From contig CALVZL010000005.1 in assembly GCA_944372525.1 (NCBI GenBank), positions 4,200-68,199 on the forward strand: DNA of 64,000 nucleotides. Reading direction: 5' to 3'. The notes beneath the pieces were generated by a model. It was not told where the DNA came from, made no database searches, and saw only the letters and a list, made by a program, of their open reading frames with translations. The translations under genes and the position numbers were made by a program. This stretch comes from an uncultured Clostridia bacterium. GTDB taxonomy: Bacteria > Bacillota > Clostridia > Christensenellales > Borkfalkiaceae. The number at the start of each line of letters is the position of its first letter. Position 1 is the first letter of the stretch. Positions 1-64,000 of the stretch are shown here, in pieces.

Positions 1-1687
1 CCGAAGCGCTCGCTTTCTTGAGTTCTTCTTCCGCGGCCGCCTCATTTACCGCGCGAATGGAATAATAGATCTTCAGTTTCGGCTCCGTTCCGGACGGACG
101 CACGCAGATGAAAGACCCCTTCTCCAATTCGTAATAGACGCAGTTGCATTTGGGAATATCGATCTCCGATACGCTTCCGTCCGCCGCTCTGCGCACAGAC
201 GCCGAATAATCCCGCACAGCTACGACAGGGAAGGATCCGAACCGCTCGACCCTGACCGTCTTCAACGCATCGACGACGGCATTCATCTCCTTCATTGCAT
301 TCAAACCGGAATACTGGATCGAGACGTTCTTATCCAGGACATAGCCGTATTTTTGATAGATCTCCATGAGCCGCCCGTATACGCTCTTTCCGATATAAGT
401 ATAATAACAAACCATTTCGGCGCAGAGCATGGAAGCAACCACGGCATCCTTGTCCCGCGCATGTGTGCCGCGCAGATATCCGCAGGACTCCTCAAATCCG
501 AAGACGTAAGTATATTTTCCGTCTGCTTCCCACTGTTTGATCTTCTCGCCGATAAACTTAAACCCGACGGGCGTTTCGAAAAGCGCGACGCCGAACTCAT
601 CGCAGATCGCCTTTGCCATTCCCGTAGTCACAAACGATTTGACGACGGCTGCGTTTGCGGGAAGGGCGTTTTCTTCTTTCAGACGGGTAAGAATGTAATC
701 CAACAGCAGGATTCCCACCTGATTCCCCGAGAGCGCGACAAATTCTCCTTCGTCGTTTTTCAGTGCAACGCCGAGACGGTCGGAGTCGGGATCGGTACCG
801 AACACGACGTCCGCCTGAATGGTCTTGGCGAGCGCAATGCCCATGGACAGCGTTTCTTTGAACTCGGGATTGGGAACTGCGACCGTCGAAAACTCAGGAT
901 CTTTCGTCGTCTGTTCTTCGACGACGGTCACGTTGATGCCGAGCTGCTTGAGAATCCGCATGACAGGAACATAGCCGGAGCCGTGCACGGGTGTATAGAC
1001 GAGCTTGAGATCCTTCCCGCAGCGCTCAACCGCTTCTTTGGAAAGCGTGAGTTTCTGCAATTCCGCAATATAGGTATCGTCGACTTCCTTGGGAACGGAA
1101 CGGATGAGCGGACTCTCTTCTTCGCCGGTGACGGACAGATAATCTGTGATCTCCTTAATATATCCGACCACGATCTCCGTCGCCTCGGGAGACATCTGGG
1201 CGCCGTCTTCCCCATAGACTTTATAGCCGTTGTATTCTTTGGGATTATGAGAAGCCGTGACCATAATGCCCGCGATCGTATGCAAATATCTCACGGCATA
1301 AGAGAGCATCGGAACGGGATGCACGTCGTCGAACAGCCATGCCTTGATCCCGTTTTTCGCCAAGACCGCCGCCGCTTTTTCCGCAAACAGACGGCTGTTC
1401 CGCCGCGTATCGTAAGAAATGACGACACCCCTCGCCTGCTGCTCTTCCGGAAGCGTCTTGATATAACGGGACAGACCCTGCGTCGCGCGCATGACCGTGA
1501 AAATATTCATCATGTTCATGCCGCAGCCGATGATACCGCGCATCCCAGCCGTTCCGAACTCCAGTTCTCCCCCGAAACGGTACTCTTTTTCTTTTTCGTC
1601 CGAAGCGATTCCTTCCAGTTCGCGCTTGTACTCGGCGGGCAGCCGCGGATCGCGAAGCCAGTTCTCATAATTTTTCCTGTAATCCAT
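1..1687 (-). CDS. phosphoglucomutase/phosphomannomutase family (alpha-D-phosphohexomutase); C-terminus runs off the window start
   Basis: Absent from the ORF track because there is no stop in the window. Manual reverse-complement translation from the ATG at 1687-1685 gives MDYRKNYENW.... The active-site loop GIMVTASHNPKEYNGYKVY lies near 1240-1262 and RPSGTEPKLKIYY near 65-105. The + strand ORF 353-1702 is its antisense shadow. Confidence 0.85.
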   Translation of the reverse strand, partial: MDYRKNYENWLRDPRLPAEYKRELEGIASDEKEKEYRFGGELEFGTAGMRGIIGCGMNMMNIFTVMRATQGLSRYIKTLPEEQQARGVVISYDTRRNSRLFAEKAAAVLAKNGIKAWLFDDVHPVPMLSYAVRYLHTIAGIMVTASHNPKEYNGYKVYGEDGAQMSPEATEIVVGYIKEITDYLSVTGEEESPLIRSVPKEVDDTYIAELQKLTLSKEAVERCGKDLKLVYTPVHGSGYVPVMRILKQLGINVTVVEEQTTKDPEFSTVAVPNPEFKETLSMGIALAKTIQADVVFGTDPDSDRLGVALKNDEGEFVALSGNQVGILLLDYILTRLKEENALPANAAVVKSFVTTGMAKAICDEFGVALFETPVGFKFIGEKIKQWEADGKYTYVFGFEESCGYLRGTHARDKDAVVASMLCAEMVCYYTYIGKSVYGRLMEIYQKYGYVLDKNVSIQYSGLNAMKEMNAVVDALKTVRVERFGSFPVVAVRDYSASVRRAADGSVSEIDIPKCNCVYYELEKGSFICVRPSGTEPKLKIYYSIRAVNEAAAEEELKKASAS

Positions 1688-1762
1688 TTCCGAACTCCTT
1701 GACTTTTATTGCCCGCGGCGCATGCGCCGCTTGCTTTCCCCTGATACCGAAGACCGTCCTCC

Positions 1763-2782
1763 TCAGACGCCGGCAGGTCCTCCCTTTCCCGACTCCGTTC
1801 CCGCCTGTTCCGCCTGCTTTGCAATCTCTTCCAGCTCGTCCTGCTCCGCCACGTTTTCTCCGCCGACAATTTCATGCGCGGACAAATAGTACTTCATCCC
1901 GTGTTCCTCGAAATAATATACAAACTGCAGGCACAGCAAAAAAAGATAACTTGCGGGCACGGTAAGAAGCAACATGCTTCCGAATGTCATCAACCCGCAC
2001 GCGATATTGACGAGCAGAATCGAATAAATCGCGACGAGATAGCTGGAATATCTTCCCGCAACGCCGCGTACCGCGCAAAAACTCTCCTTCATACTCTTCC
2101 CCGCGCCGTTTCCCGCGATCATTGCCGGAATCCAGCCGGAAACCAAGGTCATTTTCAGCGCCTGCATACAGATGCACATCGTGACGGAAACAGAAAGCCC
2201 CAGCACGATCGTCACGAAGTTGTAGGAAGAAAACAGAGAAGGCGTATAGAAGAAAAAGAACCAGCACGCACCCAGCGTGAGCAGATCGTAGACAAAGGAA
2301 AGCGGCACATAGATGATCTGATAGAGCATTGCCTTTCCGAGATTTTTGAAATAAGCCGCAGAAAAATGCGTGCGTCCGTAAAACGCCATACGGTCATAAA
2401 AGATGTTTCCCATGGAAAAGATGCCGACCCCTTTGAGAAACCGCGAAAGCAGATAAACCAAGACGACGCCGACGACCGACCCTACGATCGAGCCGATGTT
2501 TGAGGCAAGCAGCGTGACAACCGCCTTGATCGCCTCCAGGAAGGTCTCCCGGAAGGATTCCAGCACCGCCGTCCTTCCCGCAAAGAGCGCCTCGAAAAAT
2601 TCACCGAGAAGGGAAAAGATATTTTTGACTTCCGCGCTGCGAAAAATTTCGCTCAATCCGAGATTGAGCACAACATAGGAAAGTCCGATGAAAAACCCGT
2701 CCAATACAATCCGATAGAGCAACAGCTTATAGACGGATGAAAAGTTGTCTGTCAAAAGCCGAAAGGCGCGTTTGAATTTCAT
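1763..2782 (-). CDS. polytopic membrane protein, unknown function, acidic C-terminal tail
   Basis: 339-aa ORF with multiple long hydrophobic segments. It directly abuts the upstream membrane-protein gene (2783). No family recognised. Confidence 0.6.
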   Translation of the reverse strand: MKFKRAFRLLTDNFSSVYKLLLYRIVLDGFFIGLSYVVLNLGLSEIFRSAEVKNIFSLLGEFFEALFAGRTAVLESFRETFLEAIKAVVTLLASNIGSIVGSVVGVVLVYLLSRFLKGVGIFSMGNIFYDRMAFYGRTHFSAAYFKNLGKAMLYQIIYVPLSFVYDLLTLGACWFFFFYTPSLFSSYNFVTIVLGLSVSVTMCICMQALKMTLVSGWIPAMIAGNGAGKSMKESFCAVRGVAGRYSSYLVAIYSILLVNIACGLMTFGSMLLLTVPASYLFLLCLQFVYYFEEHGMKYYLSAHEIVGGENVAEQDELEEIAKQAEQAGTESGKGGPAGV

Positions 2783-3604
2783 TTACAGCTCCTTATAACT
2801 GCGCAAAAGGTCTTCTCGGTCCAGCTTATCCACACGGAAATAGAGCGTCACCATGCGGATGCTGAAGCTGAGAAGCAAGAACACGAGGAATACAAACGCA
2901 ATGATGACGGCGACGGGCGCAGACAAGAACGAGATTCCCCAAAAGACACAGACGGTCGGAACCAGGGATACGAGAAAAGAAAGCATGAGCTGCCTTCTCA
3001 CTCCGATAACCAGCCGATAGGAACAAAGGAAGGCGTCGTACATGCGGAATCCCGTAATCTGCATACAGGGCAACACGAGATAGAGCGCCGACGCAAGATA
3101 GATGAGGAGCGCAAAAAAGAGAAGAATGAGCACGATAGAGAGAAGACAAACCGCCACGCCGGACGGGATCGAAGACAGCGAATAGAGCATCGCAGAAAGG
3201 AGAAGCGCCCAGATCTCATAGAGAACAAAATAAACGAACAGGACCTCAAAAACCACGAGACTCTTATTGCCGAACCCGGAAAATACGCCGCTGAGCGTCC
3301 GCTTTCCGATGCGCATATGCTTCTCCGCAAAGGCAAGAAGCGCGGTCATAAAGACGATGAGACAGACGATCGTGCAAATGCTGTAGATCACTCCGAGCGC
3401 CGAATCCATCCGAAACAGGCTCCACGCGTTATAGATTTCGCTGAAACGATGGACGGGCGCGCCGCAAAATAACCCCCGCAAAAAGATCTCTATCGCCGAA
3501 AAATCCATGGAAAGCGAGAGAAAGAACGCAGGAACGACCGCAAAGGGCAACACAAACCACAGATTTTTAATGATATATTTCCAATGTTCGAAAATTACCT
3601 GCAT
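2783..3604 (-). CDS. polytopic membrane protein, unknown function
   Basis: 273-aa ORF with about 6-7 hydrophobic helices. First gene behind the promoter at 3661-3689. No family recognised. Confidence 0.6.
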   Translation of the reverse strand: MQVIFEHWKYIIKNLWFVLPFAVVPAFFLSLSMDFSAIEIFLRGLFCGAPVHRFSEIYNAWSLFRMDSALGVIYSICTIVCLIVFMTALLAFAEKHMRIGKRTLSGVFSGFGNKSLVVFEVLFVYFVLYEIWALLLSAMLYSLSSIPSGVAVCLLSIVLILLFFALLIYLASALYLVLPCMQITGFRMYDAFLCSYRLVIGVRRQLMLSFLVSLVPTVCVFWGISFLSAPVAVIIAFVFLVFLLLSFSIRMVTLYFRVDKLDREDLLRSYKEL

Positions 3605-3660
3605 TCATTCCCCCTGCACACAACGCATTTTCAGACAGTTTTCTTATCCCCGTCTCCTGT

Positions 3661-3689
3661 ATTATATACCAAATCGAGCGCGGTGTAAA
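3661..3689 (-). promoter_or_regulatory. sigma-70-type promoter for the two membrane-protein genes
   Basis: On the minus strand: TTTACA (3689-3684), 17-nt spacer, TATAAT (3666-3661), about 55 nt upstream of the ATG at 3604. Confidence 0.45.
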
Positions 3690-3775
3690 GAGTTTTCCCG
3701 AAAAAAATTTTATCTCGGGAAGCCTGCGGCGCGCGCAAAACGGCCGAACTGCGCTCTTTTCGCCCTGTATCCGAC

Positions 3776-3803
3776 AAAAAAAACCGGCGAAAGAATTCGC
3801 CGG
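3776..3803 (-). terminator. intrinsic terminator after nagA
   Basis: 8-bp stem ccggcgaa/ttcgccgg (3784-3791 and 3796-3803) with a 4-nt loop. On the minus strand it is followed by a T8 run (complement of the A run 3776-3783). It starts 15 nt after the nagA stop. Confidence 0.6.
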
Positions 3804-3817
3804 CGCATGCGCACATC

Positions 3818-4957
3818 TCAGCTCGCGCGATATATGAGTTTTCCGTCCCGCACGGTATAAAGAACATCGTAATTTTTCCCCAGCACCGTAAAATCCGCCG
3901 CCTTTCCTTTGGCAATGCTCCCCGTCTCCGCATCGATCTTCAACGCGCGGGCGGGATTGATCGTCGCGCTCTCCAACGCGCGTTCCACGGGCATTCCGAT
4001 CTTTTCCGCTGCGTTCTGCACCGCACGGTTCATCTTGAGAACGCTTCCGGCAAGCGTGCCGTCTGCCAAACGAGCCTGACCGTCTCGTACAAAGACGCGT
4101 TGTCCGCCCAATTCGCTCTCCCCGTCTTTCAAGCCTTTCGCCCGCATTGCATCGGTGATGAGAATGAGCCCTTCCCTTCCCTTGCATTTGCAGAGCAACC
4201 GCATTGCGGGAATCCCGACGTGAATGCCGTCCGCGATGAGTTCACAGACGAGCGAATCGTACAAAAGAGCGGCACCCGCCGTGCCGATTTCCCGATGACG
4301 AAACGGACTCTGCGCATTAAATGTATGCGTGACGTGCGTCGCGCCCGCCGCAATCGCACGGACGATATCTTCGTTGCCCGCCGCCGTATGCCCGAGGGAA
4401 ACGATCACTCCGCGCTCACGAAGATGCGCGATCAGATCTTCCGCCCCCTCTCGTTCCGGCGCAAGGGTCACGATCCGAATGCTGTTCCCGCTTGCCGCAT
4501 CGAATTCGTCGAAAAGCTCTGCCGAAGGTTCGGCAAGATAGGCCGCAGATTGCGCGCCTTTGTATGCCTCCGCAATAAACGGACCCTCGAGGTGGACGCC
4601 GCACAACCTCGCGCCCTCCCGCGGAGCACGGCAGCGATACTCCCGCACCGCGCGCAGCGCGGCGAGGATCGCCTCTTTGCTCTGCGTCATCGTCGTGGCG
4701 AGAAAGCTCGTCGTTCCCTCCGCCGCAAGCGTCTTCGCGATCGTACCGAGCGCCTCCGCGCTTCCGTCCATCGCGTCCGCTCCTCCCGCGCCGTGAATGT
4801 GCTCGTCGATAAATCCGGGACAGATCAACGCCTCTTCGGGAAGCGGGAGGATCTCCCCCTCCGCCTCTCCGACGGACAGGATTTTCTCTTCGAAAGTCAG
4901 ATCGCAGCGCCGGATCTTCCCTTCAAGAAAGACGCGCGCCCCCGAAAAAGATCTCAT
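3818..4957 (-). CDS. nagA: N-acetylglucosamine-6-phosphate deacetylase
   Basis: 379 aa. Metal-binding motif GFIDEHIHGAGGADAMDGS, plus LGHTAAG and HVTHTFNAQ, as in NagA amidohydrolases. Confidence 0.9.
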   Translation of the reverse strand: MRSFSGARVFLEGKIRRCDLTFEEKILSVGEAEGEILPLPEEALICPGFIDEHIHGAGGADAMDGSAEALGTIAKTLAAEGTTSFLATTMTQSKEAILAALRAVREYRCRAPREGARLCGVHLEGPFIAEAYKGAQSAAYLAEPSAELFDEFDAASGNSIRIVTLAPEREGAEDLIAHLRERGVIVSLGHTAAGNEDIVRAIAAGATHVTHTFNAQSPFRHREIGTAGAALLYDSLVCELIADGIHVGIPAMRLLCKCKGREGLILITDAMRAKGLKDGESELGGQRVFVRDGQARLADGTLAGSVLKMNRAVQNAAEKIGMPVERALESATINPARALKIDAETGSIAKGKAADFTVLGKNYDVLYTVRDGKLIYRAS

Positions 4958-4970
4958 TTCTCTCCCTCCT

Positions 4971-5696
4971 TCACGAAAGCAGAGAAGCTGCGTCCTCGTC
5001 GACGATCAGCGTGCAATCCGGATGCATCCGCAAAACGCTCGCGGGAAGCCGTTCGGTGATTTCTCCCTCCACCAAACCGCGTACCGCCTTTGCCTTGTTG
5101 GCACCGTTCGCCAAAACGAGAATTTTTTCCGCGTTCATGATGTTTTTCAATCCCATCGTAAACGCCCGCCGCGGGACATCTTCCTCCCGTTCAAACAGGC
5201 GGGAATTGTCTCTGATCGTGCTCTCCGCCAGTTCGACGACATGCGTCTCGCTGGAAAAGGGCGTACCCGGCTCGTTGAATGCGATATGTCCGTTGGAGCC
5301 GATCCCGAGCAGCTGAATGTCCTGCCGCAAATCGGAAAGCAGGGCGTTATACCGCGCGCACTCCGCCTCCGTGTCACCGGCAAGCCCGTTCTCGATGTGA
5401 GTGTTTTCCGGCGGAATGCCGATTCCGTCGAACAGATTCTTTTTCATGAAATAGGCGTAGCTCTGATCGTTTTCCGGACCCAGACCGGCATATTCGTCGA
5501 GATTGACCGTTCTGATCTTTTGATAGCTCGTCCCTTCCCGTTCGTGATCTTTCACCATCTTTTGGTAAAGACCAAGCGGCGTGGATCCCGTGGCAAGTCC
5601 GAGGACCGCCTGCGGATTGTTTTGTACCACAGCCTTCATGATCTCGAACGCCCTTTCGCTCAGTTCTTCATAATCTTTTGCGACAATTACTTTCAT
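4971..5696 (-). CDS. nagB: glucosamine-6-phosphate deaminase
   Basis: Motifs LGLATGSTPLGLY and LGIGSNGHIAFNEPG. The start is moved to MKVIVAKDYEE (ATG 5696-5694), which has a GGAAAGG RBS. The ORF-track start at 5738 adds 14 unlikely residues. Confidence 0.9.
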   Translation of the reverse strand: MKVIVAKDYEELSERAFEIMKAVVQNNPQAVLGLATGSTPLGLYQKMVKDHEREGTSYQKIRTVNLDEYAGLGPENDQSYAYFMKKNLFDGIGIPPENTHIENGLAGDTEAECARYNALLSDLRQDIQLLGIGSNGHIAFNEPGTPFSSETHVVELAESTIRDNSRLFEREEDVPRRAFTMGLKNIMNAEKILVLANGANKAKAVRGLVEGEITERLPASVLRMHPDCTLIVDEDAASLLS

Positions 5697-5734
5697 AACC
5701 CTTTCCTGCCGTTGCTCCCGCAGGAGACAAACGG

Positions 5735-7009
5735 TCATTCCTTTTTTCCGTGTACGGCGATGCGCGCCCCGCCCTTCAAACGGGATTCCTCGGCACAGAT
5801 CGCCATAAGGTGACTTTCGACGGAAGCCTCCAGCGAGGTTTCCGCCGAGATCTCTCCGCAGAGCACGCGATAGAGGGTTTCCACCAGCCCGACGTCTCCC
5901 CCGCCATGTCCGTATCCGCCGATCCCCAAGGAAGAAATCGAGATGCGCTCCGCCTGCGCCCCGAAGGGCTTGACAAGGATTTCATCTTTTTCCTCGTTCA
6001 GAACGATCTCCCCGTCTGTCCCGAAGAACGTCATGATGCGTCCTCCGTTTGCGGTAAACGCCGTCATGACAAGCGTCGCCTTCACGCCGTTTTCAAAGAC
6101 CATCTGCGTGAGCTGATGATCGACGACGTCGTTGTCACAGAAAAAGACGCATCGCCCGTACGGTCCGTTTGCAAGCGCTTCTTCGAGCGCCGCCCGCGTA
6201 AGCGGGCAAACATTCGTGACCTGCGTATAGGGCCAAGCCCGCTCGGGCTTTCCTTCCTCTTCCCAGCGGTCGAGGTAAATACGTTCTGCGCTGTAAGGGC
6301 AAGTCCGCCGAAAGGCGCACTCCGTGCAGCGGCGCGCACAGCCTTCGGGCGCATTGTCGGCAAGGAAATACGTAAGATCTCCGACCGAAGTCAGACTCTC
6401 GCACCGAGAACGCGCATAAAATTGCAGCAGATCGAGATCGTGACAACACTTCGCCAAAATCATGGGCGCCGTCTCCTCCTCTCTCCGCCAATTTCCGCGC
6501 ACATAGCTGTGCGCCTGATGCCAGTAGGCGACCTGCTCCAGCGCCTGGATCGCGACAAGCCGTCCGATCCTCTTCTGCGCAAGCAGCTCGGAAACCTTGA
6601 CGAAGGCCGGCGCATAGCGAAGGACATGGCAGACGAATACCTGCCTGCCCGACGCCTTTTGCGCCGCCAAAAGCTTCTCACAGGACTTTCGGTCCGAAGC
6701 GATGGGCTTTTCCAGCAGAACGTCGTAACCGAGCGCAAGCCCCGCAAGACACTGATGCACATGATCGCGATCCATCGTGGCGATCACGAGCAGGTCCGCC
6801 CGCTTTTCCCGCAAAAAGCTCTCCTCGTCGCCGAAACGGTTTTCGGTGGGAACGCCGAACCGCTCCCCGTATTTTTTCAGTCGGACGGGATCGCTGTCGC
6901 ACAGCGCGGCAACAGAAAACTTACCGTCCGATTGCGCAAACAGCGCCCCGTATGTCTCAGCTCCTCGGTTTCCGCATCCGATGATTGCGGCAGAAAACAC
7001 TTTTCCCAT
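5735..7009 (-). CDS. Gfo/Idh/MocA-family NAD(P)-dependent oxidoreductase with a Cys-rich insert
   Basis: Rossmann N-terminus MGKVFSAAIIGCGNRGAETYG and an EKP motif (LLEKPIA). The ATG at 7009 has a GAAGGAG RBS and overlaps the nanE stop by 1 nt (TAATG). The track start at 7027 is a TTG. Confidence 0.8.
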   Translation of the reverse strand: MGKVFSAAIIGCGNRGAETYGALFAQSDGKFSVAALCDSDPVRLKKYGERFGVPTENRFGDEESFLREKRADLLVIATMDRDHVHQCLAGLALGYDVLLEKPIASDRKSCEKLLAAQKASGRQVFVCHVLRYAPAFVKVSELLAQKRIGRLVAIQALEQVAYWHQAHSYVRGNWRREEETAPMILAKCCHDLDLLQFYARSRCESLTSVGDLTYFLADNAPEGCARRCTECAFRRTCPYSAERIYLDRWEEEGKPERAWPYTQVTNVCPLTRAALEEALANGPYGRCVFFCDNDVVDHQLTQMVFENGVKATLVMTAFTANGGRIMTFFGTDGEIVLNEEKDEILVKPFGAQAERISISSLGIGGYGHGGGDVGLVETLYRVLCGEISAETSLEASVESHLMAICAEESRLKGGARIAVHGKKE

Positions 7010-7797
7010 TATGCCCGCTCCTTCCAAGCCTGCGCTTGTCTCCCTTCCGCTCCGTAGAGGCTATTGATCGTCCCGTTTTCAAACGAAGCGCCGGATACAA
7101 GGTCAAACACCTTTACGTAATCGCGTGTAATATTCTGCGGACGGGTGATCGCGCCGCCGATGATGACGTGAGAAATCCCGAGCCCGAGAATCGCCTGCAA
7201 TTCGGAAAACGTGTGGATCCCGCCTTCTGCAATGATGACCGCGTTGCGGATATCGCGCTGGAGCTTTCTGCAAAACTCGATGTCCGGGATCACGATCCCC
7301 TTGGTCTGTTCCGTGTAACTGCGCATCGTGGTGGAGATGTAATCGAACCCGAGTTGCTCCGCTTCCAGCGCCTCCTCGTACGTCGCAATGTCCGCCATCA
7401 ATGCCTTATCCGTATGATCGCGCAAATAACGGACAAGCTCCTTCGTCGTGACTCCTCCCGGACGGGGGCGCATCGTCGCGTCCATGGCGATGACCGAGCA
7501 TTTGGAATGGATAAGCTTTTTTGCCTCCCGAAGTGTCGGCGTAATATAGACGGGAGAGTCGGGATAGCACCGCTTGATCAGTCCGATGATGGGGAGTTTT
7601 TGGGTCAAAACCCGATGGATCGCATTGATATCCCTCACCGTGTTTGCCCGGATCCCGACCGCACCGCCGCGTTCGGCGGCGATCGCCATTTTTGCGATGG
7701 TATTCCCGCCGTACAGCGGCTCTCCTTTCAGCGCCTGACATGATACGACCAATCCGCTCGGAATGATATCTTTCATATTATTTCCCTGCCTTTCCAT
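7009..7797 (-). CDS. nanE: N-acetylmannosamine-6-phosphate 2-epimerase
   Basis: 262 aa. LVVSCQALKGEPLYG and GAVGIRAN are typical of NanE TIM-barrel epimerases. An alternative start is MKDIIPS at 7776. Confidence 0.85.
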   Translation of the reverse strand: MERQGNNMKDIIPSGLVVSCQALKGEPLYGGNTIAKMAIAAERGGAVGIRANTVRDINAIHRVLTQKLPIIGLIKRCYPDSPVYITPTLREAKKLIHSKCSVIAMDATMRPRPGGVTTKELVRYLRDHTDKALMADIATYEEALEAEQLGFDYISTTMRSYTEQTKGIVIPDIEFCRKLQRDIRNAVIIAEGGIHTFSELQAILGLGISHVIIGGAITRPQNITRDYVKVFDLVSGASFENGTINSLYGAEGRQAQAWKERA

Positions 7798-7881
7798 AAT
7801 TCTCCGTTGCCCGACGGTTTATGCGTCTGCCCCTTTTGCAAAAAACACCGCTTGAACCGAACCTTTTCAATCGTCCTTTCT

Positions 7882-9873
7882 TTATTTCCGGTTCGCAAAT
7901 CCCTGACGGAAGGCTTCTACCGTCGCCGCAAGATCTTCATAGCCGCCGTTCGGATCGATAAAGCGCAGACGGTTGGACACCTTTCCGCCGATCGAATCGT
8001 TGCAGTTAAACCACACGGCACCGACGATCTGGCTGACCCAGGCGGGTTTTTCCTCTGCGTTGAACAGGGTGAACATATCTGCAACCCATTTCGCCTGCAC
8101 TGCGCCGTTACGTCCCAACACCCCGGAATAATCGCCGCCCGAACCGCACGCAAATTCCGAAATAATGAGCTTCCACTGCGAGAACGCCTCTTCGTTCTTC
8201 TCATACAGCGAACTGTAATGCGATTCGAACGAGACGACGGAAGTCGCCGCCGCAGCAGCATCGTAGTTGTTCATTTCATAACTCGTTCCGCCAAGCAGCT
8301 GCACATAATCCTTTCCGGGGAAGAAACACAGATCCTCTCCCCAGGAGGAATAAGGGCAGGATGTCGCGATCGGATTCCAAATCCAGATTGCGTTGTCCAC
8401 TCCCTCTTCTTCGAAAATGTTGTAAAGCCTCTGCCAAGTCATGATGAAGATATCGGGATCGAGCAGCGTCATCATGCCGCTGTAGCTCGTCCAGTCGGTA
8501 TTCATCTCATTGTTGAGACGGAACAAAACGGGTTTTTCGTAGTTCTTGATATCCCTCGCGAGGCGACGGAACTGTTCGTCGTACTTGCCTCGCAGGACCT
8601 CAAACATGGGCGTCGTCTCGGCGGAGACGATATTGTTGTTCAGCGTAAACTGATAGGTGAACTGCAGTACGGGTTTCCCGTTGAATCCGTCGCCGCCCGC
8701 GAGTTCTTCCGCCATTTTGGAGGGGAAATGATGCGCCGAATAGTTCTGATAATTTGTCCCGCTGCCGATGTGCGTATAGGTGGGATAGATGTCGAACTCA
8801 TATCCCCACGCATCCTCGATCGACGTCTGCATGAGACGGCTCTGTTCCAAAATGTACTGATAGTAGCTGTTCGTTTCCTCCAGTTGCTCTTCCAGTCCTG
8901 GCATCGACCAACTGAACACGCCCCAATTCACTGTCTTGGATGAAGTAAGCAATTCATAATACTTCTTGGTCGACTCGTTCCAGTTTTCGTTGATCGTCGG
9001 CTCGCCCGCATCGAAATAGTTGCGCTGCAGTCCCTTGGCACTCAGGCGGGCAAAACTCTGTACGATCGCGTCCATTTCCTCGGAACGGTCGGATTTGGAC
9101 TTCATGACGAACAGCGCAAACGTCTTGACGTCGTTCGCTTCGCGGATGACGGCAATGTTGTAATAGGGACGCTCGATCACGTTGTCCTCATCCTCGATCC
9201 GAATGGCGAAGGTGTATACGTCATACCCCGGTTTTACCGTGAGATTGCCGTGCGAGCTGGTCACGGTGAAATCGAAATCCAGTTCTTTGAGAAGCGTCAG
9301 ATTGTTGTTCGCATAATAGTCCTCATTGATGAGATGACACATGAGCCATTCGCTCCCATAGGTGTACCAGGGATCGGCGAGCGAGGTATAGGGATTGCTC
9401 GACTCGGAACTCACCGTAAGAATCACGTCGTCGTACGCATACTGCGTGCGGTACTTGGCAATGGTATAATCCACGTCGATCTCGGTCGCGGGAAGCGTAA
9501 ACGCCATGCCTGCGGAGACATTGACCATGCGAGCCCCCGTCTCATTATAGAGCTCTAATTTAATATCCTGTCGGGTGGTATAGTTCGTAAACTCTTTCTG
9601 GTAGCTTCCGTTGACAAAATATCTCCCTCCCGTGATATCGTCTGCGGAAGAGAAGCCGTTCGCTCCGTCTGAAAGCTCGTTCTTCGTGTAGACGCCACCG
9701 TAAGCATATTCGATGGACGGACGGTCGGTGAGGACCTCGTCGGTCACCCCAGAAGGCTGATCGGGATCGTCCGGCGTATCATCCTGAGGATCTTTGCAGC
9801 CTCCGAGATAACAGGAGCTCAACATCATCACACCCAACATGATTGCAACCATTTTTTTCATTCTTTCCTCCAA
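7882..9873 (-). CDS. secreted lipoprotein with a C-terminal GH26-like glycoside hydrolase domain
   Basis: Lipobox MLSSCYLGGC. The C-terminal half has LFRLNNEMNTDW, AIWIWNP, FFPGKDYVQLLGGTSY and ISEFACG, which resemble GH26 signature blocks. The N-terminal ~400 aa are unassigned. Confidence 0.55.
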   Translation of the reverse strand: MEERMKKMVAIMLGVMMLSSCYLGGCKDPQDDTPDDPDQPSGVTDEVLTDRPSIEYAYGGVYTKNELSDGANGFSSADDITGGRYFVNGSYQKEFTNYTTRQDIKLELYNETGARMVNVSAGMAFTLPATEIDVDYTIAKYRTQYAYDDVILTVSSESSNPYTSLADPWYTYGSEWLMCHLINEDYYANNNLTLLKELDFDFTVTSSHGNLTVKPGYDVYTFAIRIEDEDNVIERPYYNIAVIREANDVKTFALFVMKSKSDRSEEMDAIVQSFARLSAKGLQRNYFDAGEPTINENWNESTKKYYELLTSSKTVNWGVFSWSMPGLEEQLEETNSYYQYILEQSRLMQTSIEDAWGYEFDIYPTYTHIGSGTNYQNYSAHHFPSKMAEELAGGDGFNGKPVLQFTYQFTLNNNIVSAETTPMFEVLRGKYDEQFRRLARDIKNYEKPVLFRLNNEMNTDWTSYSGMMTLLDPDIFIMTWQRLYNIFEEEGVDNAIWIWNPIATSCPYSSWGEDLCFFPGKDYVQLLGGTSYEMNNYDAAAAATSVVSFESHYSSLYEKNEEAFSQWKLIISEFACGSGGDYSGVLGRNGAVQAKWVADMFTLFNAEEKPAWVSQIVGAVWFNCNDSIGGKVSNRLRFIDPNGGYEDLAATVEAFRQGFANRK

Positions 9874-9910
9874 AATAGAATATTACGTTTCGCCGCAAAA
9901 GGCGTATTCG

Positions 9911-11683
9911 TCACTGCAAAGAAACCGTAAACAGCGTGCTGTACAGTCCGTAGGTCCCGTTCCCCGTATCCTGCTCCGCATAGAGCAGCAGCTGCACCGT
10001 TCCGTCTCCCCTTCCCACTTCAATTATTTTGCATTCACGCTGCACCTGCCAGCCACAGTAGGTCGTACAAGAGACGTTGACCGATCCCGCAGCGATCGTC
10101 GCTTCCTCGATCGAAGCGGGCGCAGAGATCTCTTTGACAAACATTGCGCACTCCTCTGCGGCGTCTGTCGTGGCAATATTTGCCTTGGAGAAGAAGTGCG
10201 ACGGGTCGGAAAAAGTCCAGGTATTCTGCACATAGCCCCGCGCAAGATACGCCTGTGCCATTGTATTCGTCGAGTTTTCGTACGTCTCGTCCAATACGAT
10301 GTTATATTTTCGCAAAAAGGCGATCTTGGAGGCAATGTTCGTCATTCCCGTCCAGCCTCCTCCCCAGCCGGACTGTCCGTTTTCGCTCTCCTTTCCGGAC
10401 GTCGCCCCGCCGAGGAACCCCACGGGGATTTCCGGCATATATTCGCGCATGCCCTCCGCATAAGGGGCATAGAAGGTAATCGCAAACCAATGGCCTTCAA
10501 ATTCCGGATGCCGCTCCATTACTTCCTTGATGCGTTGGATGGCGCCAAGCTCGTCGACCGCCTTTGACGAACCGCCGTCGAGTTTGAGTTCGAGAATCAG
10601 AATGACATCTGTTTTGGACAGCACTTCGATCACTTCGTCGAGCGTAGGATACGTCTCCTCGTATTTCCTGCTGTAGTCTTCCAAAAAGAGCGTTCTCAGC
10701 CGCTCCAGAGGAACGGAAGCAAAATACCAACCCGAAATATTTGCAGTCCCGTTGGTTTGTGAATTGTGGCAGAGTACGATCTCGCCGTCTGCCGTGACTT
10801 GCACGTCGATCTCCACGTGCGTCGCTCCCTCGTTTGCGGAAGCAGCGACTGCCGTGAGCGAATTTTCGTTGGCATATGCCGTGATGCCGCGATGCGCCGC
10901 CACGTGCTGTGCCCGCGCAAAGCCGTTCTCCGTAAATACCGAAAGCGACTCACGAAGCACAGAGGCATCGGCAGAGACAATCCCGTAGCAACCTGCCGCG
11001 ACCGCCGCGATCCCCTCCGTTCTGTTTTCGGCATACGCCCAACAGGACTTCGCCATGGCAGAGACATAATCCGACGCAACCGCAATGTTGGGATCTGCCG
11101 CATCGAACATCAGGACATTGCAACCCGCCGCGTTTGCCTCCCCGATATATTCCCAGAGGTCATAGCGATCGGAGGGAATCGTCTGTTCCGTCAGATCGTA
11201 TATCGTATTCACGAGATAACAGACTTCATCGGAATAGAGAGTCTCGAGCACACCGATCTCCGAGGAAAGGACCATGATATCTGTGATCGTATAGGTCTCT
11301 TTCATCCATTGCACGAAGGGCTGTACCGTCGCGGCGCTCAAGCGCAGCACAGGGATAAACTTCCCCTTCAAAAAAGAATCGAATGCCGACGCAAGCGTCA
11401 TGGTGCTTTCCCCGAGCGTCACGTTCATGTCCTCGTCCGGAGTAAGCACGAGAGAGGCCGGACGCGGGCTCTGCAGATAATTCTGCGTAATCTCCGAAAA
11501 CGCCGTCGCTTCATAGACCAAAGTCGGCTCAAGCTGCAGTCCGCTGCTCCCCGCAGACACAGACGGATAATTGGTATAACTGCTGATCGCACTTGCCTGA
11601 TAAACGGTGCTGCCGCCGAATGCAAACACTGCGGTCAGCGCCGCGGCAAGGAGCACAAACATCTTTTTCGACATCTCCGTCAC
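9911..11683 (-). CDS. secreted glycerophosphodiester phosphodiesterase (GDPD) domain protein
   Basis: Signal peptide MFVLLAAALTAVFAFGG. GDPD motifs AAHRGITAYANENSL and HVEIDVQVTADGEIVLCHN lie in the central region. The N-terminal ~250 aa and the C-terminal beta-rich tail are unassigned. Confidence 0.8.
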   Translation of the reverse strand: MTEMSKKMFVLLAAALTAVFAFGGSTVYQASAISSYTNYPSVSAGSSGLQLEPTLVYEATAFSEITQNYLQSPRPASLVLTPDEDMNVTLGESTMTLASAFDSFLKGKFIPVLRLSAATVQPFVQWMKETYTITDIMVLSSEIGVLETLYSDEVCYLVNTIYDLTEQTIPSDRYDLWEYIGEANAAGCNVLMFDAADPNIAVASDYVSAMAKSCWAYAENRTEGIAAVAAGCYGIVSADASVLRESLSVFTENGFARAQHVAAHRGITAYANENSLTAVAASANEGATHVEIDVQVTADGEIVLCHNSQTNGTANISGWYFASVPLERLRTLFLEDYSRKYEETYPTLDEVIEVLSKTDVILILELKLDGGSSKAVDELGAIQRIKEVMERHPEFEGHWFAITFYAPYAEGMREYMPEIPVGFLGGATSGKESENGQSGWGGGWTGMTNIASKIAFLRKYNIVLDETYENSTNTMAQAYLARGYVQNTWTFSDPSHFFSKANIATTDAAEECAMFVKEISAPASIEEATIAAGSVNVSCTTYCGWQVQRECKIIEVGRGDGTVQLLLYAEQDTGNGTYGLYSTLFTVSLQ

Positions 11684-11689
11684 CTCCCC

Positions 11690-12274
11690 TCAAATCCCGA
11701 CGATCAGCGTAAAGGAGCACTGCTCGCCGCCGTATGTCACCGTGATCGTGCATTCTCCGCGCGAGACCGCCGTAACAACTGCGATCATCCCCTGGTATTC
11801 CACGGTGCCGATCGAGACATCGGAACTCTCCCACACCGCTTCCCCGGAGAGCGTGCCCTCCGCATATGCCCGAACTCTTGCGCTCTCATTGCGCCGAAGC
11901 ACGAGTTTTCCGGTCGGCAATCCCACGGTAAGCAGAGGTTCCGGAGCAGGAGTCACCGTTAGGGCATATTCTTGACGGTAGGTCTTTCCGTTCTGGGTGA
12001 ACTCGGCATAGACGACCGTCTCTCCCGCCGCGACCGCGATGACCGTCGCACTCTCCTGAGCGGGTTCGACCGTGACGATTCCATCCGGTTCCGCACCCCA
12101 TATCAGCTCTCCCGTTCTGCCCTCCGTGACCGCAACGATCTCAACGCTCTCGCCGACGACCAGTTCGTGCTGAAGGCCGGATAATTCGATCGAGACCGTT
12201 TCTCCGCAGGCGGAAAGCCCGAGCATCATCGCCGCCGCACAGCCGAACAGAACCGCTTTTCTCAAAACTTTCAT
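11690..12274 (-). CDS. lipoprotein with two bacterial Ig-like (Big_2-type) domains
   Basis: Lipobox LGLSAC. Two roughly 85-aa segments each have a Big_2-like pattern (LVVGESVEIVAV..., VTVEP...ATVIAVAAGETVVYAEF, and a second copy ending GECTITVTYGG). Confidence 0.65.
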   Translation of the reverse strand: MKVLRKAVLFGCAAAMMLGLSACGETVSIELSGLQHELVVGESVEIVAVTEGRTGELIWGAEPDGIVTVEPAQESATVIAVAAGETVVYAEFTQNGKTYRQEYALTVTPAPEPLLTVGLPTGKLVLRRNESARVRAYAEGTLSGEAVWESSDVSIGTVEYQGMIAVVTAVSRGECTITVTYGGEQCSFTLIVGI

Positions 12275-12280
12275 ATCTGT

Positions 12281-14263
12281 TTACCTCTCTTCCGTTCCCG
12301 CCTCCGCATGCATCACACGGAAAGAAATTCCGGAACGGTTATATTCTGCACGGTGGGAGGTTCTGTCCCACCGCAGGAGGATCTCGTTTCCGAGATCGTC
12401 CTCAAACAAATCGCTTCCCTCTCCGCTCACGAGAAATGTCAGCTCCCGATACCCAGCAAGATCGTTCCCCACATCCGAACACAGCTCTCCTCCGGATAAA
12501 TTGAGGGGAACGCAGCAATTCTCGCGCAAGTAGACGGGAAGATGTTCCCGCGTAAGCGGGACTTCATAAATTCCCCCGCTCAACCGCTTTCCGTCGTACA
12601 GGCCGAACCAGTTCCCTTCGGGCAGACGCACCGTCCGCGAAGGACGATAATCCTGTAACACGGGCGCAATCAGCAGCGCGTCGCCGAGCATGAATTCATC
12701 GTCTGTCCGATACGTCCACTCCTCCCCGGGAAATTCCAACGCGAGATGCCGCAGGGCGGGGATGCCCGTCTCGGAAGCCCGTTTCATCAAAAGATAATGA
12801 TAGGGAAGCAGATTATAGTGCAGAAAGAACTGACGGCGAAGCAGCGAAAGCAGATCGCCTTCCCTGCCCCCTTTCAGGTATGCCGCCATATTCCAGGGAC
12901 TTCTGTCGTTTCGCTTCCATGCCCCCGTAAAATCGCAGCGCCCGTTGGAGACAGGATCGCTGTGCCACTGCATCACGGGGACAAACGCAGCCGCCTGGAC
13001 CGCGCGCAGATACAGTTCCTCGCTGGGAAGATATCCGGAAAATCCCGCGATATCAAATCCCCAACAGCATACTCCGGACAACCCCGCCGAAAGTCCCGCC
13101 TTCAGCACGGAGGAAAACTCAGACCAAGTGGATTCCTGATCCCCCGCCCAGATCACGGAAAAACAAGGAGACCTCTGTCCGCCCGCGCGGGAAAAGACGA
13201 TGCCCCGCTCGCCCGCCAGCTCGGAAAACGCTTCGCTGTACTGCTCGCAGTAGGCGTTCTGCCCTTCGATGCCCGTCGTCCCGTCGGCAAAGCGCACCGT
13301 CTTCTCGTGCACAAATTCGCCGCCGTCCGTCTTGAATCCGTCCGCCCCGATCGTCATGAGGTAGGAGAACCTGTCAAGATACCGCGCCTTTGCCTCCGGA
13401 TTCGTAAAATCGGGAATCATGCTGCCGATGCACCAGGTGTGCGGGATCAGATAGGGAGTTCCGTCCGCGTTCGCCACACAGTCGCCTTGTGCTTTCGCGT
13501 ACTCGTTGTCTGAAAGGCACTGCGCTACGTTGCAGTCTGTCTCCAAATCGTTGCCCTGCGCATAGATGGGGACAAGCCAGAGCAAAAGTTTCATATTTTC
13601 GCCGTGGATCTTTTCGATCAGCGCCCGCGGATCCCGCCATTGCTCCGATCGGGAAAAATCCAGCTCTTCATAGGAGACCGTTTCGTCTCCTGCTTTGAAA
13701 GGACAGGAACATCCGTTCCAAAGATAGCGGGTCGTAAGATCGCTCCACGGTTCGAGGACAAAGACGCTGTGCGGAAATCCGTATTTTTGGTTCAGCGCAA
13801 GCTGTTCTTCGGCATCCGCCTGCGTTCTCCATCGGTTGGCGCTCATCCAAGCGCCGAGCACCCATTTCGGAAACAGACGGGGCATTCCGACTTTTTTCCG
13901 GAACTGTGTGAGGATTTCTTTCGGCGTCCCCTCAAAGAGATATACCTCTGCCTGCTCCCCTCTGCTTCCTTCCCAAAACGAGATGACGATCTCCCCTTCG
14001 CGGGTGAAATCAAAATCCGTTTCGACATAGGTGTCCACGTAGACGCCGAATCCGTCCGGGGTGAGGAAAAAGGGCATGGAGAGGTAGGTATATTCCCCCT
14101 GAGCAAAGCACTTTTCCCTGACACAGGCGCGTACAAATTTCCCCTTCTGATCGACGCTGTCAAACTTCTCGCCGAACCCGAAAGCGGCGCGGTAGTCCCG
14201 CCGCAACGTCAGGGAAAACCCCTCTCGCGTCTTTATGATTTCATTTATTTTGATTGTTTTCAT
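12281..14263 (-). CDS. GH31-family glycoside hydrolase (alpha-glucosidase/alpha-xylosidase-like), cytoplasmic
   Basis: GADGFKTDGGEF (nucleophile region), VIWAGDQESTW and GFDIAGFSG. The in-frame ATG at 14263 (MKTIKINE) overlaps the upstream gene's end by 23 nt. The track start at 14305 is a TTG. Confidence 0.8.
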   Translation of the reverse strand: MKTIKINEIIKTREGFSLTLRRDYRAAFGFGEKFDSVDQKGKFVRACVREKCFAQGEYTYLSMPFFLTPDGFGVYVDTYVETDFDFTREGEIVISFWEGSRGEQAEVYLFEGTPKEILTQFRKKVGMPRLFPKWVLGAWMSANRWRTQADAEEQLALNQKYGFPHSVFVLEPWSDLTTRYLWNGCSCPFKAGDETVSYEELDFSRSEQWRDPRALIEKIHGENMKLLLWLVPIYAQGNDLETDCNVAQCLSDNEYAKAQGDCVANADGTPYLIPHTWCIGSMIPDFTNPEAKARYLDRFSYLMTIGADGFKTDGGEFVHEKTVRFADGTTGIEGQNAYCEQYSEAFSELAGERGIVFSRAGGQRSPCFSVIWAGDQESTWSEFSSVLKAGLSAGLSGVCCWGFDIAGFSGYLPSEELYLRAVQAAAFVPVMQWHSDPVSNGRCDFTGAWKRNDRSPWNMAAYLKGGREGDLLSLLRRQFFLHYNLLPYHYLLMKRASETGIPALRHLALEFPGEEWTYRTDDEFMLGDALLIAPVLQDYRPSRTVRLPEGNWFGLYDGKRLSGGIYEVPLTREHLPVYLRENCCVPLNLSGGELCSDVGNDLAGYRELTFLVSGEGSDLFEDDLGNEILLRWDRTSHRAEYNRSGISFRVMHAEAGTEER

Positions 14264-15776
14264 ACAGTCCGTTTTCGTTCGTTTTGAGTATAAAATCCAT
14301 CTCAAATGTGCGATTCCAGGGCGCGCTCACGTCGATGTCGTCGACGCAGGCGGCTAGCTCCGGATAGTTTTCCCGCATATAGCGAAGCAGCTCCGTCTTC
14401 GCCGCGGCAACGCACTTTCCCCGCTCCCCGTCCAGTTCGAATACCGTGCAGCCGTTTTCGGGGACGGCGTGCTCGTCGATCCATGTCCTGGAATGCGAGC
14501 AATATCCGACATCGTCGTAATAGCGATGCAGGAGAAAATCACGGTTGCCCCGTTCATCCCCGCCCGCAAGATAGAGACAGCTCTCGCAGATGACCGTCCC
14601 GAGGGTATTGCTCGAAGTATTCCAACCCGCATAGGCGTGAATCTTCAGCAAAAGCCCCCGTTTTTGCAGCAGTCGGATCAGCTCGAGATCACTCGACGAA
14701 GGGTAGGCGATATCTGCGACCGCCACTTTCTTCCCTGCCGCCAGCGCATACTCGATCCGGTCGAGATACTCGGGCAGATTGCGTTCGATGTGATAGGGAA
14801 CCTCCCGCTGTTCCTCCGTCGCCCCGTACGGCATCTCGGAACCGACGTTTACGGCAAGAAAAATATCGCATTCGGGCAGACTGTACACCCGTACGCACCC
14901 CGCGGCGCGGATCTGGTTTTTGATCGTCGCGTCCACGGAGCGATCTTCGAATGCGGGAACGACGAACGGTCCCTTTGCGGATGCGTATCCCGCAAAGATC
15001 TTCGGTTTCACGCCCAGCCGCTCGTTGACCGCACGGCACAAAAGCGTCATGCCTACATCGTCTGCGGCGGGATACACGGGGATCTCCGACTGCAGCGCGT
15101 AGTTTCCGATCACCGCACGTACTTCTCGTTGATCCATCGAGGTAAACCCATAGGGCGCGCTGTCGTCCTGCGCCACCAGGAACCCGTCGAATATCCCTTC
15201 CCGAAACAGCTCGATCGTATGCAGAAGTACGTTGAGATTGACGCGGCGGCGCGCCGTATAATCGGCAAGCGCCTGCGGCGGAATCTTTGCTCTGACCCGT
15301 TCGTCGTCCGCCCGTTCCGCCTCTGTCAGAATCCCGAGCGTTTCTTTGTGGCGATATCTTCCGAACAGGTGGATCTCTGCGCCGCATTCCGCATAGTAGT
15401 CCGGCTCCTCGTCACTGAGCGAATAAAAGGGGCAGCGCATGATCGTCTGAAACGCGTACAGCCGAAGCGCGGGGTTTTCCCGCCTGAGCGCACGGAGCAG
15501 GTCTGCCCGAGCACAAAGTGCCTCTTCCCTCTCTCCGTGCAGACGGGAGGGAATCAGGCCTCCGTAGAGCAGCGTATCCAATGCAATCACCGCGGCATCC
15601 GCCCCCTTTGACTCTTGCTTCAGCCAGGAGGCAACCGCCTGCAGATTTGCGGGGCGTTTTTTACGCCCCATGATCGACAGAGGAGGCAGGGACAAAGAAG
15701 CGCCCGCATTCGGCATCATGGCCGGAAACCGATAGTTGCAAGGCCGCTCATCGAGCGGAAGATAGACGATACGCAT
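14241..15776 (-). CDS. DUF4127-family protein (uncharacterised), paralogue 1
   Basis: 511 aa. N-terminal MRIVYLPLDERPCNY and C-terminal YAGWNTSSNTLGT match what I recall of DUF4127. It aligns along its whole length with the ORF at 31023-32543. Confidence 0.7.
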   Translation of the reverse strand: MRIVYLPLDERPCNYRFPAMMPNAGASLSLPPLSIMGRKKRPANLQAVASWLKQESKGADAAVIALDTLLYGGLIPSRLHGEREEALCARADLLRALRRENPALRLYAFQTIMRCPFYSLSDEEPDYYAECGAEIHLFGRYRHKETLGILTEAERADDERVRAKIPPQALADYTARRRVNLNVLLHTIELFREGIFDGFLVAQDDSAPYGFTSMDQREVRAVIGNYALQSEIPVYPAADDVGMTLLCRAVNERLGVKPKIFAGYASAKGPFVVPAFEDRSVDATIKNQIRAAGCVRVYSLPECDIFLAVNVGSEMPYGATEEQREVPYHIERNLPEYLDRIEYALAAGKKVAVADIAYPSSSDLELIRLLQKRGLLLKIHAYAGWNTSSNTLGTVICESCLYLAGGDERGNRDFLLHRYYDDVGYCSHSRTWIDEHAVPENGCTVFELDGERGKCVAAAKTELLRYMRENYPELAACVDDIDVSAPWNRTFEMDFILKTNENGLYENNQNK

Positions 15777-15779
15777 CGA

Positions 15780-16676
15780 TTATCCCTTCACCGATCCCAG
15801 CGTAAGACCGTTTTTGATGTATTTGATGACATAAGGGTAAATGCACAGAATGGGGATGATGCTCAGGAGCATGGCCGCCGCCTGAATGTTGTTGACCCCC
15901 GCGACGACCTGCGGATCGTTTTTGATAATCCGCAGACGATCGATAAGGAGGTAGATATAATAGGCAAGCGGATGCGCTTCCTTCGCGGAGGCAGTGATAA
16001 AGAGCATCGCCGAACCATAGCTGTTCCATGCCCCTACGATCGAGAAGAAACAGCAGCTTCCGAGCACGGGGAGAGACATGGGGATCACGATGAAGAAAAA
16101 CATCTGGATCTCGCTCGCTCCGTCCAGCCGCGCCGCCTCTTCGATATCCGAGGGGAGCCCCTCGAAGAAGGTCTTAAAGAAGAGCAGATTGCTCACATTG
16201 CTGATCGAAATCAGTATGATCGACCAGATTTTATTGAGCAGGTTAAACTGGTACATGAGCAGATAGATCGGAATGATTCCCGCGGAAAAGAGCATCGTGA
16301 TGATGAAATAGATCATGATCCCCCCGCGGAACGGGCAATCGGATTTGGAAAGCGGATATGCCGCCATTGCTTCGACCAAGTTGGAAACTACGGTGATGAC
16401 TACGGTGATGATGACGGAGTTGAGAAAGGATCGCCAGAAATACGATGCCTCGTCCCCCGCCAAAATGTACTCGAAGGCCCACATCGTCCATCCCTTCGGG
16501 AACAGGATGAGCTGAGAATTGAATGCGCTGTTGGAAAATGCCAGCGAAAAGAAATTCATCAGCGGAAATATGATGACAATGGTGAAGATCACGAGCAGAA
16601 CGACGTTCAGCACGGAGAGAACAACATCCAGCGTACTGCTTTTGATCTTATTCGGATTTTTTTTGATCAGACGCAT
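15780..16676 (-). CDS. carbohydrate ABC transporter permease (LplC-like)
   Basis: EAA loop EAARLDGASEIQMFFFIVIP and six hydrophobic segments. The likely start is MRLIKKNPNK at 16676. Confidence 0.85.
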   Translation of the reverse strand: MRLIKKNPNKIKSSTLDVVLSVLNVVLLVIFTIVIIFPLMNFFSLAFSNSAFNSQLILFPKGWTMWAFEYILAGDEASYFWRSFLNSVIITVVITVVSNLVEAMAAYPLSKSDCPFRGGIMIYFIITMLFSAGIIPIYLLMYQFNLLNKIWSIILISISNVSNLLFFKTFFEGLPSDIEEAARLDGASEIQMFFFIVIPMSLPVLGSCCFFSIVGAWNSYGSAMLFITASAKEAHPLAYYIYLLIDRLRIIKNDPQVVAGVNNIQAAAMLLSIIPILCIYPYVIKYIKNGLTLGSVKG

Positions 16677-16686
16677 ATTCCCCTCC

Positions 16687-17751
16687 TTACCACAGACTGC
16701 GGTGCAGTGTTTTGGTCGTGATCGCATTGCCAACCAGCATGAGGATCAGCGCGATCAGTCCGTTGAACACGCCGAGTGCGGTTGCAAACGGAATGTTCGT
16801 GCGGTTGACGACGGAGATCGTATACAGATACGTATCCAACGTGATCTGCGTCGTCTCGAAGTCTGCGTTAAGCTGCATCATCGTATAAATTTGCTCGAAT
16901 CCCGCCGCCATCATTCCGCTGATGTTGAGCACCAGCATGAGGGCGATCGTCGACATGATTGCGGGGATCGTGAGATACCACGTCTTCTGAAGCTTATTCG
17001 CGCCTTCCAGCGTCGCCGATTCGTAAAAGCTCTTATCGATCGCCATGATCGCGGCATAGAACATGATGGACCCCCAGCCGGCGCCCTTCCATGCCGAAAG
17101 AAAAATGACAAAGAATTTGAACCATTCATTCTTTCCCATGAGGAAATAATCGGCATCGATGAACCCAAGCCGCACAAACAGTTCGTTGAGCGCACCGCCC
17201 TGTGAGTCGAGGATTCCCGACCAAATACCGATTACGATCGCCCAGGAGAGGAAGTTCGGCAGACAGATGATGATGAGAATGGTTTTGCTGAGCGTCTGAT
17301 TTTTCAGATCGGCAAGCTGCACCGCAATGATGATGGAAAGCGGAAAGCAGATCAGAAGCTTGATGACGTTGATGAGCAGCGTATTGCCCACGGCGGCGTA
17401 AAAGCTGTTATCCACAAAGATATCGAGATAGTTGCGGAACGTCCATTCTCCCGAAAACAAGTTGCTCAAAACCGTTCCGTGAATGAGGTTGAAATCTGCC
17501 CCTTTGAAAGAAAAGAGCAACCCGAGCATGGGAATATAGGAGAATATCAACGTGAACATTGCCGCAGGAAGAATAAACCACAACACCTTGCGGTATTTTT
17601 TCACCCGCTTCATCTGCAGCTTCCAATATTTCGGTTCTACGTAGAGCGAGTCGGTCCTCTCCTGCTTTCGCGTCGCATTCTCTGCTTCGGCGCCGACGAG
17701 GGCAGTCCCCTCTTCCGCGGCGGACGCCTGCAAAATCTTATCTTCTTTCAT
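16687..17751 (-). CDS. carbohydrate ABC transporter permease (LplB-like)
   Basis: EAA loop ESATLEGANKLQKTWYLTIP. The start at 17751 is supported by an AAGGAGG RBS. It has an unusually long, roughly 45-aa hydrophilic N-terminal extension. Confidence 0.85.
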   Translation of the reverse strand: MKEDKILQASAAEEGTALVGAEAENATRKQERTDSLYVEPKYWKLQMKRVKKYRKVLWFILPAAMFTLIFSYIPMLGLLFSFKGADFNLIHGTVLSNLFSGEWTFRNYLDIFVDNSFYAAVGNTLLINVIKLLICFPLSIIIAVQLADLKNQTLSKTILIIICLPNFLSWAIVIGIWSGILDSQGGALNELFVRLGFIDADYFLMGKNEWFKFFVIFLSAWKGAGWGSIMFYAAIMAIDKSFYESATLEGANKLQKTWYLTIPAIMSTIALMLVLNISGMMAAGFEQIYTMMQLNADFETTQITLDTYLYTISVVNRTNIPFATALGVFNGLIALILMLVGNAITTKTLHRSLW

Positions 17752-17784
17752 CCTGTTCCTCCTTCCGATGCGGCTTCCGCCGAA

Positions 17785-19590
17785 TCAGTCTTCCAGCCGC
17801 GCCAGCTTGACGTTTTTATACCAATCGGTCATCTCTTTGGAGATATCGTCCGACCAGTAATAATACGTCACGCCGCTCACCCGCGCATAAGTCTCTTTGA
17901 GAGACTGCCGTGTGATGTCAAGCGCTGCCTTTACGGTACCGCTGCGGGTATCGATCGCCGACGCGATCCCGCGCAGCGCCTTCGTCCGCGAAAGAATGTT
18001 GACGTTTGACCAATACTTGAAGGGCGGCATCATCGACATCGGATTGGTGATGATCGTCTCATCCATCGGAACGGTGACCTGCCATGCGTCGAATCCCGTC
18101 TCGCGCAGATGGAAAAGCACTTCCGCCACCACGGAGTTGGTGCCGTTGCAGTACTGTGAATTGTCGACGATCTGTTCGATATACCGATCGGTGAGTTGGA
18201 TCCAATATCCGCCTCCCGTGACCGTCTCGCCGTTGTATTCATAAGAATACGGACGCATATAGATGATCTTTTCCTTATAATCCTCGTAAGCAAGGATCTC
18301 GGTGGGATTGTCGGGATCAAATTCGGGCGCTCCTTCGGGCGCGTCGACTTTCACCCAGTGCTCGCCTTCGAGTCCGCCGTAATATTCCGCGAAATGCTCC
18401 AGTTTTTTTGCAAGGAAATCGATGATATAGACCGCATTTTCCGCCATGTAATAGGGAATGACGGTGTAGTAGGAGACCCCGTCGTCTCCGCCCTGCATGC
18501 GCGCCTTTTCCTGGACCACGGAATTGCTTGTTCCGTCGCCGCGAACCCGCGTATTCCAGACGATCGCCTCGTCGTGCACCGTCTGATAATCGTTGGAAAT
18601 GCCCGCCACCTGAGCCAGTTTTCCCTGTGTGACAATGGCGTTGACAAGAGGCGTCACCCACCAGTAAGACAAATAGACGCAGGAGTTGTTTTCGCTGGCA
18701 AAATCAGAGCAGATCTTATCCGACGAACTGTTCTGCCAGGAATCGGAAAGGATCTTCTGCTGTTTGAGATTGTACATGTATTCTGTATATAAATCGTAGC
18801 TTTCGTCGTAGATGTAGAGCTGAATATTTCCGTCATCGTCCAGCCCGAATTCAAGCGGGCAGTCAAACGCGGACAGGATGGGATTGACGCGCACGCTGTT
18901 GCTTCCGCCCAGCCCGAACGCATGATAATTGCTGTTCGTCGCGCCGTATTTTTCCTGAAGTTTGGTGAGCGCGTCCGTCACTTCGCCGAGCGTCTCCGGG
19001 ACCTTCACGCTTCCGTCTTCGTTGACGTAGCCGATCTCTTTGAGGTGATTGACATTCCACACAAGCGCCGAATCTTCCATGACGCAATATCCGAAATCCG
19101 GAATGGCATAGATGCCCGTCTTCCCGGAGTCGTCGGTGTATTTTACCGCATCCCAGCCGTAATCCATGAGATCGATGAGCTCATAGAGCTTTCTCCCGGA
19201 CTCGGTGTTTTGAAGAAGCTCGGTCAGATCGAGAAATGCCCCCATTTCGAGATAGGGCGTATATTGCGCCGAGTCGAGTTTCATGATGTGATATTCCTCA
19301 CGCGTCGTCAAAATTCCGTTGACTTCGTTATCGGCGGTGCTCTCGCTCAGCTCGCGATAATTGACGTGGTATCCCGTCGTTTCTTCAATGATTTTTGCGG
19401 TATCCTGCGTTTCGAGGTTTCCGAATCCGGAAATGCCGGTTGCGGGATAGATGGCGTTGATTTCGATGGGGTTGCTCAGATCAACGTTCCAGTTGATCTG
19501 ATAGTTTTCCTCGCCGACGCATCCTGCCAGGGAGCCGACTGCAGAACTCAACATTATCCCCGCAAGCAAAAGCGTTCCTGCTCTTTTCAC
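17785..19590 (-). CDS. extracellular solute-binding lipoprotein of the ABC importer (LplA-like, large)
   Basis: Lipobox SLAGC. At 601 aa, its size and position upstream of two LplB/LplC-type permeases fit family-1 sugar-binding proteins. Confidence 0.8.
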   Translation of the reverse strand: MKRAGTLLLAGIMLSSAVGSLAGCVGEENYQINWNVDLSNPIEINAIYPATGISGFGNLETQDTAKIIEETTGYHVNYRELSESTADNEVNGILTTREEYHIMKLDSAQYTPYLEMGAFLDLTELLQNTESGRKLYELIDLMDYGWDAVKYTDDSGKTGIYAIPDFGYCVMEDSALVWNVNHLKEIGYVNEDGSVKVPETLGEVTDALTKLQEKYGATNSNYHAFGLGGSNSVRVNPILSAFDCPLEFGLDDDGNIQLYIYDESYDLYTEYMYNLKQQKILSDSWQNSSSDKICSDFASENNSCVYLSYWWVTPLVNAIVTQGKLAQVAGISNDYQTVHDEAIVWNTRVRGDGTSNSVVQEKARMQGGDDGVSYYTVIPYYMAENAVYIIDFLAKKLEHFAEYYGGLEGEHWVKVDAPEGAPEFDPDNPTEILAYEDYKEKIIYMRPYSYEYNGETVTGGGYWIQLTDRYIEQIVDNSQYCNGTNSVVAEVLFHLRETGFDAWQVTVPMDETIITNPMSMMPPFKYWSNVNILSRTKALRGIASAIDTRSGTVKAALDITRQSLKETYARVSGVTYYYWSDDISKEMTDWYKNVKLARLED

Positions 19591-19631
19591 AATATGTAAC
19601 CTCCCGATGATATTTCTTTTTCGATATGGAA

Positions 19632-19661
19632 CAGGCGGTAATAATGCCTTATTACCGCCTG
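19632..19661 (-). terminator. stem-loop between the large lipoprotein gene and the SBP gene (partial terminator or processing site)
   Basis: Perfect 11-bp stem caggcggtaat/attaccgcctg (19632-19642 and 19651-19661). No clear U-tract follows on the minus strand. Confidence 0.35.
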
Positions 19662-19743
19662 CCTCTGACCTTGGTTGACCGGGCGGCCTTTCAAAATCCC
19701 GTTACGATCTTGAAGCCACTATCCGTTCTTGTAATCAAGCCCG

Positions 19744-22700
19744 TTATGCCTTTACGGTAACGCTTTCGGTGACTCCCAATCCGTTCGACGTCAGCGTATA
19801 ACCGGCATCCGTGAGGAGTTTGGTCACCTTTCCGATGCAGACGATCAGATCGGTCGACACATCGAATCCGAAATACGTCTTGTAGACTTTCGAGCGATAG
19901 AGGAATTCTTTGCCCTGGCTTGCGTTGAAGTTCCAAGCAAGACCGCCCTCGGAGAATCCGCTGAAGTTCACCATATAGGCGTTGACGACATCCGCCACTT
20001 CCTGCGTGATCGAGGTGATCGTCCCCGCTTCGATCTTCTGCGCGAGCGAAAGCACGTTGTAGAGATAATCGAAGTCTTTGCGGAATGCGCTGTCATAGTA
20101 TCCGATCTCCGTCAGGATCGTCTTGAGGAATGCGGGAAGCTCGAGTTTGCTCTCCTGCATCTTCTGCGCAACGAAGCAGACATAGAAGGAAGTCATCCAG
20201 TCGTTGTCCGAAGTCATGACCGTCGCCTTCGGGTTGGTCGAATCGTCTGCACAATCACCTTCGTTTGTCTGATAATAGCCGACGGAAGATTTGATCCGCA
20301 TGCTCCAACGAATCAGGCTCGTGAGCGCTTCGGGACCGCTCAGCGTGAGGTCGGCATTGCCCTGCACGTTGCGCGTCGTGATCGTCGCGTTCTTATATGC
20401 GTCCGTCTCCGTGAGCGCCGTCACCTGCATCACGACCGTGCTCCAGTTTGCGATCCAGCCCTGCATGGCTTCCATGGTAAGACCGTTGTAGGCAAGCAAT
20501 GTAGCCTGATCGTCCGCACTGAGCGCCATAAACTTCGTCTGAAGTCCCAGCAGCAGCTGAATCTGGTTGTACAGATATCCTTTGTTCGTGCCGTCCGTAG
20601 ACTGCCAGCCCTCGTATGTCGTCCAATCATCGGGATCTCCGATCTGCACGAAGTCGTCCTGCACGGACTGCGCCGCCGCAGAAAGGACGATCTTGGTAAT
20701 GTTTGCGACCGTCACGCCCCAGCCGTTCTCTTTGATCGTGTAACCCGCTTCCGAAAGCATCTCCGCAACCGCATCGAAATACTGATAGGTCTTAAAAGCA
20801 GAGCTGTCGGGATTGGTCAGCGTGCCGCCCGCCATGAGCACAATCCTGCCCGTACGAGAGGACATATACTTTTCAAATTTGCTTCCGGAATTCCAGTTCC
20901 AGGAGAGGAATGCGCTGATTTCGTATTCGCTGTTCCAGATCTCGTTGAGGAACGCCATTTCTTCCTCTGTCATATCGTTGATCGTGAGGGATCCGGAGAC
21001 AATGCGCTGCGCAAGTTTCACCGTTCCGGCGATGGGATAGTACGCGCCCTGATAGAAGTTGTCATATTCGATCGCACTCAAAAGATTCTGCACATAGGTA
21101 GGAAGTTCGAGGCCGAGCGATTCGAAATATTCGACGCATGCCACCACTCTGAGCGAAGGATAGCAGTTGTTGTCGAAGTTCATGACCTTGACGCCGGAAG
21201 CGTTTGTATCGTCGTTTTCGCCGTTCGTTCCGCCCCACTGGGTTCCGACGGAGATCTTGTAGGCATATTCGATCAATTCGCTGAGCGCTTCTTCACTCGT
21301 GAAATCTTTGATTGCGGTGGAGCTCATGATCGTCTCATAAGCCTTGAAGACGCCGCTCCGGAACGCCTCGCTCTCCATGAGCGCCGCAAGTTCCTCCGAC
21401 AGAACGCCCCATGCCTCAAAGTTCGCAATCTGTTCTGCCGTCAGGTCCTGCCTAACTGCCATGCGCGCAGTTCCGGGCAGAGCGTCATACGCTGCCTGTA
21501 CGCCGCGGAAAGCAACCACTTCGCTGTAAAGATATCCTGCGATCGCACTCTCCGTCGTCGTCCAGCCGAGATAGGAATAAGAAGCCAGATCGGAAAGCGC
21601 CTGAATGTCCGCAAGCACCTTTCTCGAATCGTCCGTATGTTCGGGTGCAATTCTTTCGATGACGTCTGCCGTCACGCCCCAGCCGTTCGTATTGACGGTG
21701 TAATTGTTGGACGTAAGGAACGCCGCAACAACGTCGAAATACTGATACGTCTTATACGCCGAGCCGTCTTCGTTTGTGAGTCTTCCGCCCGCAACATAAG
21801 CGATCCTGCCCGTACGGGACGAATAGAACATCTCAAACTTGTTGCCCGAATTCCAGTTCCATGCAATGTGTGCGCTGATCGTGTATCCATTGACCCAAAC
21901 CACATTGAGGAATGCCATCTCCTCGTCGGTCAACTCTGCCGTCGAAGTCAGATTTTCCGTCGCAATGCGCTGTGCCAGTTTCACCGTTTCCGCGATGGGA
22001 TAATATGCGCCTTCGTAGAAACTGTCATATTCGATCGCCGTAAGCAGCTCCTTTACATAGGTCGGAAGCTCCAGACCGAGAGAATCGAAATACTCGACGC
22101 AGGCGATGATTCTCAAAGAGGGATATGTGCTGGTATCGAACGCCATGACCTTGGATCCCGCATTGTTGCCGTCGTCGTTTTCGGAGTCCGTCCAGCTCAC
22201 TGCGCGCGAGATCTTGTTCGCATATTCGATGAGCTGCGAAAGCGCATCCACGCTCGTATAATCTGCAAGCGTATTGGAACCCAACAACTTATCGTATGTG
22301 CGGAAGACGCCGGTCTGGAACGCCTCGTTCTCCATGAGCGCTGCGATTTCATCCGACAGAACAGTCCACGTGTCAAACGTCGTGCGGTTGATCCGATAGA
22401 AAATCGCGATCTTATCTTCGCTCGAAAGCGCATCGTAATCCGCTTTGATCTTTCTGAACTGCTCCAGTTCGGTATAGAGATATCCGACGATCTCCGTCGC
22501 GTCATCGGGCGCAACCCAGCCCAGATAGGGATAGCTGAGGATATTGCCGAGTTTGCCGAACGCATCCGCAACCGCCTGCCCTTCTTCTGTGAGCTGAGCA
22601 GATTGTGCGAGAAGTTCTTTTGCCGTAAGATATGCGCTGAAATCGAGAACCGTGCGATATCTCTGCGTAAGCGTGCTGTTTGTGCCGTTTTCGTCGTCGC

Positions 22701-24267
22701 CGTACCAGAGTCCGACCGCGTTGATCTGCTCCTCATACTGCGCCACGTTCTCCAGCGTCACGTCGCCGAGCGCGTCGATCGCAGACTGATAAACGCCTGC
22801 ATTGGAACCGTATGCGGACTCGCCGACAGGGTTCTTGTTGAGATCGAACGTATACACGTCGCATCCGTCCTGTGCCTTCCAGCTCGTAAAGGCATAGCCG
22901 TTGAGAATGGTATAATCGAGAATCCCTTCCGTCTTCTCTTCCGTAGAAGCCATGACCAAAGAATGATCCTTGCCTCTCCAATCGGGATCGATCGCAAATC
23001 CGTATGTCGTATCCGACATCTCTTCCGTGGAAGGAACGTGCGCCGTCGCCGACTTCACGATAAGGTTTTCCCATTTTGCGCCGTTGAAGAAATCTACGTT
23101 CTTCTGCAGAACACCCGTCTCCACGTCTGCCTTGACGTCGAGGCCGGCAACGAACACGTATGCATTTTCATACCCGATCGATGCGCCGGGGAATTTCTCG
23201 TTGACGAGCGAATCGTCCATTCTGCGCAGATAGGTCGCACCGTCTTTGACCGTGACTTCGAGATCATTGACCTGATACAGCCCCATGTCGTCCTCGAGCT
23301 GTTTGGTGCGGATGCTCATCGTCAGCTCCTCTGCGTCCGGTTCGAAATATCCCGCCTCATTCCAGGTCGAAGTCAGCAAACACTGATCGCTGATCGTATA
23401 ATCCGCACCCGAGAAAGAATTGTCACGGGAGGTCGCCTCGAAAGGATACCAGTTGCCCGTGTTCACATCGCACGCGATGCCCATGGTGATGACGTAATAG
23501 TCCTGCCAGGAATAAAATCCCATGAAGGCATATGTCGTGTCCGATCCGTCGTATGCGGGCGTGATCTTCATCTGCGACAGGTCGATGGTATAATCGAGCC
23601 CCGTCACACCCGTCAAACGGCTGGGCATCTGCAGAACTGCGGCTTCCATTGCCGTCGAAAGCTCCCAGGTCTGAGCCTGCGTATTATCCGGATCGATCTC
23701 CGCGCCGTTCGCGTCGAGCAGACCGTAACCGTTATAGCTCTGCGTGGAACGGGTTCCGTATCCCTGCACTCTGTGCACGACATAGTCGGTATTCTGAACG
23801 AGGGACATGTAACTGGTATCCCAGCAGTCCATTGCATCGAGCATGGTGCCCGCTTCGTAGTACCAGAACATTTCGTCGTTGTTCGTTGCAAAGCCCGCAC
23901 GATTTTTGAAAACCTTGGCGGTCTCCCCCACTCGCGTCACATAGCTTCCGAATACGTTGGTGCCCGCATCCTCTGCGACGCATGCATTGATCGCCGCTGC
24001 GATCGTCTTATAATTCCCCAGCAACGTTCCCGTGCTCGAATAGGCAGAGTAGGCGTCACTGCGCGTATCCGTACGGGTTGCGGTATACGTCTTTGCCGTA
24101 ACGGTATTGTACACCGTTCCGTCTGCGGTGAACGTCATGTCTTCCCGATCGATGCGATCCCCGCCGGGACCATCCGGTTCATCCGGCTTGCATGCGGTAA
24201 ATCCTGCGAACGCCGAGACCAGCAATGCAGAACATACCAGTAATACCGCTATCTTGTTCCTTTTCAT
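19744..24267 (-). CDS. very large surface lipoprotein of unknown function with three tandem ~315-aa modules
   Basis: The lipobox start MKRNKIAVLLVCSALLVSAFAGFTAC at 24267 is the 22nd codon of the 1528-aa track ORF. No known catalytic motif recognised. See the repeat feature. Confidence 0.7.
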   Translation of the reverse strand: MKRNKIAVLLVCSALLVSAFAGFTACKPDEPDGPGGDRIDREDMTFTADGTVYNTVTAKTYTATRTDTRSDAYSAYSSTGTLLGNYKTIAAAINACVAEDAGTNVFGSYVTRVGETAKVFKNRAGFATNNDEMFWYYEAGTMLDAMDCWDTSYMSLVQNTDYVVHRVQGYGTRSTQSYNGYGLLDANGAEIDPDNTQAQTWELSTAMEAAVLQMPSRLTGVTGLDYTIDLSQMKITPAYDGSDTTYAFMGFYSWQDYYVITMGIACDVNTGNWYPFEATSRDNSFSGADYTISDQCLLTSTWNEAGYFEPDAEELTMSIRTKQLEDDMGLYQVNDLEVTVKDGATYLRRMDDSLVNEKFPGASIGYENAYVFVAGLDVKADVETGVLQKNVDFFNGAKWENLIVKSATAHVPSTEEMSDTTYGFAIDPDWRGKDHSLVMASTEEKTEGILDYTILNGYAFTSWKAQDGCDVYTFDLNKNPVGESAYGSNAGVYQSAIDALGDVTLENVAQYEEQINAVGLWYGDDENGTNSTLTQRYRTVLDFSAYLTAKELLAQSAQLTEEGQAVADAFGKLGNILSYPYLGWVAPDDATEIVGYLYTELEQFRKIKADYDALSSEDKIAIFYRINRTTFDTWTVLSDEIAALMENEAFQTGVFRTYDKLLGSNTLADYTSVDALSQLIEYANKISRAVSWTDSENDDGNNAGSKVMAFDTSTYPSLRIIACVEYFDSLGLELPTYVKELLTAIEYDSFYEGAYYPIAETVKLAQRIATENLTSTAELTDEEMAFLNVVWVNGYTISAHIAWNWNSGNKFEMFYSSRTGRIAYVAGGRLTNEDGSAYKTYQYFDVVAAFLTSNNYTVNTNGWGVTADVIERIAPEHTDDSRKVLADIQALSDLASYSYLGWTTTESAIAGYLYSEVVAFRGVQAAYDALPGTARMAVRQDLTAEQIANFEAWGVLSEELAALMESEAFRSGVFKAYETIMSSTAIKDFTSEEALSELIEYAYKISVGTQWGGTNGENDDTNASGVKVMNFDNNCYPSLRVVACVEYFESLGLELPTYVQNLLSAIEYDNFYQGAYYPIAGTVKLAQRIVSGSLTINDMTEEEMAFLNEIWNSEYEISAFLSWNWNSGSKFEKYMSSRTGRIVLMAGGTLTNPDSSAFKTYQYFDAVAEMLSEAGYTIKENGWGVTVANITKIVLSAAAQSVQDDFVQIGDPDDWTTYEGWQSTDGTNKGYLYNQIQLLLGLQTKFMALSADDQATLLAYNGLTMEAMQGWIANWSTVVMQVTALTETDAYKNATITTRNVQGNADLTLSGPEALTSLIRWSMRIKSSVGYYQTNEGDCADDSTNPKATVMTSDNDWMTSFYVCFVAQKMQESKLELPAFLKTILTEIGYYDSAFRKDFDYLYNVLSLAQKIEAGTITSITQEVADVVNAYMVNFSGFSEGGLAWNFNASQGKEFLYRSKVYKTYFGFDVSTDLIVCIGKVTKLLTDAGYTLTSNGLGVTESVTVKA
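19747..22596 (-). repeat. three tandem protein-level repeats inside the large lipoprotein gene (about 21649-22596, 20689-21648 and 19747-20688)
   Basis: Copies 1 and 2 share long near-identical blocks. Examples are YPSLRIIACVEYFDSLGLELPTYVKELL versus YPSLRVVACVEYFESLGLELPTYVQNLL, and SSRTGRIAYVAGGRLTNEDGSAYKTYQYFD versus SSRTGRIVLMAGGTLTNPDSSAFKTYQYFD. Copy 3 is clearly related but more diverged (KLELPAFLKTILTEIGYYD, NGLGVTESV). Confidence 0.8.
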
Positions 24268-24504
24268 AGACTTCCTCCCGTTGATTTCCGCCTTGCTTAT
24301 TTTTACGAAAATCCCGTATCTTAATTTCATTATACACCCGATTTTCGCTTTGTCAAGAGTTTCTGAAAAAAATTTTTATTTTTTCATCAAAAATCCCTTG
24401 GCTTTTTCATGTTTTAATTCGATTTTTCTAAAAAACCATAAAAAAAGAACAGCTTTGAAAGAAATTTTCATTCAAAACTGTTTTTTCTGTAATTTTTTCC
24501 TGCC

Positions 24505-25338
24505 CTAAACGAGTTTGCGCGCGGTTGCGACATTGCCCTTTGCGATGAACTCGTCGAAACGGTCCTTGTCACACATATGTAACCCCGTGCAAAGCACGTC
24601 GACGAAGAAGAGCTGCATGAGTTTGCTCGTCATCGCACCAGGCTGAACGGGAGATTCCATCGGAACCGAAGAGAGCACCAGATCGGAAAACCGCGTCAGC
24701 GGCGAACGTTCGTAACAAGTAATGACGATGATCTTCATCCCGCAGGAGCGCGCGAGCTGCGCCGCCTCGATCACGTCCTTCGTCCCGCCGGAGACGCTGA
24801 ACACGATCATGAGATCGGATTCGTTCCGCGAAGAGATCAAAATATTCTGAAAATGAATATCCTGCTCGCAATAGGTCAGGATCCCCATCTTCATCAGGCG
24901 GTTGTGCAATTCCAGCGCGGCGAGATAGGAATGCCCCACGCCGCAGCAGCAGACCGTTCTGGCGGAGAGAATATAGTCGAACGCCTGCTGCAGCTTTGCT
25001 TCCGTCAGGCGTTTTCTGCACAAATCGAGCGCCTTCTGATAGTCCGCAATGATGTTTCCGACATATTCGATCCCGCTTTCTTCTTCCTGCATGGTTCCGC
25101 CGATCATGCTTTGGGCCAGATTGAGACGAAATTCCTGATATCCGTTGAACCCGAGGGAGCGGCAGAACCGGAGCACCGTCGCTTCCGCAACGCCCACCTC
25201 TTCGGCAAGCTGAGTGATCGACATGTAGATGATATGTTTATGATCTGCGGTTTCGAAATACTCAAGAATTTTTCGCTGCGACTTGGTAATCTTCCCCGCT
25301 TTCAGGCTCTCGATCCTACCCGCCAAAGTATCTTTCAT
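24505..25338 (-). CDS. MurR/RpiR-family transcriptional regulator (HTH + SIS sugar-phosphate sensor domain)
   Basis: N-terminal HTH_6-like segment (ITQLAEEVGVAEATVLRFCRSLGFNGYQEF) and a SIS domain (VCCCGVGHSYLAALEL...IVFSVSGGTKD). Confidence 0.85.
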   Translation of the reverse strand: MKDTLAGRIESLKAGKITKSQRKILEYFETADHKHIIYMSITQLAEEVGVAEATVLRFCRSLGFNGYQEFRLNLAQSMIGGTMQEEESGIEYVGNIIADYQKALDLCRKRLTEAKLQQAFDYILSARTVCCCGVGHSYLAALELHNRLMKMGILTYCEQDIHFQNILISSRNESDLMIVFSVSGGTKDVIEAAQLARSCGMKIIVITCYERSPLTRFSDLVLSSVPMESPVQPGAMTSKLMQLFFVDVLCTGLHMCDKDRFDEFIAKGNVATARKLV

Positions 25339-25391
25339 CGCACTGCCCTCGCCATTTTTTCCAACGGTTTTCTATCGTTTTATTTGAAATT

Positions 25392-25420
25392 ATTATAGCT
25401 CAATCTTAAAAAGTTGTCAA
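25392..25420 (-). promoter_or_regulatory. consensus sigma-70 promoter for the RpiR-family gene
   Basis: Minus strand: TTGACA (25420-25415), 17-nt spacer, TATAAT (25397-25392). It overlaps the stop region of the upstream ORF. Confidence 0.5.
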
Positions 25421-26263
25421 GTCATTGTCTGAAAGATTTGTTCGCCCTAAGCTCCGCTCCCCGCTCTCTTTCAGCCTTCCGAACGCGCTTCCGATCTTTC
25501 CTCCCGCCGCAAGATAGCGTGCCGCCGCACGCTGCAGAGAGGTTTCCTGCGGAAAAGAATCGGGAGAAGTTTTTCCTTCGAACAGCCAGAAAAGAAAGCC
25601 GCCGTCCTCCGGAGAAACGCGAATGACGGAAAAGCGCGCCTGAAAACGCAGAATACGCGACCGAGGCGGAAGAAGCTCTTTCAGCGCAGGCGAAAGCAGC
25701 CAGGAATCGCAGGTATAGGGCGCTTTCTTCCATCGGCCGAAGCTCTTTTCCTCCGAAAAGAAGGCGCGGGCACGGGCGAGCGAGTCATCGACCGCCCCGT
25801 CGGACAGATCGGCGTCGGAGGGGATATGCACGGCGATCGCGGGCGCTCCCTCCTTGTCCTCGGCAAGTTCGTATTCAAGCGTTCCCAACCGAAACAGACT
25901 GAGAGAAAGCTGTCTTCCCGTCCAAAATCCGCGATCGAATCCCCATTCGCCGAAGCGAACGCGATACTCCTTCGCAAAGCGGGAAAAACACTTCATCGTG
26001 TCGAAAAACACTTCCTCCGCGATCCCGCGGCGCTCATAGATCTCCCTCGAAAGCAACGCGGCGCGCAACATGACGGCGAGCGTCACCAGCCCCCTTCCCG
26101 TATCGTCCGCCTCCTCCAATTCGCGCGCGGCTGCGGCATAGTCTCTGCCGCACAGATGGACGCAGAGCGCCTCCCGCTTCTTTGCGGAAAGCTTTCCGAA
26201 TGTCAGACGTTTTTCCAGTTCTCCGTCCAATGCGATGCGCGAACAGAGTTCTTCGAACGTCAT
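25406..26263 (-). CDS. hypothetical cytoplasmic protein (possibly the two-domain GNAT-like acyltransferase family; weak)
   Basis: 285 aa. The start overlaps the GH31 stop (26260-26263). The block GEWGFDRGFWTGRQLSLSLFRLGTLEYE faintly recalls the N-acyltransferase N-terminal domain family. This is not verified. Confidence 0.45.
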   Translation of the reverse strand: MTFEELCSRIALDGELEKRLTFGKLSAKKREALCVHLCGRDYAAAARELEEADDTGRGLVTLAVMLRAALLSREIYERRGIAEEVFFDTMKCFSRFAKEYRVRFGEWGFDRGFWTGRQLSLSLFRLGTLEYELAEDKEGAPAIAVHIPSDADLSDGAVDDSLARARAFFSEEKSFGRWKKAPYTCDSWLLSPALKELLPPRSRILRFQARFSVIRVSPEDGGFLFWLFEGKTSPDSFPQETSLQRAAARYLAAGGKIGSAFGRLKESGERSLGRTNLSDNDLTTF

Positions 26264-28263
26264 GTCCGAACTCCTTTGACGAGTACGGTCCGCATGCCGC
26301 TGCCGACGCCGGAACGGCTCTCTCCGTCATCCTCGCACAACTCGTATGACACGGCTCCGTCCGAAAAACAAATCCAGTCCAAATCGCTCAGATCCGTCGA
26401 TTCCAGATTTTCCGCAGGCTTTGCAAGCGGCAGAGCACAGCCTTCGCGCAGAAAGAACACGACTTCCTCGGGCGGCACGGTGAGGAAGTGATCTCCCTTC
26501 TCCAACGGCTCCTCCTCCGCAAGCCTGCCATCCCGCAGACGGACGGGTTTCATCCGCTCGGGAAGATAGACATAACGTCCCGAAGCGTTTTGCTCATACA
26601 CGGGCGCGATCATCAGCGATCCTCCGAAGAGGAGCTGATCCTCCACCCCTCTCGCGCGTGCGTCCTCCGGATAGTCGAACGCAAGCGGACGGAAGAGCAT
26701 CTCCCCGCGCAACGCGCACTTCACATATTCGCTGTAAAGATAGGGGATCAGCGCATAGCGCAGACGCAGGATTCCCCGGAACGCCTCTCTGCTGCCGAAC
26801 CGATAGCATTCCTGTTCCCTCGTGCCGAGCGCAGAATGATTGCGCATCAGAGGCACGAATACCCCGAGCGCCAGCCAGCGCAACAGCAGATCTTCCGTCG
26901 TATTCTCCCCGAATCCGCCCAGATCTGCCCCGACGAACAAAAAACCGCACATGTTCAGCGAGGGCAGCATCTGCAGGTTGAGAAGAATATGTCTCCAGCG
27001 GGAAGCGTTGTCGCCCGTCCAGATGCCGCCGTAACGATGCATCCCGATATAGGAAGAGCGGGAAAAGAGCAGATACCGCCTGTCGGGGGCATATTCCGCG
27101 AAATATTCCGCCGCCGCGCGCGTCATATAATATCCGTAGAGATTGTGCACGCGGTCATGGCGGATGCGTCCCTCCTCCGTCTCGTGGTAAAAACTCGCAT
27201 AATCCTCGCCGTTGTTTTTCAGCGCGTCGACACTTCCCGCCGTCTCCCGATAGACGTTTAGCGGGTCTCCGCCCCGCAGAGCGGAGATCTTTTCAAGCGT
27301 TTCGTCCAGCCGTTTGCGCCCGTAAAAAGTCGCGGGTTCGTTCATGTCGTTCCAGAATCCTTCAATGCCGCAGTCAAGCAGCATCTTATACCCGGAACCG
27401 AACCAGGCACGCGCGGCGGGATTCAGGACGTCAGGCAGCACGCTGTCGCCCGGCCAAACGCCGACGACGAACGGCTCGCCTTGCCCGTCTTTGCAAAAAT
27501 ATCCGCGGGCAACGCCCTCATCGTAAACAGAATAGCCTTCCTCCGCCTTGACTGCCGCGTCTATGATGGGGACGAGACGAATCCCGCGCGCTTTCATCTC
27601 TTTGACAAACGCCGCGAAATCCGGGAAACGGGACGCATCGATCGTAAAATCACGGAACCCGTCCATATAGTCGATATCCAAGTAGATCATGTCGAGAGGA
27701 AGCCCCGCTTCGCGGTATGCGTCCGCAACGGCGCGGACGTCCTCCTCGCTTTGATAGCCCCAGCGGGACTGTCCGTATCCGAACGCCCAGCGGGGCGGGA
27801 TATAGCTCTGCCCGATGAGACGGCGGAACTGCGAGACGATCTCCCGCTCCCCTCCGCCTTCCAGGATCCACAGGTCAAAGTTCTCCCCCGTGACGGTCAG
27901 TTCGTCCCGTTCGGAATAGCCGACGTCAAAGACGACCCGCTCTCCGCAGTCGACAAACACGCCGAACGTCCTCTCTCCGCTCAGCAAAAAGAAATTGTGC
28001 GAGCCGTAGAGCGAAGACCGCGCTTCGCTGATATGCGGGTCGTCCGTGTTCCAGCTTTCATACACCCAGCCCCGCTTGTTGATCCCGCGCGCCGACTCGC
28101 CCAGTCCGTAGACGATCTCGCCGCGCGCGAGCTTCAGGCTCAGCCGCACCCCTTGCTCCGTCCGTTCGGCGCGGAAGGGCGACGGCGCTCCGTCCGTCAG
28201 CGGGACCTGTTCCCGTATCGCATCCGTGCGGACGGGGTCTCCGTAACGATATCTCCTGATCAT
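26260..28263 (-). CDS. GH31 alpha-glucosidase-type glycoside hydrolase, cytoplasmic
   Basis: GFWNDMNEP (nucleophile Asp), GIWTGDNASRW and GADLGGF, with the typical GH31 length of 667 aa. Confidence 0.85.
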   Translation of the reverse strand: MIRRYRYGDPVRTDAIREQVPLTDGAPSPFRAERTEQGVRLSLKLARGEIVYGLGESARGINKRGWVYESWNTDDPHISEARSSLYGSHNFFLLSGERTFGVFVDCGERVVFDVGYSERDELTVTGENFDLWILEGGGEREIVSQFRRLIGQSYIPPRWAFGYGQSRWGYQSEEDVRAVADAYREAGLPLDMIYLDIDYMDGFRDFTIDASRFPDFAAFVKEMKARGIRLVPIIDAAVKAEEGYSVYDEGVARGYFCKDGQGEPFVVGVWPGDSVLPDVLNPAARAWFGSGYKMLLDCGIEGFWNDMNEPATFYGRKRLDETLEKISALRGGDPLNVYRETAGSVDALKNNGEDYASFYHETEEGRIRHDRVHNLYGYYMTRAAAEYFAEYAPDRRYLLFSRSSYIGMHRYGGIWTGDNASRWRHILLNLQMLPSLNMCGFLFVGADLGGFGENTTEDLLLRWLALGVFVPLMRNHSALGTREQECYRFGSREAFRGILRLRYALIPYLYSEYVKCALRGEMLFRPLAFDYPEDARARGVEDQLLFGGSLMIAPVYEQNASGRYVYLPERMKPVRLRDGRLAEEEPLEKGDHFLTVPPEEVVFFLREGCALPLAKPAENLESTDLSDLDWICFSDGAVSYELCEDDGESRSGVGSGMRTVLVKGVRT

Positions 28264-28276
28264 CTCTTCCTCTCCT

Positions 28277-30151
28277 TCATTCGTTTACGTTGACGGAACT
28301 CATCCTCCGCCACCGCCATTCGCACTGATCGAGATCCTTCTCGAATTCTGTTCCGTGTCCCATAAAACAAAGCAGTTTCTCGCCCAGCTCCGGGATCTCT
28401 CCTGTCTCGCCCGTCAGATATGCCTCCGTCTTGCGGATCGCGGAATGCAGCCGCCGCTCGAGCGCGCCGATGCGAAGATCCTGCACGTCGAATCCGTGCG
28501 GCATGTTTTCCCTCTCCCATTGCGCGAGCAGGGCGCGGTAGAAGGCGTCGACCCGAACGCAAAGTTCTTTCAGTCTGCCGCATTCCGCACGCAGCGCCTC
28601 CCGGTCTCCCTGTTGATACGCCGCGCGCAGACGGATGCCGATCTCCGATTTGATCTCGAGCACCTCCGCAAGGCGGCGCTGCGTCTCAAAGAGGTAACTC
28701 CATTTGCCCGCTTGCCGCTCCGCAGCGAGCAGCGCGCGCGCATGCGCGGCATACCGCTCCCCGAGCCCCTCTTCCACCGTGGTGTCGAGAGTTCCGAGCA
28801 ATACGTCGTTAAACAGCAAATACTTGTTTGCGCTGTTTTTCTCTTCCACGTCGTCGTGATCGGTGAGGCGATTGCACAGATCGACGGTCATAAACGCGTC
28901 GAACGGCATTCCCGCAAAAAGTTCGAATCCTGCTTCGAAGCGTTCGCCCTTCAGCGGCTCTCCCGCGTTGATGCAGGAACAGGCATACAGAGAGGGAAGC
29001 GTTGCAAAGACAGAACAGTCCGCGCCGTTGTCTCCCCAGCCCGTGACAATGAAATGCTCCACGCCTTCTTTGACGCAGGCACGCGCCGCCGCCTCGCAGG
29101 AAGCGAATGCATATCGGTTATCCGGCGTGTAGCCCAGCCATTTCCATGCTCCGCCCGCAAAACCGATCTCGTTGGGAAACGCGCGGTGTTTGCGGATCAT
29201 CGCATCGTAATGCGCCTCATCCGTACTGCAATAGTCCCAATAGATGAGCTCTACGCCTTCGGGCACCTTCTGTATCACTTCCGGGGGAAGCCCCTCCGCA
29301 TATTGCCCGTTCATGGTAAGCGAAAAGAACATGTCCGACCACATCATCGGAGAAAATCCGTATTTTTTGCAGATGCCGATGATTTTTTCGAGATGTTCTG
29401 CCATGATGTCGAAGCGATCGCGGGCGCCGTGCAGATCCATGTATTTTCCGCGCCCGAGCATATATGCTTCGTCCATGCCGATATTCATCCGCCGAGACGA
29501 GAAACAGGAGGCGCACGTCGCGATCAGCGCCTCGATGAAATCGTACGTCTTTTGTTCTCCCACGAGCAGAATATCGTTGACATCGAACAGGTCTGCCATT
29601 GCATAATGCCGAATGAGCGTATTGAAATGCGCAAGCGTCTGGATAAAGGGAATGAGTTCGATCCCGAACAGTTTGCAATACGCATCCGTGCGGCGCAGCT
29701 GCTCCGCCGTGAAAGGCGTGCGAAGATATCCGAAATAGGGATATCCTTCCACACGGAAGGTGTCCTCCATATACAATCCGAAGCTGTCATATCCCAGCAC
29801 CGCGAGATGGCGGATGAGAGAAAAAAGCGTCTCTTCGCGCGGGACGGCATTGCGCGAACAATCAAGCATATAACAAAGTTCATGAAACGTACCGTTCAAA
29901 GAAATCTTGATCGGCTGCGCGGGAACGCTTTCCCGACAGAGTTCGGCAAAGCGCCTGAGCGCATAAAAAATCTGAACCCGTTTGCGGACACAAACGAGCA
30001 ACCTCCCCTTGTCATAGACAAGCGCGGCTTCCTCCGCGTCCTCTTCGACGTCAACGGGGATTCCCTCACGGCTGAGCGCAAAGCCGAATTGTCCCGAAAG
30101 CTCCGCCGCCGCCCGCGCGATCTCCTCCGAACGGATATTATAATTCATCAT
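28277..30151 (-). CDS. GH20-family beta-N-acetylhexosaminidase-like protein, cytoplasmic
   Basis: YMLDCSRNAV at the start of the barrel and the catalytic-pair region RRMNIGMDEAYMLG (D-E). No signal peptide. The start overlaps the ROK stop (ATGA). Confidence 0.7.
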   Translation of the reverse strand: MMNYNIRSEEIARAAAELSGQFGFALSREGIPVDVEEDAEEAALVYDKGRLLVCVRKRVQIFYALRRFAELCRESVPAQPIKISLNGTFHELCYMLDCSRNAVPREETLFSLIRHLAVLGYDSFGLYMEDTFRVEGYPYFGYLRTPFTAEQLRRTDAYCKLFGIELIPFIQTLAHFNTLIRHYAMADLFDVNDILLVGEQKTYDFIEALIATCASCFSSRRMNIGMDEAYMLGRGKYMDLHGARDRFDIMAEHLEKIIGICKKYGFSPMMWSDMFFSLTMNGQYAEGLPPEVIQKVPEGVELIYWDYCSTDEAHYDAMIRKHRAFPNEIGFAGGAWKWLGYTPDNRYAFASCEAAARACVKEGVEHFIVTGWGDNGADCSVFATLPSLYACSCINAGEPLKGERFEAGFELFAGMPFDAFMTVDLCNRLTDHDDVEEKNSANKYLLFNDVLLGTLDTTVEEGLGERYAAHARALLAAERQAGKWSYLFETQRRLAEVLEIKSEIGIRLRAAYQQGDREALRAECGRLKELCVRVDAFYRALLAQWERENMPHGFDVQDLRIGALERRLHSAIRKTEAYLTGETGEIPELGEKLLCFMGHGTEFEKDLDQCEWRWRRMSSVNVNE

Positions 30152-31026
30152 TTGAATGTTACCCCGCTTTTTCCGAATTCAGTCCCAAGATCCAGTCCGA
30201 GCGCGCCGAAAATCCCGGCACGCGGTCCGAGACGGGCAAACGCCACATCCTCTTTCTTTTCGATCATAGAGAAAAACATATTTTCCGATTGCGCAACTCC
30301 GCCGCCCAGCAGAATTTTCTGCGGCGAAAGCGCCGTACGAATATCGTCGAGCAGGAGATTGAGGCGGCGGGCAAACGCGGCGAAGATCTCCTTTGTCCAC
30401 TCCTCCCCCGCGGCATGGCGTTCGAACAGCTCCCTGCAACTCTGCAGTGCATGAAATTTCCTCCTGCCGCTGCGCAGAAGCGCGGTCGCCGAAAGATAGC
30501 TCTCGGCACAGCCCCGTTTTCCGCAGCTGCACCGTCTGCCCCCGGGAACCAGGCAGAGATGTCCCCAGCGCGCTCCGTCGAAGGCTTTGCCCCGTACGAT
30601 TTTTCCGCCCGCCATGCTCGCGCCGCCGACGCCCGTCCCGAACGTGAGCATGGTCACGTCGGTCAGTTCGGGATAAAACTTCAGTTCTCCCAAAAGAGCG
30701 CATACGGCGTCGTTTTCCGCGCGGCAGGGCGTGCGATAACGCGTCCCGACGCTGCCTGCAAGGTCCGCGCCCGTCCATCCGCGCAGATTGTCCGTCGCAT
30801 AGACGCAGACACCGCGCGCGGGATCGATGTTTCCTGCAGAGGAAATGCCGATGAATCGGACGGATTCCGTCATCAGGACGTCGATCAGGGCAAAGAGCTG
30901 CGAAAAGATCGCCTCCCTGCCCTCCTGTCCGCGAGTCGGAAGAGAGAACTCCCGCTCAATTTGATCCCCGTCCGCGCGCACGCCCTTAATCGTCGTCCCG
31001 CCGATATCCACGCCGATCTTTTTCAT
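30148..31026 (-). CDS. ROK-family sugar kinase (GlcNAc or ManNAc kinase candidate)
   Basis: ATP-binding MKKIGVDIGGTTIKG and the ROK zinc motif CSCGKRGCAESY. Confidence 0.85.
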   Translation of the reverse strand: MKKIGVDIGGTTIKGVRADGDQIEREFSLPTRGQEGREAIFSQLFALIDVLMTESVRFIGISSAGNIDPARGVCVYATDNLRGWTGADLAGSVGTRYRTPCRAENDAVCALLGELKFYPELTDVTMLTFGTGVGGASMAGGKIVRGKAFDGARWGHLCLVPGGRRCSCGKRGCAESYLSATALLRSGRRKFHALQSCRELFERHAAGEEWTKEIFAAFARRLNLLLDDIRTALSPQKILLGGGVAQSENMFFSMIEKKEDVAFARLGPRAGIFGALGLDLGTEFGKSGVTFK

Positions 31027-32543
31027 GGCGTCCTCTCCTTCTCCGTCAGACGGATCTCTGCCTCAAACATCCGCCGCCAGGGCATCTCCACCGAGACATC
31101 CTCCACGCGTGCCGCCAGTTCGGGAAAGCGCTCCCGCATACGGGCGATCAGCCGTTCGCGGACGGCAGAGGCAACCGCTCCCGCCTTTCCGTCCGTATGA
31201 AAATAGTCCAAACCGAGCACGGGAAGCACCTGTTCCGTTACTTCCTTCCGCACGATCCCCATATAGCCCATATCCTCGTAATAGCGATGCAGCAAAAAGC
31301 GCACCCGCCCCCGCTCGTCGCCGCCGCACAGCCAGAGCACACTCTGACACATTGCCGTGCCGAGCGTATTGGAGGAAGTGTTCCAGCCTGCGTAGGCATG
31401 AACGGCAAGCAGCAAGCCCTCCTCCCGCATCAGGTGAAGCAGCTCTCCGTCGCTTCCGTTGCAGGTGGCAACGTCTCCGACCGCCACCGTCTTGCCCTCC
31501 TCCAGCGCATAGCGAAGAAAGGCAACAAACTCCGCAAGATTGCGTTCGACGTCGAGATGCAGGACGGCTTCCGGAGAATCGGGGTCGCACATGCCCGACC
31601 CCATATTGATCCCGAGCACGATGTCTGCTTCGGGAAGCGAATACACCCTCCGTCCGCCCGCCGCGAGAATATGATATTTGACCGTTTCGTCGAGCGGACG
31701 GTCTTCAAACCAGGGAATGACTGCTCCCGCCTTCGAAGAGGCGTAGTGCACATAGACGCGCGGCCGGACGCCGTGCGCTTCGGCAACCGCCCTGCCCAGA
31801 AGAATGAGACCCGTATCGTCGGCAGAGGGATACATCGCCGTCTTTCCGTGAAGCGCATGTTCTTTGAGAAACTGCCGCACCGTGATCTGATTCATCGAAG
31901 TAAATCCGTAGACCGCCGCGTCATCCTGCGGTACGATAAAATAATCCGCCGTCCCGTCGCGGAGGAATTCGAGATCGTGCAGAAGAACGCATAGGTTTTT
32001 CTCCCGCCGACCCGTAAAATCGGCAAGGACGTCGGCGGGGATCTCCCGCTTCAGACGGACAAACGCCTCCTCTTCCTCTTGCGTGAGCTTTCCCAACTTT
32101 TCAAGATGCGTATATCGTCCGAACAGATGCAGCTCTTTGCCGAACTCGTCGTAATAGTCCGGTTCTTCGTCGCTGAGAGAGTAATCCGGACAGCGCATGA
32201 TGAGCTGAAAGAGATAGAGCTTCATCTTCGGATTGACGCGGCGCAATTCGCGCACAAGGTCTGCGCGCGCCGCAAGCGTTTCGAACGATTCCCCGTGCAG
32301 ACGGGAAGGGACGATCCCTCCGTAAACGAGCGTGTCCAGCGAAAGAATGCAGGCGTCCGCGTCGGCGCACTCCCGCAGCAGCCATTCGCCGAGCCATGCC
32401 GTGTCCGCGGGGACCTTTTTGTCCCCCATCCGCTCGCGGGGAGGCAGTCTAAGCAAGTAATCCGCCTCCGGCATCAGCTGCGGATAAATATAGTTGCACG
32501 GCCGCTCGTCGAGCGGAAGCATCACGATCTTTGTCATAGACAT
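31023..32543 (-). CDS. DUF4127-family protein (uncharacterised), paralogue 2
   Basis: MSMTKIVMLPLDERPCNY from the ATG at 32543 (GGGAGAA RBS), and YAGWNTSSNTLGT near the C-terminus. The 59 residues upstream in the track ORF are Arg/Gly-rich and overlap the SGNH gene, so I excluded them. Confidence 0.7.
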   Translation of the reverse strand: MSMTKIVMLPLDERPCNYIYPQLMPEADYLLRLPPRERMGDKKVPADTAWLGEWLLRECADADACILSLDTLVYGGIVPSRLHGESFETLAARADLVRELRRVNPKMKLYLFQLIMRCPDYSLSDEEPDYYDEFGKELHLFGRYTHLEKLGKLTQEEEEAFVRLKREIPADVLADFTGRREKNLCVLLHDLEFLRDGTADYFIVPQDDAAVYGFTSMNQITVRQFLKEHALHGKTAMYPSADDTGLILLGRAVAEAHGVRPRVYVHYASSKAGAVIPWFEDRPLDETVKYHILAAGGRRVYSLPEADIVLGINMGSGMCDPDSPEAVLHLDVERNLAEFVAFLRYALEEGKTVAVGDVATCNGSDGELLHLMREEGLLLAVHAYAGWNTSSNTLGTAMCQSVLWLCGGDERGRVRFLLHRYYEDMGYMGIVRKEVTEQVLPVLGLDYFHTDGKAGAVASAVRERLIARMRERFPELAARVEDVSVEMPWRRMFEAEIRLTEKERTP

Positions 32544-33655
32544 TTCTCCCGCGCCGCAAGATTTTTTCGGATGCGCGCGAGCGTGCGCGCGTAGTCGGCG
32601 GCGATCGCCATCATGCCCGCATCGTTCGGATGTACGCCGTCTGCCGTGTAGATCGTAAAATTTCCCGGGAAAATGTGCGTCCCGTCCGCAAAAAACGCCG
32701 CCTTGTTCCGCCTTCTCCACGCCGCCGCAAGTTGTTTCAGAAACACATTGTAGCGCTCATGCAGACGCGCGCGTTCCTCGTCGTACAGATCGAGCGCAAA
32801 CAGCACGCGCGAATAAAGCACCACGGCGGTATCCGGACTCTTTTCCCAAAACGTCTTCAGAAATTCCTCTGCCCGTTCCATCAGGCACAGATCGGTGCCC
32901 GCATTCGGCTCGGTATCCACGATCAAGACATCGAGCGAACGGGACCCTAAAATTTCTGCCATTTCCCGCTCCATGAACGCAGATCCGGAGAATCCGAAGT
33001 TAAGCACTTCCGCGTCCAGCGCTGCGCTGAGCAAATTGGAATATGCCATTCCGGGATGGGAAGCGCTGCATCCCTGCGTGATACTCGTGCCGTATATTCC
33101 GTATCGGGTTCCGTCTGAAAACGCAATGGGCCGCACGACGGCGTTTGCATCCAGTCCGATCTCAAAGGAATCGACGATCATATAAAGGGGAAGACAGATG
33201 CGACAGCGCCGCATCTGCCGCTCTTTTCCCTCGAAATGCCCGAGCGGAACCTCATAGCGGTCGGCATCAAACCCGAAGCGCGCCACCTCATGAAGACACT
33301 CCGCACCCATCCGCTCGTCCCAGACGAACAGATCCGCTCCGCACTGCCCGATCTGGGTCATGTTCGTCATGTCAAATTTCGAACGCAGCGCAACCCGTAC
33401 GAAAATGCGCGAGGAGTCCGTCTCGAATCGCAGTCCGATTCCCGCGGAATGCTCGCCCAGCCATGCCTCTCCGTCGTTCACGGGACGCAAAAGGGCGCGT
33501 TCGCGCTCGGTCAGGCGGCAAAACCCTTTTTCGCCGAGTGCATCCGACCCGTAAATCCCGAAGGCGGGATCTTTCGCGCTCCGAAAAACGAGCTCGCCTG
33601 ATTCCGCCTTTTCCGTCTTCATATTGCGGTCGATCTCAGAAATATGCCGTTCCAT
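32534..33655 (-). CDS. SGNH/GDSL-family esterase with an N-terminal beta-sandwich domain (carbohydrate deacylase candidate)
   Basis: Block I IYGTSITQGCSAS (nucleophile Ser) and block V DGVHPND. The N-terminal part has a GADLF (GxDLY-like) element. Confidence 0.75.
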   Translation of the reverse strand: MERHISEIDRNMKTEKAESGELVFRSAKDPAFGIYGSDALGEKGFCRLTERERALLRPVNDGEAWLGEHSAGIGLRFETDSSRIFVRVALRSKFDMTNMTQIGQCGADLFVWDERMGAECLHEVARFGFDADRYEVPLGHFEGKERQMRRCRICLPLYMIVDSFEIGLDANAVVRPIAFSDGTRYGIYGTSITQGCSASHPGMAYSNLLSAALDAEVLNFGFSGSAFMEREMAEILGSRSLDVLIVDTEPNAGTDLCLMERAEEFLKTFWEKSPDTAVVLYSRVLFALDLYDEERARLHERYNVFLKQLAAAWRRRNKAAFFADGTHIFPGNFTIYTADGVHPNDAGMMAIAADYARTLARIRKNLAAREKCL

Positions 33656-33671
33656 TTTTGCCGCTCCGAAT

Positions 33672-35096
33672 TCAATCCTCTCTCGTCGTGATCAGCAGTC
33701 CGTTCATGACCGAACGGGTGTTCAGCAACTCGGTGCTTGCCGTATCGCTCGAACGGACGACGACGCGCGCCTCCGTCTCCTCTGCACCGCGTACGACGAG
33801 CTGCGTCGAGCCTCCTCCGTCAAAATTCGCCGCCTGCTCGCAGCCGTAGAAATAGGCAAACTGCGCCAGTTCGGGAAGATTCATTCCGTGAAGATCCCCT
33901 TCCGAATCCTTCTTCCCGTAATACATCGATTCCACGGCAAAGAGCACCACCGTTCCGTCCGCTTTGATCCCGATCGCCGTGCGCGGAACGTCCCTGCTCT
34001 GCGCGCCGTTGGTGTTCTCCAGCGTCACGGTGTCCGCAACCGCTCCGTCGACGACGAGCGCCTGACGGCAACCGAGAATGGTCTCGTATCCGTCCCACAG
34101 TCCGTCCGGAGACGTTACGGGAAGGGAGACCGTATCCCCCGCGGAGACCTTTCCGATGAGCCCGTACGCTCCCGCATATGCCAATCCCGTCACAATGTAC
34201 GCATAATCTCCCTGGACAGCGGTCAGTTCGGTCGCCTTGGAGATCTGAACCTTTTCCAGCACCTTCATCTCCGAATAACCCTGCGAGACGTCCACTTTGA
34301 TCGCGACGCCCATGCTCACCGACAGGGAACCCGTCGTGAGGAAGCACGCGCGATCGGCGCTCGGAGCCGTATTTTCCGCAACGGAAACTTCCCCGCCGCC
34401 GACGGACAGCGCGCCATAGCTGAGCTTCGCCGTGATGACCCCGCGTTTGACTTCCGCAGAGGTAATATCTCCCTCGTAAGAGACGATGGGCGCGATTTGC
34501 GCGGAAGTCCCCTTGATGCCGAACAGCATAGGCGCGGATGCGGGAACGTCTGAATTCAGGTCGAGATAGTCGTATACGCCCGCGTCGTTATGACCTGCCT
34601 TCACGATCACGCCGTCTTTGACAAAGGCGTTGACGCAGGTGCTCCCGAAGAAATCCGCATTGATGGATGCATAGACATGTCCTCCCGTCGCACTTTCCCA
34701 CGCCTGCGCCTGTGCGTAGGGCACCGATTTCTCCCAGGCAAATCCCGCCGCAACGTTATTCTTCGTGCCGGCTCGGATATCCGCTTCGGACAGATCGACT
34801 TCGATCGCATAGACGGCGGAAACCGTATCGTTGCTCTTGGTCACGGTATTTTTGACCATCGTCACTCCGTCGCCCAGTTCCGTCACCTCATAGGACACGC
34901 TGCCCCCGTCAAAAAGCGTCGGCGCATAGTCCGTGCGGTAAGTCGGCGCAAACGGAACATCGGGCTCTTCGGTGTTCCCGCCCGGCTCTTCGGTGTTCCC
35001 GCCGTTACAGGCGCTCAGCGCAACGGCAAACAGCATGAGAATCCCCAGCAGCACACAGATCCATCTGACAGAAAAACGTTTCGATTGCCCCGTCAT
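33672..35096 (-). CDS. membrane-anchored phosphodiester glycosidase (NAGPA/DUF2233-type) domain protein
   Basis: N-terminal anchor/lipobox-like VRWICVLLGILMLFAVALSAC. The C-terminal PRTAIGIKADGTVVLFAVE and ANFDGGGSTQLVV are typical of the NAGPA (uncovering-enzyme-like) domain. Confidence 0.7.
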   Translation of the reverse strand: MTGQSKRFSVRWICVLLGILMLFAVALSACNGGNTEEPGGNTEEPDVPFAPTYRTDYAPTLFDGGSVSYEVTELGDGVTMVKNTVTKSNDTVSAVYAIEVDLSEADIRAGTKNNVAAGFAWEKSVPYAQAQAWESATGGHVYASINADFFGSTCVNAFVKDGVIVKAGHNDAGVYDYLDLNSDVPASAPMLFGIKGTSAQIAPIVSYEGDITSAEVKRGVITAKLSYGALSVGGGEVSVAENTAPSADRACFLTTGSLSVSMGVAIKVDVSQGYSEMKVLEKVQISKATELTAVQGDYAYIVTGLAYAGAYGLIGKVSAGDTVSLPVTSPDGLWDGYETILGCRQALVVDGAVADTVTLENTNGAQSRDVPRTAIGIKADGTVVLFAVESMYYGKKDSEGDLHGMNLPELAQFAYFYGCEQAANFDGGGSTQLVVRGAEETEARVVVRSSDTASTELLNTRSVMNGLLITTRED

Positions 35097-35530
35097 TTTT
35101 TATCTCCTTGCAAAAGAATTTTCATTTCGTCTCAATTTTACTACGGAATCCCGCTTGTGTCAAGATTTTATGAAAAAAATTTTCTTTATTAATTCTATGT
35201 TTTGCCAAAATAAAAGTCTGTCGGCTAAGCCAACCGTTGTTCGGTTTCGGGCTGTCAGTCTTGCTGTTCCCTGCGGCGCGCAAAAACGCCTGCGGCGACC
35301 CGGCAATCATTCGATTGCCGTCTGTCCGCCGTCGGCACGTCTTTTCGTGCAAATTGTTCTTTGCCGATTGCCTCGCCCCGTCCCCCCCCTTCTTTTTTCC
35401 TTTTCTGTTTGCTTTTTCAACGGGTTCTCTCTTTTTGCCCTCCTGCCGTTCCGCTCTCATCTCTTCTTTTTCGCCGTCGGCAATGCTGATTTTGCACTCC
35501 CGGACAGTCCGTGAATTTTCTTCAGATCAA

Positions 35531-35563
35531 AAAACGCCCGTCGGAAATCCCGACAGGCGTTTT
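35531..35563 (-). terminator. intrinsic terminator after the LRR lipoprotein gene
   Basis: Stem aaaacgcccgtcgg/ccgacaggcgtttt with one mismatch and a 5-nt loop. A T-run follows on the minus strand (complement of aaaaa 35529-35534). It lies 20 nt after the stop at 35584. Confidence 0.5.
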
Positions 35564-35583
35564 AATCCTTCCTTTCTTCTCTC

Positions 35584-36606
35584 TCAGAGCGCTTCATACC
35601 CGCTCAGCGTTCCGTCGTTGCATTCGACGATATATTCCCCCACGCCGCTTCCGTCCCACGCGATCGCCTTGTCGATCGTCTTCCAGCCCTCTTTCGTTCC
35701 GTGATAGCGGATGATCTGCAGAGAATCGCAGTTCTGAAACACATTCTGTCCGATCGTCTCTAAGGAGGAATAGAGCACCACCTCCCGCAGATTCGTGCAT
35801 CTGCGGAACGCAAATGCCTCAATCGTGACCACGTTTTTGCCCAAATAGACTTTCCTGAGAGAAGCGCAATCGGAAAACGCACAATCTCCGATCTGCGTGA
35901 GGGAATCCCCCATCTCCAGCAAATCCAGTTTGGTGCACCCGGCAAACGCTTCGCCGCCGACGGAAACCACCCCGTCGGGCAATTCGACCGCAGTCAGCTT
36001 TTCACAGCCATAGAACGCCGCGGCGCCGATCTCCGTGAGCTCGGGTCCGAAGCGAAGCAATTCCAAAGCGGTGCATTCGCCAAAAGCACGGATCCCTATG
36101 TTTTGCACGCTGTTGGGAAGATCGCACTCCGTCAGCGCCTCGCAGCCGTAGAACGCACGCACGCCGACGGTCTGCAACCCGTCCGGAAAGAACACCGCCG
36201 TGACGTCCGTCTCAAGAAATCCCTCTGCCGCCACGCCGAGCACCGGCTTCCCTTCATAATAAGCCGGAATCGCAATCTCTCCCGCCGTCGCCGTACCCGC
36301 GGCAACGAGCAGGCCTTCCCCTTCCGAACGATAGTCCAGCCCCTCGGTCGGGAGAATGCGGTAGCCGCAGCGGATGCATACGTTATCCGTCCCGAAGATA
36401 TGACCGAGCCGATCGATGCGCTCTTCCTCGTAATAATCCCCGTCCACGCAGGTGCGCCGCATGGCGCCGTCCTCCGCGCAGGTCGCCTCTTTCACGACTT
36501 CCCATTCTCCGAAGACGTGAACGTGTTCTTCCTCTTTGCAGGCGGCCGTCCCCGCGCAAAGGCAGAGCATCAAAGCCGCGATCCATGCCGAAATCTTCTT
36601 CTTCAT
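35584..36606 (-). CDS. BspA-type leucine-rich-repeat (LRR_5) surface lipoprotein
   Basis: Lipobox LCLCAGTAAC. Repeated ~23-aa units of the form AFxGCxxLTxVxLPxxVxxIGxxAF, at least 7 copies. Confidence 0.75.
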   Translation of the reverse strand: MKKKISAWIAALMLCLCAGTAACKEEEHVHVFGEWEVVKEATCAEDGAMRRTCVDGDYYEEERIDRLGHIFGTDNVCIRCGYRILPTEGLDYRSEGEGLLVAAGTATAGEIAIPAYYEGKPVLGVAAEGFLETDVTAVFFPDGLQTVGVRAFYGCEALTECDLPNSVQNIGIRAFGECTALELLRFGPELTEIGAAAFYGCEKLTAVELPDGVVSVGGEAFAGCTKLDLLEMGDSLTQIGDCAFSDCASLRKVYLGKNVVTIEAFAFRRCTNLREVVLYSSLETIGQNVFQNCDSLQIIRYHGTKEGWKTIDKAIAWDGSGVGEYIVECNDGTLSGYEAL

Positions 36607-36635
36607 TCTGACCTCTTCGGCGGTCTTTCCGCCGC

Positions 36636-38567
36636 TCAGCGGCGGAACACCAGCACGCTGAAACTGTGCGGGGAGAGCGTGAGCGAACGTGCCGCCGTGG
36701 GCGCGATCTCCTGCGGAACGAGCTTCTCCTCCCCGGGATGATTATAGTCCGAAAGTTCTCCTTCCATACGGATGATATAAGTGAGCGAACCCAAATCGTA
36801 ATTTCCGTCGAGCTCCGTCTCGATCTCCCGATCGGTAGCGTTGACAACCTTGACATAGGTCAACCCTTCTCGTTCGGTCGCCGAAGCATATACGCCGCTC
36901 TGTTTCCCTCCTTCGACTTCCGTGCGCAGAGAATAGTTCCCCGTATAGAAACTGAACATCTCCTGTACATAATAGTTCGCGGTCGCATACGTATTCTTCC
37001 CGTCGAACCATGCCAGACAGGGACTCCACTGCGAATCGCCCAATCGCCCGAAGAGGGGCGCATAAGACGCCATCACGACGACATCGGCATTGCGCTCCAT
37101 GCCCGTCATGAACGCCGCTTCGGACAGTGCACACTCCCAGGTATTCGCCTCGGGACAGTTTGCCGTACCGCCCTTCCCGGGCACATGCGCGGCATACTCT
37201 CCCACGTAGACGCGCGCTCCGCGAGGATAAGAGTCATACAGATCGGAGTGCTCGAAAAACCAGGAAGGCGGCGCATAAACATGCTCGTCGGAGGCATACA
37301 CAAAGACGGGATTCTCCGCAAGCCGCTCTCTCGTCCACTGCCATGCCTGTTCATACGAGGGCGTTCCGATCGTGGGTCCTACGGTGCCGATGAGTTTGAT
37401 CTCGGGATACCGCTCGTGAATGCGCTTTTCAAACCGCTCATAACGGCGGTAAAAACAATTGGTCTCCGTCTCCCACTGCTCATTCCCGATCCCGAGGTAT
37501 TCGAGTCCGAAAGGCTGCGGGTGTCCCATTTCGGCGCGTACGCTCCCCCATTCGGTATCCGGCGCTCCGTTGGCAAATTCGATGAGATCGAGTGCATCTT
37601 GCACATAGGTCTCCATCTCGGGATCGTCGAGCGGTACCGTCTCGTCCGACATATACTGGCAGGCGATCCCCACACTGAGCACGGGAAGCGGCTTTGCTCC
37701 GAGATATTCGCATAAAAGGAAGTATTCATAATACCCCACTCCGAGCGTCTGTCCGTAATGAGACCATTGCGTCGGTTTTCCGTCTATCGCGGCATGTACC
37801 GCCCAACGGTTCCAATTATGCGTCCGCCTCTCCCGCGGACCGACTGATTTTTTCCACAGATAGCGGTTTGCGATCGAGTTGCCCTCCACCACGCAGCCGC
37901 CGGGAAAACGCAGAAATTTCGGCTTTACTTCGCGCATCATCTCCGCAAGATCGCGACGGAACACGCCCTTCACCGCATTCTCCGGCATCATGGAGAAGCA
38001 ATCGACGTGAACGGTGCCCGCTCCCTGCAACATGAGGACGAATTCGGCAGAATCCGTATCCGTCCGGCTCTTAAAACAGCAGTTGTATCGTTTCCACTTG
38101 CCGTCCGGGCGAACCTTGAATGCCTTTTCGAGCAGGGGATGCCCCTCCCGATAGACGCCGACCGACACTTTTTCCTTATAGTCATAAGAACGAAGATAAA
38201 AAGAGACGGTGTAACGCATCCCTTTCACAAGGCAGATCCCGCCGTACGCCCTGTTCTTTACGCCCGCTCTGCCGTGTCCGGCGGTAAGCCGAAGATAATG
38301 CGGATTTTCGGCAAAGAGCGGGCGATCGGATTTGAGCTTCAGCGCGACTTCCGCGCCCGCGGGATATCCCGTCCACCCGTACAGTCCGTCGCTTGCGACC
38401 CGATAATCGTTGCGCTCGCCGCAGACGGTCTTTGCCTCAAAATTCCGGTTTTCCAGCATTTCCGCATACAGTCCGCCGTCCAACGCGTAGTTGAGGTCTT
38501 CAAAAAACAGCCCGACGCCTCCGTCCGAAACCGCAATTTTCCCCTCTTCCCGAATTGTAATTTTCAT
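36636..38567 (-). CDS. GH51-type alpha-L-arabinofuranosidase
   Basis: LRFPGGCVVEGN, YLGIGNEQWE (acid/base Glu region) and a C-terminal beta-sandwich. The start MKITIREEG at 38567 has an AAGGAG RBS. Confidence 0.75.
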   Translation of the reverse strand: MKITIREEGKIAVSDGGVGLFFEDLNYALDGGLYAEMLENRNFEAKTVCGERNDYRVASDGLYGWTGYPAGAEVALKLKSDRPLFAENPHYLRLTAGHGRAGVKNRAYGGICLVKGMRYTVSFYLRSYDYKEKVSVGVYREGHPLLEKAFKVRPDGKWKRYNCCFKSRTDTDSAEFVLMLQGAGTVHVDCFSMMPENAVKGVFRRDLAEMMREVKPKFLRFPGGCVVEGNSIANRYLWKKSVGPRERRTHNWNRWAVHAAIDGKPTQWSHYGQTLGVGYYEYFLLCEYLGAKPLPVLSVGIACQYMSDETVPLDDPEMETYVQDALDLIEFANGAPDTEWGSVRAEMGHPQPFGLEYLGIGNEQWETETNCFYRRYERFEKRIHERYPEIKLIGTVGPTIGTPSYEQAWQWTRERLAENPVFVYASDEHVYAPPSWFFEHSDLYDSYPRGARVYVGEYAAHVPGKGGTANCPEANTWECALSEAAFMTGMERNADVVVMASYAPLFGRLGDSQWSPCLAWFDGKNTYATANYYVQEMFSFYTGNYSLRTEVEGGKQSGVYASATEREGLTYVKVVNATDREIETELDGNYDLGSLTYIIRMEGELSDYNHPGEEKLVPQEIAPTAARSLTLSPHSFSVLVFRR

Positions 38568-38724
38568 GGTAAACTCCTTCCTTCGGAATACGCAAAAACG
38601 TGCGACACTCTGTTTCAAGGCGCACCGTTCGATTTCATTATAACACAACTTTTACTTTTGAACAAGGTTTTATCAGAACTTTTTTATGCCGTACCGCAAA
38701 AATTCCCGTCCTTTGCAGAAGATT

Positions 38725-40131
38725 TCAGGAAAACTCCACCGTAAACGCCGTTCCCGCGCCCTCTTTGCTCTGCACGGACAATTTCCATCCCGCTTTTTCG
38801 CACAGCTTTTTCACGACGGACAATCCCAATCCGAATCCCCCGTTCTTTCCTCCGTGCGATTTGTCCACCGTGAAAAACCGATCGAAAATCCGCTCCAGAT
38901 TTTCTTCCGCAATTCCGATCCCCGTATCCGAAACGCGGAACATCTGATGCGTGAGCAGAACGGTGACGCTACCCCCCTCGCGATTGTAGCGGATCGCGTT
39001 GCGGATCAGATTGCCGAACACCTCCGCAATCCGTTCTTGCCGGCTCATCAGCAAGACATCCGGCTCGATCTCGCTCAGCAGGACAAGCTTTTTTTCCTTC
39101 AGCGCAGGAGAGAGGCTCTCCAGCGTCTCTTCCGCAATGCGCGAAGCGTTCACTTCGTAGGAAGGCAATTCATCGCTGTCGATCTCGTTATAATTGATGA
39201 TGCAGGCAATGAGATTGGAGAGACGCTCGCTTTGGGACAGCACCGTCCGCGCCGCTCTTTCCGCCGCCTCGCCCTGCAGAGACCCGGCGGCAAGCAGCTC
39301 CGCAAATCCGCGGATCGAAGTGAGCGGCGTATTCATTTCATGCGTGATATTGGCAATAAAGTCATTTTTGGAACGTTGCGCTTTCTCCGTCAAATTTTTT
39401 TCTTCGGCAAGCTCCCGCAGGTGCGCGGCGGCTTCTTCGTTCATGCCGTTGAGAACTTGAACCAAACCGTCCAATTCGCTGCAATCCGTTTCCAGCTTTT
39501 TTTTCACGGCGGCATCGCGCGCAAGCTTGTCCAGCGGACGGAGCATGAACCCCGTGAACAGATAGGTGAACAGCAGACAGATCACCGCGTCCAAGAGCAA
39601 AAATGCCGCCACCGTCGGGAGCGAATCCGCATAGATCCCCCAAAATGAATAGGTCGGGACCGCGATCCGCACCAGATACCCCTGTTCCGAAAATGCGCGG
39701 CAGTAATAGATCAAATCCGTCCCGAGCGTTGAGGAAGCGCGTACGTCAAACCCCTCCCCGTTTCCGCCCGAGATCGCCTCCGCGACTTCGGGACGGCCGG
39801 AGCGGTCGGAGTCCTCTTTGTCCTCGGAATCGGCGAGAAACGCACCCTCTGCAGAGAGAAAGGTAACGCGGGCGCCGTCCAGCCTGCGGGAGAGCTCCGC
39901 CGCATATTCTTCGGTCAGCTCGTCTATGCCACGCGTTTCGTCGAACGCACCCGAACAGGCGCGCAGAAATCCCTCCGCATGGCGAAGACTGCTGCGGTAA
40001 TAGATCTCCGCCGAAAACACAGAAAAAATCAGCAGCGCGACCGCCGTTAGCGCAAAGCTCACCCAAAGAATGCGTTTTTTCATAATTCCTCCGAAAAGAC
40101 GCGGGCAAACACGCCCGCGCCCGAAGATCAT
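38725..40131 (-). CDS. sensor histidine kinase (PhoR-like)
   Basis: H-box ITHEMNTPLTSIRGF, N-box IRNAIRYN and G2 box GGFGLGLSVVKKL. The ATG overlaps the response-regulator stop (ATGA). An alternative start is MKKRILW at 40083. Confidence 0.85.
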   Translation of the reverse strand: MIFGRGRVCPRLFGGIMKKRILWVSFALTAVALLIFSVFSAEIYYRSSLRHAEGFLRACSGAFDETRGIDELTEEYAAELSRRLDGARVTFLSAEGAFLADSEDKEDSDRSGRPEVAEAISGGNGEGFDVRASSTLGTDLIYYCRAFSEQGYLVRIAVPTYSFWGIYADSLPTVAAFLLLDAVICLLFTYLFTGFMLRPLDKLARDAAVKKKLETDCSELDGLVQVLNGMNEEAAAHLRELAEEKNLTEKAQRSKNDFIANITHEMNTPLTSIRGFAELLAAGSLQGEAAERAARTVLSQSERLSNLIACIINYNEIDSDELPSYEVNASRIAEETLESLSPALKEKKLVLLSEIEPDVLLMSRQERIAEVFGNLIRNAIRYNREGGSVTVLLTHQMFRVSDTGIGIAEENLERIFDRFFTVDKSHGGKNGGFGLGLSVVKKLCEKAGWKLSVQSKEGAGTAFTVEFS

Positions 40132-40778
40132 TGCGCAATAAATTTATATCCCACGCCGAACACCGTTTCAAAATTGAGCCCGAGTTTGCGCAGACGCGCA
40201 ATATGATTGTCGAGCGTTCGTGTCTCGCCGCAGTCATATCCCCAAACGTCGACGAGGATCTCGTCGCGGGGCATTACCTTTCCTTCCCGATCCATACAGT
40301 AGCGCAAAAGCTGGAACTCTTTGTTGCTGAGCGCAAGCTCTTCTCCCCGAAACATGACTCTGTGCCTTCCGACGTCGAGCTCGAGATCTCCTTTGCGGAG
40401 AACGTCTGCACGTTTCGAACGGCGGAGCGCCGCGTTGATGCGCGCGGTAAGTTCGAGCAATCCGAACGGTTTGGCGATATAATCGTCCGCCCCCGCATTC
40501 AGTCCCCGAACCTTATCTGTCTCCTTTCCGAGTGCGGAGAGCATGATCGCACTCACTTCCGGATAACGCGCCTTTACCCGCCGAAGCACGTCGATCCCGT
40601 CGCCGTCTGAAAGCATGATGTCGAGCAGTACGACGTCGGGAACCTCCCGCTCCATCGCCTCATAAAACTCTTTTACCGTCAAAAAGCATTCGCAGCAAAT
40701 GCTGCTCAGATCGAGCGTACATTTTACGAGCTCGCAGATGCTCTCGTCATCTTCCAGGAAAAATACTTTGTTTCTCAC
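40128..40778 (-). CDS. OmpR/PhoB-family response regulator (PhoP-like)
   Basis: Receiver domain (FLEDDESI...VLLDIMLSDGDG) and a winged-helix C-terminus (LSNKEFQLLRYCM...VGYKF). Confidence 0.9.
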   Translation of the reverse strand: MRNKVFFLEDDESICELVKCTLDLSSICCECFLTVKEFYEAMEREVPDVVLLDIMLSDGDGIDVLRRVKARYPEVSAIMLSALGKETDKVRGLNAGADDYIAKPFGLLELTARINAALRRSKRADVLRKGDLELDVGRHRVMFRGEELALSNKEFQLLRYCMDREGKVMPRDEILVDVWGYDCGETRTLDNHIARLRKLGLNFETVFGVGYKFIAQ

Positions 40779-40808
40779 AGCACTTCCTCGCCCCCTCCGC
40801 AGAAATCC

Positions 40809-42491
40809 TCAGTGATTCTGTTCGATCGAATGGGCAATAAACGTAATATGATCGGCCGCGCGTTCGAGATTTCCGACCAAATTGATGAATACGTTGGAAT
40901 TTTGCGGCTGACATCTTCCTTCGTTGAGCCGGGTAATATGCGCATTGGTCAGGCGGCGTCGGTCTTTGTCGATCTCTTCCTCCAAAGCGTCGACCTGTTC
41001 CAGTCCCGCAAAGTTTTTATGTAAAAAGACTTCCGCCGACAGCTCGTACAGTTTGGTGACCTGCGCATACATTTCCCGGATCATTTCGAGAAATTCTCCC
41101 GAAAAGACAAGTCCGTCGTTGACATAATGATTGGTATATTTTGTAATATTGTCGGCAAGTTCTCCCAGACGCATGATGTCGTTGAGCACATAATGCAGGG
41201 AGGAGACCGTCTTCTCCTCTTCCAGCACAAGGGAGGACGCGGAAATCTTCACGAGATAGGAGACCGCCTGTTTGTTCATCTGGGCCAAATCGGCATTTTG
41301 CGCAAGCACCGCCTCTTTCGCCGAAGTGTCCTTATTCAAAAAGGCGTTGAAGGCCGTATCGAGCGTATTCTTTGCAAAGGAAAACACCTTTCCCGTCTCC
41401 TGATAGAGATACGCAAGCGCCACGGAAGGAGAGCGCAGAAGACGCTCATCCAGTTCCGCATAGACGAGCGCGGGTTTTCCCGGCTCCTCCTTTTCCTCTT
41501 TCGGTTCCTTTTTCCCGAACACAAGCAAATGAGAAAGTTTGACAAATACGTTGATGAAGGGCAGAAAGACGAGCGAACAGATCACGTTGAATAACGTATG
41601 GAACATTGCGATCTGGAATTGGGGGTAATCGGGAAACATCCGCACGAGAACGGCATCCCCGAAGTCCTTCCACAACAGCAGGATCACTGTAAAGATGATC
41701 GCGCCGAAGAAATTGAACAGAAAGTGAATGACCGACGCTCGTTTGGCGTTTTTGCTCGCGCCGATGGAGGAAATGAGCGCCGTGACGCAGGTCCCGATAT
41801 TTGTTCCGATAATGATATAATAGACGGAATTTCCGCCCCCGCCGATCATGAATCCCGTCTGCACCATCGTAATGATGATGGTCGTCACGGCGGAAGAAGA
41901 CTGCACGAGCGCAGTCACGACCAGTCCGATCAGGAGCAACAGGAAAGGATTGGTCACCGAAGTCATCATCCCGTGGATCGTCTCATACGCCGCGCTTCCC
42001 CGCTCCATGTCCAACGCCTCCGACATGAACGTGATGCCGACGAAGATAAGCCCGAGGGAAGCCAACGTCTCGCCGACCGTCTTGACCTTTTCCTTTTTAG
42101 AAAAAATCGACATGAAGATGCCGATCGCGGTAAGCGACAAGACGGCAGTCGTCACGTCGAAAGTATTCAAAGATACGAGCCAGGCGGTGATCGTCGTCCC
42201 GATGTTGGCTCCCATGATAATGGAGGTCGCCTGAAACAGCGTCATAATGCCCGCGTTCACGAGGCCGACGACCATGACCGTCGTGAGCGAGGAACTCTGC
42301 GCAATCATCGTTACGCCGAGTCCGAGGCCAAGTCCCGCAAAACGGTTCCGCGCCGTCTTGTTCAGCATGGTCTGCATCTTGCCGTGTGCGAGCCGGGTCA
42401 TACCGGCAGACAATCCGTTCATGCCGAACAGAAACGCACCCAGACCGCCCAGGACTTTCATGATCAACTCAAACCATTCCATTGCGCTCAT
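40809..42491 (-). CDS. Na+/phosphate cotransporter family protein with a PhoU-like C-terminal domain
   Basis: Duplicated Na_Pi_cotrans repeats (GANIGTTITAW and GTNIGTCVTAL). The C-terminal ~200 aa form a helical PhoU-like region. Confidence 0.85.
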   Translation of the reverse strand: MSAMEWFELIMKVLGGLGAFLFGMNGLSAGMTRLAHGKMQTMLNKTARNRFAGLGLGLGVTMIAQSSSLTTVMVVGLVNAGIMTLFQATSIIMGANIGTTITAWLVSLNTFDVTTAVLSLTAIGIFMSIFSKKEKVKTVGETLASLGLIFVGITFMSEALDMERGSAAYETIHGMMTSVTNPFLLLLIGLVVTALVQSSSAVTTIIITMVQTGFMIGGGGNSVYYIIIGTNIGTCVTALISSIGASKNAKRASVIHFLFNFFGAIIFTVILLLWKDFGDAVLVRMFPDYPQFQIAMFHTLFNVICSLVFLPFINVFVKLSHLLVFGKKEPKEEKEEPGKPALVYAELDERLLRSPSVALAYLYQETGKVFSFAKNTLDTAFNAFLNKDTSAKEAVLAQNADLAQMNKQAVSYLVKISASSLVLEEEKTVSSLHYVLNDIMRLGELADNITKYTNHYVNDGLVFSGEFLEMIREMYAQVTKLYELSAEVFLHKNFAGLEQVDALEEEIDKDRRRLTNAHITRLNEGRCQPQNSNVFINLVGNLERAADHITFIAHSIEQNH

Positions 42492-42687
42492 ACACTCCGA
42501 TCCTCTCTTTCGTTTAATCTCCGTCTTCTTCGGGAATGGTATTCTCCGATAAAATCATTATAACAAGGATCGCAAGGGTTTGTCACGTATTTTTCATAAG
42601 TTTGTAAAAAAACAGAAAAAAATTTCAAAAAGCCTCTTGCCGCGTCTTGTTCCGTCTTTGCCGAACACGCGGACGGCGAATCCTCTG

Positions 42688-43344
42688 CTATTGGTACTCT
42701 TTGTGAATGCCGGTGACCAGATACTGGGTCCATTCGCACACGTTGACGGCATAGTCCCCGATCTTTTCGAGATATTTTGCGATCATGAGAAGCATAACCG
42801 CACGATCCGCCGCCTCCCCATCACGGCGGATCTCCTCTACCAGCTCCGCCTTGACCTCCTGAAACAAGGCGTCCATTTCGTCGTCCGCCCGAATCACCAT
42901 GCCCGCCCCGCCGGCGCTCGCGTTGAGAAAAGAATCGACGCTCTGATGCACCATGGCACTGGCGAGATCTCCCATGCGCTGAATCTTTTCCGGATCCCGC
43001 GCAAGCCCGCCGTCGGGATACTGCCGCACGATCTCTCCGATGTCCGCCGCCTGGTCGCCGATCCGCTCGATATCCGTAATGACCTTGAGCGCGGTCGTGA
43101 CGCGGACCAGATCGTGCGCGACGGGCTGCTGTTTGAGCAAAATCCGCATGCATTTCTTCTCGATGTCGATCTCCAGCTCGTCCACTTCCTTGTCCGCGTC
43201 CGACACCGATGCCCCCAGCTCCCGATCCAGGCTTTTGAGCGCCGCCACGGAATCGTTGATCATTGCTTCCGTGATCGAACACATTTCGGCAAGCATGGCA
43301 TGCAGGCTGTCCAGTTCTTCGTCAAAAAATTTTCTTGTCGTCAT
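42688..43344 (-). CDS. phoU: phosphate signalling complex protein PhoU
   Basis: 218 aa with two PhoU repeats (ITDIERIGDQAADI and AKYLEKIGDYAVNV). Confidence 0.9.
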   Translation of the reverse strand: MTTRKFFDEELDSLHAMLAEMCSITEAMINDSVAALKSLDRELGASVSDADKEVDELEIDIEKKCMRILLKQQPVAHDLVRVTTALKVITDIERIGDQAADIGEIVRQYPDGGLARDPEKIQRMGDLASAMVHQSVDSFLNASAGGAGMVIRADDEMDALFQEVKAELVEEIRRDGEAADRAVMLLMIAKYLEKIGDYAVNVCEWTQYLVTGIHKEYQ

Positions 43345-43358
43345 CTGCTCTCCTTTTC

Positions 43359-44144
43359 TCAGCCGAATCTCCCCGTGATATACCGCTCCGTCTCCGGATG
43401 CGAGGGAGAACGGAAAATTTCCTCCGTATCGCCGAATTCAATGAGTTCGCCCAGCAGGAAAAATCCTGTTTTGTCCGAAATCCGCGCCGCCTGCTGCATG
43501 TTGTGGGTGACCATGACGATCGTAATGCGGCTCTCCAGCTCCTGACAGAGCTCTTCGATTTTACCCGTGGAAATGGGGTCCAGCGCCGAAGTGGGCTCGT
43601 CCATCAGCAGAATCTGCGGCTTGACGGCAAGTGCCCGCGCGATGCAAAGCCGCTGCTGCTGTCCGCCCGAGAGTCCGAGCGCGGATTTGTTGAGACGGTC
43701 CTTGAGCTCATCCCACATCGCAGCCGCACGAAGAGATTCCTCTACGATTCCGTCGAGCAGCGATTTTTTTCGGATGCCGAAGGTGCGCGGACCGTATGCG
43801 ACGTTGTCATAGACGCTCAACGCAAACGGATTGGGCCGCTGAAACACCATTCCCACATTTTTCCGCAACCTGGCGACATCCATATCCCGATCGAAGATAT
43901 TACTCCCTCCGACACGGATCTCTCCTTCCGTGCGACAGCCCTCCACCAGATCGTTCATGCGGTTGAGCGTCTTGATCAGCGTAGACTTTCCGCATCCGGA
44001 AGGCCCGATCATTGCCGTGATCTTTTTCTCGGGAATGACCATGTTGATTTTTTTAAGCGCCTGAAAACTCCCGTAAAAGAGATCCATCTCACGGATTTCC
44101 GCCGCGATCCCGTTTTCAAAGACAAATGGCTCGATCGTTTTCAT
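43359..44144 (-). CDS. pstB: phosphate ABC transporter ATP-binding protein
   Basis: Walker [10 protein letters not shown] and signature [15 protein letters not shown]. The PstB-typical N-terminus and C-terminus ([10 protein letters not shown]) are present. Confidence 0.92.
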
Positions 44145-46123
44145 CCTCTCTCCCCCGGAGCGGCCGAAGCCTGCACGGACACGGCCATGCCGCGTTCCTC
44201 CGTCCGGCGTTTTCCCCGCTCCTTTTTCATTTTTTCTGTTTGCGAAGTCGCGGCCGTCCCGCCGCCTCCTCCCGCCCTCTTTCGGGCGAGTTTCTTTTCC
44301 AGCAAGGCGACAAGAAGATTCAGTGAGACGACGATGACAAGGAGAACGACTGCCGTCGCATATGCCTTTTCCATGTCTCCCGCGCGCGCCGTGGACATGA
44401 GGGTGTACATCCCCACCGAAAAAGAAACTCCGGAGGAAAAGTACCCCGAGGGCATTTCCATTACCGCCCCCGCCGTATAGATGAGCGCCGCCGACTCGCC
44501 GACGATTCTTCCGACGCTCAGAATGACCGATGTCACCAATCCTCCGAGCGCCGAAGGCAACACGATCTTGAAAATCGTCCGCACCTTTCCCGCGCCGAGC
44601 GCATAAGAACCTTCGCGCATGCTGTCCGGGATCTCGCTGAGGCTCTCCTCCGTTGAACGGACGATCGTGGGAAGCACGATCAGCACCATCGTGAGCGATC
44701 CTGCCAACAGATTATAGCTTCCCCCGCACAGAGGCACGAAAAAGATCATGCCGAACAGTCCGAAGACAATGGAGGGTATCCCCGCGAGCGTATCGATAAA
44801 CAGGCGGATCCCCTTGACGATGCGGCTGCCCTTTTTTGCGTATTCGTTGAGAAAGATCGCCGCCCCGATTCCGAGAGGCAGTGCGATCACAAGCGTCATC
44901 GCAACGATCATTAAGGTAGAGACAAGCATGGGCGCAATCGTGAGATCGGTCGAGGATCCCGCAGAAAACAAGAAGTGCGGCGTAAGATGAGGAACCCCTT
45001 TGACTAAGATAAACACGATCAGCGCACCAAGCGCCGCAAACACCGCGCACGCAAACGCGATACAGACGTATTTGAGCGCCTCCTGCAGTCCTCCCGTCCG
45101 ATGAAATTCGGGAAGAGATTGTTCGCCGACCCGTTTCCTCAGTTTGCGCTTAAATCGTCTGTCCCCGCCCGGTTTTTCCCGTCTGATCAGAGTCAGCACC
45201 ACGTTGATAAGCAGAACAAAGCAAAGCAGGACAAATCCCGTGGCGATCAGGGCGCGCTGCCAAAGGCTTCCCGAAGCGGTATATCCCATTTCGGTGACGA
45301 TGTGCGTCGTCATTGTCGCGACCTGTGCAAACAGACTTTCCGGATAATTGCCCGCCGTGTTTCCGACCACCATCTGCACCGCCATCGTTTCTCCGACCGC
45401 ACGCCCGATCCCGAGAATGAGAGCGGAAAGAATTCCCCGTCTGGCGGCGGGAACGCAGATTTTGAACACCGTCTGAGCCTTGTTCCCGCCAAGCGCCAGC
45501 GCTCCCTCATAATATTCCTTCGGAACCGCCCGAATGCTGTTGGCGGAGATGGAGGCAACCGTCGGCAAGATCATGATCGAGAGCACGAGCACCGCGGCAA
45601 GCGGCCCCTTTCCCACGGCAACGCCGAACAAGGATTCCAGCAGGGGGACCAAAACGACGAGTCCGAAAAATCCATAGATCACCGAAGGAATCCCCGCCAG
45701 CAAATTGACGAGCTGTCCGTATCCCTTTCTGAGCCGTTCGGGACAGAAATGCACCATGAAAACCGCCGTACACACCCCCAGCGTTCCCCCGAGCGCCGCA
45801 GCGCCCGCCGTTACGACAAGGGAGCTGACGATCATCGGAAAGATCCCGAACACCTCCGAAGCCTCCATGCCGAGTTCGGGATCCTCATAGTGTTTCGGCG
45901 ACCAGATCGAACCGAACAGAAAATTGACGATGCCGATCTCACGCAGGGCGGGAAAACTTTCCACCAAGATATAGAGGACAATGCCGAACACGGCGAGGAC
46001 GGAGAAAAACGCACAGAAGAAAAAGAGTGCTTTGGCAGACGTCTCGCCGCTGAGCTTCGGTATTTTACGGAGTGCGGAAGCCTCCGCTTCCGCACTCCCG
46101 ATCTTTTTTATCGCATGTTTCAT
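44141..46123 (-). CDS. pstCA: fused phosphate ABC transporter permease PstC-PstA
   Basis: 660 aa with two EAA-type loops: [24 protein letters not shown] in the first half and [24 protein letters not shown] in the second. A ~50-aa Gly/Lys/Arg-rich tail overlaps the pstB start (ATGA). Confidence 0.8.
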
Positions 46124-46147
46124 ATGTCATTCGTTCCAAACGCGCCG

Positions 46148-46984
46148 TCAGGAGACAGAGATATATCCTTCTCTCTCCACGATGGCCTGCCCCTCTTCGC
46201 CCATAATAAACTCCACGAATGCCTGCGCGGCCTCGCTGAGCTGTCCTTCCCGATAGACAATGTTAAACGGACGGGAAAGTTCATAGGTGCCGTTCTCAAC
46301 GTTGGCGACCGTCGCCTCAACGCCGTTGAAACGGAGAGCTTTGATTGCATCGGAGGACCCGAGAGACCCCATTGAAATATATCCGAGCGTCTTGGTATTC
46401 GACTCGATCGCCGTAATCACCGCACCCGTTCCGGTCTGCGTGCTGACAACGGACGAAAAAGCAGTGAGCGCCTTGAGTTTGTTTTCGTTGCCGTCTTCGA
46501 TCAACTCGTCGAACGCGTCGCGCGTGCCGCTCCCGCTCTCGCGGGCGATCGCATTGGTGATTTCACCGATTGCCGTCCCGTTGGCATACAGCGCATAGAT
46601 CTGCTCCGAGGTGACACTTTCCGGCTCGCTTACCGCACGGTTGACGATGATCGCCACACCGTCTGTCGCAATCTGTTGGGACACGACGCCCGTTTCCGTC
46701 GATTTGAGCTCTCGGGATGCCATCCCGAAATCATTCTTCCCCGTTTGGGCGTCCTTGATGCCGGTGCCGGAGTCGCTCGTATTTACTTTGATGTCCACAT
46801 CCGAATGCAACGCCTCATACGCCTGTTCAAGGACGAGCATCAGCGGCGAGACCGAAGAACTGCCGGAAACGTTGATCACTGTCTTCTCGTTTTCTGTTGC
46901 TTCGGAACACCCCGCCATTGCTCCGATTGCCGCAGCGCCCAATACCGCCGTTAATCCGATTGCCGCAATTTTTCTTTTCATCAT
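46148..46984 (-). CDS. pstS: phosphate-binding lipoprotein PstS
   Basis: Lipobox AMAGC. It has SGSSSVSP and ESGSGTR motifs typical of PstS/PBP-like_2 proteins, and it is the first gene of the pst operon. Confidence 0.85.
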   Translation of the reverse strand: MMKRKIAAIGLTAVLGAAAIGAMAGCSEATENEKTVINVSGSSSVSPLMLVLEQAYEALHSDVDIKVNTSDSGTGIKDAQTGKNDFGMASRELKSTETGVVSQQIATDGVAIIVNRAVSEPESVTSEQIYALYANGTAIGEITNAIARESGSGTRDAFDELIEDGNENKLKALTAFSSVVSTQTGTGAVITAIESNTKTLGYISMGSLGSSDAIKALRFNGVEATVANVENGTYELSRPFNIVYREGQLSEAAQAFVEFIMGEEGQAIVEREGYISVS

Positions 46985-47074
46985 TTTCTCCTTTCGATCT
47001 TCAGATCTTGTTTCGTTTCTGCGATCATCTTATCACGAAGTTGTATCTTTTCCCGCACGATCTCGTCACGCAAC

Positions 47075-47100
47075 TGTAAAAAAAAGAGGCAAATTGTAAA
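47075..47100 (-). promoter_or_regulatory. possible Pho-box-like direct repeats upstream of pstS
   Basis: On the minus strand, two TTTACA hexamers (47100-47095 and 47080-47075) start 20 nt apart and sit 90-115 nt upstream of the pstS ATG. This resembles the PhoP TT(A/T/C)ACA repeats of Bacillus, but the spacing is not the canonical 11. Confidence 0.25.
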
Positions 47101-47191
47101 TTTTCTCTTACATTTGTCCGCTTTCGGAAACAGTATGCGGAGATTTCGGAAAACAAACCGCGCGAGCATGAGAAAAACAAGATAAAATCGC

Positions 47192-47220
47192 TTGCAAAAA
47201 CCGCGTTTATCTGTTATAAT
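47192..47220 (+). promoter_or_regulatory. promoter of tRNA-Pro
   Basis: TTGCAA (47192-47197), 17-nt spacer, extended -10 TGtTATAAT (47212-47220). The tRNA 5' end is 10 nt downstream. Confidence 0.5.
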
Positions 47221-47229
47221 GAACAGGAT

Positions 47230-47306
47230 CGAGGCGTAGCGCAGCTTGGTAGCGCGCTTGGTTCGGGACCAAGAGGTCGTGAGTTCAAATCTCGTCGCCT
47301 CGACCA
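47230..47306 (+). tRNA. tRNA-Pro (anticodon CGG)
   Basis: Manual cloverleaf. Acceptor CGAGGCG/CGCCTCG, D-arm GCGC-AGCTTGGTA-GCGC, anticodon arm CTTGG-TTCGGGA-CCAAG, T-arm GTGAG-TTCAAAT-CTCGT, and an encoded CCA. Confidence 0.9.
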
Positions 47307-47346
47307 CGTCGAGACACTTTTCTGTCTCGAACGAAACTAACGCAAT

Positions 47347-47390
47347 GCCGCCGACAGCAAAGGTTTCACATGCAGTCGGCGGCGTTTTTT
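47347..47390 (+). terminator. intrinsic terminator downstream of tRNA-Pro
   Basis: 9-bp GC-rich stem gccgccgac/gtcggcggc (47347-47355 and 47375-47383) followed by gTTTTTT (47384-47390). Confidence 0.6.
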
Positions 47391-47451
47391 GTATTATGGC
47401 TCTGCACAAACCGAAAAAATCAGCAAGCGCCTGACAAAGAGGGGACAAAAA

Positions 47452-48294
47452 ATGCCGCAGCATATTACCGTCGTGGATTATGACCCAAAATGGCCGTTGA
47501 AATATGCAGAAGAACGGGATCGTATTGCCGAAATTCTGAAAGATAATTGCATTGCCCTCTACCATATCGGGAGCACATCCGTTCCGGGATTGGCCGCCAA
47601 ACCGATCATCGATATTATGGCGGCGGTCCGAAGTCTTGAGACGGCAGACGCCGTTGCGGAAAAATTTTCGGATGCGGGCTATGAATATCTCGGGGAATTC
47701 GGAATGGCAGGCAGACGTTATCTTCGCAAAGGCGGAGAAGAACGTACCTGTCAGCTTTATATTTTCCAAGCAGACGACTGGCACAATCTCAGGCGGCATC
47801 TTGCATTCCGGGATCATATGCGCACCCATGAAAAAGCGCGGAGAGAATAGGCAGCGCTCAAACAAGAACTTGCCCGAACATTTCCCTATGATATCGACGG
47901 ATATTGCGACGGGAAAAAACCTTTTCTCCGTGAGACGGAAGCTCGTGCGCTGGTTCAATACGACGAAACCCGGGATAACCTGTACCTCGCCGCAAGGAAA
48001 GCGCAATGCAGAAGAACCGTTTCTCCATGGATCGAAGCCGGTTCTGTTTCCGCCGCGCTTCTTACGGCAAAGGGAACCGTCTTTGTCGGCGTTTGTATCG
48101 ATACGGCTTGCTCTTTGGGAATGTGTGCGGAACGAAATGCGATCGCAAATATGCTGACAAACGGGGAAAACAACCTCATAAAATTAGTTGCGGTCATGCC
48201 GGACGGAAAAACGGGGATGCCGTGCGGGGCCTGTCGGGAATTTCTGATGCAATTGGGCGGTGCAGCGGGAGAAATCGAGCTTCTGTGCGACTGA
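47452..48294 (+). pseudogene. GrpB-family domain fused in frame to a cytidine-deaminase-like domain, interrupted by an in-frame TAG at 47848-47850
   Basis: MPQHITVVDYDPKWPLKYAEE...HIGSTSVPGLAAKPIIDIM is GrpB-like. After the TAG the same frame continues with the rest of the GrpB fold (AALKQELARTFPYDIDGYCDGKKPF). It then reads into a deaminase zinc motif, CAERNAI...PCGACREFL, ending at the TGA 48292-48294. There is no ATG/GTG/TTG start between the TAG and the deaminase core. Confidence 0.6.
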
Positions 48295-48880
48295 AACCAA
48301 ACGGACAATTCGGCTGCAAGCGTTGGTTCCGCAGCGGTGGGGTGCGGACAAAATCGAAACAAACGGATGAACGGCTTTTTTTACAGTCGGGATACGACGT
48401 TAAACTGTAATTTATCTCGCAAAAAGACAACCTTTTCGGCTTGATCGGAGAAAGACCCGCCTTTGTGCTTTTCGCACGCTGCCGAAGGCGAATCTTTTAT
48501 TATGAAAGAAGCGGCGCAAGGCAGCGCTTGGGATCAAGACACGGCAACCGCAAAACAGATTGGAATGGACCCGGCAGCCGATCAACTCAACCGTTTCCGC
48601 GCAGGAATGACAGAAACACCAAACCGATTTGTCTTATGTGCCGGAATCCGCTTGTACCATGACACCCGCAGATATGCCTCTGAACAATGAGGAAGCCGGG
48701 ACAGCGTGCCGTCATCGGACACGGGGAGACGCCGCCGGAAACCGCTCCACGGGGAAAAACAGGTTTAACGGCGTCTTTTGCCGCTATTCCGCCCTCTCCG
48801 CAAAACAAAGCGTGCACCCCTTCCTCCGGAGTCGGAGACCGCCTCTCACGCAAAGGCTCTCAATCAAATTTGATTCGCTC

Positions 48881-48909
48881 TTGCATTGCGCCACAAGATA
48901 TGGTATAAT
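48881..48909 (+). promoter_or_regulatory. promoter of the HEPN-like/CBS gene
   Basis: TTGCAT (48881-48886), 17-nt spacer, extended -10 TGgTATAAT (48901-48909). An AGGAGG RBS and the ATG at 48928 follow. Confidence 0.5.
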
Positions 48910-48927
48910 CGGGTCAGGAGGAGCAAA

Positions 48928-49668
48928 ATGGATACTTTAAACGCAACGCGTTTTCTGCAGAGCTACAATAAAATCGAGGCTCAGCTCAAATTTCTCTACA
49001 ACGCCAAAGCAACGGCAAACTTTACCGATCTTGTCAAACGGTGCAGCGATCTCGACATCACAGTCCGAAGATACGAAAGCGAACTCATCGATTACGGAAA
49101 ACTGCGCAACGCCATCGTCCACCGCACCGCGGGATTGGAAGAAGAGACTGTCATCGCCGTTCCCTGCGACGAAGTCGTCGCCACCATCTCCTTCATCGAA
49201 AGCATGCTCTGCCGTCCGCCCCGCCTGATCGATGCGATCAAAGTAAAAAAAATTGCCTCCGTCTTTGCGGATAAACCCGTTTTGACCGCGGTCGAAGCGT
49301 TTCGGGAAAACTGGCAAAAGACACTGATCGTCTACGACCACGGAAAAATGGCTGGCGTCATCAATTCTTACGGATTGTATGCCGAAATCGAACAGCGCGT
49401 GAAGGCGGGCGAGGATCTCACCGAATTTTTCCTCAACACCCCCTGCTGCGAAGTGATGCGGCGCTCGGAAATGGAGCGTTATCGCATCATGAGTCAGGAC
49501 GCCACCGTCTTTCAGGTTTTCGTCGCGTTTGAGGAGAAGAAAAACCTGCTCGCAGTGATCATTACCGAAAACGGCATTTTCGGCGAAAAAGCGTTGAACA
49601 TCGTCACCCCTTCCGATTTTCCGCGCATCAATCGCTTTTTGGAATCGTATAACGCAAAGACGTTCTGA
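48928..49668 (+). CDS. two-domain protein: N-terminal helical HEPN-like domain (Rx4H) and C-terminal CBS-pair-like domain
   Basis: The start MDTLNATRF follows an AGGAGG RBS. YGKLRNAIVHR (49105-49122 encodes R-N-A-I-V-H) sits at the end of a ~65-aa helical segment. The C-terminal 150 aa have a CBS-like pattern (PVLTAVEAF...LIVYDHGKMAGVINSYGL; ...LLAVIITENGIFGEKALNIVTPSD). Confidence 0.55.
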   Translation: MDTLNATRFLQSYNKIEAQLKFLYNAKATANFTDLVKRCSDLDITVRRYESELIDYGKLRNAIVHRTAGLEEETVIAVPCDEVVATISFIESMLCRPPRLIDAIKVKKIASVFADKPVLTAVEAFRENWQKTLIVYDHGKMAGVINSYGLYAEIEQRVKAGEDLTEFFLNTPCCEVMRRSEMERYRIMSQDATVFQVFVAFEEKKNLLAVIITENGIFGEKALNIVTPSDFPRINRFLESYNAKTF

Positions 49669-49722
49669 TCGAATCCTGTCGAAAAAAAATTACAAAATCT
49701 TAAAAAACTTTTCAGAAAACTA

Positions 49723-49750
49723 TTGACAAATGAAAAAACTGTGCTATAAT
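49723..49750 (+). promoter_or_regulatory. near-consensus promoter with no ORF behind it
   Basis: TTGACA (49723-49728), 16-nt spacer, extended -10 TGcTATAAT (49742-49750), preceded by an A/T-rich UP-like stretch (49681-49720). Confidence 0.55.
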
Positions 49751-49756
49751 GACAGT

Positions 49757-50360
49757 ACAACAAGGGAGTAACCGAAGGAACGTTCCCCCAAAAGGAAGAA
49801 GAGTTTCCTCATTGAGAAACTTCTCGGTTCCGGTTCCGAATCGAACTCATACGCAGACTCTGTAGGTCGGATCGGTCAGATCCGAAGCGCAAAGAGCAAC
49901 AAGAGGAACGGAGAAAGAAGAATATCTTGCAGGAAATTCGGAATCTTTTCGAAAACGAAACTTGCTTTCGCCTACAGAAAAAGTTTTGCGTACGGAAACA
50001 AATCAGAAAGCAATTCCGAAAGAAACTCCAATGTTGTGTGGTTTATCATGGAAAGCTCGATCGGAAACGAAAAGCCGGAACTGATTTCGGAATCGATGCA
50101 AGTCTCAGAAATCAAAAAGGAGATCGCAAAGAAAAAGAAGTCGGACGGAAGGAGACATGAGAGAGCGGGAACAGACCGTAAAAGGAAAAGAAATATTCTG
50201 AATCGAAAACCGTAAATTCGAAAACAGAGAGCGAAAACGCTCCGAAAAGAAAAGTGTAACGGCGGTTTGCGAAAAGAACTTTTCGGAATCAACGGGATAA
50301 CGATGATAAGACCACAAAAACGGGCGGTATGCCGAAAAGGTGTGCCGCCTTGCTTTATGT
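49757..50360 (+). ncRNA. candidate ~0.6-kb non-coding, purine-rich transcript (unassigned family; boundaries approximate)
   Basis: It starts just after the promoter at 49723-49750. No ORF has an RBS; the longest is a TTG-initiated 77-aa Lys/Arg-rich ORF. The 9-mer TTCGGAATC occurs three times (49937, 50086, 50282), and there are several local hairpins. A possible terminator is the stem ggcggta/tgccgcc at 50323-50349, followed by a U-rich run. Confidence 0.3.
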
Positions 50361-50460
50361 CTTCTCCCGAACACGCAGTCCGCGGATTCCGCGCCCCGCG
50401 TCCGCAGAAAAGCGCATACAAAAAAACTCGCGGAAAATTACAAAAATCCCGAATTATCGC

Positions 50461-50489
50461 TTGACTTGCCTCGGGGAATTTGATATTCT
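50461..50489 (+). promoter_or_regulatory. possible promoter of tRNA-Thr
   Basis: TTGACT (50461-50466), 17-nt spacer, TGaTATTCT (50481-50489), about 80 nt upstream of the tRNA. Confidence 0.4.
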
Positions 50490-50571
50490 ATAAAAGCCTT
50501 TCCGATCAAAAAGAAGGGCAGCGGCAGACAGAGCTTCCGGCCGTTCCGCCGCCCGCATCGATCGAAGTCAT

Positions 50572-50647
<76 letters not shown>

Positions 50648-50671
50648 ATTTAATTGATCGAATCATTTAGG

Positions 50672-50710
50672 GAAGAAACCGCAAGATCTCCTGCATCTTG
50701 CGGTTTCTTC
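50672..50710 (+). terminator. perfect 16-bp stem-loop downstream of tRNA-Thr
   Basis: gaagaaaccgcaagat (50672-50687), loop ctcctgc, atcttgcggtttcttc (50695-50710). There is no U-tract on the + strand, so its function as a terminator is uncertain. Confidence 0.45.
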
Positions 50711-50770
50711 GTCCCATTACGGCTTCAGACGGTCAGCTTCCCCCAAACGCAGACATGGCGGCCGTCTCCC

Positions 50771-50809
50771 CTTTCCATCATTACTTTCCATCATTACTTT
50801 CCATCATTA
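50771..50809. repeat. perfect 13-nt tandem repeat x3 (ctttccatcatta)
   Basis: Read directly from the sequence: 50771-50783, 50784-50796 and 50797-50809 are identical. Confidence 0.9.
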
Positions 50810-51472
50810 TATGATCCGATTGCCGATTGAACAGACGGGAAATCGCAGATGACGATCTAAGTTTCCAAAAAATTTATTACAACGGACTATGTCTCCGCGG
50901 CATCCAAAATCCGATCGATTTGCGGAAAAGTGTCTCGAACAGATACGGAATCGCCGCAAGGGGTTTCCCTTTCCCCGTTTGACCAAACAACGCATGAAAC
51001 AGCAAAAGTGCGCAAAGCAACCTTATGATTACAAAAAGGTGTTTTTTCCGACGCCGAAGGAACGGGCAAGAAACCTTGATTGCCTCTTTGAAACAACCTT
51101 AAAGAGGAAGTCCTCTCGCCGATAGGGTTTTTGCAAAGAAGTACCGACGGATCCCTCCGTTGCTTTGCCGCAGGCGGACCGCTTTGTCAGCCTCCCAACA
51201 AAACCGCCCCCTAGCGATCCGACGAATTTTTCGTTTACGCAGACAGCCCCGCCCTCGGAGACGCGCAACCCTCGCACATATGAAGACCAGATCGCCATCT
51301 GCTTGCATTCGTTTCCCGAAGACAGGCTTTTGCCGCGCCAGATATTCTCTGATTTACCCCTTGCTTATCTGTCTCTATCCTTCCCTCCCTTTTGATTTTC
51401 TGCTCTCTCCTTCGTTTGTTTTATACGCCGCATTTATGACCCCGCGGGCTGTCCGAGGGTTCCCCGCTGCTT

Positions 51473-51510
51473 AAAAAACGCCGTGTTTCCGCTGCAACAC
51501 GGCGTTTTTT
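51473..51510 (-). terminator. bidirectional intrinsic terminator, serving glmS on the minus strand
   Basis: Stem aacgccgtgtt/aacacggcgtt (51477-51487 and 51496-51506), flanked by A6 (51473-51478) and T6 (51505-51510). It lies 90 nt after the glmS stop. Confidence 0.7.
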
Positions 51511-51600
51511 AAGTTCTGTCAGCAGGTATGACAGTCTGTCTTCAGAAAAGACGCACCGTACGACTGCCGCATGGCAGACCGATTCTCTTTTTAATGCCAA

Positions 51601-53367
51601 TCATTCTACGGTAACGCTTTTCGCAAGGTTCCTCGGCTTATCGGGATCATACCCACGCAAAACCGCAACCCGATATGCAAGAAGCTGAAGCGGAATCACC
51701 GAGAGAAGCGGAGAAAAGATCTCCGCGCATTCCGGCAGCAAACAGACGCTTCGGATCCCCTCTGCCCCGACGTACTCGGGAAGAGAGGTGACGAGAAAGA
51801 CTTCGGCGCCGCGGGAAACAACCTCGTGAACCGCATTCATCGTCTTTTCCGCAAGTGCACGCTGCGTAAGCAAGACCACGATCGGCGTCCTGTCATCCAC
51901 CAATGCAAGCGTACCGTGCTTGAGCTCGCCCGCCGGATACCCCTCGCTCGGCAGATAAGAGATCTCTTTCAGCTTCAAACTGCCTTCCAACGCATTACAG
52001 TAGTCCACTCCGCGCCCAAGAAAAAAGACGCTCTTTGCCTCCTTCATCCGCGGCGCCCAATCTGCGATACAAAAACAGCGGGACAGCGTATGTCGGCTCA
52101 GTTCCACAAAGTCGGAAAGCACGGAAAAAGGAAGGCGCTCTTTTGACAGAAACAGTGCTACCGAAAACAAAAGTGCAAGCTGTGCCGCGTAGCTCTTGGT
52201 CGCAGCAACGGCAATCTCTCTGCCCGCATGCGTAAAAAGAACGAAATCCGCCATGCGCGTCAGCGAAGAATAGGGCACATTCGTGATCGCCGCCACAAGG
52301 GCGCCCCGTTCTCTGGCGCATTGCGCGGCGGCCAGCGTATCTGCCGTCTCCCCGCTCTGGCTTACCGCAAAGACAAGCGTATGCGGCGATATGATCGGAT
52401 CGCGGTATCGATATTCGCTCGCAATGCACACCTCTACCGGAATACGGGCAAGACGTTCCATTGCATATTTTGCCGCAATTCCGCTGTGATAAGCCGTTCC
52501 GCATGCAATAATTTGTATATAGTATGTCTGACATAGTACTTTGCAAAAATCGGAATACCGAGATTCAGAGGAGAAATCGATCAAAGAATTTGCAATCGAA
52601 GCGGGAACTTCACCGATTTCCTTTTCCATATAGTGCGTATATCCGCCCTTTTCCGCATTCTCCCCTTCAAAATCGTATATTACGGGAGTTTTTTGTACTT
52701 CCGCCCCGGTTTTGCCGTAAAACTTTACCTCTCCCGCTCCGATACAAGCGGCCTCACCGTCCGCAAGCGCATAGACTTCGACTCCTTCCCCCGCGATCGC
52801 AGGCAAATCGCTTGCAAGAAAACACTCTTTCCGTCTCGCGCCGACGATAAGCGGACTCTTTTCCCGCACGGCAATGATCTTATCTGGCTCCGCGGAACAG
52901 AGAATCGCAAGCGCATAGGAACCGCGCAGGCGGGCGCAAACTTTGCGCACGCAACCGAGCAAATCCCCCGCAAAACCTTCCTCCAGCAAGTGAGCGATCA
53001 CTTCACTGTCCGTCTCCGAGGCAAAATGTTCGCCGCGCAACAGACATTCCTCTTTCAGCAACGCCTCATTCTCGATAATGCCGTTATGAACGACGGCAAA
53101 TCTTCCGTAACAATGCGGATGCGCGTTTTCTTCCGTTGGCGCGCCGTGCGTTGCCCAACGCGTATGTCCGATTCCCGTTTTTCCCGCGAGTTCTGAGACG
53201 GGAACCAGTCCGTCCACCCGTCCCTTGCACCGCTTCAGGCAGAAACCTCCCCCGCAGAGCGTTGCGATCCCGGCCGAATCATACCCCCTGTATTCCAGTT
53301 TTTTTAGTCCTTCCAACAGTATGGGCGCCGCATTTTTGTGCCCGCAATATCCCACGATTCCACACAT
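51601..53367 (-). CDS. glmS: glutamine--fructose-6-phosphate aminotransferase
   Basis: The true start is MCGIVGYCGH (ATG 53367-53365) with the N-terminal nucleophile Cys. There are two SIS domains and a C-terminal ...DKPRNLAKSVTVE. The 68 upstream residues of the track ORF overlap glmM and are rejected. Confidence 0.92.
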   Translation of the reverse strand: MCGIVGYCGHKNAAPILLEGLKKLEYRGYDSAGIATLCGGGFCLKRCKGRVDGLVPVSELAGKTGIGHTRWATHGAPTEENAHPHCYGRFAVVHNGIIENEALLKEECLLRGEHFASETDSEVIAHLLEEGFAGDLLGCVRKVCARLRGSYALAILCSAEPDKIIAVREKSPLIVGARRKECFLASDLPAIAGEGVEVYALADGEAACIGAGEVKFYGKTGAEVQKTPVIYDFEGENAEKGGYTHYMEKEIGEVPASIANSLIDFSSESRYSDFCKVLCQTYYIQIIACGTAYHSGIAAKYAMERLARIPVEVCIASEYRYRDPIISPHTLVFAVSQSGETADTLAAAQCARERGALVAAITNVPYSSLTRMADFVLFTHAGREIAVAATKSYAAQLALLFSVALFLSKERLPFSVLSDFVELSRHTLSRCFCIADWAPRMKEAKSVFFLGRGVDYCNALEGSLKLKEISYLPSEGYPAGELKHGTLALVDDRTPIVVLLTQRALAEKTMNAVHEVVSRGAEVFLVTSLPEYVGAEGIRSVCLLPECAEIFSPLLSVIPLQLLAYRVAVLRGYDPDKPRNLAKSVTVE

Positions 53368-53377
53368 AATCGCCCCC

Positions 53378-54712
53378 TCACTCCGCCGAAAAAATCGCCC
53401 GTTCGACCGCTTCGATTCCGGCCGAACAAGCCGCTTCGTCTGCGCCCTCCGCCAAAATCCGCACAAGCGGTTCCGTTCCGGAGGCGCGCAAGAGAATTCT
53501 CCCTTCCTCGCCCAGCGCCATTTCCGCCCGTGCCGCCGCCGCGCGCACAGCGCCGCTGCGCACGACGGCATCCTTATCCTTCACCCGCACGCTCCGCACA
53601 ACCTGAGGATAGCGGATCAACCCTTCCGTCAGGCAAGAGACCGGGCATTTGCTTTCGATGGCCGTCTCCATGACCTTGAGCGCCGTCAGGATTCCGTCCC
53701 CGGTATTTTCATATTTTCGGAAAATCACGTGTCCCGAAGGCTCTCCCCCCAATAAAAAGCCTGCTCTTTGCATCTCTTCGTAGACATATTTATCTCCGAC
53801 CCGCACGCAACGACAGGAGATTCCCTCCTGCGCAAGCGACCGAATCAGTCCGTGATTGCTCATTACCGTGGCCACGATTCCCCCGCCCTCCAGCTCGCCC
53901 CGCGCCTTCATGCGACGGGCGCAAAGATAGAGGATTCCGTCGCCGTCCACCACTTTCCCCCGTTCGTCCACGCAAATGCAGCGATCGGCGTCCCCGTCAA
54001 ACGCAAATCCGACGTCCAAACGAGATTCCCGCACGGCGGAGACGAGCGCACCCGGACAAGAGGACCCGCATCCCGCGTTGATGTTGGTTCCGTCCGGCTC
54101 CGCTCCGAGTAAAAAAACTTTTGCACCGAGCGCGTCAAAAACCGCTTTTGCGATCGCCCAGCCGCTGCCGTTCGCGCAATCCAGCCCAACGCGAGTCCCG
54201 CGGAAAGAACAGCAGGGAATAGAGAGCAGGTAGCCAAGATAACGGTTTCTCCCCGCAACATAATCGACCGTCCGTCCGATCCTGTCTCCCGTTGCCGGCG
54301 AAATCGTCTCCGCAGAATCCAAATAGCGCTCGAGACGGGAGATTGTCTCCTCCTCCATTTTTTCCCCGTTCGAATCGAGCAACTTGATCCCGTTGTCGAA
54401 ATAAGGATTATGGCTTGCCGAAATCATGACCCCGCAATCAAAACCCTCCGTGCGCGCCACATACGAGACAGACGCCGTCGTCGTGACATGCAGCAGAAAG
54501 ACATCCGCACCCGTCGCCATCGCTCCGGCGGCAAGAGCATATTCAAACAAATAGGAGGATCTGCGCGTGTCTTTTCCGACCACAATCCTCCTTCTTCCCC
54601 CGTTCACGGAGGGCATCCCTCCCAAAAAACAGCCGACCCGATATGCATGCATTGCGGTAAGCGTTTCGTTTGCACTCCCGCGGAATCCGTCCGTCCCGAA
54701 ATATTTTCCCAT
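53378..54712 (-). CDS. glmM: phosphoglucosamine mutase
   Basis: MGKYFGTDGFRG from the ATG at 54712 (GGAGGA RBS), and the phosphoserine loop GVMISASHNPYFDNGIK. It ends 10 nt before the glmS start. Confidence 0.9.
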   Translation of the reverse strand: MGKYFGTDGFRGSANETLTAMHAYRVGCFLGGMPSVNGGRRRIVVGKDTRRSSYLFEYALAAGAMATGADVFLLHVTTTASVSYVARTEGFDCGVMISASHNPYFDNGIKLLDSNGEKMEEETISRLERYLDSAETISPATGDRIGRTVDYVAGRNRYLGYLLSIPCCSFRGTRVGLDCANGSGWAIAKAVFDALGAKVFLLGAEPDGTNINAGCGSSCPGALVSAVRESRLDVGFAFDGDADRCICVDERGKVVDGDGILYLCARRMKARGELEGGGIVATVMSNHGLIRSLAQEGISCRCVRVGDKYVYEEMQRAGFLLGGEPSGHVIFRKYENTGDGILTALKVMETAIESKCPVSCLTEGLIRYPQVVRSVRVKDKDAVVRSGAVRAAAARAEMALGEEGRILLRASGTEPLVRILAEGADEAACSAGIEAVERAIFSAE

Positions 54713-54856
54713 ATCTGTCCTCCGCACCCGCAAGACGTATTTCGGTGTCATCCTATGCCGAAGACAAAAGAAAACGTGAAAAACAAATAGATTGAACTTT
54801 CAAAAGAAATTTTATAATACTATGCGTGACATATTATTATAAAATGAGTAAAATAA

Positions 54857-54900
54857 TACTACGTCATACATAAATGACAACTTTTATGTATGACGTAGTA
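54857..54900 (-). terminator. perfect 18-bp inverted repeat between glpK and glmM (terminator and/or operator)
   Basis: tactacgtcatacataaa (54857-54874), 8-nt spacer, tttatgtatgacgtagta (54883-54900). An A/T-rich tract follows on the minus strand. It begins 24 nt after the glpK stop. Confidence 0.55.
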
Positions 54901-54923
54901 CTGTGTTAATTGCAAATATTTGA

Positions 54924-56396
54924 TTACGGTTTATATAAAGTACGGGCTACCGCTTTCAAATATCCTCGATAGAGCTTCTCATACCTCTCCCCTTCTCCCT
55001 GCGGAACAAAGATCCGTTCTGCCTTTCTGCGGCGCGGCACTTCCGCTTCCGAAATCAGCCCAAGCGCACAACCGCACAGCAGAGCCGCCCCCAAAGCCGT
55101 CCCCTCCCGTTCGACAGGACGGTTGACCGAAATGCCCAGTACATCGGCTTGAAACTGCATGAGAAAATTATTTGCAGAGGCGCCGCCGTCGCACTTGATC
55201 TCCCGAAGACAGATGCCGCTGTCTTTCTGCATACAATCACCAAGCTCTCTCGCACTGTAGGCAATGGATTCCAGCACCGCGCGCACAATGTGCGCCTTTG
55301 TCGTGCCGCGCGTGATGCCGCACAGCAGGCCGCGCGCATCGCTGCTCCAATGCGGCGCACCCAGTCCCGTAAAGGCAGGAACAAAGAATACGCCGCCCGT
55401 ATCGGGCACAGAACATGCAAGGGTCTCACTTTCCGCACTGGAAGAGAGGAATCCGAGTTCATCCCGCAGCCACTGTACGCCGCTTCCCGCATTAAACGCG
55501 CTTCCTTCCAGCGCGTAAACGACTTCTCCCCCCAGGGCATATCCGATCGTCGTAATCAGTCCGCTTTCCGAACGCACGCACCGCTTCCCCGTATTAAAGA
55601 GCTGAAACAATCCCGTCCCGTATGTGATCTTTCCGTCGCCCTCCGTAAGACAAGCCTGTCCGAAGAGCGCCGCCTGTTGATCTCCGGCAACTCCCGTTAT
55701 GGGAAACCGCACTCCGTTAAAGTTCGCCTCTCCCATCCGTCCGTCGCAGGGCAACGCCTGAGGCAGGACGCTCCTTGCGATCCCGAAATAGGCGAGCAGC
55801 TCGTCGTCCCAGTCCAATGTCTTCAGATCAAAGAGCATGGTGCGCGAAGCGTTGGTATAGTCGGTAACGAACCGTTTTCCCTCCGTAAATTTATAGATCA
55901 GATAGGAATCCACCGTTCCTGCGCACAGCCGTCCTCTCCGCATCGAATCGCGCGCAGCGGGCACCTCATCGAGCAGCCAGCGGATCTTGCTTGCCGAAAA
56001 ATAGGCGTCAACGGGCAATCCCGTCTTCTCGCGAATTTTCTTTTGCATTGCGGGAGGGATCTTTGCACAGTACTCTCCCGTTCTGCGGCACTGCCATACG
56101 ATAGCGGGCGCAAGCGGTTCCCCCGTCTCCCTGTCCCATATGACAACCGTCTCCCGTTGATTGGCGATCCCCATCCCGAGAATGCGATCTGCGCCGACAG
56201 ACGCAACGCAACGACTCACGACATACGCCGATTTAAAATAGATCTCCTCGGCGTCCTGCTCCACCCAACCGCTTTGAGGGAAGCTCTGCCCCACTTCCTG
56301 TTGCATGGAAAAGACAAATTTCCCCTCTTCCACATCAAAAAGCATTGCCCTGACGCTGGTCGTTCCCGCATCGAGCGCAATCAGATACCCTTTCAT
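54924..56396 (-). CDS. glpK: glycerol kinase (FGGY family)
   Basis: MKGYLIALDAGTTSVRAMLFD from the ATG at 56396 (AAAGGAGAAG RBS). NQRETVVIWDRETGEP, VWQCRRT and GDQQAALFGQ are typical of GlpK. Confidence 0.85.
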   Translation of the reverse strand: MKGYLIALDAGTTSVRAMLFDVEEGKFVFSMQQEVGQSFPQSGWVEQDAEEIYFKSAYVVSRCVASVGADRILGMGIANQRETVVIWDRETGEPLAPAIVWQCRRTGEYCAKIPPAMQKKIREKTGLPVDAYFSASKIRWLLDEVPAARDSMRRGRLCAGTVDSYLIYKFTEGKRFVTDYTNASRTMLFDLKTLDWDDELLAYFGIARSVLPQALPCDGRMGEANFNGVRFPITGVAGDQQAALFGQACLTEGDGKITYGTGLFQLFNTGKRCVRSESGLITTIGYALGGEVVYALEGSAFNAGSGVQWLRDELGFLSSSAESETLACSVPDTGGVFFVPAFTGLGAPHWSSDARGLLCGITRGTTKAHIVRAVLESIAYSARELGDCMQKDSGICLREIKCDGGASANNFLMQFQADVLGISVNRPVEREGTALGAALLCGCALGLISEAEVPRRRKAERIFVPQGEGERYEKLYRGYLKAVARTLYKP

Positions 56397-56474
56397 TCTT
56401 CTTCTCCTTTCCGAGTTCCTCCGATGTATTTTGAAGCGCCGCACAAGGCGGCGCTTTCTGCCTTTTATCCGCGC

Positions 56475-58382
56475 TCAGCAGCCTCTTCCGCCGCCGCCGC
56501 CGAATCCGCCGCCGCCAAACCCGCCGCCGAACCCGCCGCCGCCGAAATTTCCTCCGCCGCCCGTCGATGAAGGACGCGAAACCATCGCAGACGACATTCC
56601 GCGGCTCATGGAGCGGAACAGCGCATTCCACATGAGACAGTCGAATACAAAATCGCCCGTTCTGTAATTGGTGTATGCCGGAGGATCAAGGCGGATCCCC
56701 TTGAATTTCTCCGTCCACTCGTCCGTCACGCCGAGCACCTGCGCATAGGGCAGAATGTGGTAATACAGTTCGGGATCTTCTTTCAGCATAAACTCGATCT
56801 TATCCCGCTCGGTATAGAGAATAAACTGTTTGAAACCGAGGATCTGTCCGAGCCGTTCGGTATATTCCTTCGTGCGCGTGAGGAAACTGCCCGCAACGGT
56901 GCCCGTCAGTGCCGCAGCCGCGGTAAAGATCACGCTTGCCGCAGAAGTAAATCCTGCGCAAGGCACAAACGCAACGACGGCAGACGCAATCGCTCCGCCC
57001 AGGAGTCCGCCCAGCGAAAATAAGATCTGAGCCTTTGTTCCGCTCTTGTATTTGCGCTGTTTCCCGAGATTGGAGCCCGCCGCACTCAGGACAAAGGCCA
57101 CGAAGGACGAAACACACAGCACCCAAAAATAATAAGACGAAGCGACCAACGCCATACCGCAGAGAAGGGGAAGCACTCCGCACGCCAGCACGGCGAGCAC
57201 CCCGAACAAGACCGTACACGTCTTGCTCTTGGCAGAATACAGCTTTCCCGCCCGCCCCTTCACGAGCGTGATCGCCTGTTGCGCCGTCGTATAAAACGAA
57301 TTGCGCAGTGAAGAGACCCGTACCGATTCCCCGTGGCGGAACAGCCGCTCATAGACGATCCTGCGGTGCATCGGCTCGTCTTCGGGAAGCGGTTTGGAAG
57401 TTTTAACCAAAAGCGGGTCTTTCTCGTTCTCCGAAAGATCGATGAACACATACCCCTTGTCCGCAAAATAAAAGAGCAACGCGCCCAGATCCTCGCTCTC
57501 CGCGTTGTTATCGATGAGAAGCCCCATCTCCAGCGGATCCATCTGTTCGGGCGCCTCCAGATTGACTGTCGCCGTCATGATCGGATCTTTGCAGACGAAG
57601 ATCTTCACGAGGATCGCCGCGGCAAGCAGCAAAATCCCTGCAAGAACAGAGACCAACAGCATCGGGTCGACGGAAGAGGAGAGCGCCCCCTCTTCAAACT
57701 GCAAATCGAGCGTGATGCCCGCCGCGATCCGATTGCCGTATCCGTCCCAAAAGAGGCGCGGAAGTTCGTCCGCATGAATGGTGATGGTATTTCCCTCGCG
57801 CACGCCGCCGTCCGTCATGGAATCCGTCTTCGTGCCGTATTCCCCAGAGTAGATCTTCCACTCCCGCAACCCGTCCGGAACCGTGACCTTCACCGTCACG
57901 TCTTCGATCTCCGTCTGCCACCCGTATCCGATGACATCCAAGGGGAGATATCCTCTGTCCGACAGCGCCGGAACCTGCATCGTATAGGTCAACGTATAGA
58001 TGCGTTCCTGTCCTGACACGCCCCCGCTGCCCCGCAGATACCAGGAGAGATAAGAGAGAGAATCCGTCTTAATATAGGGCGAAAAATCTTTGCTCGAACA
58101 ACTTGCCTGTAAATCCGTATACCGAACTCCCGCATCCAAAGGCAAATCGCGGATAATCCCGTGCGAACTGTATCCCGTGAAAGAGACGGCGATCTCTTCT
58201 CGAACGGAAATTTGGCGATCAGACCCGACCTCCATCTCCACCTCGTAGCCGACGATCTGATAATCGTATGCGCCCGCCGCCGAAACGGAAACGGGCGGGG
58301 ATCCCCCCGCCCACAGAGCAAGCGCGAGAATCATTGCGGCAAAAAGGCAAATAACTTTCGCAAGATGCTTTGTAATTTTCAT
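56475..58382 (-). CDS. DUF2207-family membrane protein with a Gly-rich C-terminal tail
   Basis: Signal/anchor, a large extracytoplasmic N-terminal domain, a central TM cluster, and a terminal GGGGNFGGGGFGGGFGGGGFGGGGGRGC. It pairs with LemA, as is commonly seen. Confidence 0.75.
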   Translation of the reverse strand: MKITKHLAKVICLFAAMILALALWAGGSPPVSVSAAGAYDYQIVGYEVEMEVGSDRQISVREEIAVSFTGYSSHGIIRDLPLDAGVRYTDLQASCSSKDFSPYIKTDSLSYLSWYLRGSGGVSGQERIYTLTYTMQVPALSDRGYLPLDVIGYGWQTEIEDVTVKVTVPDGLREWKIYSGEYGTKTDSMTDGGVREGNTITIHADELPRLFWDGYGNRIAAGITLDLQFEEGALSSSVDPMLLVSVLAGILLLAAAILVKIFVCKDPIMTATVNLEAPEQMDPLEMGLLIDNNAESEDLGALLFYFADKGYVFIDLSENEKDPLLVKTSKPLPEDEPMHRRIVYERLFRHGESVRVSSLRNSFYTTAQQAITLVKGRAGKLYSAKSKTCTVLFGVLAVLACGVLPLLCGMALVASSYYFWVLCVSSFVAFVLSAAGSNLGKQRKYKSGTKAQILFSLGGLLGGAIASAVVAFVPCAGFTSAASVIFTAAAALTGTVAGSFLTRTKEYTERLGQILGFKQFILYTERDKIEFMLKEDPELYYHILPYAQVLGVTDEWTEKFKGIRLDPPAYTNYRTGDFVFDCLMWNALFRSMSRGMSSAMVSRPSSTGGGGNFGGGGFGGGFGGGGFGGGGGRGC

Positions 58383-58401
58383 ATTCCCCTTTCCTCATCG
58401 C

Positions 58402-58995
58402 TCAGAACTTGACGGAAGGCGTTTTGCGTTCTTCCGCGCTGTCCAATTCAAAATAAGCGCGCTTTTCCAACTTCATCACGCGTGCAACCAGATTGGAAGG
58501 AAACAGATCGATCTTGGTATTGATCTCTTTCACCGTGCCGTTGTAGTAACGGCGCGCAGACGCAATTTCATTCTCGATGCTCTTGAGCTGATTTTGCAAA
58601 TCCATAAAATTTGCGTTCGCCTTAAGTTCCGGATAGGCTTCCTGCAAGGCGAACAGGCTCTTCAGCGTACCGGTAAGCGCATTTTCCGCCGCCATCTTTC
58701 CCTCGCCCGTCGCCGTCATCGCCGCATTGCGCGCCGCAATGACCGCCTCCAGCGTTCCGCTTTCGTGTTTTGCATACCCTTTGACCGTCTCCACAAGGTT
58801 GGGAATGAGATCGTAGCGCTTTTTGAGCTGCACGTCGATCGTCGCCCATCCCTCGTCGACGATATTTTTGAGTTGCTGCAGTTTGTTGTACGTCGAAATA
58901 TACCACGCCACAACGATGATCACAAGCAAAACCACTGCGATCGCAATTACGATCCCCGCGATCGCGCCGCCGGAAATCAACAACAAATCAAGCAT
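58402..58995 (-). CDS. LemA-family protein
   Basis: A single N-terminal TM helix followed by [33 protein letters not shown]-type LemA sequence. The start MLDLLLI at 58995 has a GGAGG RBS. Confidence 0.85.
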   Translation of the reverse strand: [197 protein letters not shown]

Positions 58996-59192
58996 AGACA
59001 AACCTCCGCAAGTCATTATAATACGCGCCCATTATAACATGAAGACGGCACAATTTCAAGAGGCAAAGGACAAATTGCTGTTTTGACCGTTTGTTTTTTT
59101 CAGATAACGCATTGTAAACGATAAAAATTTGTGGTATAATGCGGGAAAGAAGTACCGTTTCCGCAAAGAACGCAGGAGAAAGGAGGAATACT

Positions 59193-59819
59193 ATGGACGA
59201 ACGGGAAAATAAACTCATTCGATATCTGAAAAAGATCTACTATCAGCATCTGCTGACTGCCGCAATCCTCATCGCGGTGGGTTTGGTGCTCGTCTTCTTT
59301 CCCGACAATTCGGCGCGCATCGCCTGCTATATCGCCAACACCGTTCTTCTGATCTGGGGAATTCTTCAAATCGTGCTCTACTGTGTGCACGGACAGCGCG
59401 GGACAAAAGGCGGCTCGCTGGTGGGCGGTACGGTCGCCGTCTGCGCGGCGATCCTGCTCTTCGTACACCCCGATATTCTGGAACAGCTCATCACGATCGC
59501 ATTCGGGATCGCACTCGTGGCGGACGGCATGGTCAAACTGCAAAAATCGATCGGTCTGCTGAAGACAAAGAGCAGCAGCGGCTATATCATACTGACGGCG
59601 GCACTCATCTCGATCGCGCTCGGCGTGATCGCTCTGTTCGCGCCCTTCGGCATGCGGACGCTCATCATCTTTTTGGGAATTTCTCTGATCGCAGACGGCG
59701 CGTTCGATATCCTCACTTCTCTTTTTCTCTTTTTAAAGAATAAGCAAAACGAAAAAACGGCGACAAAAAATCCCGCTTACCACGAAGTGAAGGAAGACGA
59801 TCCCGATGTCGGAACCTGA
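59193..59819 (+). CDS. DUF308/HdeD-like small membrane protein
   Basis: The start MDERENK follows AGGAGAAAGGAGG. Six hydrophobic helices show the paired-helix periodicity typical of DUF308. Confidence 0.65.
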   Translation: MDERENKLIRYLKKIYYQHLLTAAILIAVGLVLVFFPDNSARIACYIANTVLLIWGILQIVLYCVHGQRGTKGGSLVGGTVAVCAAILLFVHPDILEQLITIAFGIALVADGMVKLQKSIGLLKTKSSSGYIILTAALISIALGVIALFAPFGMRTLIIFLGISLIADGAFDILTSLFLFLKNKQNEKTATKNPAYHEVKEDDPDVGT

Positions 59820-59856
59820 ACGAAATTCTTCCCGGGTCAAACATGCGGAGATCTTG

Positions 59857-59891
59857 AAAAGAGTGCAGACAACTGTCCGCACTCTTTTTTT
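59857..59891 (+). terminator. intrinsic terminator after the DUF308 gene
   Basis: Stem gagtgcagac/gtccgcactc (one mismatch), flanked by AAAA and a T7 run (59885-59891). Confidence 0.6.
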
Positions 59892-60195
59892 GTACCGCGA
59901 AAACACCAAATCGCCCGCGAGTTTAGATAGGTTTTGCCGATGGGCAAAAAAAGCGAGAAACAACAGAAAGACAAACGAGAGACAAGAACAAGAAACGTAG
60001 TGCAGTTGGCGAAGAATAATATGCACGACAGGGATTCGTTGACGAGGAGCAAGCAGCCCTTGCATGGGCAGATCGTCATAGGCGTTCTTGCGTGCCGCCG
60101 AACGCATCGGGGTTCCCGCAGCCCGAAAGAGAAAATCACCGGCTCACCCGGCGGATATCTGTTTCTCTTCCTCCCTGCCGAATTCCGTTTTTACC

Positions 60196-62127
60196 TTAAA
60201 GGCCCTCTGCTTTTTTGATAAATTTCCGATCATACAGCAACGCCGCGTTCAAAACGACAAGCGCCGACCCGGCATTATGTACGATCGCGCCCGTCACGGG
60301 CGAAAGCAGTCCGAGCGAAGAGAGCAAGATCGCGACAACGTTGATCAGCATGGACAATGCGATGTTGCATTTGATGGTACGGATTGTCGACCTCGTCAGC
60401 ACGCACAAGTAGGGCAGTTTCTCGATGTCGTCGTCCATCAGCGCAATGTCTGCGGCTTCGACCGTGATATCGCTTCCGATCTCGCTCATTGCGATGCCGA
60501 CGTCTGCCGCCTTCAGCGCGGGAGCATCGTTCACACCGTCTCCCACCATGCAGACCCTGCACCCCTGTCTCTGCAGCCCTTCGATCGTCTTGACTTTATC
60601 TTCGGGAAGCAATTCCGAGCGAACATCGGAAATTCCGGCCTGCGCCGCCAAATACTCCGCCGCTTCTCTGTGATCGCCCGTCAGAAGGACCGTCTGATAT
60701 CCGAGCGCATGCAGCCTGCGCACCGTTTCTTTCGCAGTAGGACGCAACCTGTCCGAAAGCGCGATCGCGCCGAGAATCTTTCCCTCGCAGGCCGTTAAAA
60801 TGATCGCTTTCCCCTCCGACCGCAGCTTGCTCAGGACGAAGTTCTGTTCGTCTGTCGGAAAAATTCCCTTTTCGCTCAGAAACCGCCGGCTTCCGCAGTC
60901 GTAACGTCTACCGCCGAGAAACGCGCAGACACCTTTCCCCGCGGACAGCTCGAATTTTTCCGTCTCCGCAAGGGTGACGCCCTGTTTCCTCGCATATTTG
61001 ACGATCGTTTTGCCGAGCGGATGCTCGCTGCGCAGTTCGACGGAAGCCGCCGCGCTCAGCAGCTCTTCCCGCGAACATACGCCGAACGAAACGACATCGC
61101 TCACCGTCGGTTTCCCCAAGGTGAGGGTCCCCGTCTTGTCAAACGCAATGCAGTTGGCTTTCCCCATACGCTCGATCGCCTCTCCCGACTTAATCAGCAC
61201 TCCGTTTTTCGCCGCCTGACCGATCCCGGCCATAACCGAGGTCGGCGTTGCCAACGCAAGCGCGCAGGGACAGAACACGACGAGGATGGTAACCGCGCGG
61301 ATCAAAGCGGCATTGTCTTCGTTTCCGACCGCAAAATATGTCACGATCCCCACCGCCGCGGCGATGAGCAGCGCGATCGGAACGAGCAGTGTCGCCCACT
61401 TGTCTGCAATGCGCTGAAGCGGCGCTTTCTTGTTTTCCGCTTCTTTCAGGAGCGCGATCAGTTTCTGCAACGACGAATCGCTCCCCACCTGCGTCGCGAC
61501 AATGTCTACGGATCCGTAACAGTTCAGCGTCCCGCAGTATACCTCGTCTCCCTCTCCCTTATCCACGGGCAGGCTCTCCCCCGTCATGACAGATTGGTCG
61601 ACCGAGGTGCTTCCCGCAACGATCGTTCCGTCGGCGGGAAGGATTTCTCCCGCCAGAACGCGCAGCTTCATCCCTGCGCGCAATTCGGAAACTGCCATTT
61701 CCCGTTCCGTGACCGCAGTTCCCTCTTCGATGAGGACGCGCGCCGTCTGCGGCACAAGCGCAATGAGATTGTTGCGTCCTTTTTTCGCACGTTCCGCCGT
61801 CTTGTCCTCCAGGATCGAACCGACCGCCATGATAAACGCGACCTCTCCCGCCGCAAACACCTCCGCAATGCACAGCGCCGCGACCATCGCAACGGAAATC
61901 AGCAGTGCGCTGGAAATCCACCGCTGCCTGACAAGCCGCGATACGGCGAGATAAAGAAGCGGATATCCGGAAATGACAACGGTTCCCCACGCCGGATCGA
62001 GAAAAGGACTCAGGCTCAGATCGGCAAACCGCTTTGCCGCAAGCAAAATAAGACTCAACAGCAGAAAACTTCCGGAGACCGCCGTCATTTTCAAGCCCCC
62101 GCAAAATTCCGCAAGGCGTTTCCACAT
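60196..62127 (-). CDS. P1B-type heavy-metal-translocating ATPase (Zn/Cd/Co-type CPC motif), no N-terminal HMA domain
   Basis: CPCALALATP, phosphorylation site FDKTGTLT, TGDHREAA and GDGVNDAPAL. The protein starts directly with TM helices. Confidence 0.9.
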   Translation of the reverse strand: MWKRLAEFCGGLKMTAVSGSFLLLSLILLAAKRFADLSLSPFLDPAWGTVVISGYPLLYLAVSRLVRQRWISSALLISVAMVAALCIAEVFAAGEVAFIMAVGSILEDKTAERAKKGRNNLIALVPQTARVLIEEGTAVTEREMAVSELRAGMKLRVLAGEILPADGTIVAGSTSVDQSVMTGESLPVDKGEGDEVYCGTLNCYGSVDIVATQVGSDSSLQKLIALLKEAENKKAPLQRIADKWATLLVPIALLIAAAVGIVTYFAVGNEDNAALIRAVTILVVFCPCALALATPTSVMAGIGQAAKNGVLIKSGEAIERMGKANCIAFDKTGTLTLGKPTVSDVVSFGVCSREELLSAAASVELRSEHPLGKTIVKYARKQGVTLAETEKFELSAGKGVCAFLGGRRYDCGSRRFLSEKGIFPTDEQNFVLSKLRSEGKAIILTACEGKILGAIALSDRLRPTAKETVRRLHALGYQTVLLTGDHREAAEYLAAQAGISDVRSELLPEDKVKTIEGLQRQGCRVCMVGDGVNDAPALKAADVGIAMSEIGSDITVEAADIALMDDDIEKLPYLCVLTRSTIRTIKCNIALSMLINVVAILLSSLGLLSPVTGAIVHNAGSALVVLNAALLYDRKFIKKAEGL

Positions 62128-62308
62128 GAAAGATCTCCTTGACTTTTTTCGTCTTTTTTTGTATGCTGGATCCGTTTCCGGACCCTGCGTCCGAAATCAT
62201 TATATCAGATCGTGCATTGCCGCGAAACCAAATTGCATCGGTCTTTTTCGGTATTTTATCCGTTAACAGACAGATTCGGAAAACTGTACAAAAATCAGGA
62301 GAAATCAA

Positions 62309-62842
62309 ATGGACAGAAGAGTTCAAAAAACTCGTCAGGCGATTTTTGAAGCCTTTGACCGCCTCATCGCAAAACGCAGCTATTCAAAGATCTCCGTGCA
62401 AAACATCGCAGACGAAGCAAACGTCGGACGGAGCACGTTCTATGAACATTTCGAAACAAAAGACGAATTGCTTCGCCAAAAGTGTGCCGACTTGTTCACG
62501 CACATCTTCGCGCCGCACGGAACGGAAAAAACACACGGGTTTTCCGACGACTGTACATTCGGCGAAAAAATTGTCCACATCCTGTACCATCTTCTCGACG
62601 ACAAACTCTTCCTAAAAGGGATCCTTTCCGGCGAAAGCGGAGAGATCTTTTTGCAAGACTTCAGACAACACCTCATCCTCATGCAGAAAAACGCCGCGTT
62701 CGCCGTCCGAGACGTTCCGCAGGAATTTTGGAACAATCACCTTGCCGGAAGCTTCATCGAAACCGTGCGCTGGTGGCTCGCGCGCGACTGCAGAGAATCG
62801 CCAGAAGAAATCGGAAGATATTTTCTGTCTGTCATTCTCTGA
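62309..62842 (+). CDS. TetR/AcrR-family transcriptional regulator
   Basis: N-terminal HTH KTRQAIFEAFDRLIAKRSYSKISVQNIADEANVGRSTFYEHF. It is divergent from the ATPase gene. Confidence 0.85.
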   Translation: MDRRVQKTRQAIFEAFDRLIAKRSYSKISVQNIADEANVGRSTFYEHFETKDELLRQKCADLFTHIFAPHGTEKTHGFSDDCTFGEKIVHILYHLLDDKLFLKGILSGESGEIFLQDFRQHLILMQKNAAFAVRDVPQEFWNNHLAGSFIETVRWWLARDCRESPEEIGRYFLSVIL

Positions 62843-62843
62843 A

Positions 62844-62879
62844 AAAAGACCGTTCTTTCAGCAAAGAACGGTCTTTTTC
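62844..62879. terminator. bidirectional intrinsic terminator between convergent genes
   Basis: Perfect 16-bp stem aaaaagaccgttcttt/aaagaacggtcttttt around the loop cagc, with A-run and T-run flanks. Confidence 0.7.
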
Positions 62880-62910
62880 ATACCCGATCGGTTTTCCGCA
62901 TCCGCGGCGC

Positions 62911-63765
62911 TCATACCAGTCCCAAAATATTGCGATATACCTCGGTATCCTCCGGGAGATAGGTGTTGAACACGATCTTCAATTTGCTCTCCCTGTGCCG
63001 CAGCCGCCAGTTCACCACCGCGCCCACGGCGATCTCCGCCGCCTCTTCGCGCGGGAAATTAAAGACGCCCGTAGAAATGCAGCAGAAGGCGACGCTGTCC
63101 AGCCCCGCCTCTTCCGCAAGATTGAGGCAGGAAAGATAACAACCGCGAAGCTGTGCCCGCTGCTGTTTTGTGACCTCCAGCCCGACCATCGGTCCGACGG
63201 TATGCAGGACAAAACGGCTGGGAAGATTGTAGGCGCGGGTAAGTTTTGCCTCCCCGCATTCCTCCTCCTGTTCCTGCAGCGCCATGATCTTCGCACAATC
63301 GTCGCGCAACTGCATCCCGGCAAAAGAATGAATGACATTGTCGATGCAGTGATGCCCCGGAACGAAACAGCCCAGGAGCGTCTTATTCGCGGCATTGACA
63401 ATCCCGTCTGCCGCCAAGCGGGTGATATCTCCCTCCCACAGCGCAATGTCATACCTTCCGAATGTGAGTTCATCAACGGAGAGGATCCCCCGCTCGAGGG
63501 TCTCCGTCCAAAACAAGCGGTCCTGCAGCGCGAGGATCTCCTGCGGAACGGGAAGCGGCGAGCGCTGATTCATATACGCCCGCACCAACTCCCGCTTGCG
63601 GGCATAGGTCGCGTTGAAGGCCGCAATGGTTCCCCGTTCGCGCAGCAGAAATTTGAGAAGTTCTCCGCATGCCGCCGATTTCTCCTCCTCCGTACGGAAA
63701 GGTTCGGGACGGGGATAGGGAGACAGATCGATGACCTTGCGGTATTTTTTGAGCGAGATCCCCAT
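62911..63765 (-). CDS. macrodomain protein (ADP-ribose/protein-ADP-ribose hydrolase type) with a Cys/His motif
   Basis: GDITRLAADGIVNAANKTLLG, AFCCISTGVFNFP, and the CFVPGHHCIDNVIH motif reported for zinc-containing bacterial macrodomains. It has a ~100-aa N-terminal extension. Confidence 0.8.
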   Translation of the reverse strand: MGISLKKYRKVIDLSPYPRPEPFRTEEEKSAACGELLKFLLRERGTIAAFNATYARKRELVRAYMNQRSPLPVPQEILALQDRLFWTETLERGILSVDELTFGRYDIALWEGDITRLAADGIVNAANKTLLGCFVPGHHCIDNVIHSFAGMQLRDDCAKIMALQEQEEECGEAKLTRAYNLPSRFVLHTVGPMVGLEVTKQQRAQLRGCYLSCLNLAEEAGLDSVAFCCISTGVFNFPREEAAEIAVGAVVNWRLRHRESKLKIVFNTYLPEDTEVYRNILGLV

Positions 63766-63766
63766 A

Positions 63767-64000
63767 TCAGTTCCCCGCCCTGTAATAGTTGATCAGACAT
63801 CCGCTGAGCAAAATCTTCCGTTCGTCCGCGGTGAGTTCACCGATCGTGAGCACCGTGTCGCGCGTCTGTCCGTTTGCCGAAAAGACCTTCACAAGCACGC
63901 GGGTCTCTCCCGAAGCAATTGTTTCGGCAATGTTCTCGACGAACAGATATTCCCCCGTTTTGAACGCAAGTTTTTCACAGACAAAGGGAATCATCCCCCA
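63767..64000 (-). CDS. hypothetical protein, possibly 5'-truncated by the window end
   Basis: 75-aa ORF from the ATG at 63994, but the frame stays open to 64000. Its stop abuts the macrodomain start (63765). No family recognised. Confidence 0.4.
   Translation of the reverse strand, partial: WGMIPFVCEKLAFKTGEYLFVENIAETIASGETRVLVKVFSANGQTRDTVLTIGELTADERKILLSGCLINYYRAGN

Follow-up and report, generated by a model that had tools for sequence, protein, structure and literature searches.

The candidate locus occupies positions 3818-35096 of the window, a 64,000-nucleotide stretch of DNA from an uncultured Clostridia bacterium. It contains 21 ORFs, all on the minus strand (ORF scan), whose start codons match the genes annotated in the public record of this DNA (NCBI GCA_949300505.1, contig CASGEK010000031.1). 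In coordinate order they encode NagA, NagB, a GFO/IDH/MocA oxidoreductase, NanE, a GH26-like protein, a GDPD phosphodiesterase, a Big_2 lipoprotein, a GH31 enzyme (GH31a), a DUF4127 protein (DUF4127a), two ABC permeases, a 601-aa lipoprotein, a lipoprotein of about 1500 aa, an RpiR regulator, a NAT_N+GNAT_C protein (GNAT-like), GH31b, GH20C, a ROK kinase, DUF4127b, an SGNH esterase and a NAGPA-domain protein. Pfam and NCBIfam recovered the domains named in the first-pass annotation of this DNA, and its junction coordinates agree with the real start codons: SGNH/DUF4127b overlap by 10 nt (32534-32543), DUF4127b/ROK at 31023-31026, ROK/GH20C at 30148-30151, DUF4127a/GH31a at 14241-14263, and NanE/GFO by 1 nt (7009). 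The ORF that it called hypothetical does overlap GH31b at 26260-26263, but carries the NAT_N and GNAT_C domains (Pfam). The co-directionality that it stressed is real within the locus but not special: between 1763 and about 62 kb almost all long ORFs are on the minus strand, and the GC skew is negative throughout. What goes beyond chance is that more than 40 other genomes keep the gene order. A GH51 arabinofuranosidase is encoded just upstream of the locus; neither this gene nor that of an LRR protein is conserved alongside it.

Promoter and terminator scans predict three transcription units (all coordinates here and below are on the minus strand). Module B runs from the NAGPA gene to the GNAT-like gene and has a promoter at 35163 (P1, 35135-35163, TTGACA-17-TAAAAT, 11/12 consensus matches). 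The regulator gene forms a unit of its own with a promoter at 25420 (P2, 25392-25420, 12/12 matches). Module A runs from the large lipoprotein gene to nagA, with a promoter at 24356 (P3, 12/12 matches), and is closed by an intrinsic terminator at 3804-3783 (9-bp stem followed by T7). The architecture is that of two structural operons with the RpiR regulator gene between them. P1 is preceded by the element AAAATTTTTTTCA (35153-35182, motif search of the window), and P3 together with the element AAAAATTTTTTTCA spans 24329-24375. The two promoters have a unique 30-nt block in common, which is conserved across genomes. In the 64-kb window the shared element was found only at P1 and P3, with 0 chance matches expected; it is kept 5' of 10 of 28 NAGPA orthologues and, for P3, 5' of 18 of 25 orthologous genes. 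The regulator (24505-25338; HTH_6 and SIS domains by Pfam and NCBIfam) belongs to the RpiR/MurR family and is present in 40 of 79 related loci.

Five proteins of the locus have lipoboxes: NAGPA (LSAC), the GH26-like protein (LSSC), Big_2 (LSAC), the 601-aa protein (LAGC) and the large protein (FTAC). The GDPD begins with a type-I signal peptide (..YQASA|IS), and no signal sequence was seen on inspection of the N-termini of the remaining enzymes, in agreement with the surface assignments of the first-pass annotation. The secreted GDPD (9911-11674, 587 aa, Pfam domain at residues 264-494) has invariant H264, R265, E291, D293, H306 and E365 in an alignment of 12 orthologues. The spacing of its histidines, 42 residues, is that of His-43 and His-85 in B. 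subtilis GlpQ, where the His/Arg/His residues are catalytic (PMC7086022). The NAGPA-domain lipoprotein (33672-35096, 474 aa; PF09992, E 1e-23) contains the phosphodiester-glycosidase domain at its C-terminus, with the DGGGS motif (PMC13474241) at residue 426. Its PRTAIG segment and invariant DGGGS loop align with those of the Bacteroides DUF2233 protein (3OHG) and vertebrate NAGPA structures, including the human uncovering enzyme, the alignment being limited to the C-terminal 100-125 residues or so (315-440; best E 3e-10). In contrast to these proteins, it is a bacterial lipoprotein, and its N-terminal 300 aa or so are unrelated. The GH26-like lipoprotein (7882-9861; Pfam GH26, E 3e-9) combines an N-terminal beta-sandwich with a clan GH-A barrel (AF2 model, pLDDT 84). 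Its N451-E452 acid/base and nucleophile E569, invariant in 25 orthologues, correspond to those of GH26 beta-glycanases such as CtLic26A, the top Foldseek match (target TM-score 0.72, E 3e-13), and the mannanases. However, its identity to these enzymes is about 17%, and the beta-sandwich is an addition. As judged from the sequences, the catalytic motifs of all three enzymes are intact and invariant in orthologues. The first-pass annotation was right to see two genuine phosphodiester-cleaving exo-enzymes here. All three proteins are far from any characterised enzyme (17% identity or E-values of 1e-7 to 1e-11).

The Big_2 lipoprotein gene (11690-12274; Pfam) lies directly upstream of the GDPD gene in all related loci that have it. 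The large lipoprotein (19744-24267, start from the public gene call, 1507 aa) has no Pfam or NCBIfam match. It contains three helical repeats of about 310 aa that are visible by eye and were not reported by BLAST self-comparison, and it is conserved in 21 loci with 31-39% identity; possibly, it is a surface binder. The 601-aa lipoprotein (17785-19590) has no Pfam match itself. It seems to be a divergent LplA-type solute-binding protein: 3 of 89 homologues have SBP_bac_8, homologues are named "extracellular solute-binding protein" or "aldouronate transport system substrate-binding protein", and its gene is directly upstream of the two permease genes (15780-17751; BPD_transp_1, Pfam).

The predicted cytoplasmic enzymes begin with the SGNH esterase, a putative O-deacylase (32534-33655; GxDLY and Lipase_GDSL_3, Pfam; no signal peptide), whose gene adjoins DUF4127b in 25 of 79 loci. 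The ROK-family sugar kinase (30148-31026; Pfam) scores under the NCBIfam cut-offs of both the glucokinase and NanK models. GH20C is a beta-N-acetylhexosaminidase (28277-30151; Pfam Glyco_H_20C_C; 394 bits to 2EPK). GH31b (26260-28263) has 802 bits to the family-31 alpha-glucosidase 3N04/3NSX, and GH31a (12281-14263), an alpha-glucosidase or transglucosidase, has 376 bits to the cycloalternan-forming enzyme Lmo2446 and 291-294 bits to other GH31 entries. The NAT_N+GNAT_C protein (25406-26263), a putative amino-sugar N-acyltransferase, is homologous to the Tcp24/Dbv8 acyltransferases (E 1e-21). Module A ends with the ManNAc-6-P 2-epimerase NanE (7009-7797; Pfam 180 bits, NCBIfam 264 bits against a cut-off of 189), a GFO/IDH/MocA NAD-dependent oxidoreductase (5735-7009; Pfam) with only distant PDB relatives, NanOx among them (E 3e-6), the glucosamine-6-P deaminase NagB (4971-5696; TIGR00502, 267 bits against 237) and the GlcNAc-6-P deacetylase NagA (3818-4957; TIGR00221, 342 bits against 226). 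The anabolic glmS and a phosphohexosamine-mutase gene are also present in the window.

The two DUF4127 paralogues (a, 14241-15776, 511 aa, Pfam E 4e-147; b, 31023-32543, 506 aa, PF13552, E 1e-142) are 53% identical. No paper mentioning DUF4127 was found in a literature search. The PDB has no sequence or structural neighbour (AF2 model of paralogue a, pLDDT 89), so that the hydrolase role proposed here is guessed from context. The family has nine invariant arginines, which would suit a sugar-phosphate or nucleotide substrate equally well. NanE neighbours DUF4127 in 47 of 79 loci, the deepest link of the cluster, followed by RpiR (40/79) and ROK (35/79), and such neighbours are seen also in Paenibacillus, Lachnoclostridium phytofermentans and Acholeplasma. 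Five other proteins are DUF4127-ROK fusions, and further fusions join DUF4127 to NanE, GHL10, a GDSL esterase, an alpha/beta hydrolase and an N-acetyltransferase. Variant loci contain a gene of the N-acylglucosamine 2-epimerase family (PF07221). In the first-pass annotation ManNAc was a side branch; comparative genomics indicates instead that it is the organising theme (DUF4127-NanE-ROK) and the most deeply conserved one. A NanA-like lyase gene was found in 1 of 93 related loci, and the window has neither this lyase nor a sialidase, which argues that the ManNAc does not come from sialic acid. A cluster built around such ManNAc points to bacterial envelope polymers.

Both modules recur, often adjacent, in dozens of genomes of gut Clostridia, Bacilli, Erysipelotrichaceae and Mollicutes. 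The order is the same in gut Clostridia MAGs, often with the modules side by side, and rearranged in MAGs of the other three groups. The GDPD and NAGPA genes are tied to amino-sugar genes in many genomes. An independent GDPD-anchored metagenome scan found this GDPD only in one type of neighbourhood, Big_2-GDPD-GH26-like-NanE with the importer, NAGPA and DUF4127. In related loci the GH26-like gene is always between those for GDPD and NanE; this position suggests that the substrate is not of plant origin and may be a manno-configured HexNAc. Only gut lineages have the GDPD/NAGPA/GH26-like set. Around the DUF4127-NanE core of Paenibacillus, GHL10 and a PF12831 flavoprotein take its place; hence the phosphodiester and ManNAc themes could be separable. 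Gene content, motifs, localisation signals, promoters, the terminator, synteny and domain fusions are all direct observations.

From sequence we infer the following substrates and reactions, and favour with moderate confidence the view that this gut Clostridia (Christensenellales-like) MAG has here a glycan utilisation locus of the Gram-positive type. At the surface, the GH26-like beta-glycanase, the GDPD and the NAGPA-type enzyme, helped by the Big_2 and 1507-aa lipoproteins, would cut a phosphodiester-bridged bacterial envelope glycopolymer with ManNAc, GlcNAc and alpha-glucose among its constituents into oligosaccharides. Such a polymer could be a glycosyl-phosphate or substituted teichoic acid, a secondary cell-wall polymer, a capsule or an S-layer glycan. 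The oligosaccharides would be imported by the LplA-type binding protein and the two permeases. In the cytoplasm, the SGNH esterase would take off O-acyl groups, the GNAT-like enzyme re-acetylate free amino sugars, the two GH31 enzymes and GH20C remove glucose and GlcNAc, and the two DUF4127 enzymes free ManNAc from a ManNAc-glycoside, probably anionic. The ROK kinase, NanE, NagA and NagB would then convert ManNAc and GlcNAc to fructose-6-phosphate. The likely signal for the regulator is an amino-sugar phosphate, for example ManNAc-6-P, and its likely site of action is the shared promoter element. The literature and database search returned no characterised homologous locus for another substrate.

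The first-pass annotation read the locus as a candidate teichoic-acid or phosphoglycan scavenging system. The teichoic-acid reading has partial support: a phosphodiester-linked, ManNAc-containing bacterial glycopolymer fits, but poly(glycerol-phosphate) in particular and phosphate scavenging are unsupported. Dedicated use of wall- or lipoteichoic acids, with the GDPD trimming poly(glycerol-phosphate), NAGPA cutting the GlcNAc-1-P anchor and the system coupled through Pho/Pst to phosphate limitation, appears rather unlikely. The alpha-Glc and GlcNAc substituents and the ManNAc-GlcNAc-1-P linkage unit would indeed use GH31, GH20C, DUF4127/NanE and NAGPA, and the window GDPD has the fold, catalytic His/Arg/His and metal ligands of the secreted B. 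subtilis and S. aureus GlpQ (PMC7086022). However, GlpQ works with PhoD to degrade teichoic acids during phosphate starvation: a lone enzyme of about 290 aa in the Pho regulon, it supplies phosphate by releasing glycerol-3-phosphate and belongs to no locus for import and glycan catabolism. In the window, the GDPD is longer, has extra domains and is only remotely similar to GlpQ-type enzymes (E 3e-6 to 5T91, best PDB E-value 3e-11), and nothing points to a poly(glycerol-phosphate) specificity. The Pho/Pst module is real (38.7-47 kb, 3.6 kb upstream of the locus), but none of the related loci has such a neighbour within its flanks, and thus the phosphate-starvation link has no comparative support. 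Besides, the locus has no glycerol-3-phosphate catabolic gene, and poly(GroP) or poly(RboP) offers a GH26-like endo-beta-glycanase no obvious bond. The one ManNAc that each chain has, in its linkage unit, seems too little for a core centred on this sugar. A polymer rich in ManNAc, be it a secondary cell-wall polymer, a capsule, an S-layer glycan or a glycosyl-phosphate teichoic acid, is at least as good a match. Turnover of the cell's own ManNAc-containing wall polymer is decidedly unlikely. In its tethered enzymes, importer and catabolic funnel the locus is like a peptidoglycan-recycling system, the regulator belongs to the RpiR/MurR type, and glmS and the mutase gene are in the same window. 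However, the GDPD is secreted rather than tethered, and the NagA/NagB endpoint means catabolism, not re-use. Moreover, Acholeplasma and gut Mollicutes MAGs, which represent lineages without a cell wall, have the DUF4127 core, also in extended versions; this favours scavenging over self-recycling.

A variant nan cluster, in which DUF4127 replaces NanA in a nonulosonic-acid or other non-glycoside pathway from an imported acidic sugar to ManNAc, with accessory glycosidases, is very unlikely. Firmicute nan clusters combine NanA, NanE, NanK (ROK), an RpiR-type NanR, an ABC importer, an esterase and, in some, a GFO-family NanOx. They share with the locus the ROK-NanE-NagA-NagB funnel, the importer type, the esterase, an oxidoreductase gene abutting nanE and the regulator family, whose NanR senses and binds ManNAc-6-P (PMC13635753). 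They differ from it in their NanA, the ManNAc-generating position being taken by DUF4127 in the locus. The nine arginines would suit a carboxylate substrate. Similarity of the GFO protein to the 2,7-anhydro-Neu5Ac oxidoreductase (6Z3B/6Z3C) is weak and no greater than to many other GFO enzymes. However, sialidase is missing, the fusions and neighbours of DUF4127 include the glycoside-hydrolase-like GHL10 and GH20C, and the extracellular GH26-like, GDPD and NAGPA trio added here is left unexplained. It is highly unlikely that the locus simply serves host or dietary glycans (N-glycan, mucin, plant or fungal), with a generic amino-sugar funnel and incidental phosphodiesterases. Solved GH20C and GH31 relatives do include those of host-associated species, and GH51 lies nearby. 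In particular, S. pneumoniae has a cytoplasmic GH20C (420 bits to that of the locus) beside a ROK protein, acting on imported oligosaccharides. The pneumococcal locus contains mannosidases and a fucosidase for N-glycans; here they are replaced by DUF4127, GH31, SGNH and NAGPA. Pfam found no mannosidase, fucosidase, galactosidase, sialidase or endo-GlcNAc-ase in the locus, consistent with the original view, which set it apart from a classical plant or mucin PUL. GH51 and the LRR protein do not travel with the locus, the GDPD search returned this neighbourhood only, and we know of no source of ManNAc for NanE in host or plant glycans when NanA is missing.

Most likely, this conserved 31-kb cluster serves to degrade phosphate-bridged sugars from the surface of other bacteria and to catabolise their amino sugars; it relies on DUF4127, an enzyme family so far uncharacterised.

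The locus at 3818-35096 comprises 21 genes, all on the minus strand, and along this stretch its sequence is identical to that of CASGEK010000031.1 from the metagenome-assembled genome (MAG) GCA_949300505.1. With domains assigned by Pfam and NCBIfam, the genes encode, in the order of transcription, an NAGPA lipoprotein, an SGNH esterase (GxDLY + Lipase_GDSL_3), DUF4127b, a ROK kinase, GH20C, GH31b, an NAT_N+GNAT_C protein and an RpiR regulator. They are followed by a 1507-aa lipoprotein, a 601-aa lipoprotein, two ABC permeases, DUF4127a, GH31a, a Big_2 lipoprotein, a secreted GDPD, a GH26-like lipoprotein, NanE, a GFO/IDH/MocA oxidoreductase, NagB and NagA. The start/stop overlaps listed in the first-pass annotation are all right, given the true start codons, and its signal peptides and lipoboxes were confirmed. 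The 1507-aa lipoprotein has three repeats of ~310 aa and no domain recognisable by Pfam or NCBIfam. Rfam and tRNA scans of the locus revealed no riboswitch and no regulatory RNA.

Common direction of the genes was discarded as evidence of an operon, since nearly all long ORFs of the 64-kb window lie on the minus strand and the GC skew is uniformly negative. In consensus scans, three promoters stand out on the minus strand, together with a strong terminator. The promoters are situated upstream of the NAGPA gene (35163-35135, 11/12 consensus matches), upstream of rpiR (25420-25392, 12/12), and 60 nt 5' of the true start (24267) of the gene for the 1507-aa lipoprotein (24356-24329, 12/12); the terminator (3804-3783, minus) immediately follows nagA. 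Given these positions, the boundaries originally set for the locus stand, yet it consists of two structural operons and a regulator gene. Just past the terminator (1763-3604, minus) are genes of two polytopic membrane proteins of 339 and 273 aa without Pfam hits, whose Phe/Leu-rich coding explains an AT-skew spike (+0.28) at 2-4 kb.

The two structural promoters have in common a 30-nt block, AAATTTTTTTCAnAAAnTCTTGACA (24346-24375 and 35153-35182, minus), and a second motif, ATGAAAATTnCTTT (24458-24471 and 35112-35125, minus). Neither has further copies in the 64-kb window, and the rpiR promoter lacks the shared element. The block carries AAAAATTTTTTTCA ahead of TTGACA. In other genomes, the pattern A5T7CA-N5-7-TTGACA precedes 18 of 25 orthologues of the 1507-aa lipoprotein gene and 10 of 28 NAGPA orthologues. 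Since the block is both shared and conserved across genomes, this indicates a selected cis element, a candidate operator or UP element, by which the two operons would be co-regulated.

A scan of GTDB representative genomes with the DUF4127 alignment produced 79 loci, onto which 23 proteins of the window were mapped. Two modules emerged. Module A contains genes for RpiR, the big (1507-aa) lipoprotein, a solute-binding protein, two permeases, DUF4127a, GH31a, Big_2, GDPD, one or two copies of the GH26-like protein, NanE and GFO (and NagB and NagA). Module B contains genes for NAGPA, SGNH, DUF4127b, ROK, GH20C, GH31b, the GNAT-like protein and RpiR. Each module retains its gene order in about 20 gut Clostridia MAGs (rabbit, chicken, Christensenella-like), and the two often stand side by side on one contig, as in the window. 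Complete but shuffled versions occur in MAGs of Bacilli, Erysipelotrichaceae and Mollicutes. A complete module B is also present on a contig deposited as the betaproteobacterium Parasutterella excrementihominis (locus L020); its genes share 50-63% identity with those of Clostridia, which makes a binning error more probable than horizontal transfer. An independent metagenome scan found no match with the single GDPD protein as a query, and succeeded when repeated with the orthologue alignment, yielding 14 loci. Wherever flanks exist, the GDPD gene is accompanied by genes for Big_2, the GH26-like protein, NanE, the importer, NAGPA and DUF4127, and thus this GDPD subfamily appears to occur only in this neighbourhood.

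The window contains two full-length matches to DUF4127 (PF13552), DUF4127a (14241..15776, 511 aa) and DUF4127b (31023..32543, 506 aa), scoring 491 and 476 bits. Among the 79 loci, DUF4127 is accompanied by NanE in 47, RpiR in 40 and ROK in 35, as well as by ABC permeases. These four are its sole recurrent partners, apart from those named below, in distant taxa, among them about 25 Paenibacillus species, Lachnoclostridium phytofermentans, Hominenteromicrobium and Acholeplasma granularum. In these taxa DUF4127 also occurs with esterases, with GHL10-like or DUF5696 proteins and, in 24 of 37 distant loci, with a PF12831 flavoprotein. The flavoprotein, an FAD-dependent oxidoreductase of ~530 aa, is encoded between DUF4127 and NanE in Paenibacillus and Acholeplasma (loci L047-L079; for example, L065 11546-13252, L054 7951-9546 and L051 12964-14520) and is absent from the window. 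Some related loci have an extra gene of the N-acylglucosamine 2-epimerase family (PF07221).

Searching 1.84 billion representative proteins with a profile retrieved 2505 DUF4127 clusters (at 50% identity). Among the best 150 of these 2505, ten are fusions (P0134, P0158, P0165, P0169, P0186, P0174, P0143, P0148, P0166 and P0264), the partner being a ROK kinase in five cases and otherwise NanE, GHL10, a GDSL esterase, an alpha/beta hydrolase or an aminoglycoside-type N-acetyltransferase. The fused functions are those that surround DUF4127 in the window. This would place DUF4127 immediately ahead of the kinase and epimerase steps. That DUF4127 itself is the missing ManNAc kinase is ruled out by its recurrent fusion to the ROK kinase.

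The AF2 model of DUF4127 is of high confidence (pLDDT 89, pTM 0.89) and has alternating strands and helices. The residues invariant in 72 sequences, D9, D204-D205, D239, E277-D278, D355 and nine arginines among them, are positioned after predicted strands. Sequence and profile searches of PDB found no relative, and a Foldseek search of PDB with the model found nothing under E 1e-3, all TM-scores being below 0.2; the weak top matches are TIM-barrel glycosidases and were not relied on. Neither DUF4127/PF13552 nor the term N-acetylmannosaminidase is mentioned in the literature searched. Our guess from the genomic context is that DUF4127 is a cytoplasmic hydrolase releasing ManNAc from an anionic (phosphorylated, pyruvylated or otherwise acidic) ManNAc-oligosaccharide.

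The importer is of the CUT1 type, with a lipoprotein solute-binding protein and two BPD_transp_1 permeases; the locus contains no ABC ATPase gene. The 601-aa lipoprotein has no Pfam hit, and its profile matches those of Paenibacillus solute-binding proteins weakly (probability 12%); its role as a putative solute-binding protein was settled by the annotations of its homologues, which bear SBP_bac_8 and solute-binding-protein names. GH31b scores 802 bits against 3N04, a family-31 alpha-glucosidase of solved structure, and GH20C scores 420 bits against its pneumococcal namesake. GH31a falls in with Lmo2446 and its alpha-1,3/1,6-active relatives in GH31. The ROK kinase falls under the NCBIfam NanK cut-off. 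Tcp24/Dbv8, which N-acylate a glucosamine, are homologues of the NAT_N+GNAT_C protein, and this suggests that the latter re-acylates a free-amine sugar. The GFO protein has no specific likeness to any characterised family member; its identification as NanOx was dropped, as the match (E 3e-6) is no better than those to many other members of the family. In Paenibacillus tyrfis (L048, 7298-9255), genes of a xylose-isomerase-like TIM-barrel protein (AP_endonuc_2) and a GFO/IDH/MocA protein precede NanE-DUF4127. Genes paired in this way typically serve oxidative (3-keto) glycoside cleavage, and by analogy this hints that the GFO protein of the window may participate in non-hydrolytic glycoside cleavage.

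The first-pass annotation proposed that two of the surface enzymes, GDPD and NAGPA, cleave phosphodiesters, which depends on their catalytic residues. These residues are intact in GDPD and NAGPA, and likewise in the GH26-like protein. The GDPD domain (PF03009, residues 264-494) scores 69.5 bits with the Pfam gathering cut-off of 23.6, and H264, R265, E273, E291, D293, H306 and E365-K367 are invariant in 12 orthologues. Of these, E291, D293 and E365 are presumably the Glu/Asp/Glu metal ligands of GDPD enzymes. The spacing between H264 and H306, 42 residues, equals that between His-43 and His-85 in the set His-43/Arg-44/His-85 of B. subtilis GlpQ (PMC7086022). However, GlpQ-like trimming of poly(GroP), as suggested initially, is unsupported, since close kinship with GlpQ fails: the E-values to the GlpQ-type structures 5T91 and 2OOG are 3e-6 and 2e-6 with ~100 residues aligned, and the scores of the NCBIfam GlpQ/UgpQ models are far under their cut-offs. 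The known GlcNAc-6-phosphocholine phosphodiesterase belongs to the EEP superfamily, not to GDPD (PMC10704324).

The NAGPA protein scores 84.8 bits against PF09992 (cut-off 25). It keeps PRTAIG, and its NFDGGGST at 424-431 aligns with the motif in 3OHG and vertebrate NAGPA. The DGGGS loop is invariant and essential and holds the catalytic Asp (PMC13474241, a 2026 structure paper). By profile and motif, this is a putative phosphodiester glycosidase. The GH26-like protein scores 37 bits with the Pfam cut-off of 20, and N451-E452 (acid/base) and E569 (nucleophile) are invariant in 25 orthologues. Its AF2 model (pLDDT 84) superposes on GH26 barrels, the best Foldseek match being CtLic26A (target TM-score 0.72, E 3e-13). 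The predicted fold is thus a (beta/alpha)8 barrel of clan GH-A, in which an Asn-Glu pair provides the acid/base and a Glu the nucleophile. Identity to characterised GH26 enzymes is ~17%, and the genomic context is unlike that of plant-glycan loci. All three surface enzymes are remote from any characterised enzyme.

One possible origin of ManNAc is sialic acid. Indeed, the locus has the NanE, ROK kinase and RpiR regulator of a nan cluster. However, Pfam assigns neither a DHDPS/NanA nor a GH33 domain to any protein of the locus, and tblastn with a hand-entered E. coli NanA sequence matched a NanA-like lyase in one of 93 related loci but none in the window. As NanA is nearly absent and sialidase is lacking, the ManNAc has a source other than sialic acid, and the locus is without the defining lyase of a nan cluster. 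Otherwise ManNAc occurs naturally in the envelope glycans of bacteria, in teichoic-acid linkage units, secondary cell-wall polymers, capsules and S-layer glycans. The free-amine sugar, the phosphodiester and the likeness of the GFO protein to inositol dehydrogenases brought GPI anchors or plant GIPCs into consideration. These substrates were dropped, as they are devoid of ManNAc and their use would call for mannosidases or uronate genes, which are absent here.

The broad idea of the first-pass annotation is that a substituted, phosphodiester-bridged glycan of bacteria is taken apart step by step, and that the products are imported and their amino sugars catabolised. It withstood all the tests applied here and is strengthened by the synteny. 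ManNAc, treated there as a minor branch, is instead the conserved centre, formed by the DUF4127 + NanE core; this favours ManNAc-rich polymers over classical polyol-phosphate chains. The glycan could be scavenged or be the cell's own. Mollicutes lineages have no cell wall and possess both core and extended versions of the locus, and thus self-recycling is less likely than scavenging. Under the scavenging scheme, teichoic acids, secondary wall polymers and capsules would be dismantled, imported and eaten by gut Firmicutes. It is possible, although we hold it as a tentative prediction on the doubtful side, that DUF4127 founds a new family cleaving ManNAc-glycosides, that the locus is the first dedicated gut-Firmicutes system for eating other bacteria's phosphodiester-linked envelope polymers, and that the GH26-like protein is an endo-glycanase acting on a ManNAc-containing backbone.

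The Pho/Pst module (38.7-47 kb), to which the locus had been linked, is not its conserved neighbour: homologues of PhoR, PhoB, PhoU or the Na/Pi transporter occur in none of 83 related loci, and the PstB matches there are generic ABC ATPases with 25-36% identity. Conserved linkage therefore does not place the locus in the Pho regulon. A single 660-aa phosphate ABC permease with two BPD_transp_1 domains (44141-46123, minus) is an apparent PstC-PstA fusion. A 341-aa minus-strand ORF (46981-48006) has tRNA-Pro(CGG) (47230-47306, plus) inside it and is probably spurious or shorter, so that the Pst module ends at the PstS-like gene (46148-46984). A tRNA-Thr(GGT) gene is located at 50572-50647. Between the locus and the Pho module (35584-38648, minus) are genes of a BspA-type LRR lipoprotein and a CBM4/9-GH51 arabinofuranosidase, which are not conserved with the locus (3/79 and 0/79 loci, respectively). 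At 51601-56444 (minus), 16 kb upstream of the locus, are genes of GlmS, a phosphohexosamine mutase (GlmM-like) and an FGGY-family kinase, possibly glycerol kinase. Amino-sugar anabolism and a possible glycerol step thus share the neighbourhood of the locus.

The locus has the same architecture as Gram-positive glycan utilisation loci, with surface enzymes, an ABC importer, cytoplasmic exo-enzymes and a local regulator, and the same catabolic funnel as nan clusters. What is new is the surface set of GDPD, NAGPA and GH26-like proteins, the absence of NanA, and the uncharacterised family, DUF4127, at the centre. The literature searched describes no teichoic-acid or ManNAc-polymer utilisation locus, and queries combining 'teichoic acid' with 'utilization locus', or NanE with teichoic acid, returned nothing relevant.

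In the gut, Gram-positive envelope polymers hold a large store of carbon, nitrogen and phosphorus, and they are strong immune stimuli; to our knowledge, almost nothing is known about their degraders there. The locus offers a conserved, testable set of parts: three enzymes that are secreted or tethered and whose active sites are intact, an importer dedicated to it, and a regulator with a recognisable promoter element. The chance that a new enzyme class lies hidden in the locus is real. Since DUF4127 adjoins, and in some proteins is fused to, the enzymes of the ManNAc kinase and epimerase steps, its function is confined to a single class of reaction. Its assignment would give a function to thousands of genes in Paenibacillus, Lachnospiraceae, Christensenellales and Mollicutes, and could yield new enzymes for the analysis or removal of bacterial surface glycans.

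What the first reader, a model, noticed from the sequence alone, without database searches (positions are those of the whole stretch)
19744..24267. 1500-aa surface lipoprotein built from an unknown 530-aa head and three tandem ~315-aa modules, first gene of the importer operon
Seen: a lipobox signal (LLVSAFAGFTAC), then ORF residues ~579-894, 895-1214 and 1215-1528 form three tandem copies of one module. Copies 1 and 2 share long near-identical blocks: YPSLR(I/V)(I/V)ACVEYF(D/E)SLGLELPTYV..., GAYYPIA(E/G)TVKLAQRI, WNWNSG(N/S)KFE, SSRTGRI...AGG.LTN.D.SA(Y/F)KTYQYFD and NGWGVT. Copy 3 is clearly homologous but much more diverged. I cannot place either the module or the N-terminal region in any domain family I know. 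It has no CBM, Ig, LRR, SLH or catalytic signature. Context: it sits directly after the RpiR regulator and directly before the solute-binding protein. That is the slot occupied by surface glycan-capture proteins in other utilisation loci. Inference: it may be a novel multivalent substrate-binding or tethering protein for the locus's polymer.
Basis: partly seen in the sequence, partly recalled or inferred. Interest (0 to 1): 0.7.

Follow-up and report, generated by a model that had tools for sequence, protein, structure and literature searches.

The report
Giant lipoprotein partnering a sugar importer
This is a real, intact 1507-residue surface lipoprotein from an uncultured gut Clostridia bacterium, made of a lectin/glucanase-like beta-sandwich plus three copies of an all-helical module that resembles no solved structure; it always sits in front of one particular sugar importer, so it is probably that importer's substrate-capturing partner, but nobody has tested this.

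Summary
The gene runs 24267..19744 on the minus strand and encodes 1507 aa with a lipobox (Cys26). It has three tandem ~315-aa modules: m1/m2 are 54% identical (E 6e-124) and m3 is 26% identical to each (E 1e-23 to 1e-25).

Pfam, NCBIfam and PDB sequence searches give no significant match. AlphaFold2 models are confident.
- The 'head' contains a concanavalin-A-like beta-sandwich. It shows fold-level similarity to YncM, neprosin, GH16 and PL7, but lacks their catalytic motifs.
- The module is all-alpha and has no PDB or viral-structure match.

The family is very small: 40 clusters among 1.84 billion representative proteins. All members come from gut Clostridia/Christensenellaceae and Bacilli metagenome-assembled genomes (MAGs), and they carry 1-8 modules.

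In nearly every locus the gene order is RpiR, this gene, a divergent ~600-aa solute-binding lipoprotein, then two ABC permeases. These lie inside a conserved locus of alpha-glucosidases, GH20, DUF4127, a GDPD phosphodiesterase and HexNAc/ManNAc catabolism genes.

The gene is under purifying selection (dN/dS ~0.1). The most likely role is surface capture and hand-off of a phosphodiester-linked glycopolymer to the importer. An enzymatic head or a scaffold role cannot be excluded.

The parts
24329..24356 (-). Promoter of the operon: perfect sigma-70 consensus TTGACA-16-TATAAT. The -10 box overlaps the spurious upstream ATG at 24330.
   Evidence: 12 of 12 matches; sequence read. The hairpin plus T-run of the RpiR gene lies just upstream.
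24271..24279 (-). Ribosome-binding site GGGAGGAAG, 3 nt before the true start ATG at 24267.
   Evidence: Sequence read.
24190..24267 (-). Lipoprotein signal peptide, residues 1-26 (MKRNKIAVLLVCSALLVSAFAGFTAC). Cys26 is the predicted lipid-attachment residue.
   Evidence: Cys26 is invariant in 70 of 70 homologues.
24073..24189 (-). Acidic, Pro/Gly/Thr-rich tether, residues 27-65, between the lipid anchor and the folded part.
   Evidence: The first block of the model has lower pLDDT.
22828..24072 (-). 'Head', residues ~66-480: a small alpha/beta N-terminal subdomain plus a concanavalin-A-like beta-sandwich. This is the most conserved part of the family.
   Evidence: AF2 pLDDT 94.5, pTM 0.92. Foldseek PDB top hits are 4hfs YncM, 7zvb/9qr8 neprosin, 8xai CPAVM1, 1zm1 GH16 and PL7, with E 1e-5 to 1e-2 and TM (target-normalised) 0.45-0.55. 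Universal residues are R69 D100 Y109 D229 Y246 C266 T270 W273 S300 W302 D377 D392 E416.
22603..22827 (-). Helical connector, residues ~481-555, between the beta-sandwich and module 1.
   Evidence: DSSP helices at model positions 449-515.
21649..22602 (-). Module 1, residues 556-873, subtype A. Motifs: ENDDxN, YPSLR, ELPTY, WNWNSGNKFE, NGWGVT.
20689..21648 (-). Module 2, residues 874-1193, subtype A. All-alpha fold with no solved structural relative.
   Evidence: AF2 pLDDT 92.6, pTM 0.90. Best Foldseek E is 0.33 against the PDB and 0.21 against BFVD.
19747..20688 (-). Module 3, residues 1194-1507, subtype B. Motifs: GGLAWNFN, FLYRSKxYKxYFG, NGLGVT. Stop codon at 19744-19746.
   Evidence: It is orthologous to the third modules of other species.
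19632..19661 (-). Strong 15-bp hairpin (approximate coordinates) without a U-tract, in the 153-nt spacer between this gene and the solute-binding-protein gene.
   Evidence: The spacer folds at -50.3 kcal/mol, z = -4.6.
17785..19590 (-). Partner gene: a 601-aa lipoprotein (lipobox SLAGC), a divergent family-1 solute-binding protein.
   Evidence: It follows X in every locus where the contig is long enough.
15780..17751 (-). Two ABC permease genes (BPD_transp_1). No ATPase gene lies in the locus.
24505..25338 (-). RpiR-family regulator (HTH_6 + SIS), usually directly upstream of X.

Best explanation
The gene encodes a founding member of a small, undescribed family of very large surface lipoproteins. 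These act as the dedicated extracellular partner of one particular ABC sugar importer.

Shown:
- The protein is lipid-anchored at Cys26.
- After a ~40-residue tether comes a concanavalin-A-like beta-sandwich, which sits close to the membrane.
- Next comes a helical connector, then three all-helical ~315-aa modules that extend away from the membrane.
- The gene is under purifying selection.
- It is transcribed from its own consensus promoter, as the first gene of a same-strand array that continues with the solute-binding protein, two permeases and catabolic enzymes.
- The neighbour relationship is conserved in Clostridia and Bacilli gut MAGs.

Inferred:
- Each distal helical module has a conserved site rich in Trp, Asn and Arg (WNWN, R, GG, NGWGVT). 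These sites capture a glycopolymer outside the wall.
- The membrane-proximal beta-sandwich holds the polymer next to the locus's secreted GDPD phosphodiesterase, GH26-like enzyme and NAGPA-like phosphodiester glycosidase.
- The fragments pass to the ~600-aa solute-binding protein and are imported.
- From the enzyme set, the polymer is probably a phosphodiester-linked, alpha-glucosyl- and HexNAc/ManNAc-containing polymer, such as a teichoic acid or a teichoic-acid-like capsule.
For: Anatomy:
- The lipobox Cys is invariant in 70 of 70 homologues.
- The three modules are confirmed.
- Both structure models are confident.
- The head has a lectin/glucanase-type fold but lacks GH16 and PL7 catalytic motifs. 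Its only universally conserved Glu lies in a loop.
- The conserved positions of the module are aromatic and polar: W250, N251, N235, R265, G309, G311. The protein is 12.5% aromatic.

Partnership with the importer:
- The order X, SBP, permease, permease is found in about 33 of 35 genome loci and in further metagenome loci. This includes a subfamily with only ~30% identity.
- The X family and the SBP family are both small and of similar size: 40 clusters at 50% identity and 89 clusters at 90% identity.

Locus content:
- Secreted or lipid-anchored: GDPD, a GH26-like protein, a Big_2 protein and a NAGPA-like protein.
- Cytoplasmic: two GH31 alpha-glucosidases, GH20, ROK kinase, NanE, NagA and NagB.

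Selection: 22 synonymous against 7 non-synonymous codon differences between two strains.

Positional orthology of the modules argues that each module has its own maintained role.
Against: - No binding experiment exists, and no sequence or structural similarity to any known carbohydrate-binding module was found.
- The protein is strongly acidic (pI 4.25). That does not favour direct electrostatic binding of a polyanionic teichoic acid.
- The head's nearest structural neighbours include enzymes (glutamic peptidases, GH16, PL7). It also has universally conserved Asp, Glu and Cys residues that could form an active site.
- The substrate assignment rests on gene content only.
- No expression data were examined.
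Confidence: 0.45

Rival explanations
1. X is the locus's surface endo-acting enzyme. The membrane-proximal jelly-roll is a new catalytic domain (glycanase, lyase or peptidase-like). It cuts the polymer next to the transporter. The helical modules only bind or space.
For: - The top Foldseek neighbours of the head are enzymes: neprosin glutamic peptidase, the CPAVM1/YncM protease family, GH16 lichenase and PL7 lyases.
- The head is the most conserved part of the family.
- It carries universally conserved D229, D377, D392, E416 and C266.
- It also occurs without modules, as head-only lipoproteins in a related locus.
Against: - There is no GH16 ExDxxE motif and no PL7 R/Q/H/Y motifs.
- The only universal Glu is predicted in a loop rather than on the concave sheet.
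- Glutamic peptidases work only at acid pH (PMC9343461).
- The head-only paralogues in L041 lack D229 and C266.
- The locus already encodes secreted GDPD, GH26-like and NAGPA-like enzymes.
- The similarity is at fold level only, with TM about 0.5 and 8-13% identity.
Confidence: 0.25
2. X is a docking scaffold. Each position-specific helical module binds a different protein partner, such as the solute-binding protein or the GH26-like, Big_2, GDPD or NAGPA-like lipoproteins. This would assemble a surface 'utilisome' around the importer.
For: - Modules are orthologous by position and come in two or more conserved subtypes, as expected for distinct partners.
- The module number varies from 1 to 8.
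- Several other lipoproteins are conserved in the locus.
- The module fold resembles no known carbohydrate-binding fold.
Against: - No interaction was tested.
- One-module proteins occur in loci that still hold the full enzyme set (L007, L008, L015).
- No docking-type short motif was seen in the partner proteins.
- No profile similarity was found between the module and the SBP.
Confidence: 0.15
3. X is a general surface coat protein or adhesin that merely happens to lie next to the transporter.
For: It is large, acidic, repetitive and surface-anchored. It is more variable between two near-identical strains than the rest of the locus.
Against: - Its synteny with one SBP/permease family is kept in every locus with enough sequence, in two bacterial classes (Clostridia and Bacilli), behind a shared promoter.
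- There are no SLH, LPXTG, Ig or LRR signatures.
- It has no structural match to S-layer proteins; the only such hit, 9hpn, has E 3.6.
Confidence: 0.05

Closest known systems
Surface glycan-binding proteins (SusD/SusE/SusF-like SGBPs) of Bacteroidota polysaccharide utilisation loci
   Same: - An N-terminal lipidated Cys projects the protein from the membrane.
- The gene lies beside the transporter genes of a substrate-specific locus.
- There is no similarity to classical CBMs.
- The proposed role is capture and hand-off of a polymer (review PMC13543919).
   Different: - There is no sequence or fold relationship: no TPR/SusD-like or Ig-like hits.
- The partner is an ABC importer with a solute-binding protein in Clostridia and Bacilli, not a TonB-dependent SusC.
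- X is 2-4 times larger and built from helical modules.
Gram-positive PULs (gpPULs) with a surface-anchored multimodular enzyme plus an ABC importer
   Same: The locus meets the gpPUL definition of a glycoside-degrading enzyme, a transport system and a regulator (PMC13543919). A large extracellular protein precedes the SBP gene.
   Different: In known gpPULs the large surface protein is a recognisable glycoside hydrolase with CBMs and a sortase or SLH anchor. Here there is no GH or CBM signature and the anchor is a lipid.
Concanavalin-A-like lectin/glucanase fold proteins: YncM/CPAVM1 (4hfs, 8xai), neprosin (7zvb), GH16 lichenase (1zm1), PL7 alginate lyases
   Same: The core of the head is an antiparallel two-sheet beta-sandwich that Foldseek matches with probability ~1.0 and TM (target-normalised) 0.45-0.55.
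   Different: - Sequence identity is only 8-13%, and there is no sequence-profile match.
- The catalytic motifs of GH16 and PL7 are absent, and no Glu pair on the sheet is evident.
- The head is about twice as large, with an extra N-terminal subdomain and a C-terminal helical connector.
Large LplA-type ('aldouronate') family-1 solute-binding lipoproteins of Firmicutes. This refers to the neighbour gene, not to X.
   Same: The 601-aa neighbour is a lipoprotein. Its family profile weakly hits family-1 sugar SBPs, and its most distant relative is named aldouronate-transport SBP.
   Different: It falls below the Pfam and NCBIfam thresholds. Unlike ordinary LplA-type SBPs, it is always accompanied by an X-family gene.

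Membership tests
Bacterial lipoproteins (Lgt/Lsp substrates) | Positively charged n-region, hydrophobic h-region and a lipobox ending in Cys | tested here: met
   The signal peptide is MKRNK-IAVLLVCSALLVSAFAG-FTA-C. Phe at position -3 is slightly atypical, and homologues mostly have GL(T/V)(A/G)C. The Cys is invariant in 70 of 70 homologues.
Tandem-repeat (multimodular) protein | Statistically significant internal homology between consecutive segments | tested here: met
   m1/m2 E 5.9e-124; m1/m3 E 8e-25; m2/m3 E 2e-23.
Concanavalin-A-like lectin/glucanase fold (head) | Two-sheet antiparallel jelly-roll beta-sandwich superposable on family members | tested here: met
   AF2 pLDDT 94.5. Foldseek probability is 1.00 to 4hfs, 7zvb, 8xai and 1zm1, with TM (target-normalised) 0.44-0.55. 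This is fold level only.
GH16 glucanases | Catalytic E-x-D-x(-x)-E motif on a strand of the concave sheet | tested here: not met
   The only regex match (EPDAEE, residue 309) is not conserved. No E[hydrophobic]D[hydrophobic]xE motif is present.
PL7 alginate lyases | Conserved R(S/T/N)EL, QIH and YFKAG motifs (Arg, Gln, His, Tyr) | tested here: not met
   None of the motifs is present, and there is no conserved His in the head.
Glutamic peptidases (G1 eqolisins, G3 neprosin) | Catalytic Glu plus Gln/Glu pair on the front sheet; activity at acid pH; usually a pro-domain | tested here: inconclusive
   The only universally conserved Glu (E416) is predicted in a loop. Q255 is not conserved in the distant subfamily. 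No residue-level superposition was possible. The features of neprosin are taken from PMC9343461.
Known carbohydrate-binding, Ig, LRR, SLH or cell-wall-anchor domains | A match to the corresponding Pfam or NCBIfam profile | tested here: not met
   No Pfam or NCBIfam hit above threshold anywhere in the 1507 aa.
SusD-like / SGBP families | TPR-containing all-helical SusD fold, or Ig-like SusE/F fold | tested here: not met
   The module model has no PDB match better than E 0.33 and TM 0.2.
Gram-positive PUL (gpPUL) | [quoted passage not shown] | tested here: met
   GH31 x2, GH20 and a GH26-like protein; SBP plus two permeases; RpiR. The definition is taken from PMC13543919.
Glycan-binding function of X | Measured binding to a defined glycan | not testable with these tools
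   Requires recombinant protein and glycan arrays, ITC or pull-downs.

The most novel reading that the evidence does not exclude
This reading has three parts.
- The ~315-aa helical module is a new protein fold and the first example of a new class of extracellular ligand-capture (or partner-docking) module.
- X is an obligate third extracellular component of a previously unrecognised ABC-importer subtype: lipoprotein X, a divergent SBP and the permeases.
- Uncultured gut Christensenellales and Bacilli use this system to harvest phosphodiester-linked cell-wall or capsular glycopolymers (teichoic-acid-like, ManNAc/GlcNAc/alpha-Glc-containing) released by other bacteria.
Probability: 0.25. Interest if true: 0.8.

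Novelty: new variant of a known kind. Interest (0 to 1): 0.6.

Why it matters
Nutrient capture by Gram-positive gut bacteria is far less understood than the Sus-type systems of Bacteroidota. Christensenellales are health-associated, and the members that carry this gene are known only as MAGs.

This work defines a conserved cassette: a regulator, a giant lipoprotein, a divergent binding protein and permeases. The largest component of that cassette has no known relatives, and its helical module resembles no solved structure.

If the proposed role holds, this would be a Gram-positive counterpart of surface glycan-binding proteins. It would also give a handle on how gut bacteria recycle teichoic-acid-like polymers of their neighbours.

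The conserved locus additionally offers a functional context for DUF4127, for which no literature was found.

Tried and rejected
- Sequence family searches of X gave nothing significant. I tried Pfam at E<=1, NCBIfam, PDB phmmer and a PDB family profile.
- Foldseek of the module gave nothing better than E 0.2 against the PDB or the viral BFVD. AlphaFold DB was not available.
- hhalign of the module profile against the SBP family and against the head showed no relationship.
- A head-only profile search of 5.8 billion proteins for annotated distant relatives found only more unnamed family members.
- Regex tests for GH16 and PL7 motifs were negative.
- I considered whether m3 is a decaying copy. 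This was rejected, because m3-type modules are conserved and orthologous across species.
- I considered whether the gene is decaying. This was rejected (dN/dS ~0.1; intact in 70 homologues).
- In-frame stops in the L010 copy looked like possible genetic-code recoding. This was rejected: the stop types are mixed and a 24-aa duplication points to an assembly artefact.
- The inverted repeat around the -10 box was tested as a conserved operator. It is not found in other loci.
- Literature searches for DUF4127, PF13552 and CPAVM1 gave nothing useful.
- The PDB sequence search for DUF4127 gave nothing.
Full report
**1. The observation**

The longest ORF over the finding is 19744..24330 on the minus strand, 1528 aa. 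Its first ATG lies inside the -10 hexamer of a perfect sigma-70 consensus promoter, TTGACA-16-TATAAT at 24356..24329 (sequence). The second ATG, at 24267, is preceded by GGGAGGAAG. The gene is therefore 24267..19744 and encodes 1507 aa, as the finding states.

The N-terminus MKRNKIAVLLVCSALLVSAFAGFTAC is a lipoprotein signal. Its Cys26 is conserved in 70 of 70 homologues.

Pairwise BLAST of the segments confirms the three modules:
- m1 vs m2: 54% identity over 323 aa, E 5.9e-124.
- m1 vs m3: 26.6% identity, E 8e-25.
- m2 vs m3: 26.2% identity, E 2e-23.

Sequence searches do not place the protein in any family. Pfam gives only a sub-threshold chance hit. NCBIfam gives none. PDB sequences give none with the single sequence or with a family profile.

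**2. What the parts are**

The head. An AlphaFold2 model of residues 40-555, built on 47 homologues, is confident (pLDDT 94.5, pTM 0.92). It contains three elements:
- a small alpha/beta N-terminal subdomain;
- a large antiparallel beta-sandwich;
- a C-terminal helical connector.

Foldseek against the PDB gives fold-level matches with E 1e-5 to 1e-2, TM (target-normalised) 0.44-0.55 and 8-13% identity. The hits are:
- B. subtilis YncM (4hfs) and its relative CPAVM1 (8xai);
- the glutamic peptidase neprosin (7zvb, 9qr8);
- a GH16 lichenase (1zm1) and a fungal lectin-like protein;
- more weakly, PL7 lyases.

The head is thus a concanavalin-A-like jelly roll. It lacks the GH16 ExDxxE motif and the PL7 motifs. 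Its only universally conserved Glu (E416) is predicted in a loop. Neprosin-type enzymes use a Glu pair on the front sheet and work only at acid pH (PMC9343461). Residues conserved in at least 93% of 70 heads include R69, D100, Y109, D229, Y246, C266, T270, W273, S300, W302, D377, D392 and E416. These could form a ligand site, a Ca2+ site or an active site. I had no coordinates to decide.

The module. A model of module 2, built on 22 sequences, is also confident (pLDDT 92.6, pTM 0.90). It is almost entirely helical. It has no structural neighbour: the best Foldseek E is 0.33 in the PDB and 0.21 in BFVD, with TM no higher than 0.2. Conserved positions cluster in the C-terminal half: I216, N235, W250, N251, R265, G274, G309, G311 and T313, that is the WNWN, R, GG and NGWGVT motifs.

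Topology. Because the lipid anchor is N-terminal, the so-called head is membrane-proximal and the modules are distal.

**3. The family**

A profile of 19 modules was searched against 1.84 billion representative proteins. It found only 40 proteins, one of which is a chance hit to a WNFNSG repeat.

- Members carry one to eight modules.
- Nearly all begin with the lipobox and the head. One (P0061) is headless.
- There are at least two module subtypes. Subtype A has WNWNSGxKFE and NGWGVT. Subtype B has GGLxWNFN, FLYRSKxYKxYFG and GLGVT. Module 3 of the window protein is subtype B.
- Best-hit analysis shows positional orthology: m1 matches m1, m2 matches m2 and m3 matches m3 across species. The three-module layout is therefore old and each position is separately maintained. 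Copy 3 is not a decayed copy.
- All 35 genome hits are gut MAGs from rabbit, chicken, rumen and mouse. They are labelled uncultured Clostridia, Christensenellaceae/Christensenella, Bacilli or Erysipelotrichaceae. No cultured representative was found.
- A near-identical strain (L001, 99.7% over 24.5 kb) differs from the window in X by 22 synonymous and 7 non-synonymous codons, giving dN/dS of roughly 0.1. The gene is under purifying selection.

**4. Context**

tblastn of the window's neighbours against all fetched loci and gene tables show a conserved gene order.
- X is followed by a ~600-660-aa lipoprotein and two BPD_transp_1 permeases in every locus where the contig is long enough.
- An RpiR regulator usually lies upstream.
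- The same order holds in a subfamily whose head is only ~30% identical (P0070).

The ~600-aa protein has no Pfam or NCBIfam hit. A profile of its family weakly matches family-1 sugar SBPs (7x0i E 8e-4, 6fth, 4qrz). Some relatives carry PF13416 or are named solute-binding protein. It is a divergent SBP. Its family is about as small as the X family (89 clusters at 90% identity).

In the most distant SBP relative's locus (L041), the slot before the SBP holds three lipoproteins: a 993-aa protein with a Big_2 domain plus an X-type head, and two head-only proteins of 444 and 432 aa. The head is therefore the constant unit and the helical modules are an elaboration.

The wider locus is also conserved.
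- Upstream: a NAGPA-like phosphodiester glycosidase lipoprotein, a GDSL/GxDLY esterase, DUF4127, ROK kinase, GH20, a GH31 and a GNAT-like protein. This GH31 matches the Blautia obeum alpha-glucosidase 3n04 at E 4e-240.
- Downstream: DUF4127, a second GH31 of the Lmo2446 type, a Big_2 lipoprotein, a secreted GDPD phosphodiesterase and a GH26-like lipoprotein. Then come NanE-, NagB- and NagA-like genes. NagA is supported by its Amidohydro_1 hit. NanE and NagB are inferred from their N-terminal sequences.
- No ABC ATPase lies in the locus. From general knowledge, this is usual for CUT1-type systems that share an MsmK-like ATPase.

This enzyme set points to a phosphodiester-linked polymer containing alpha-glucose and GlcNAc/ManNAc, possibly O-acetylated. 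A teichoic acid or a teichoic-acid-like capsule would fit. This is inference from gene content.

**5. Mechanism**

Best-supported model (confidence 0.45). X is the dedicated extracellular partner of this importer. It is anchored by Cys26. Its distal helical modules capture the polymer through Trp/Asn/Arg-rich sites. Its membrane-proximal jelly roll holds the polymer near the secreted phosphodiesterase and glycosidases and near the SBP.
- Shown: the anchor, the architecture, selection, operon position and conserved partnership.
- Inferred: binding, hand-off and the identity of the substrate.
- Against: there is no similarity to known binding modules, and the pI is 4.25.

Rivals:
- The head is a new catalytic domain and X is the locus's endo-enzyme (0.25).
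- The position-specific modules dock other lipoproteins of the locus into a surface complex (0.15).
- X is an unrelated coat protein or adhesin (0.05). This is contradicted by the conserved synteny.

**6. Comparison with known systems**

In function, the closest analogues are the lipid-anchored surface glycan-binding proteins of Bacteroidota PULs and the large surface enzymes of Gram-positive PULs (PMC13543919). X is a member of neither.
- It has no SusD, SusE or CBM fold and no GH signature.
- Its partner is an ABC importer, not a SusC.

The locus does meet the gpPUL definition. The head belongs to the concanavalin-A-like fold class but fails or leaves open the defining catalytic features of GH16, PL7 and glutamic peptidases.

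**7. Verdict**

This is a real, conserved and undescribed protein family with a helical module that has no solved structural relative. It is fixed in a conserved importer cassette of uncultured gut Firmicutes. Its functional idea is plausible and is now better grounded by synteny, but it remains untested.

Limits of this analysis:
- AlphaFold DB could not be searched.
- No model coordinates were available for residue mapping.
- No expression data were examined.

Interest 0.6. Novelty: new variant of a known kind, that is a transporter-associated surface protein of a glycan utilisation locus built from new parts.

Noticed in passing
window 24306-24347: A perfect 8-nt inverted repeat, CGAAAATC/GATTTTCG with 26 nt between the arms, brackets the -10 box of the X promoter. 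It may be an operator, for example for the adjacent RpiR. The exact sequence was found only in the near-identical strain L001 and not in other loci.
   Followed up: partly
window ~19632-19661 (minus strand): A 15-bp GC-rich hairpin without a U-tract lies in the 153-nt spacer between X and the SBP gene. The spacer folds at -50.3 kcal/mol, z = -4.6. It could be a partial terminator or an mRNA-stabilising or processing element that sets the X:SBP expression ratio.
   Followed up: partly
window 21637-24243 (+ strand): An 868-aa ORF lies antisense to X. All homology, synteny and selection evidence is for the minus-strand frame, so this is almost certainly a shadow ORF.
   Followed up: no
window 14241-15776 and ~31023-32540 (minus strand): Two cytoplasmic DUF4127 paralogues (~52% identical) are conserved throughout these loci. 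No paper in the library mentions DUF4127 or PF13552, and there is no PDB relative. The locus gives this family a functional context.
   Followed up: partly
window 33672-35096 and 35584-36606 (minus strand): Two more lipoproteins lie just upstream of the conserved block. One is a NAGPA-type phosphodiester glycosidase ('uncovering enzyme' family). The other is a BspA-type LRR protein. The first strengthens the case for a phosphodiester-linked HexNAc substrate.
   Followed up: partly
window 19744-24267 compared with L001 10001-14524: Between two strains that are 99.7% identical over 24.5 kb, X holds 29 differing codons while the whole locus has 66 nucleotide mismatches. That is about 3.5 times the density of the rest. 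Four of the seven amino-acid changes cluster at residues 98-119 of the head. This may reflect local recombination or diversifying pressure on that loop.
   Followed up: partly
L041 2324-8038: In a more distant locus, the slot before the SBP holds a 993-aa Big_2 plus X-head lipoprotein and two head-only lipoproteins of 444 and 432 aa. These paralogues lack several residues that are otherwise universal, including D229 and C266.
   Followed up: partly
P0061 (1301 aa): This is a headless family member. It has a Cys/His-rich N-terminus (HEHEYETTVIAPTCEAQGYTHYACKGCDDEY...) followed directly by modules. Two of those modules carry insertions of ~170 aa.
   Followed up: no
L017 (CAVJMJ010000002.1): A contig carrying the full Clostridia-type locus is labelled Parasutterella excrementihominis, a proteobacterium. 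This is probably a mis-binned or mislabelled record.
   Followed up: no
L010 125-4667: The X and SBP genes of this Erysipelotrichaceae MAG contain in-frame stops (TAA, TGA). A 24-aa direct duplication lies around the stop in X. This looks like an assembly artefact or local decay rather than genetic-code recoding.
   Followed up: yes
window 3818-7797 (minus strand): NagA-like (Amidohydro_1), NagB-like and NanE-like genes and a GFO/IDH/MocA oxidoreductase follow the locus. This suggests that ManNAc-6-P and GlcNAc-6-P are the catabolic end points and the likely effectors of the RpiR/SIS regulator.
   Followed up: partly
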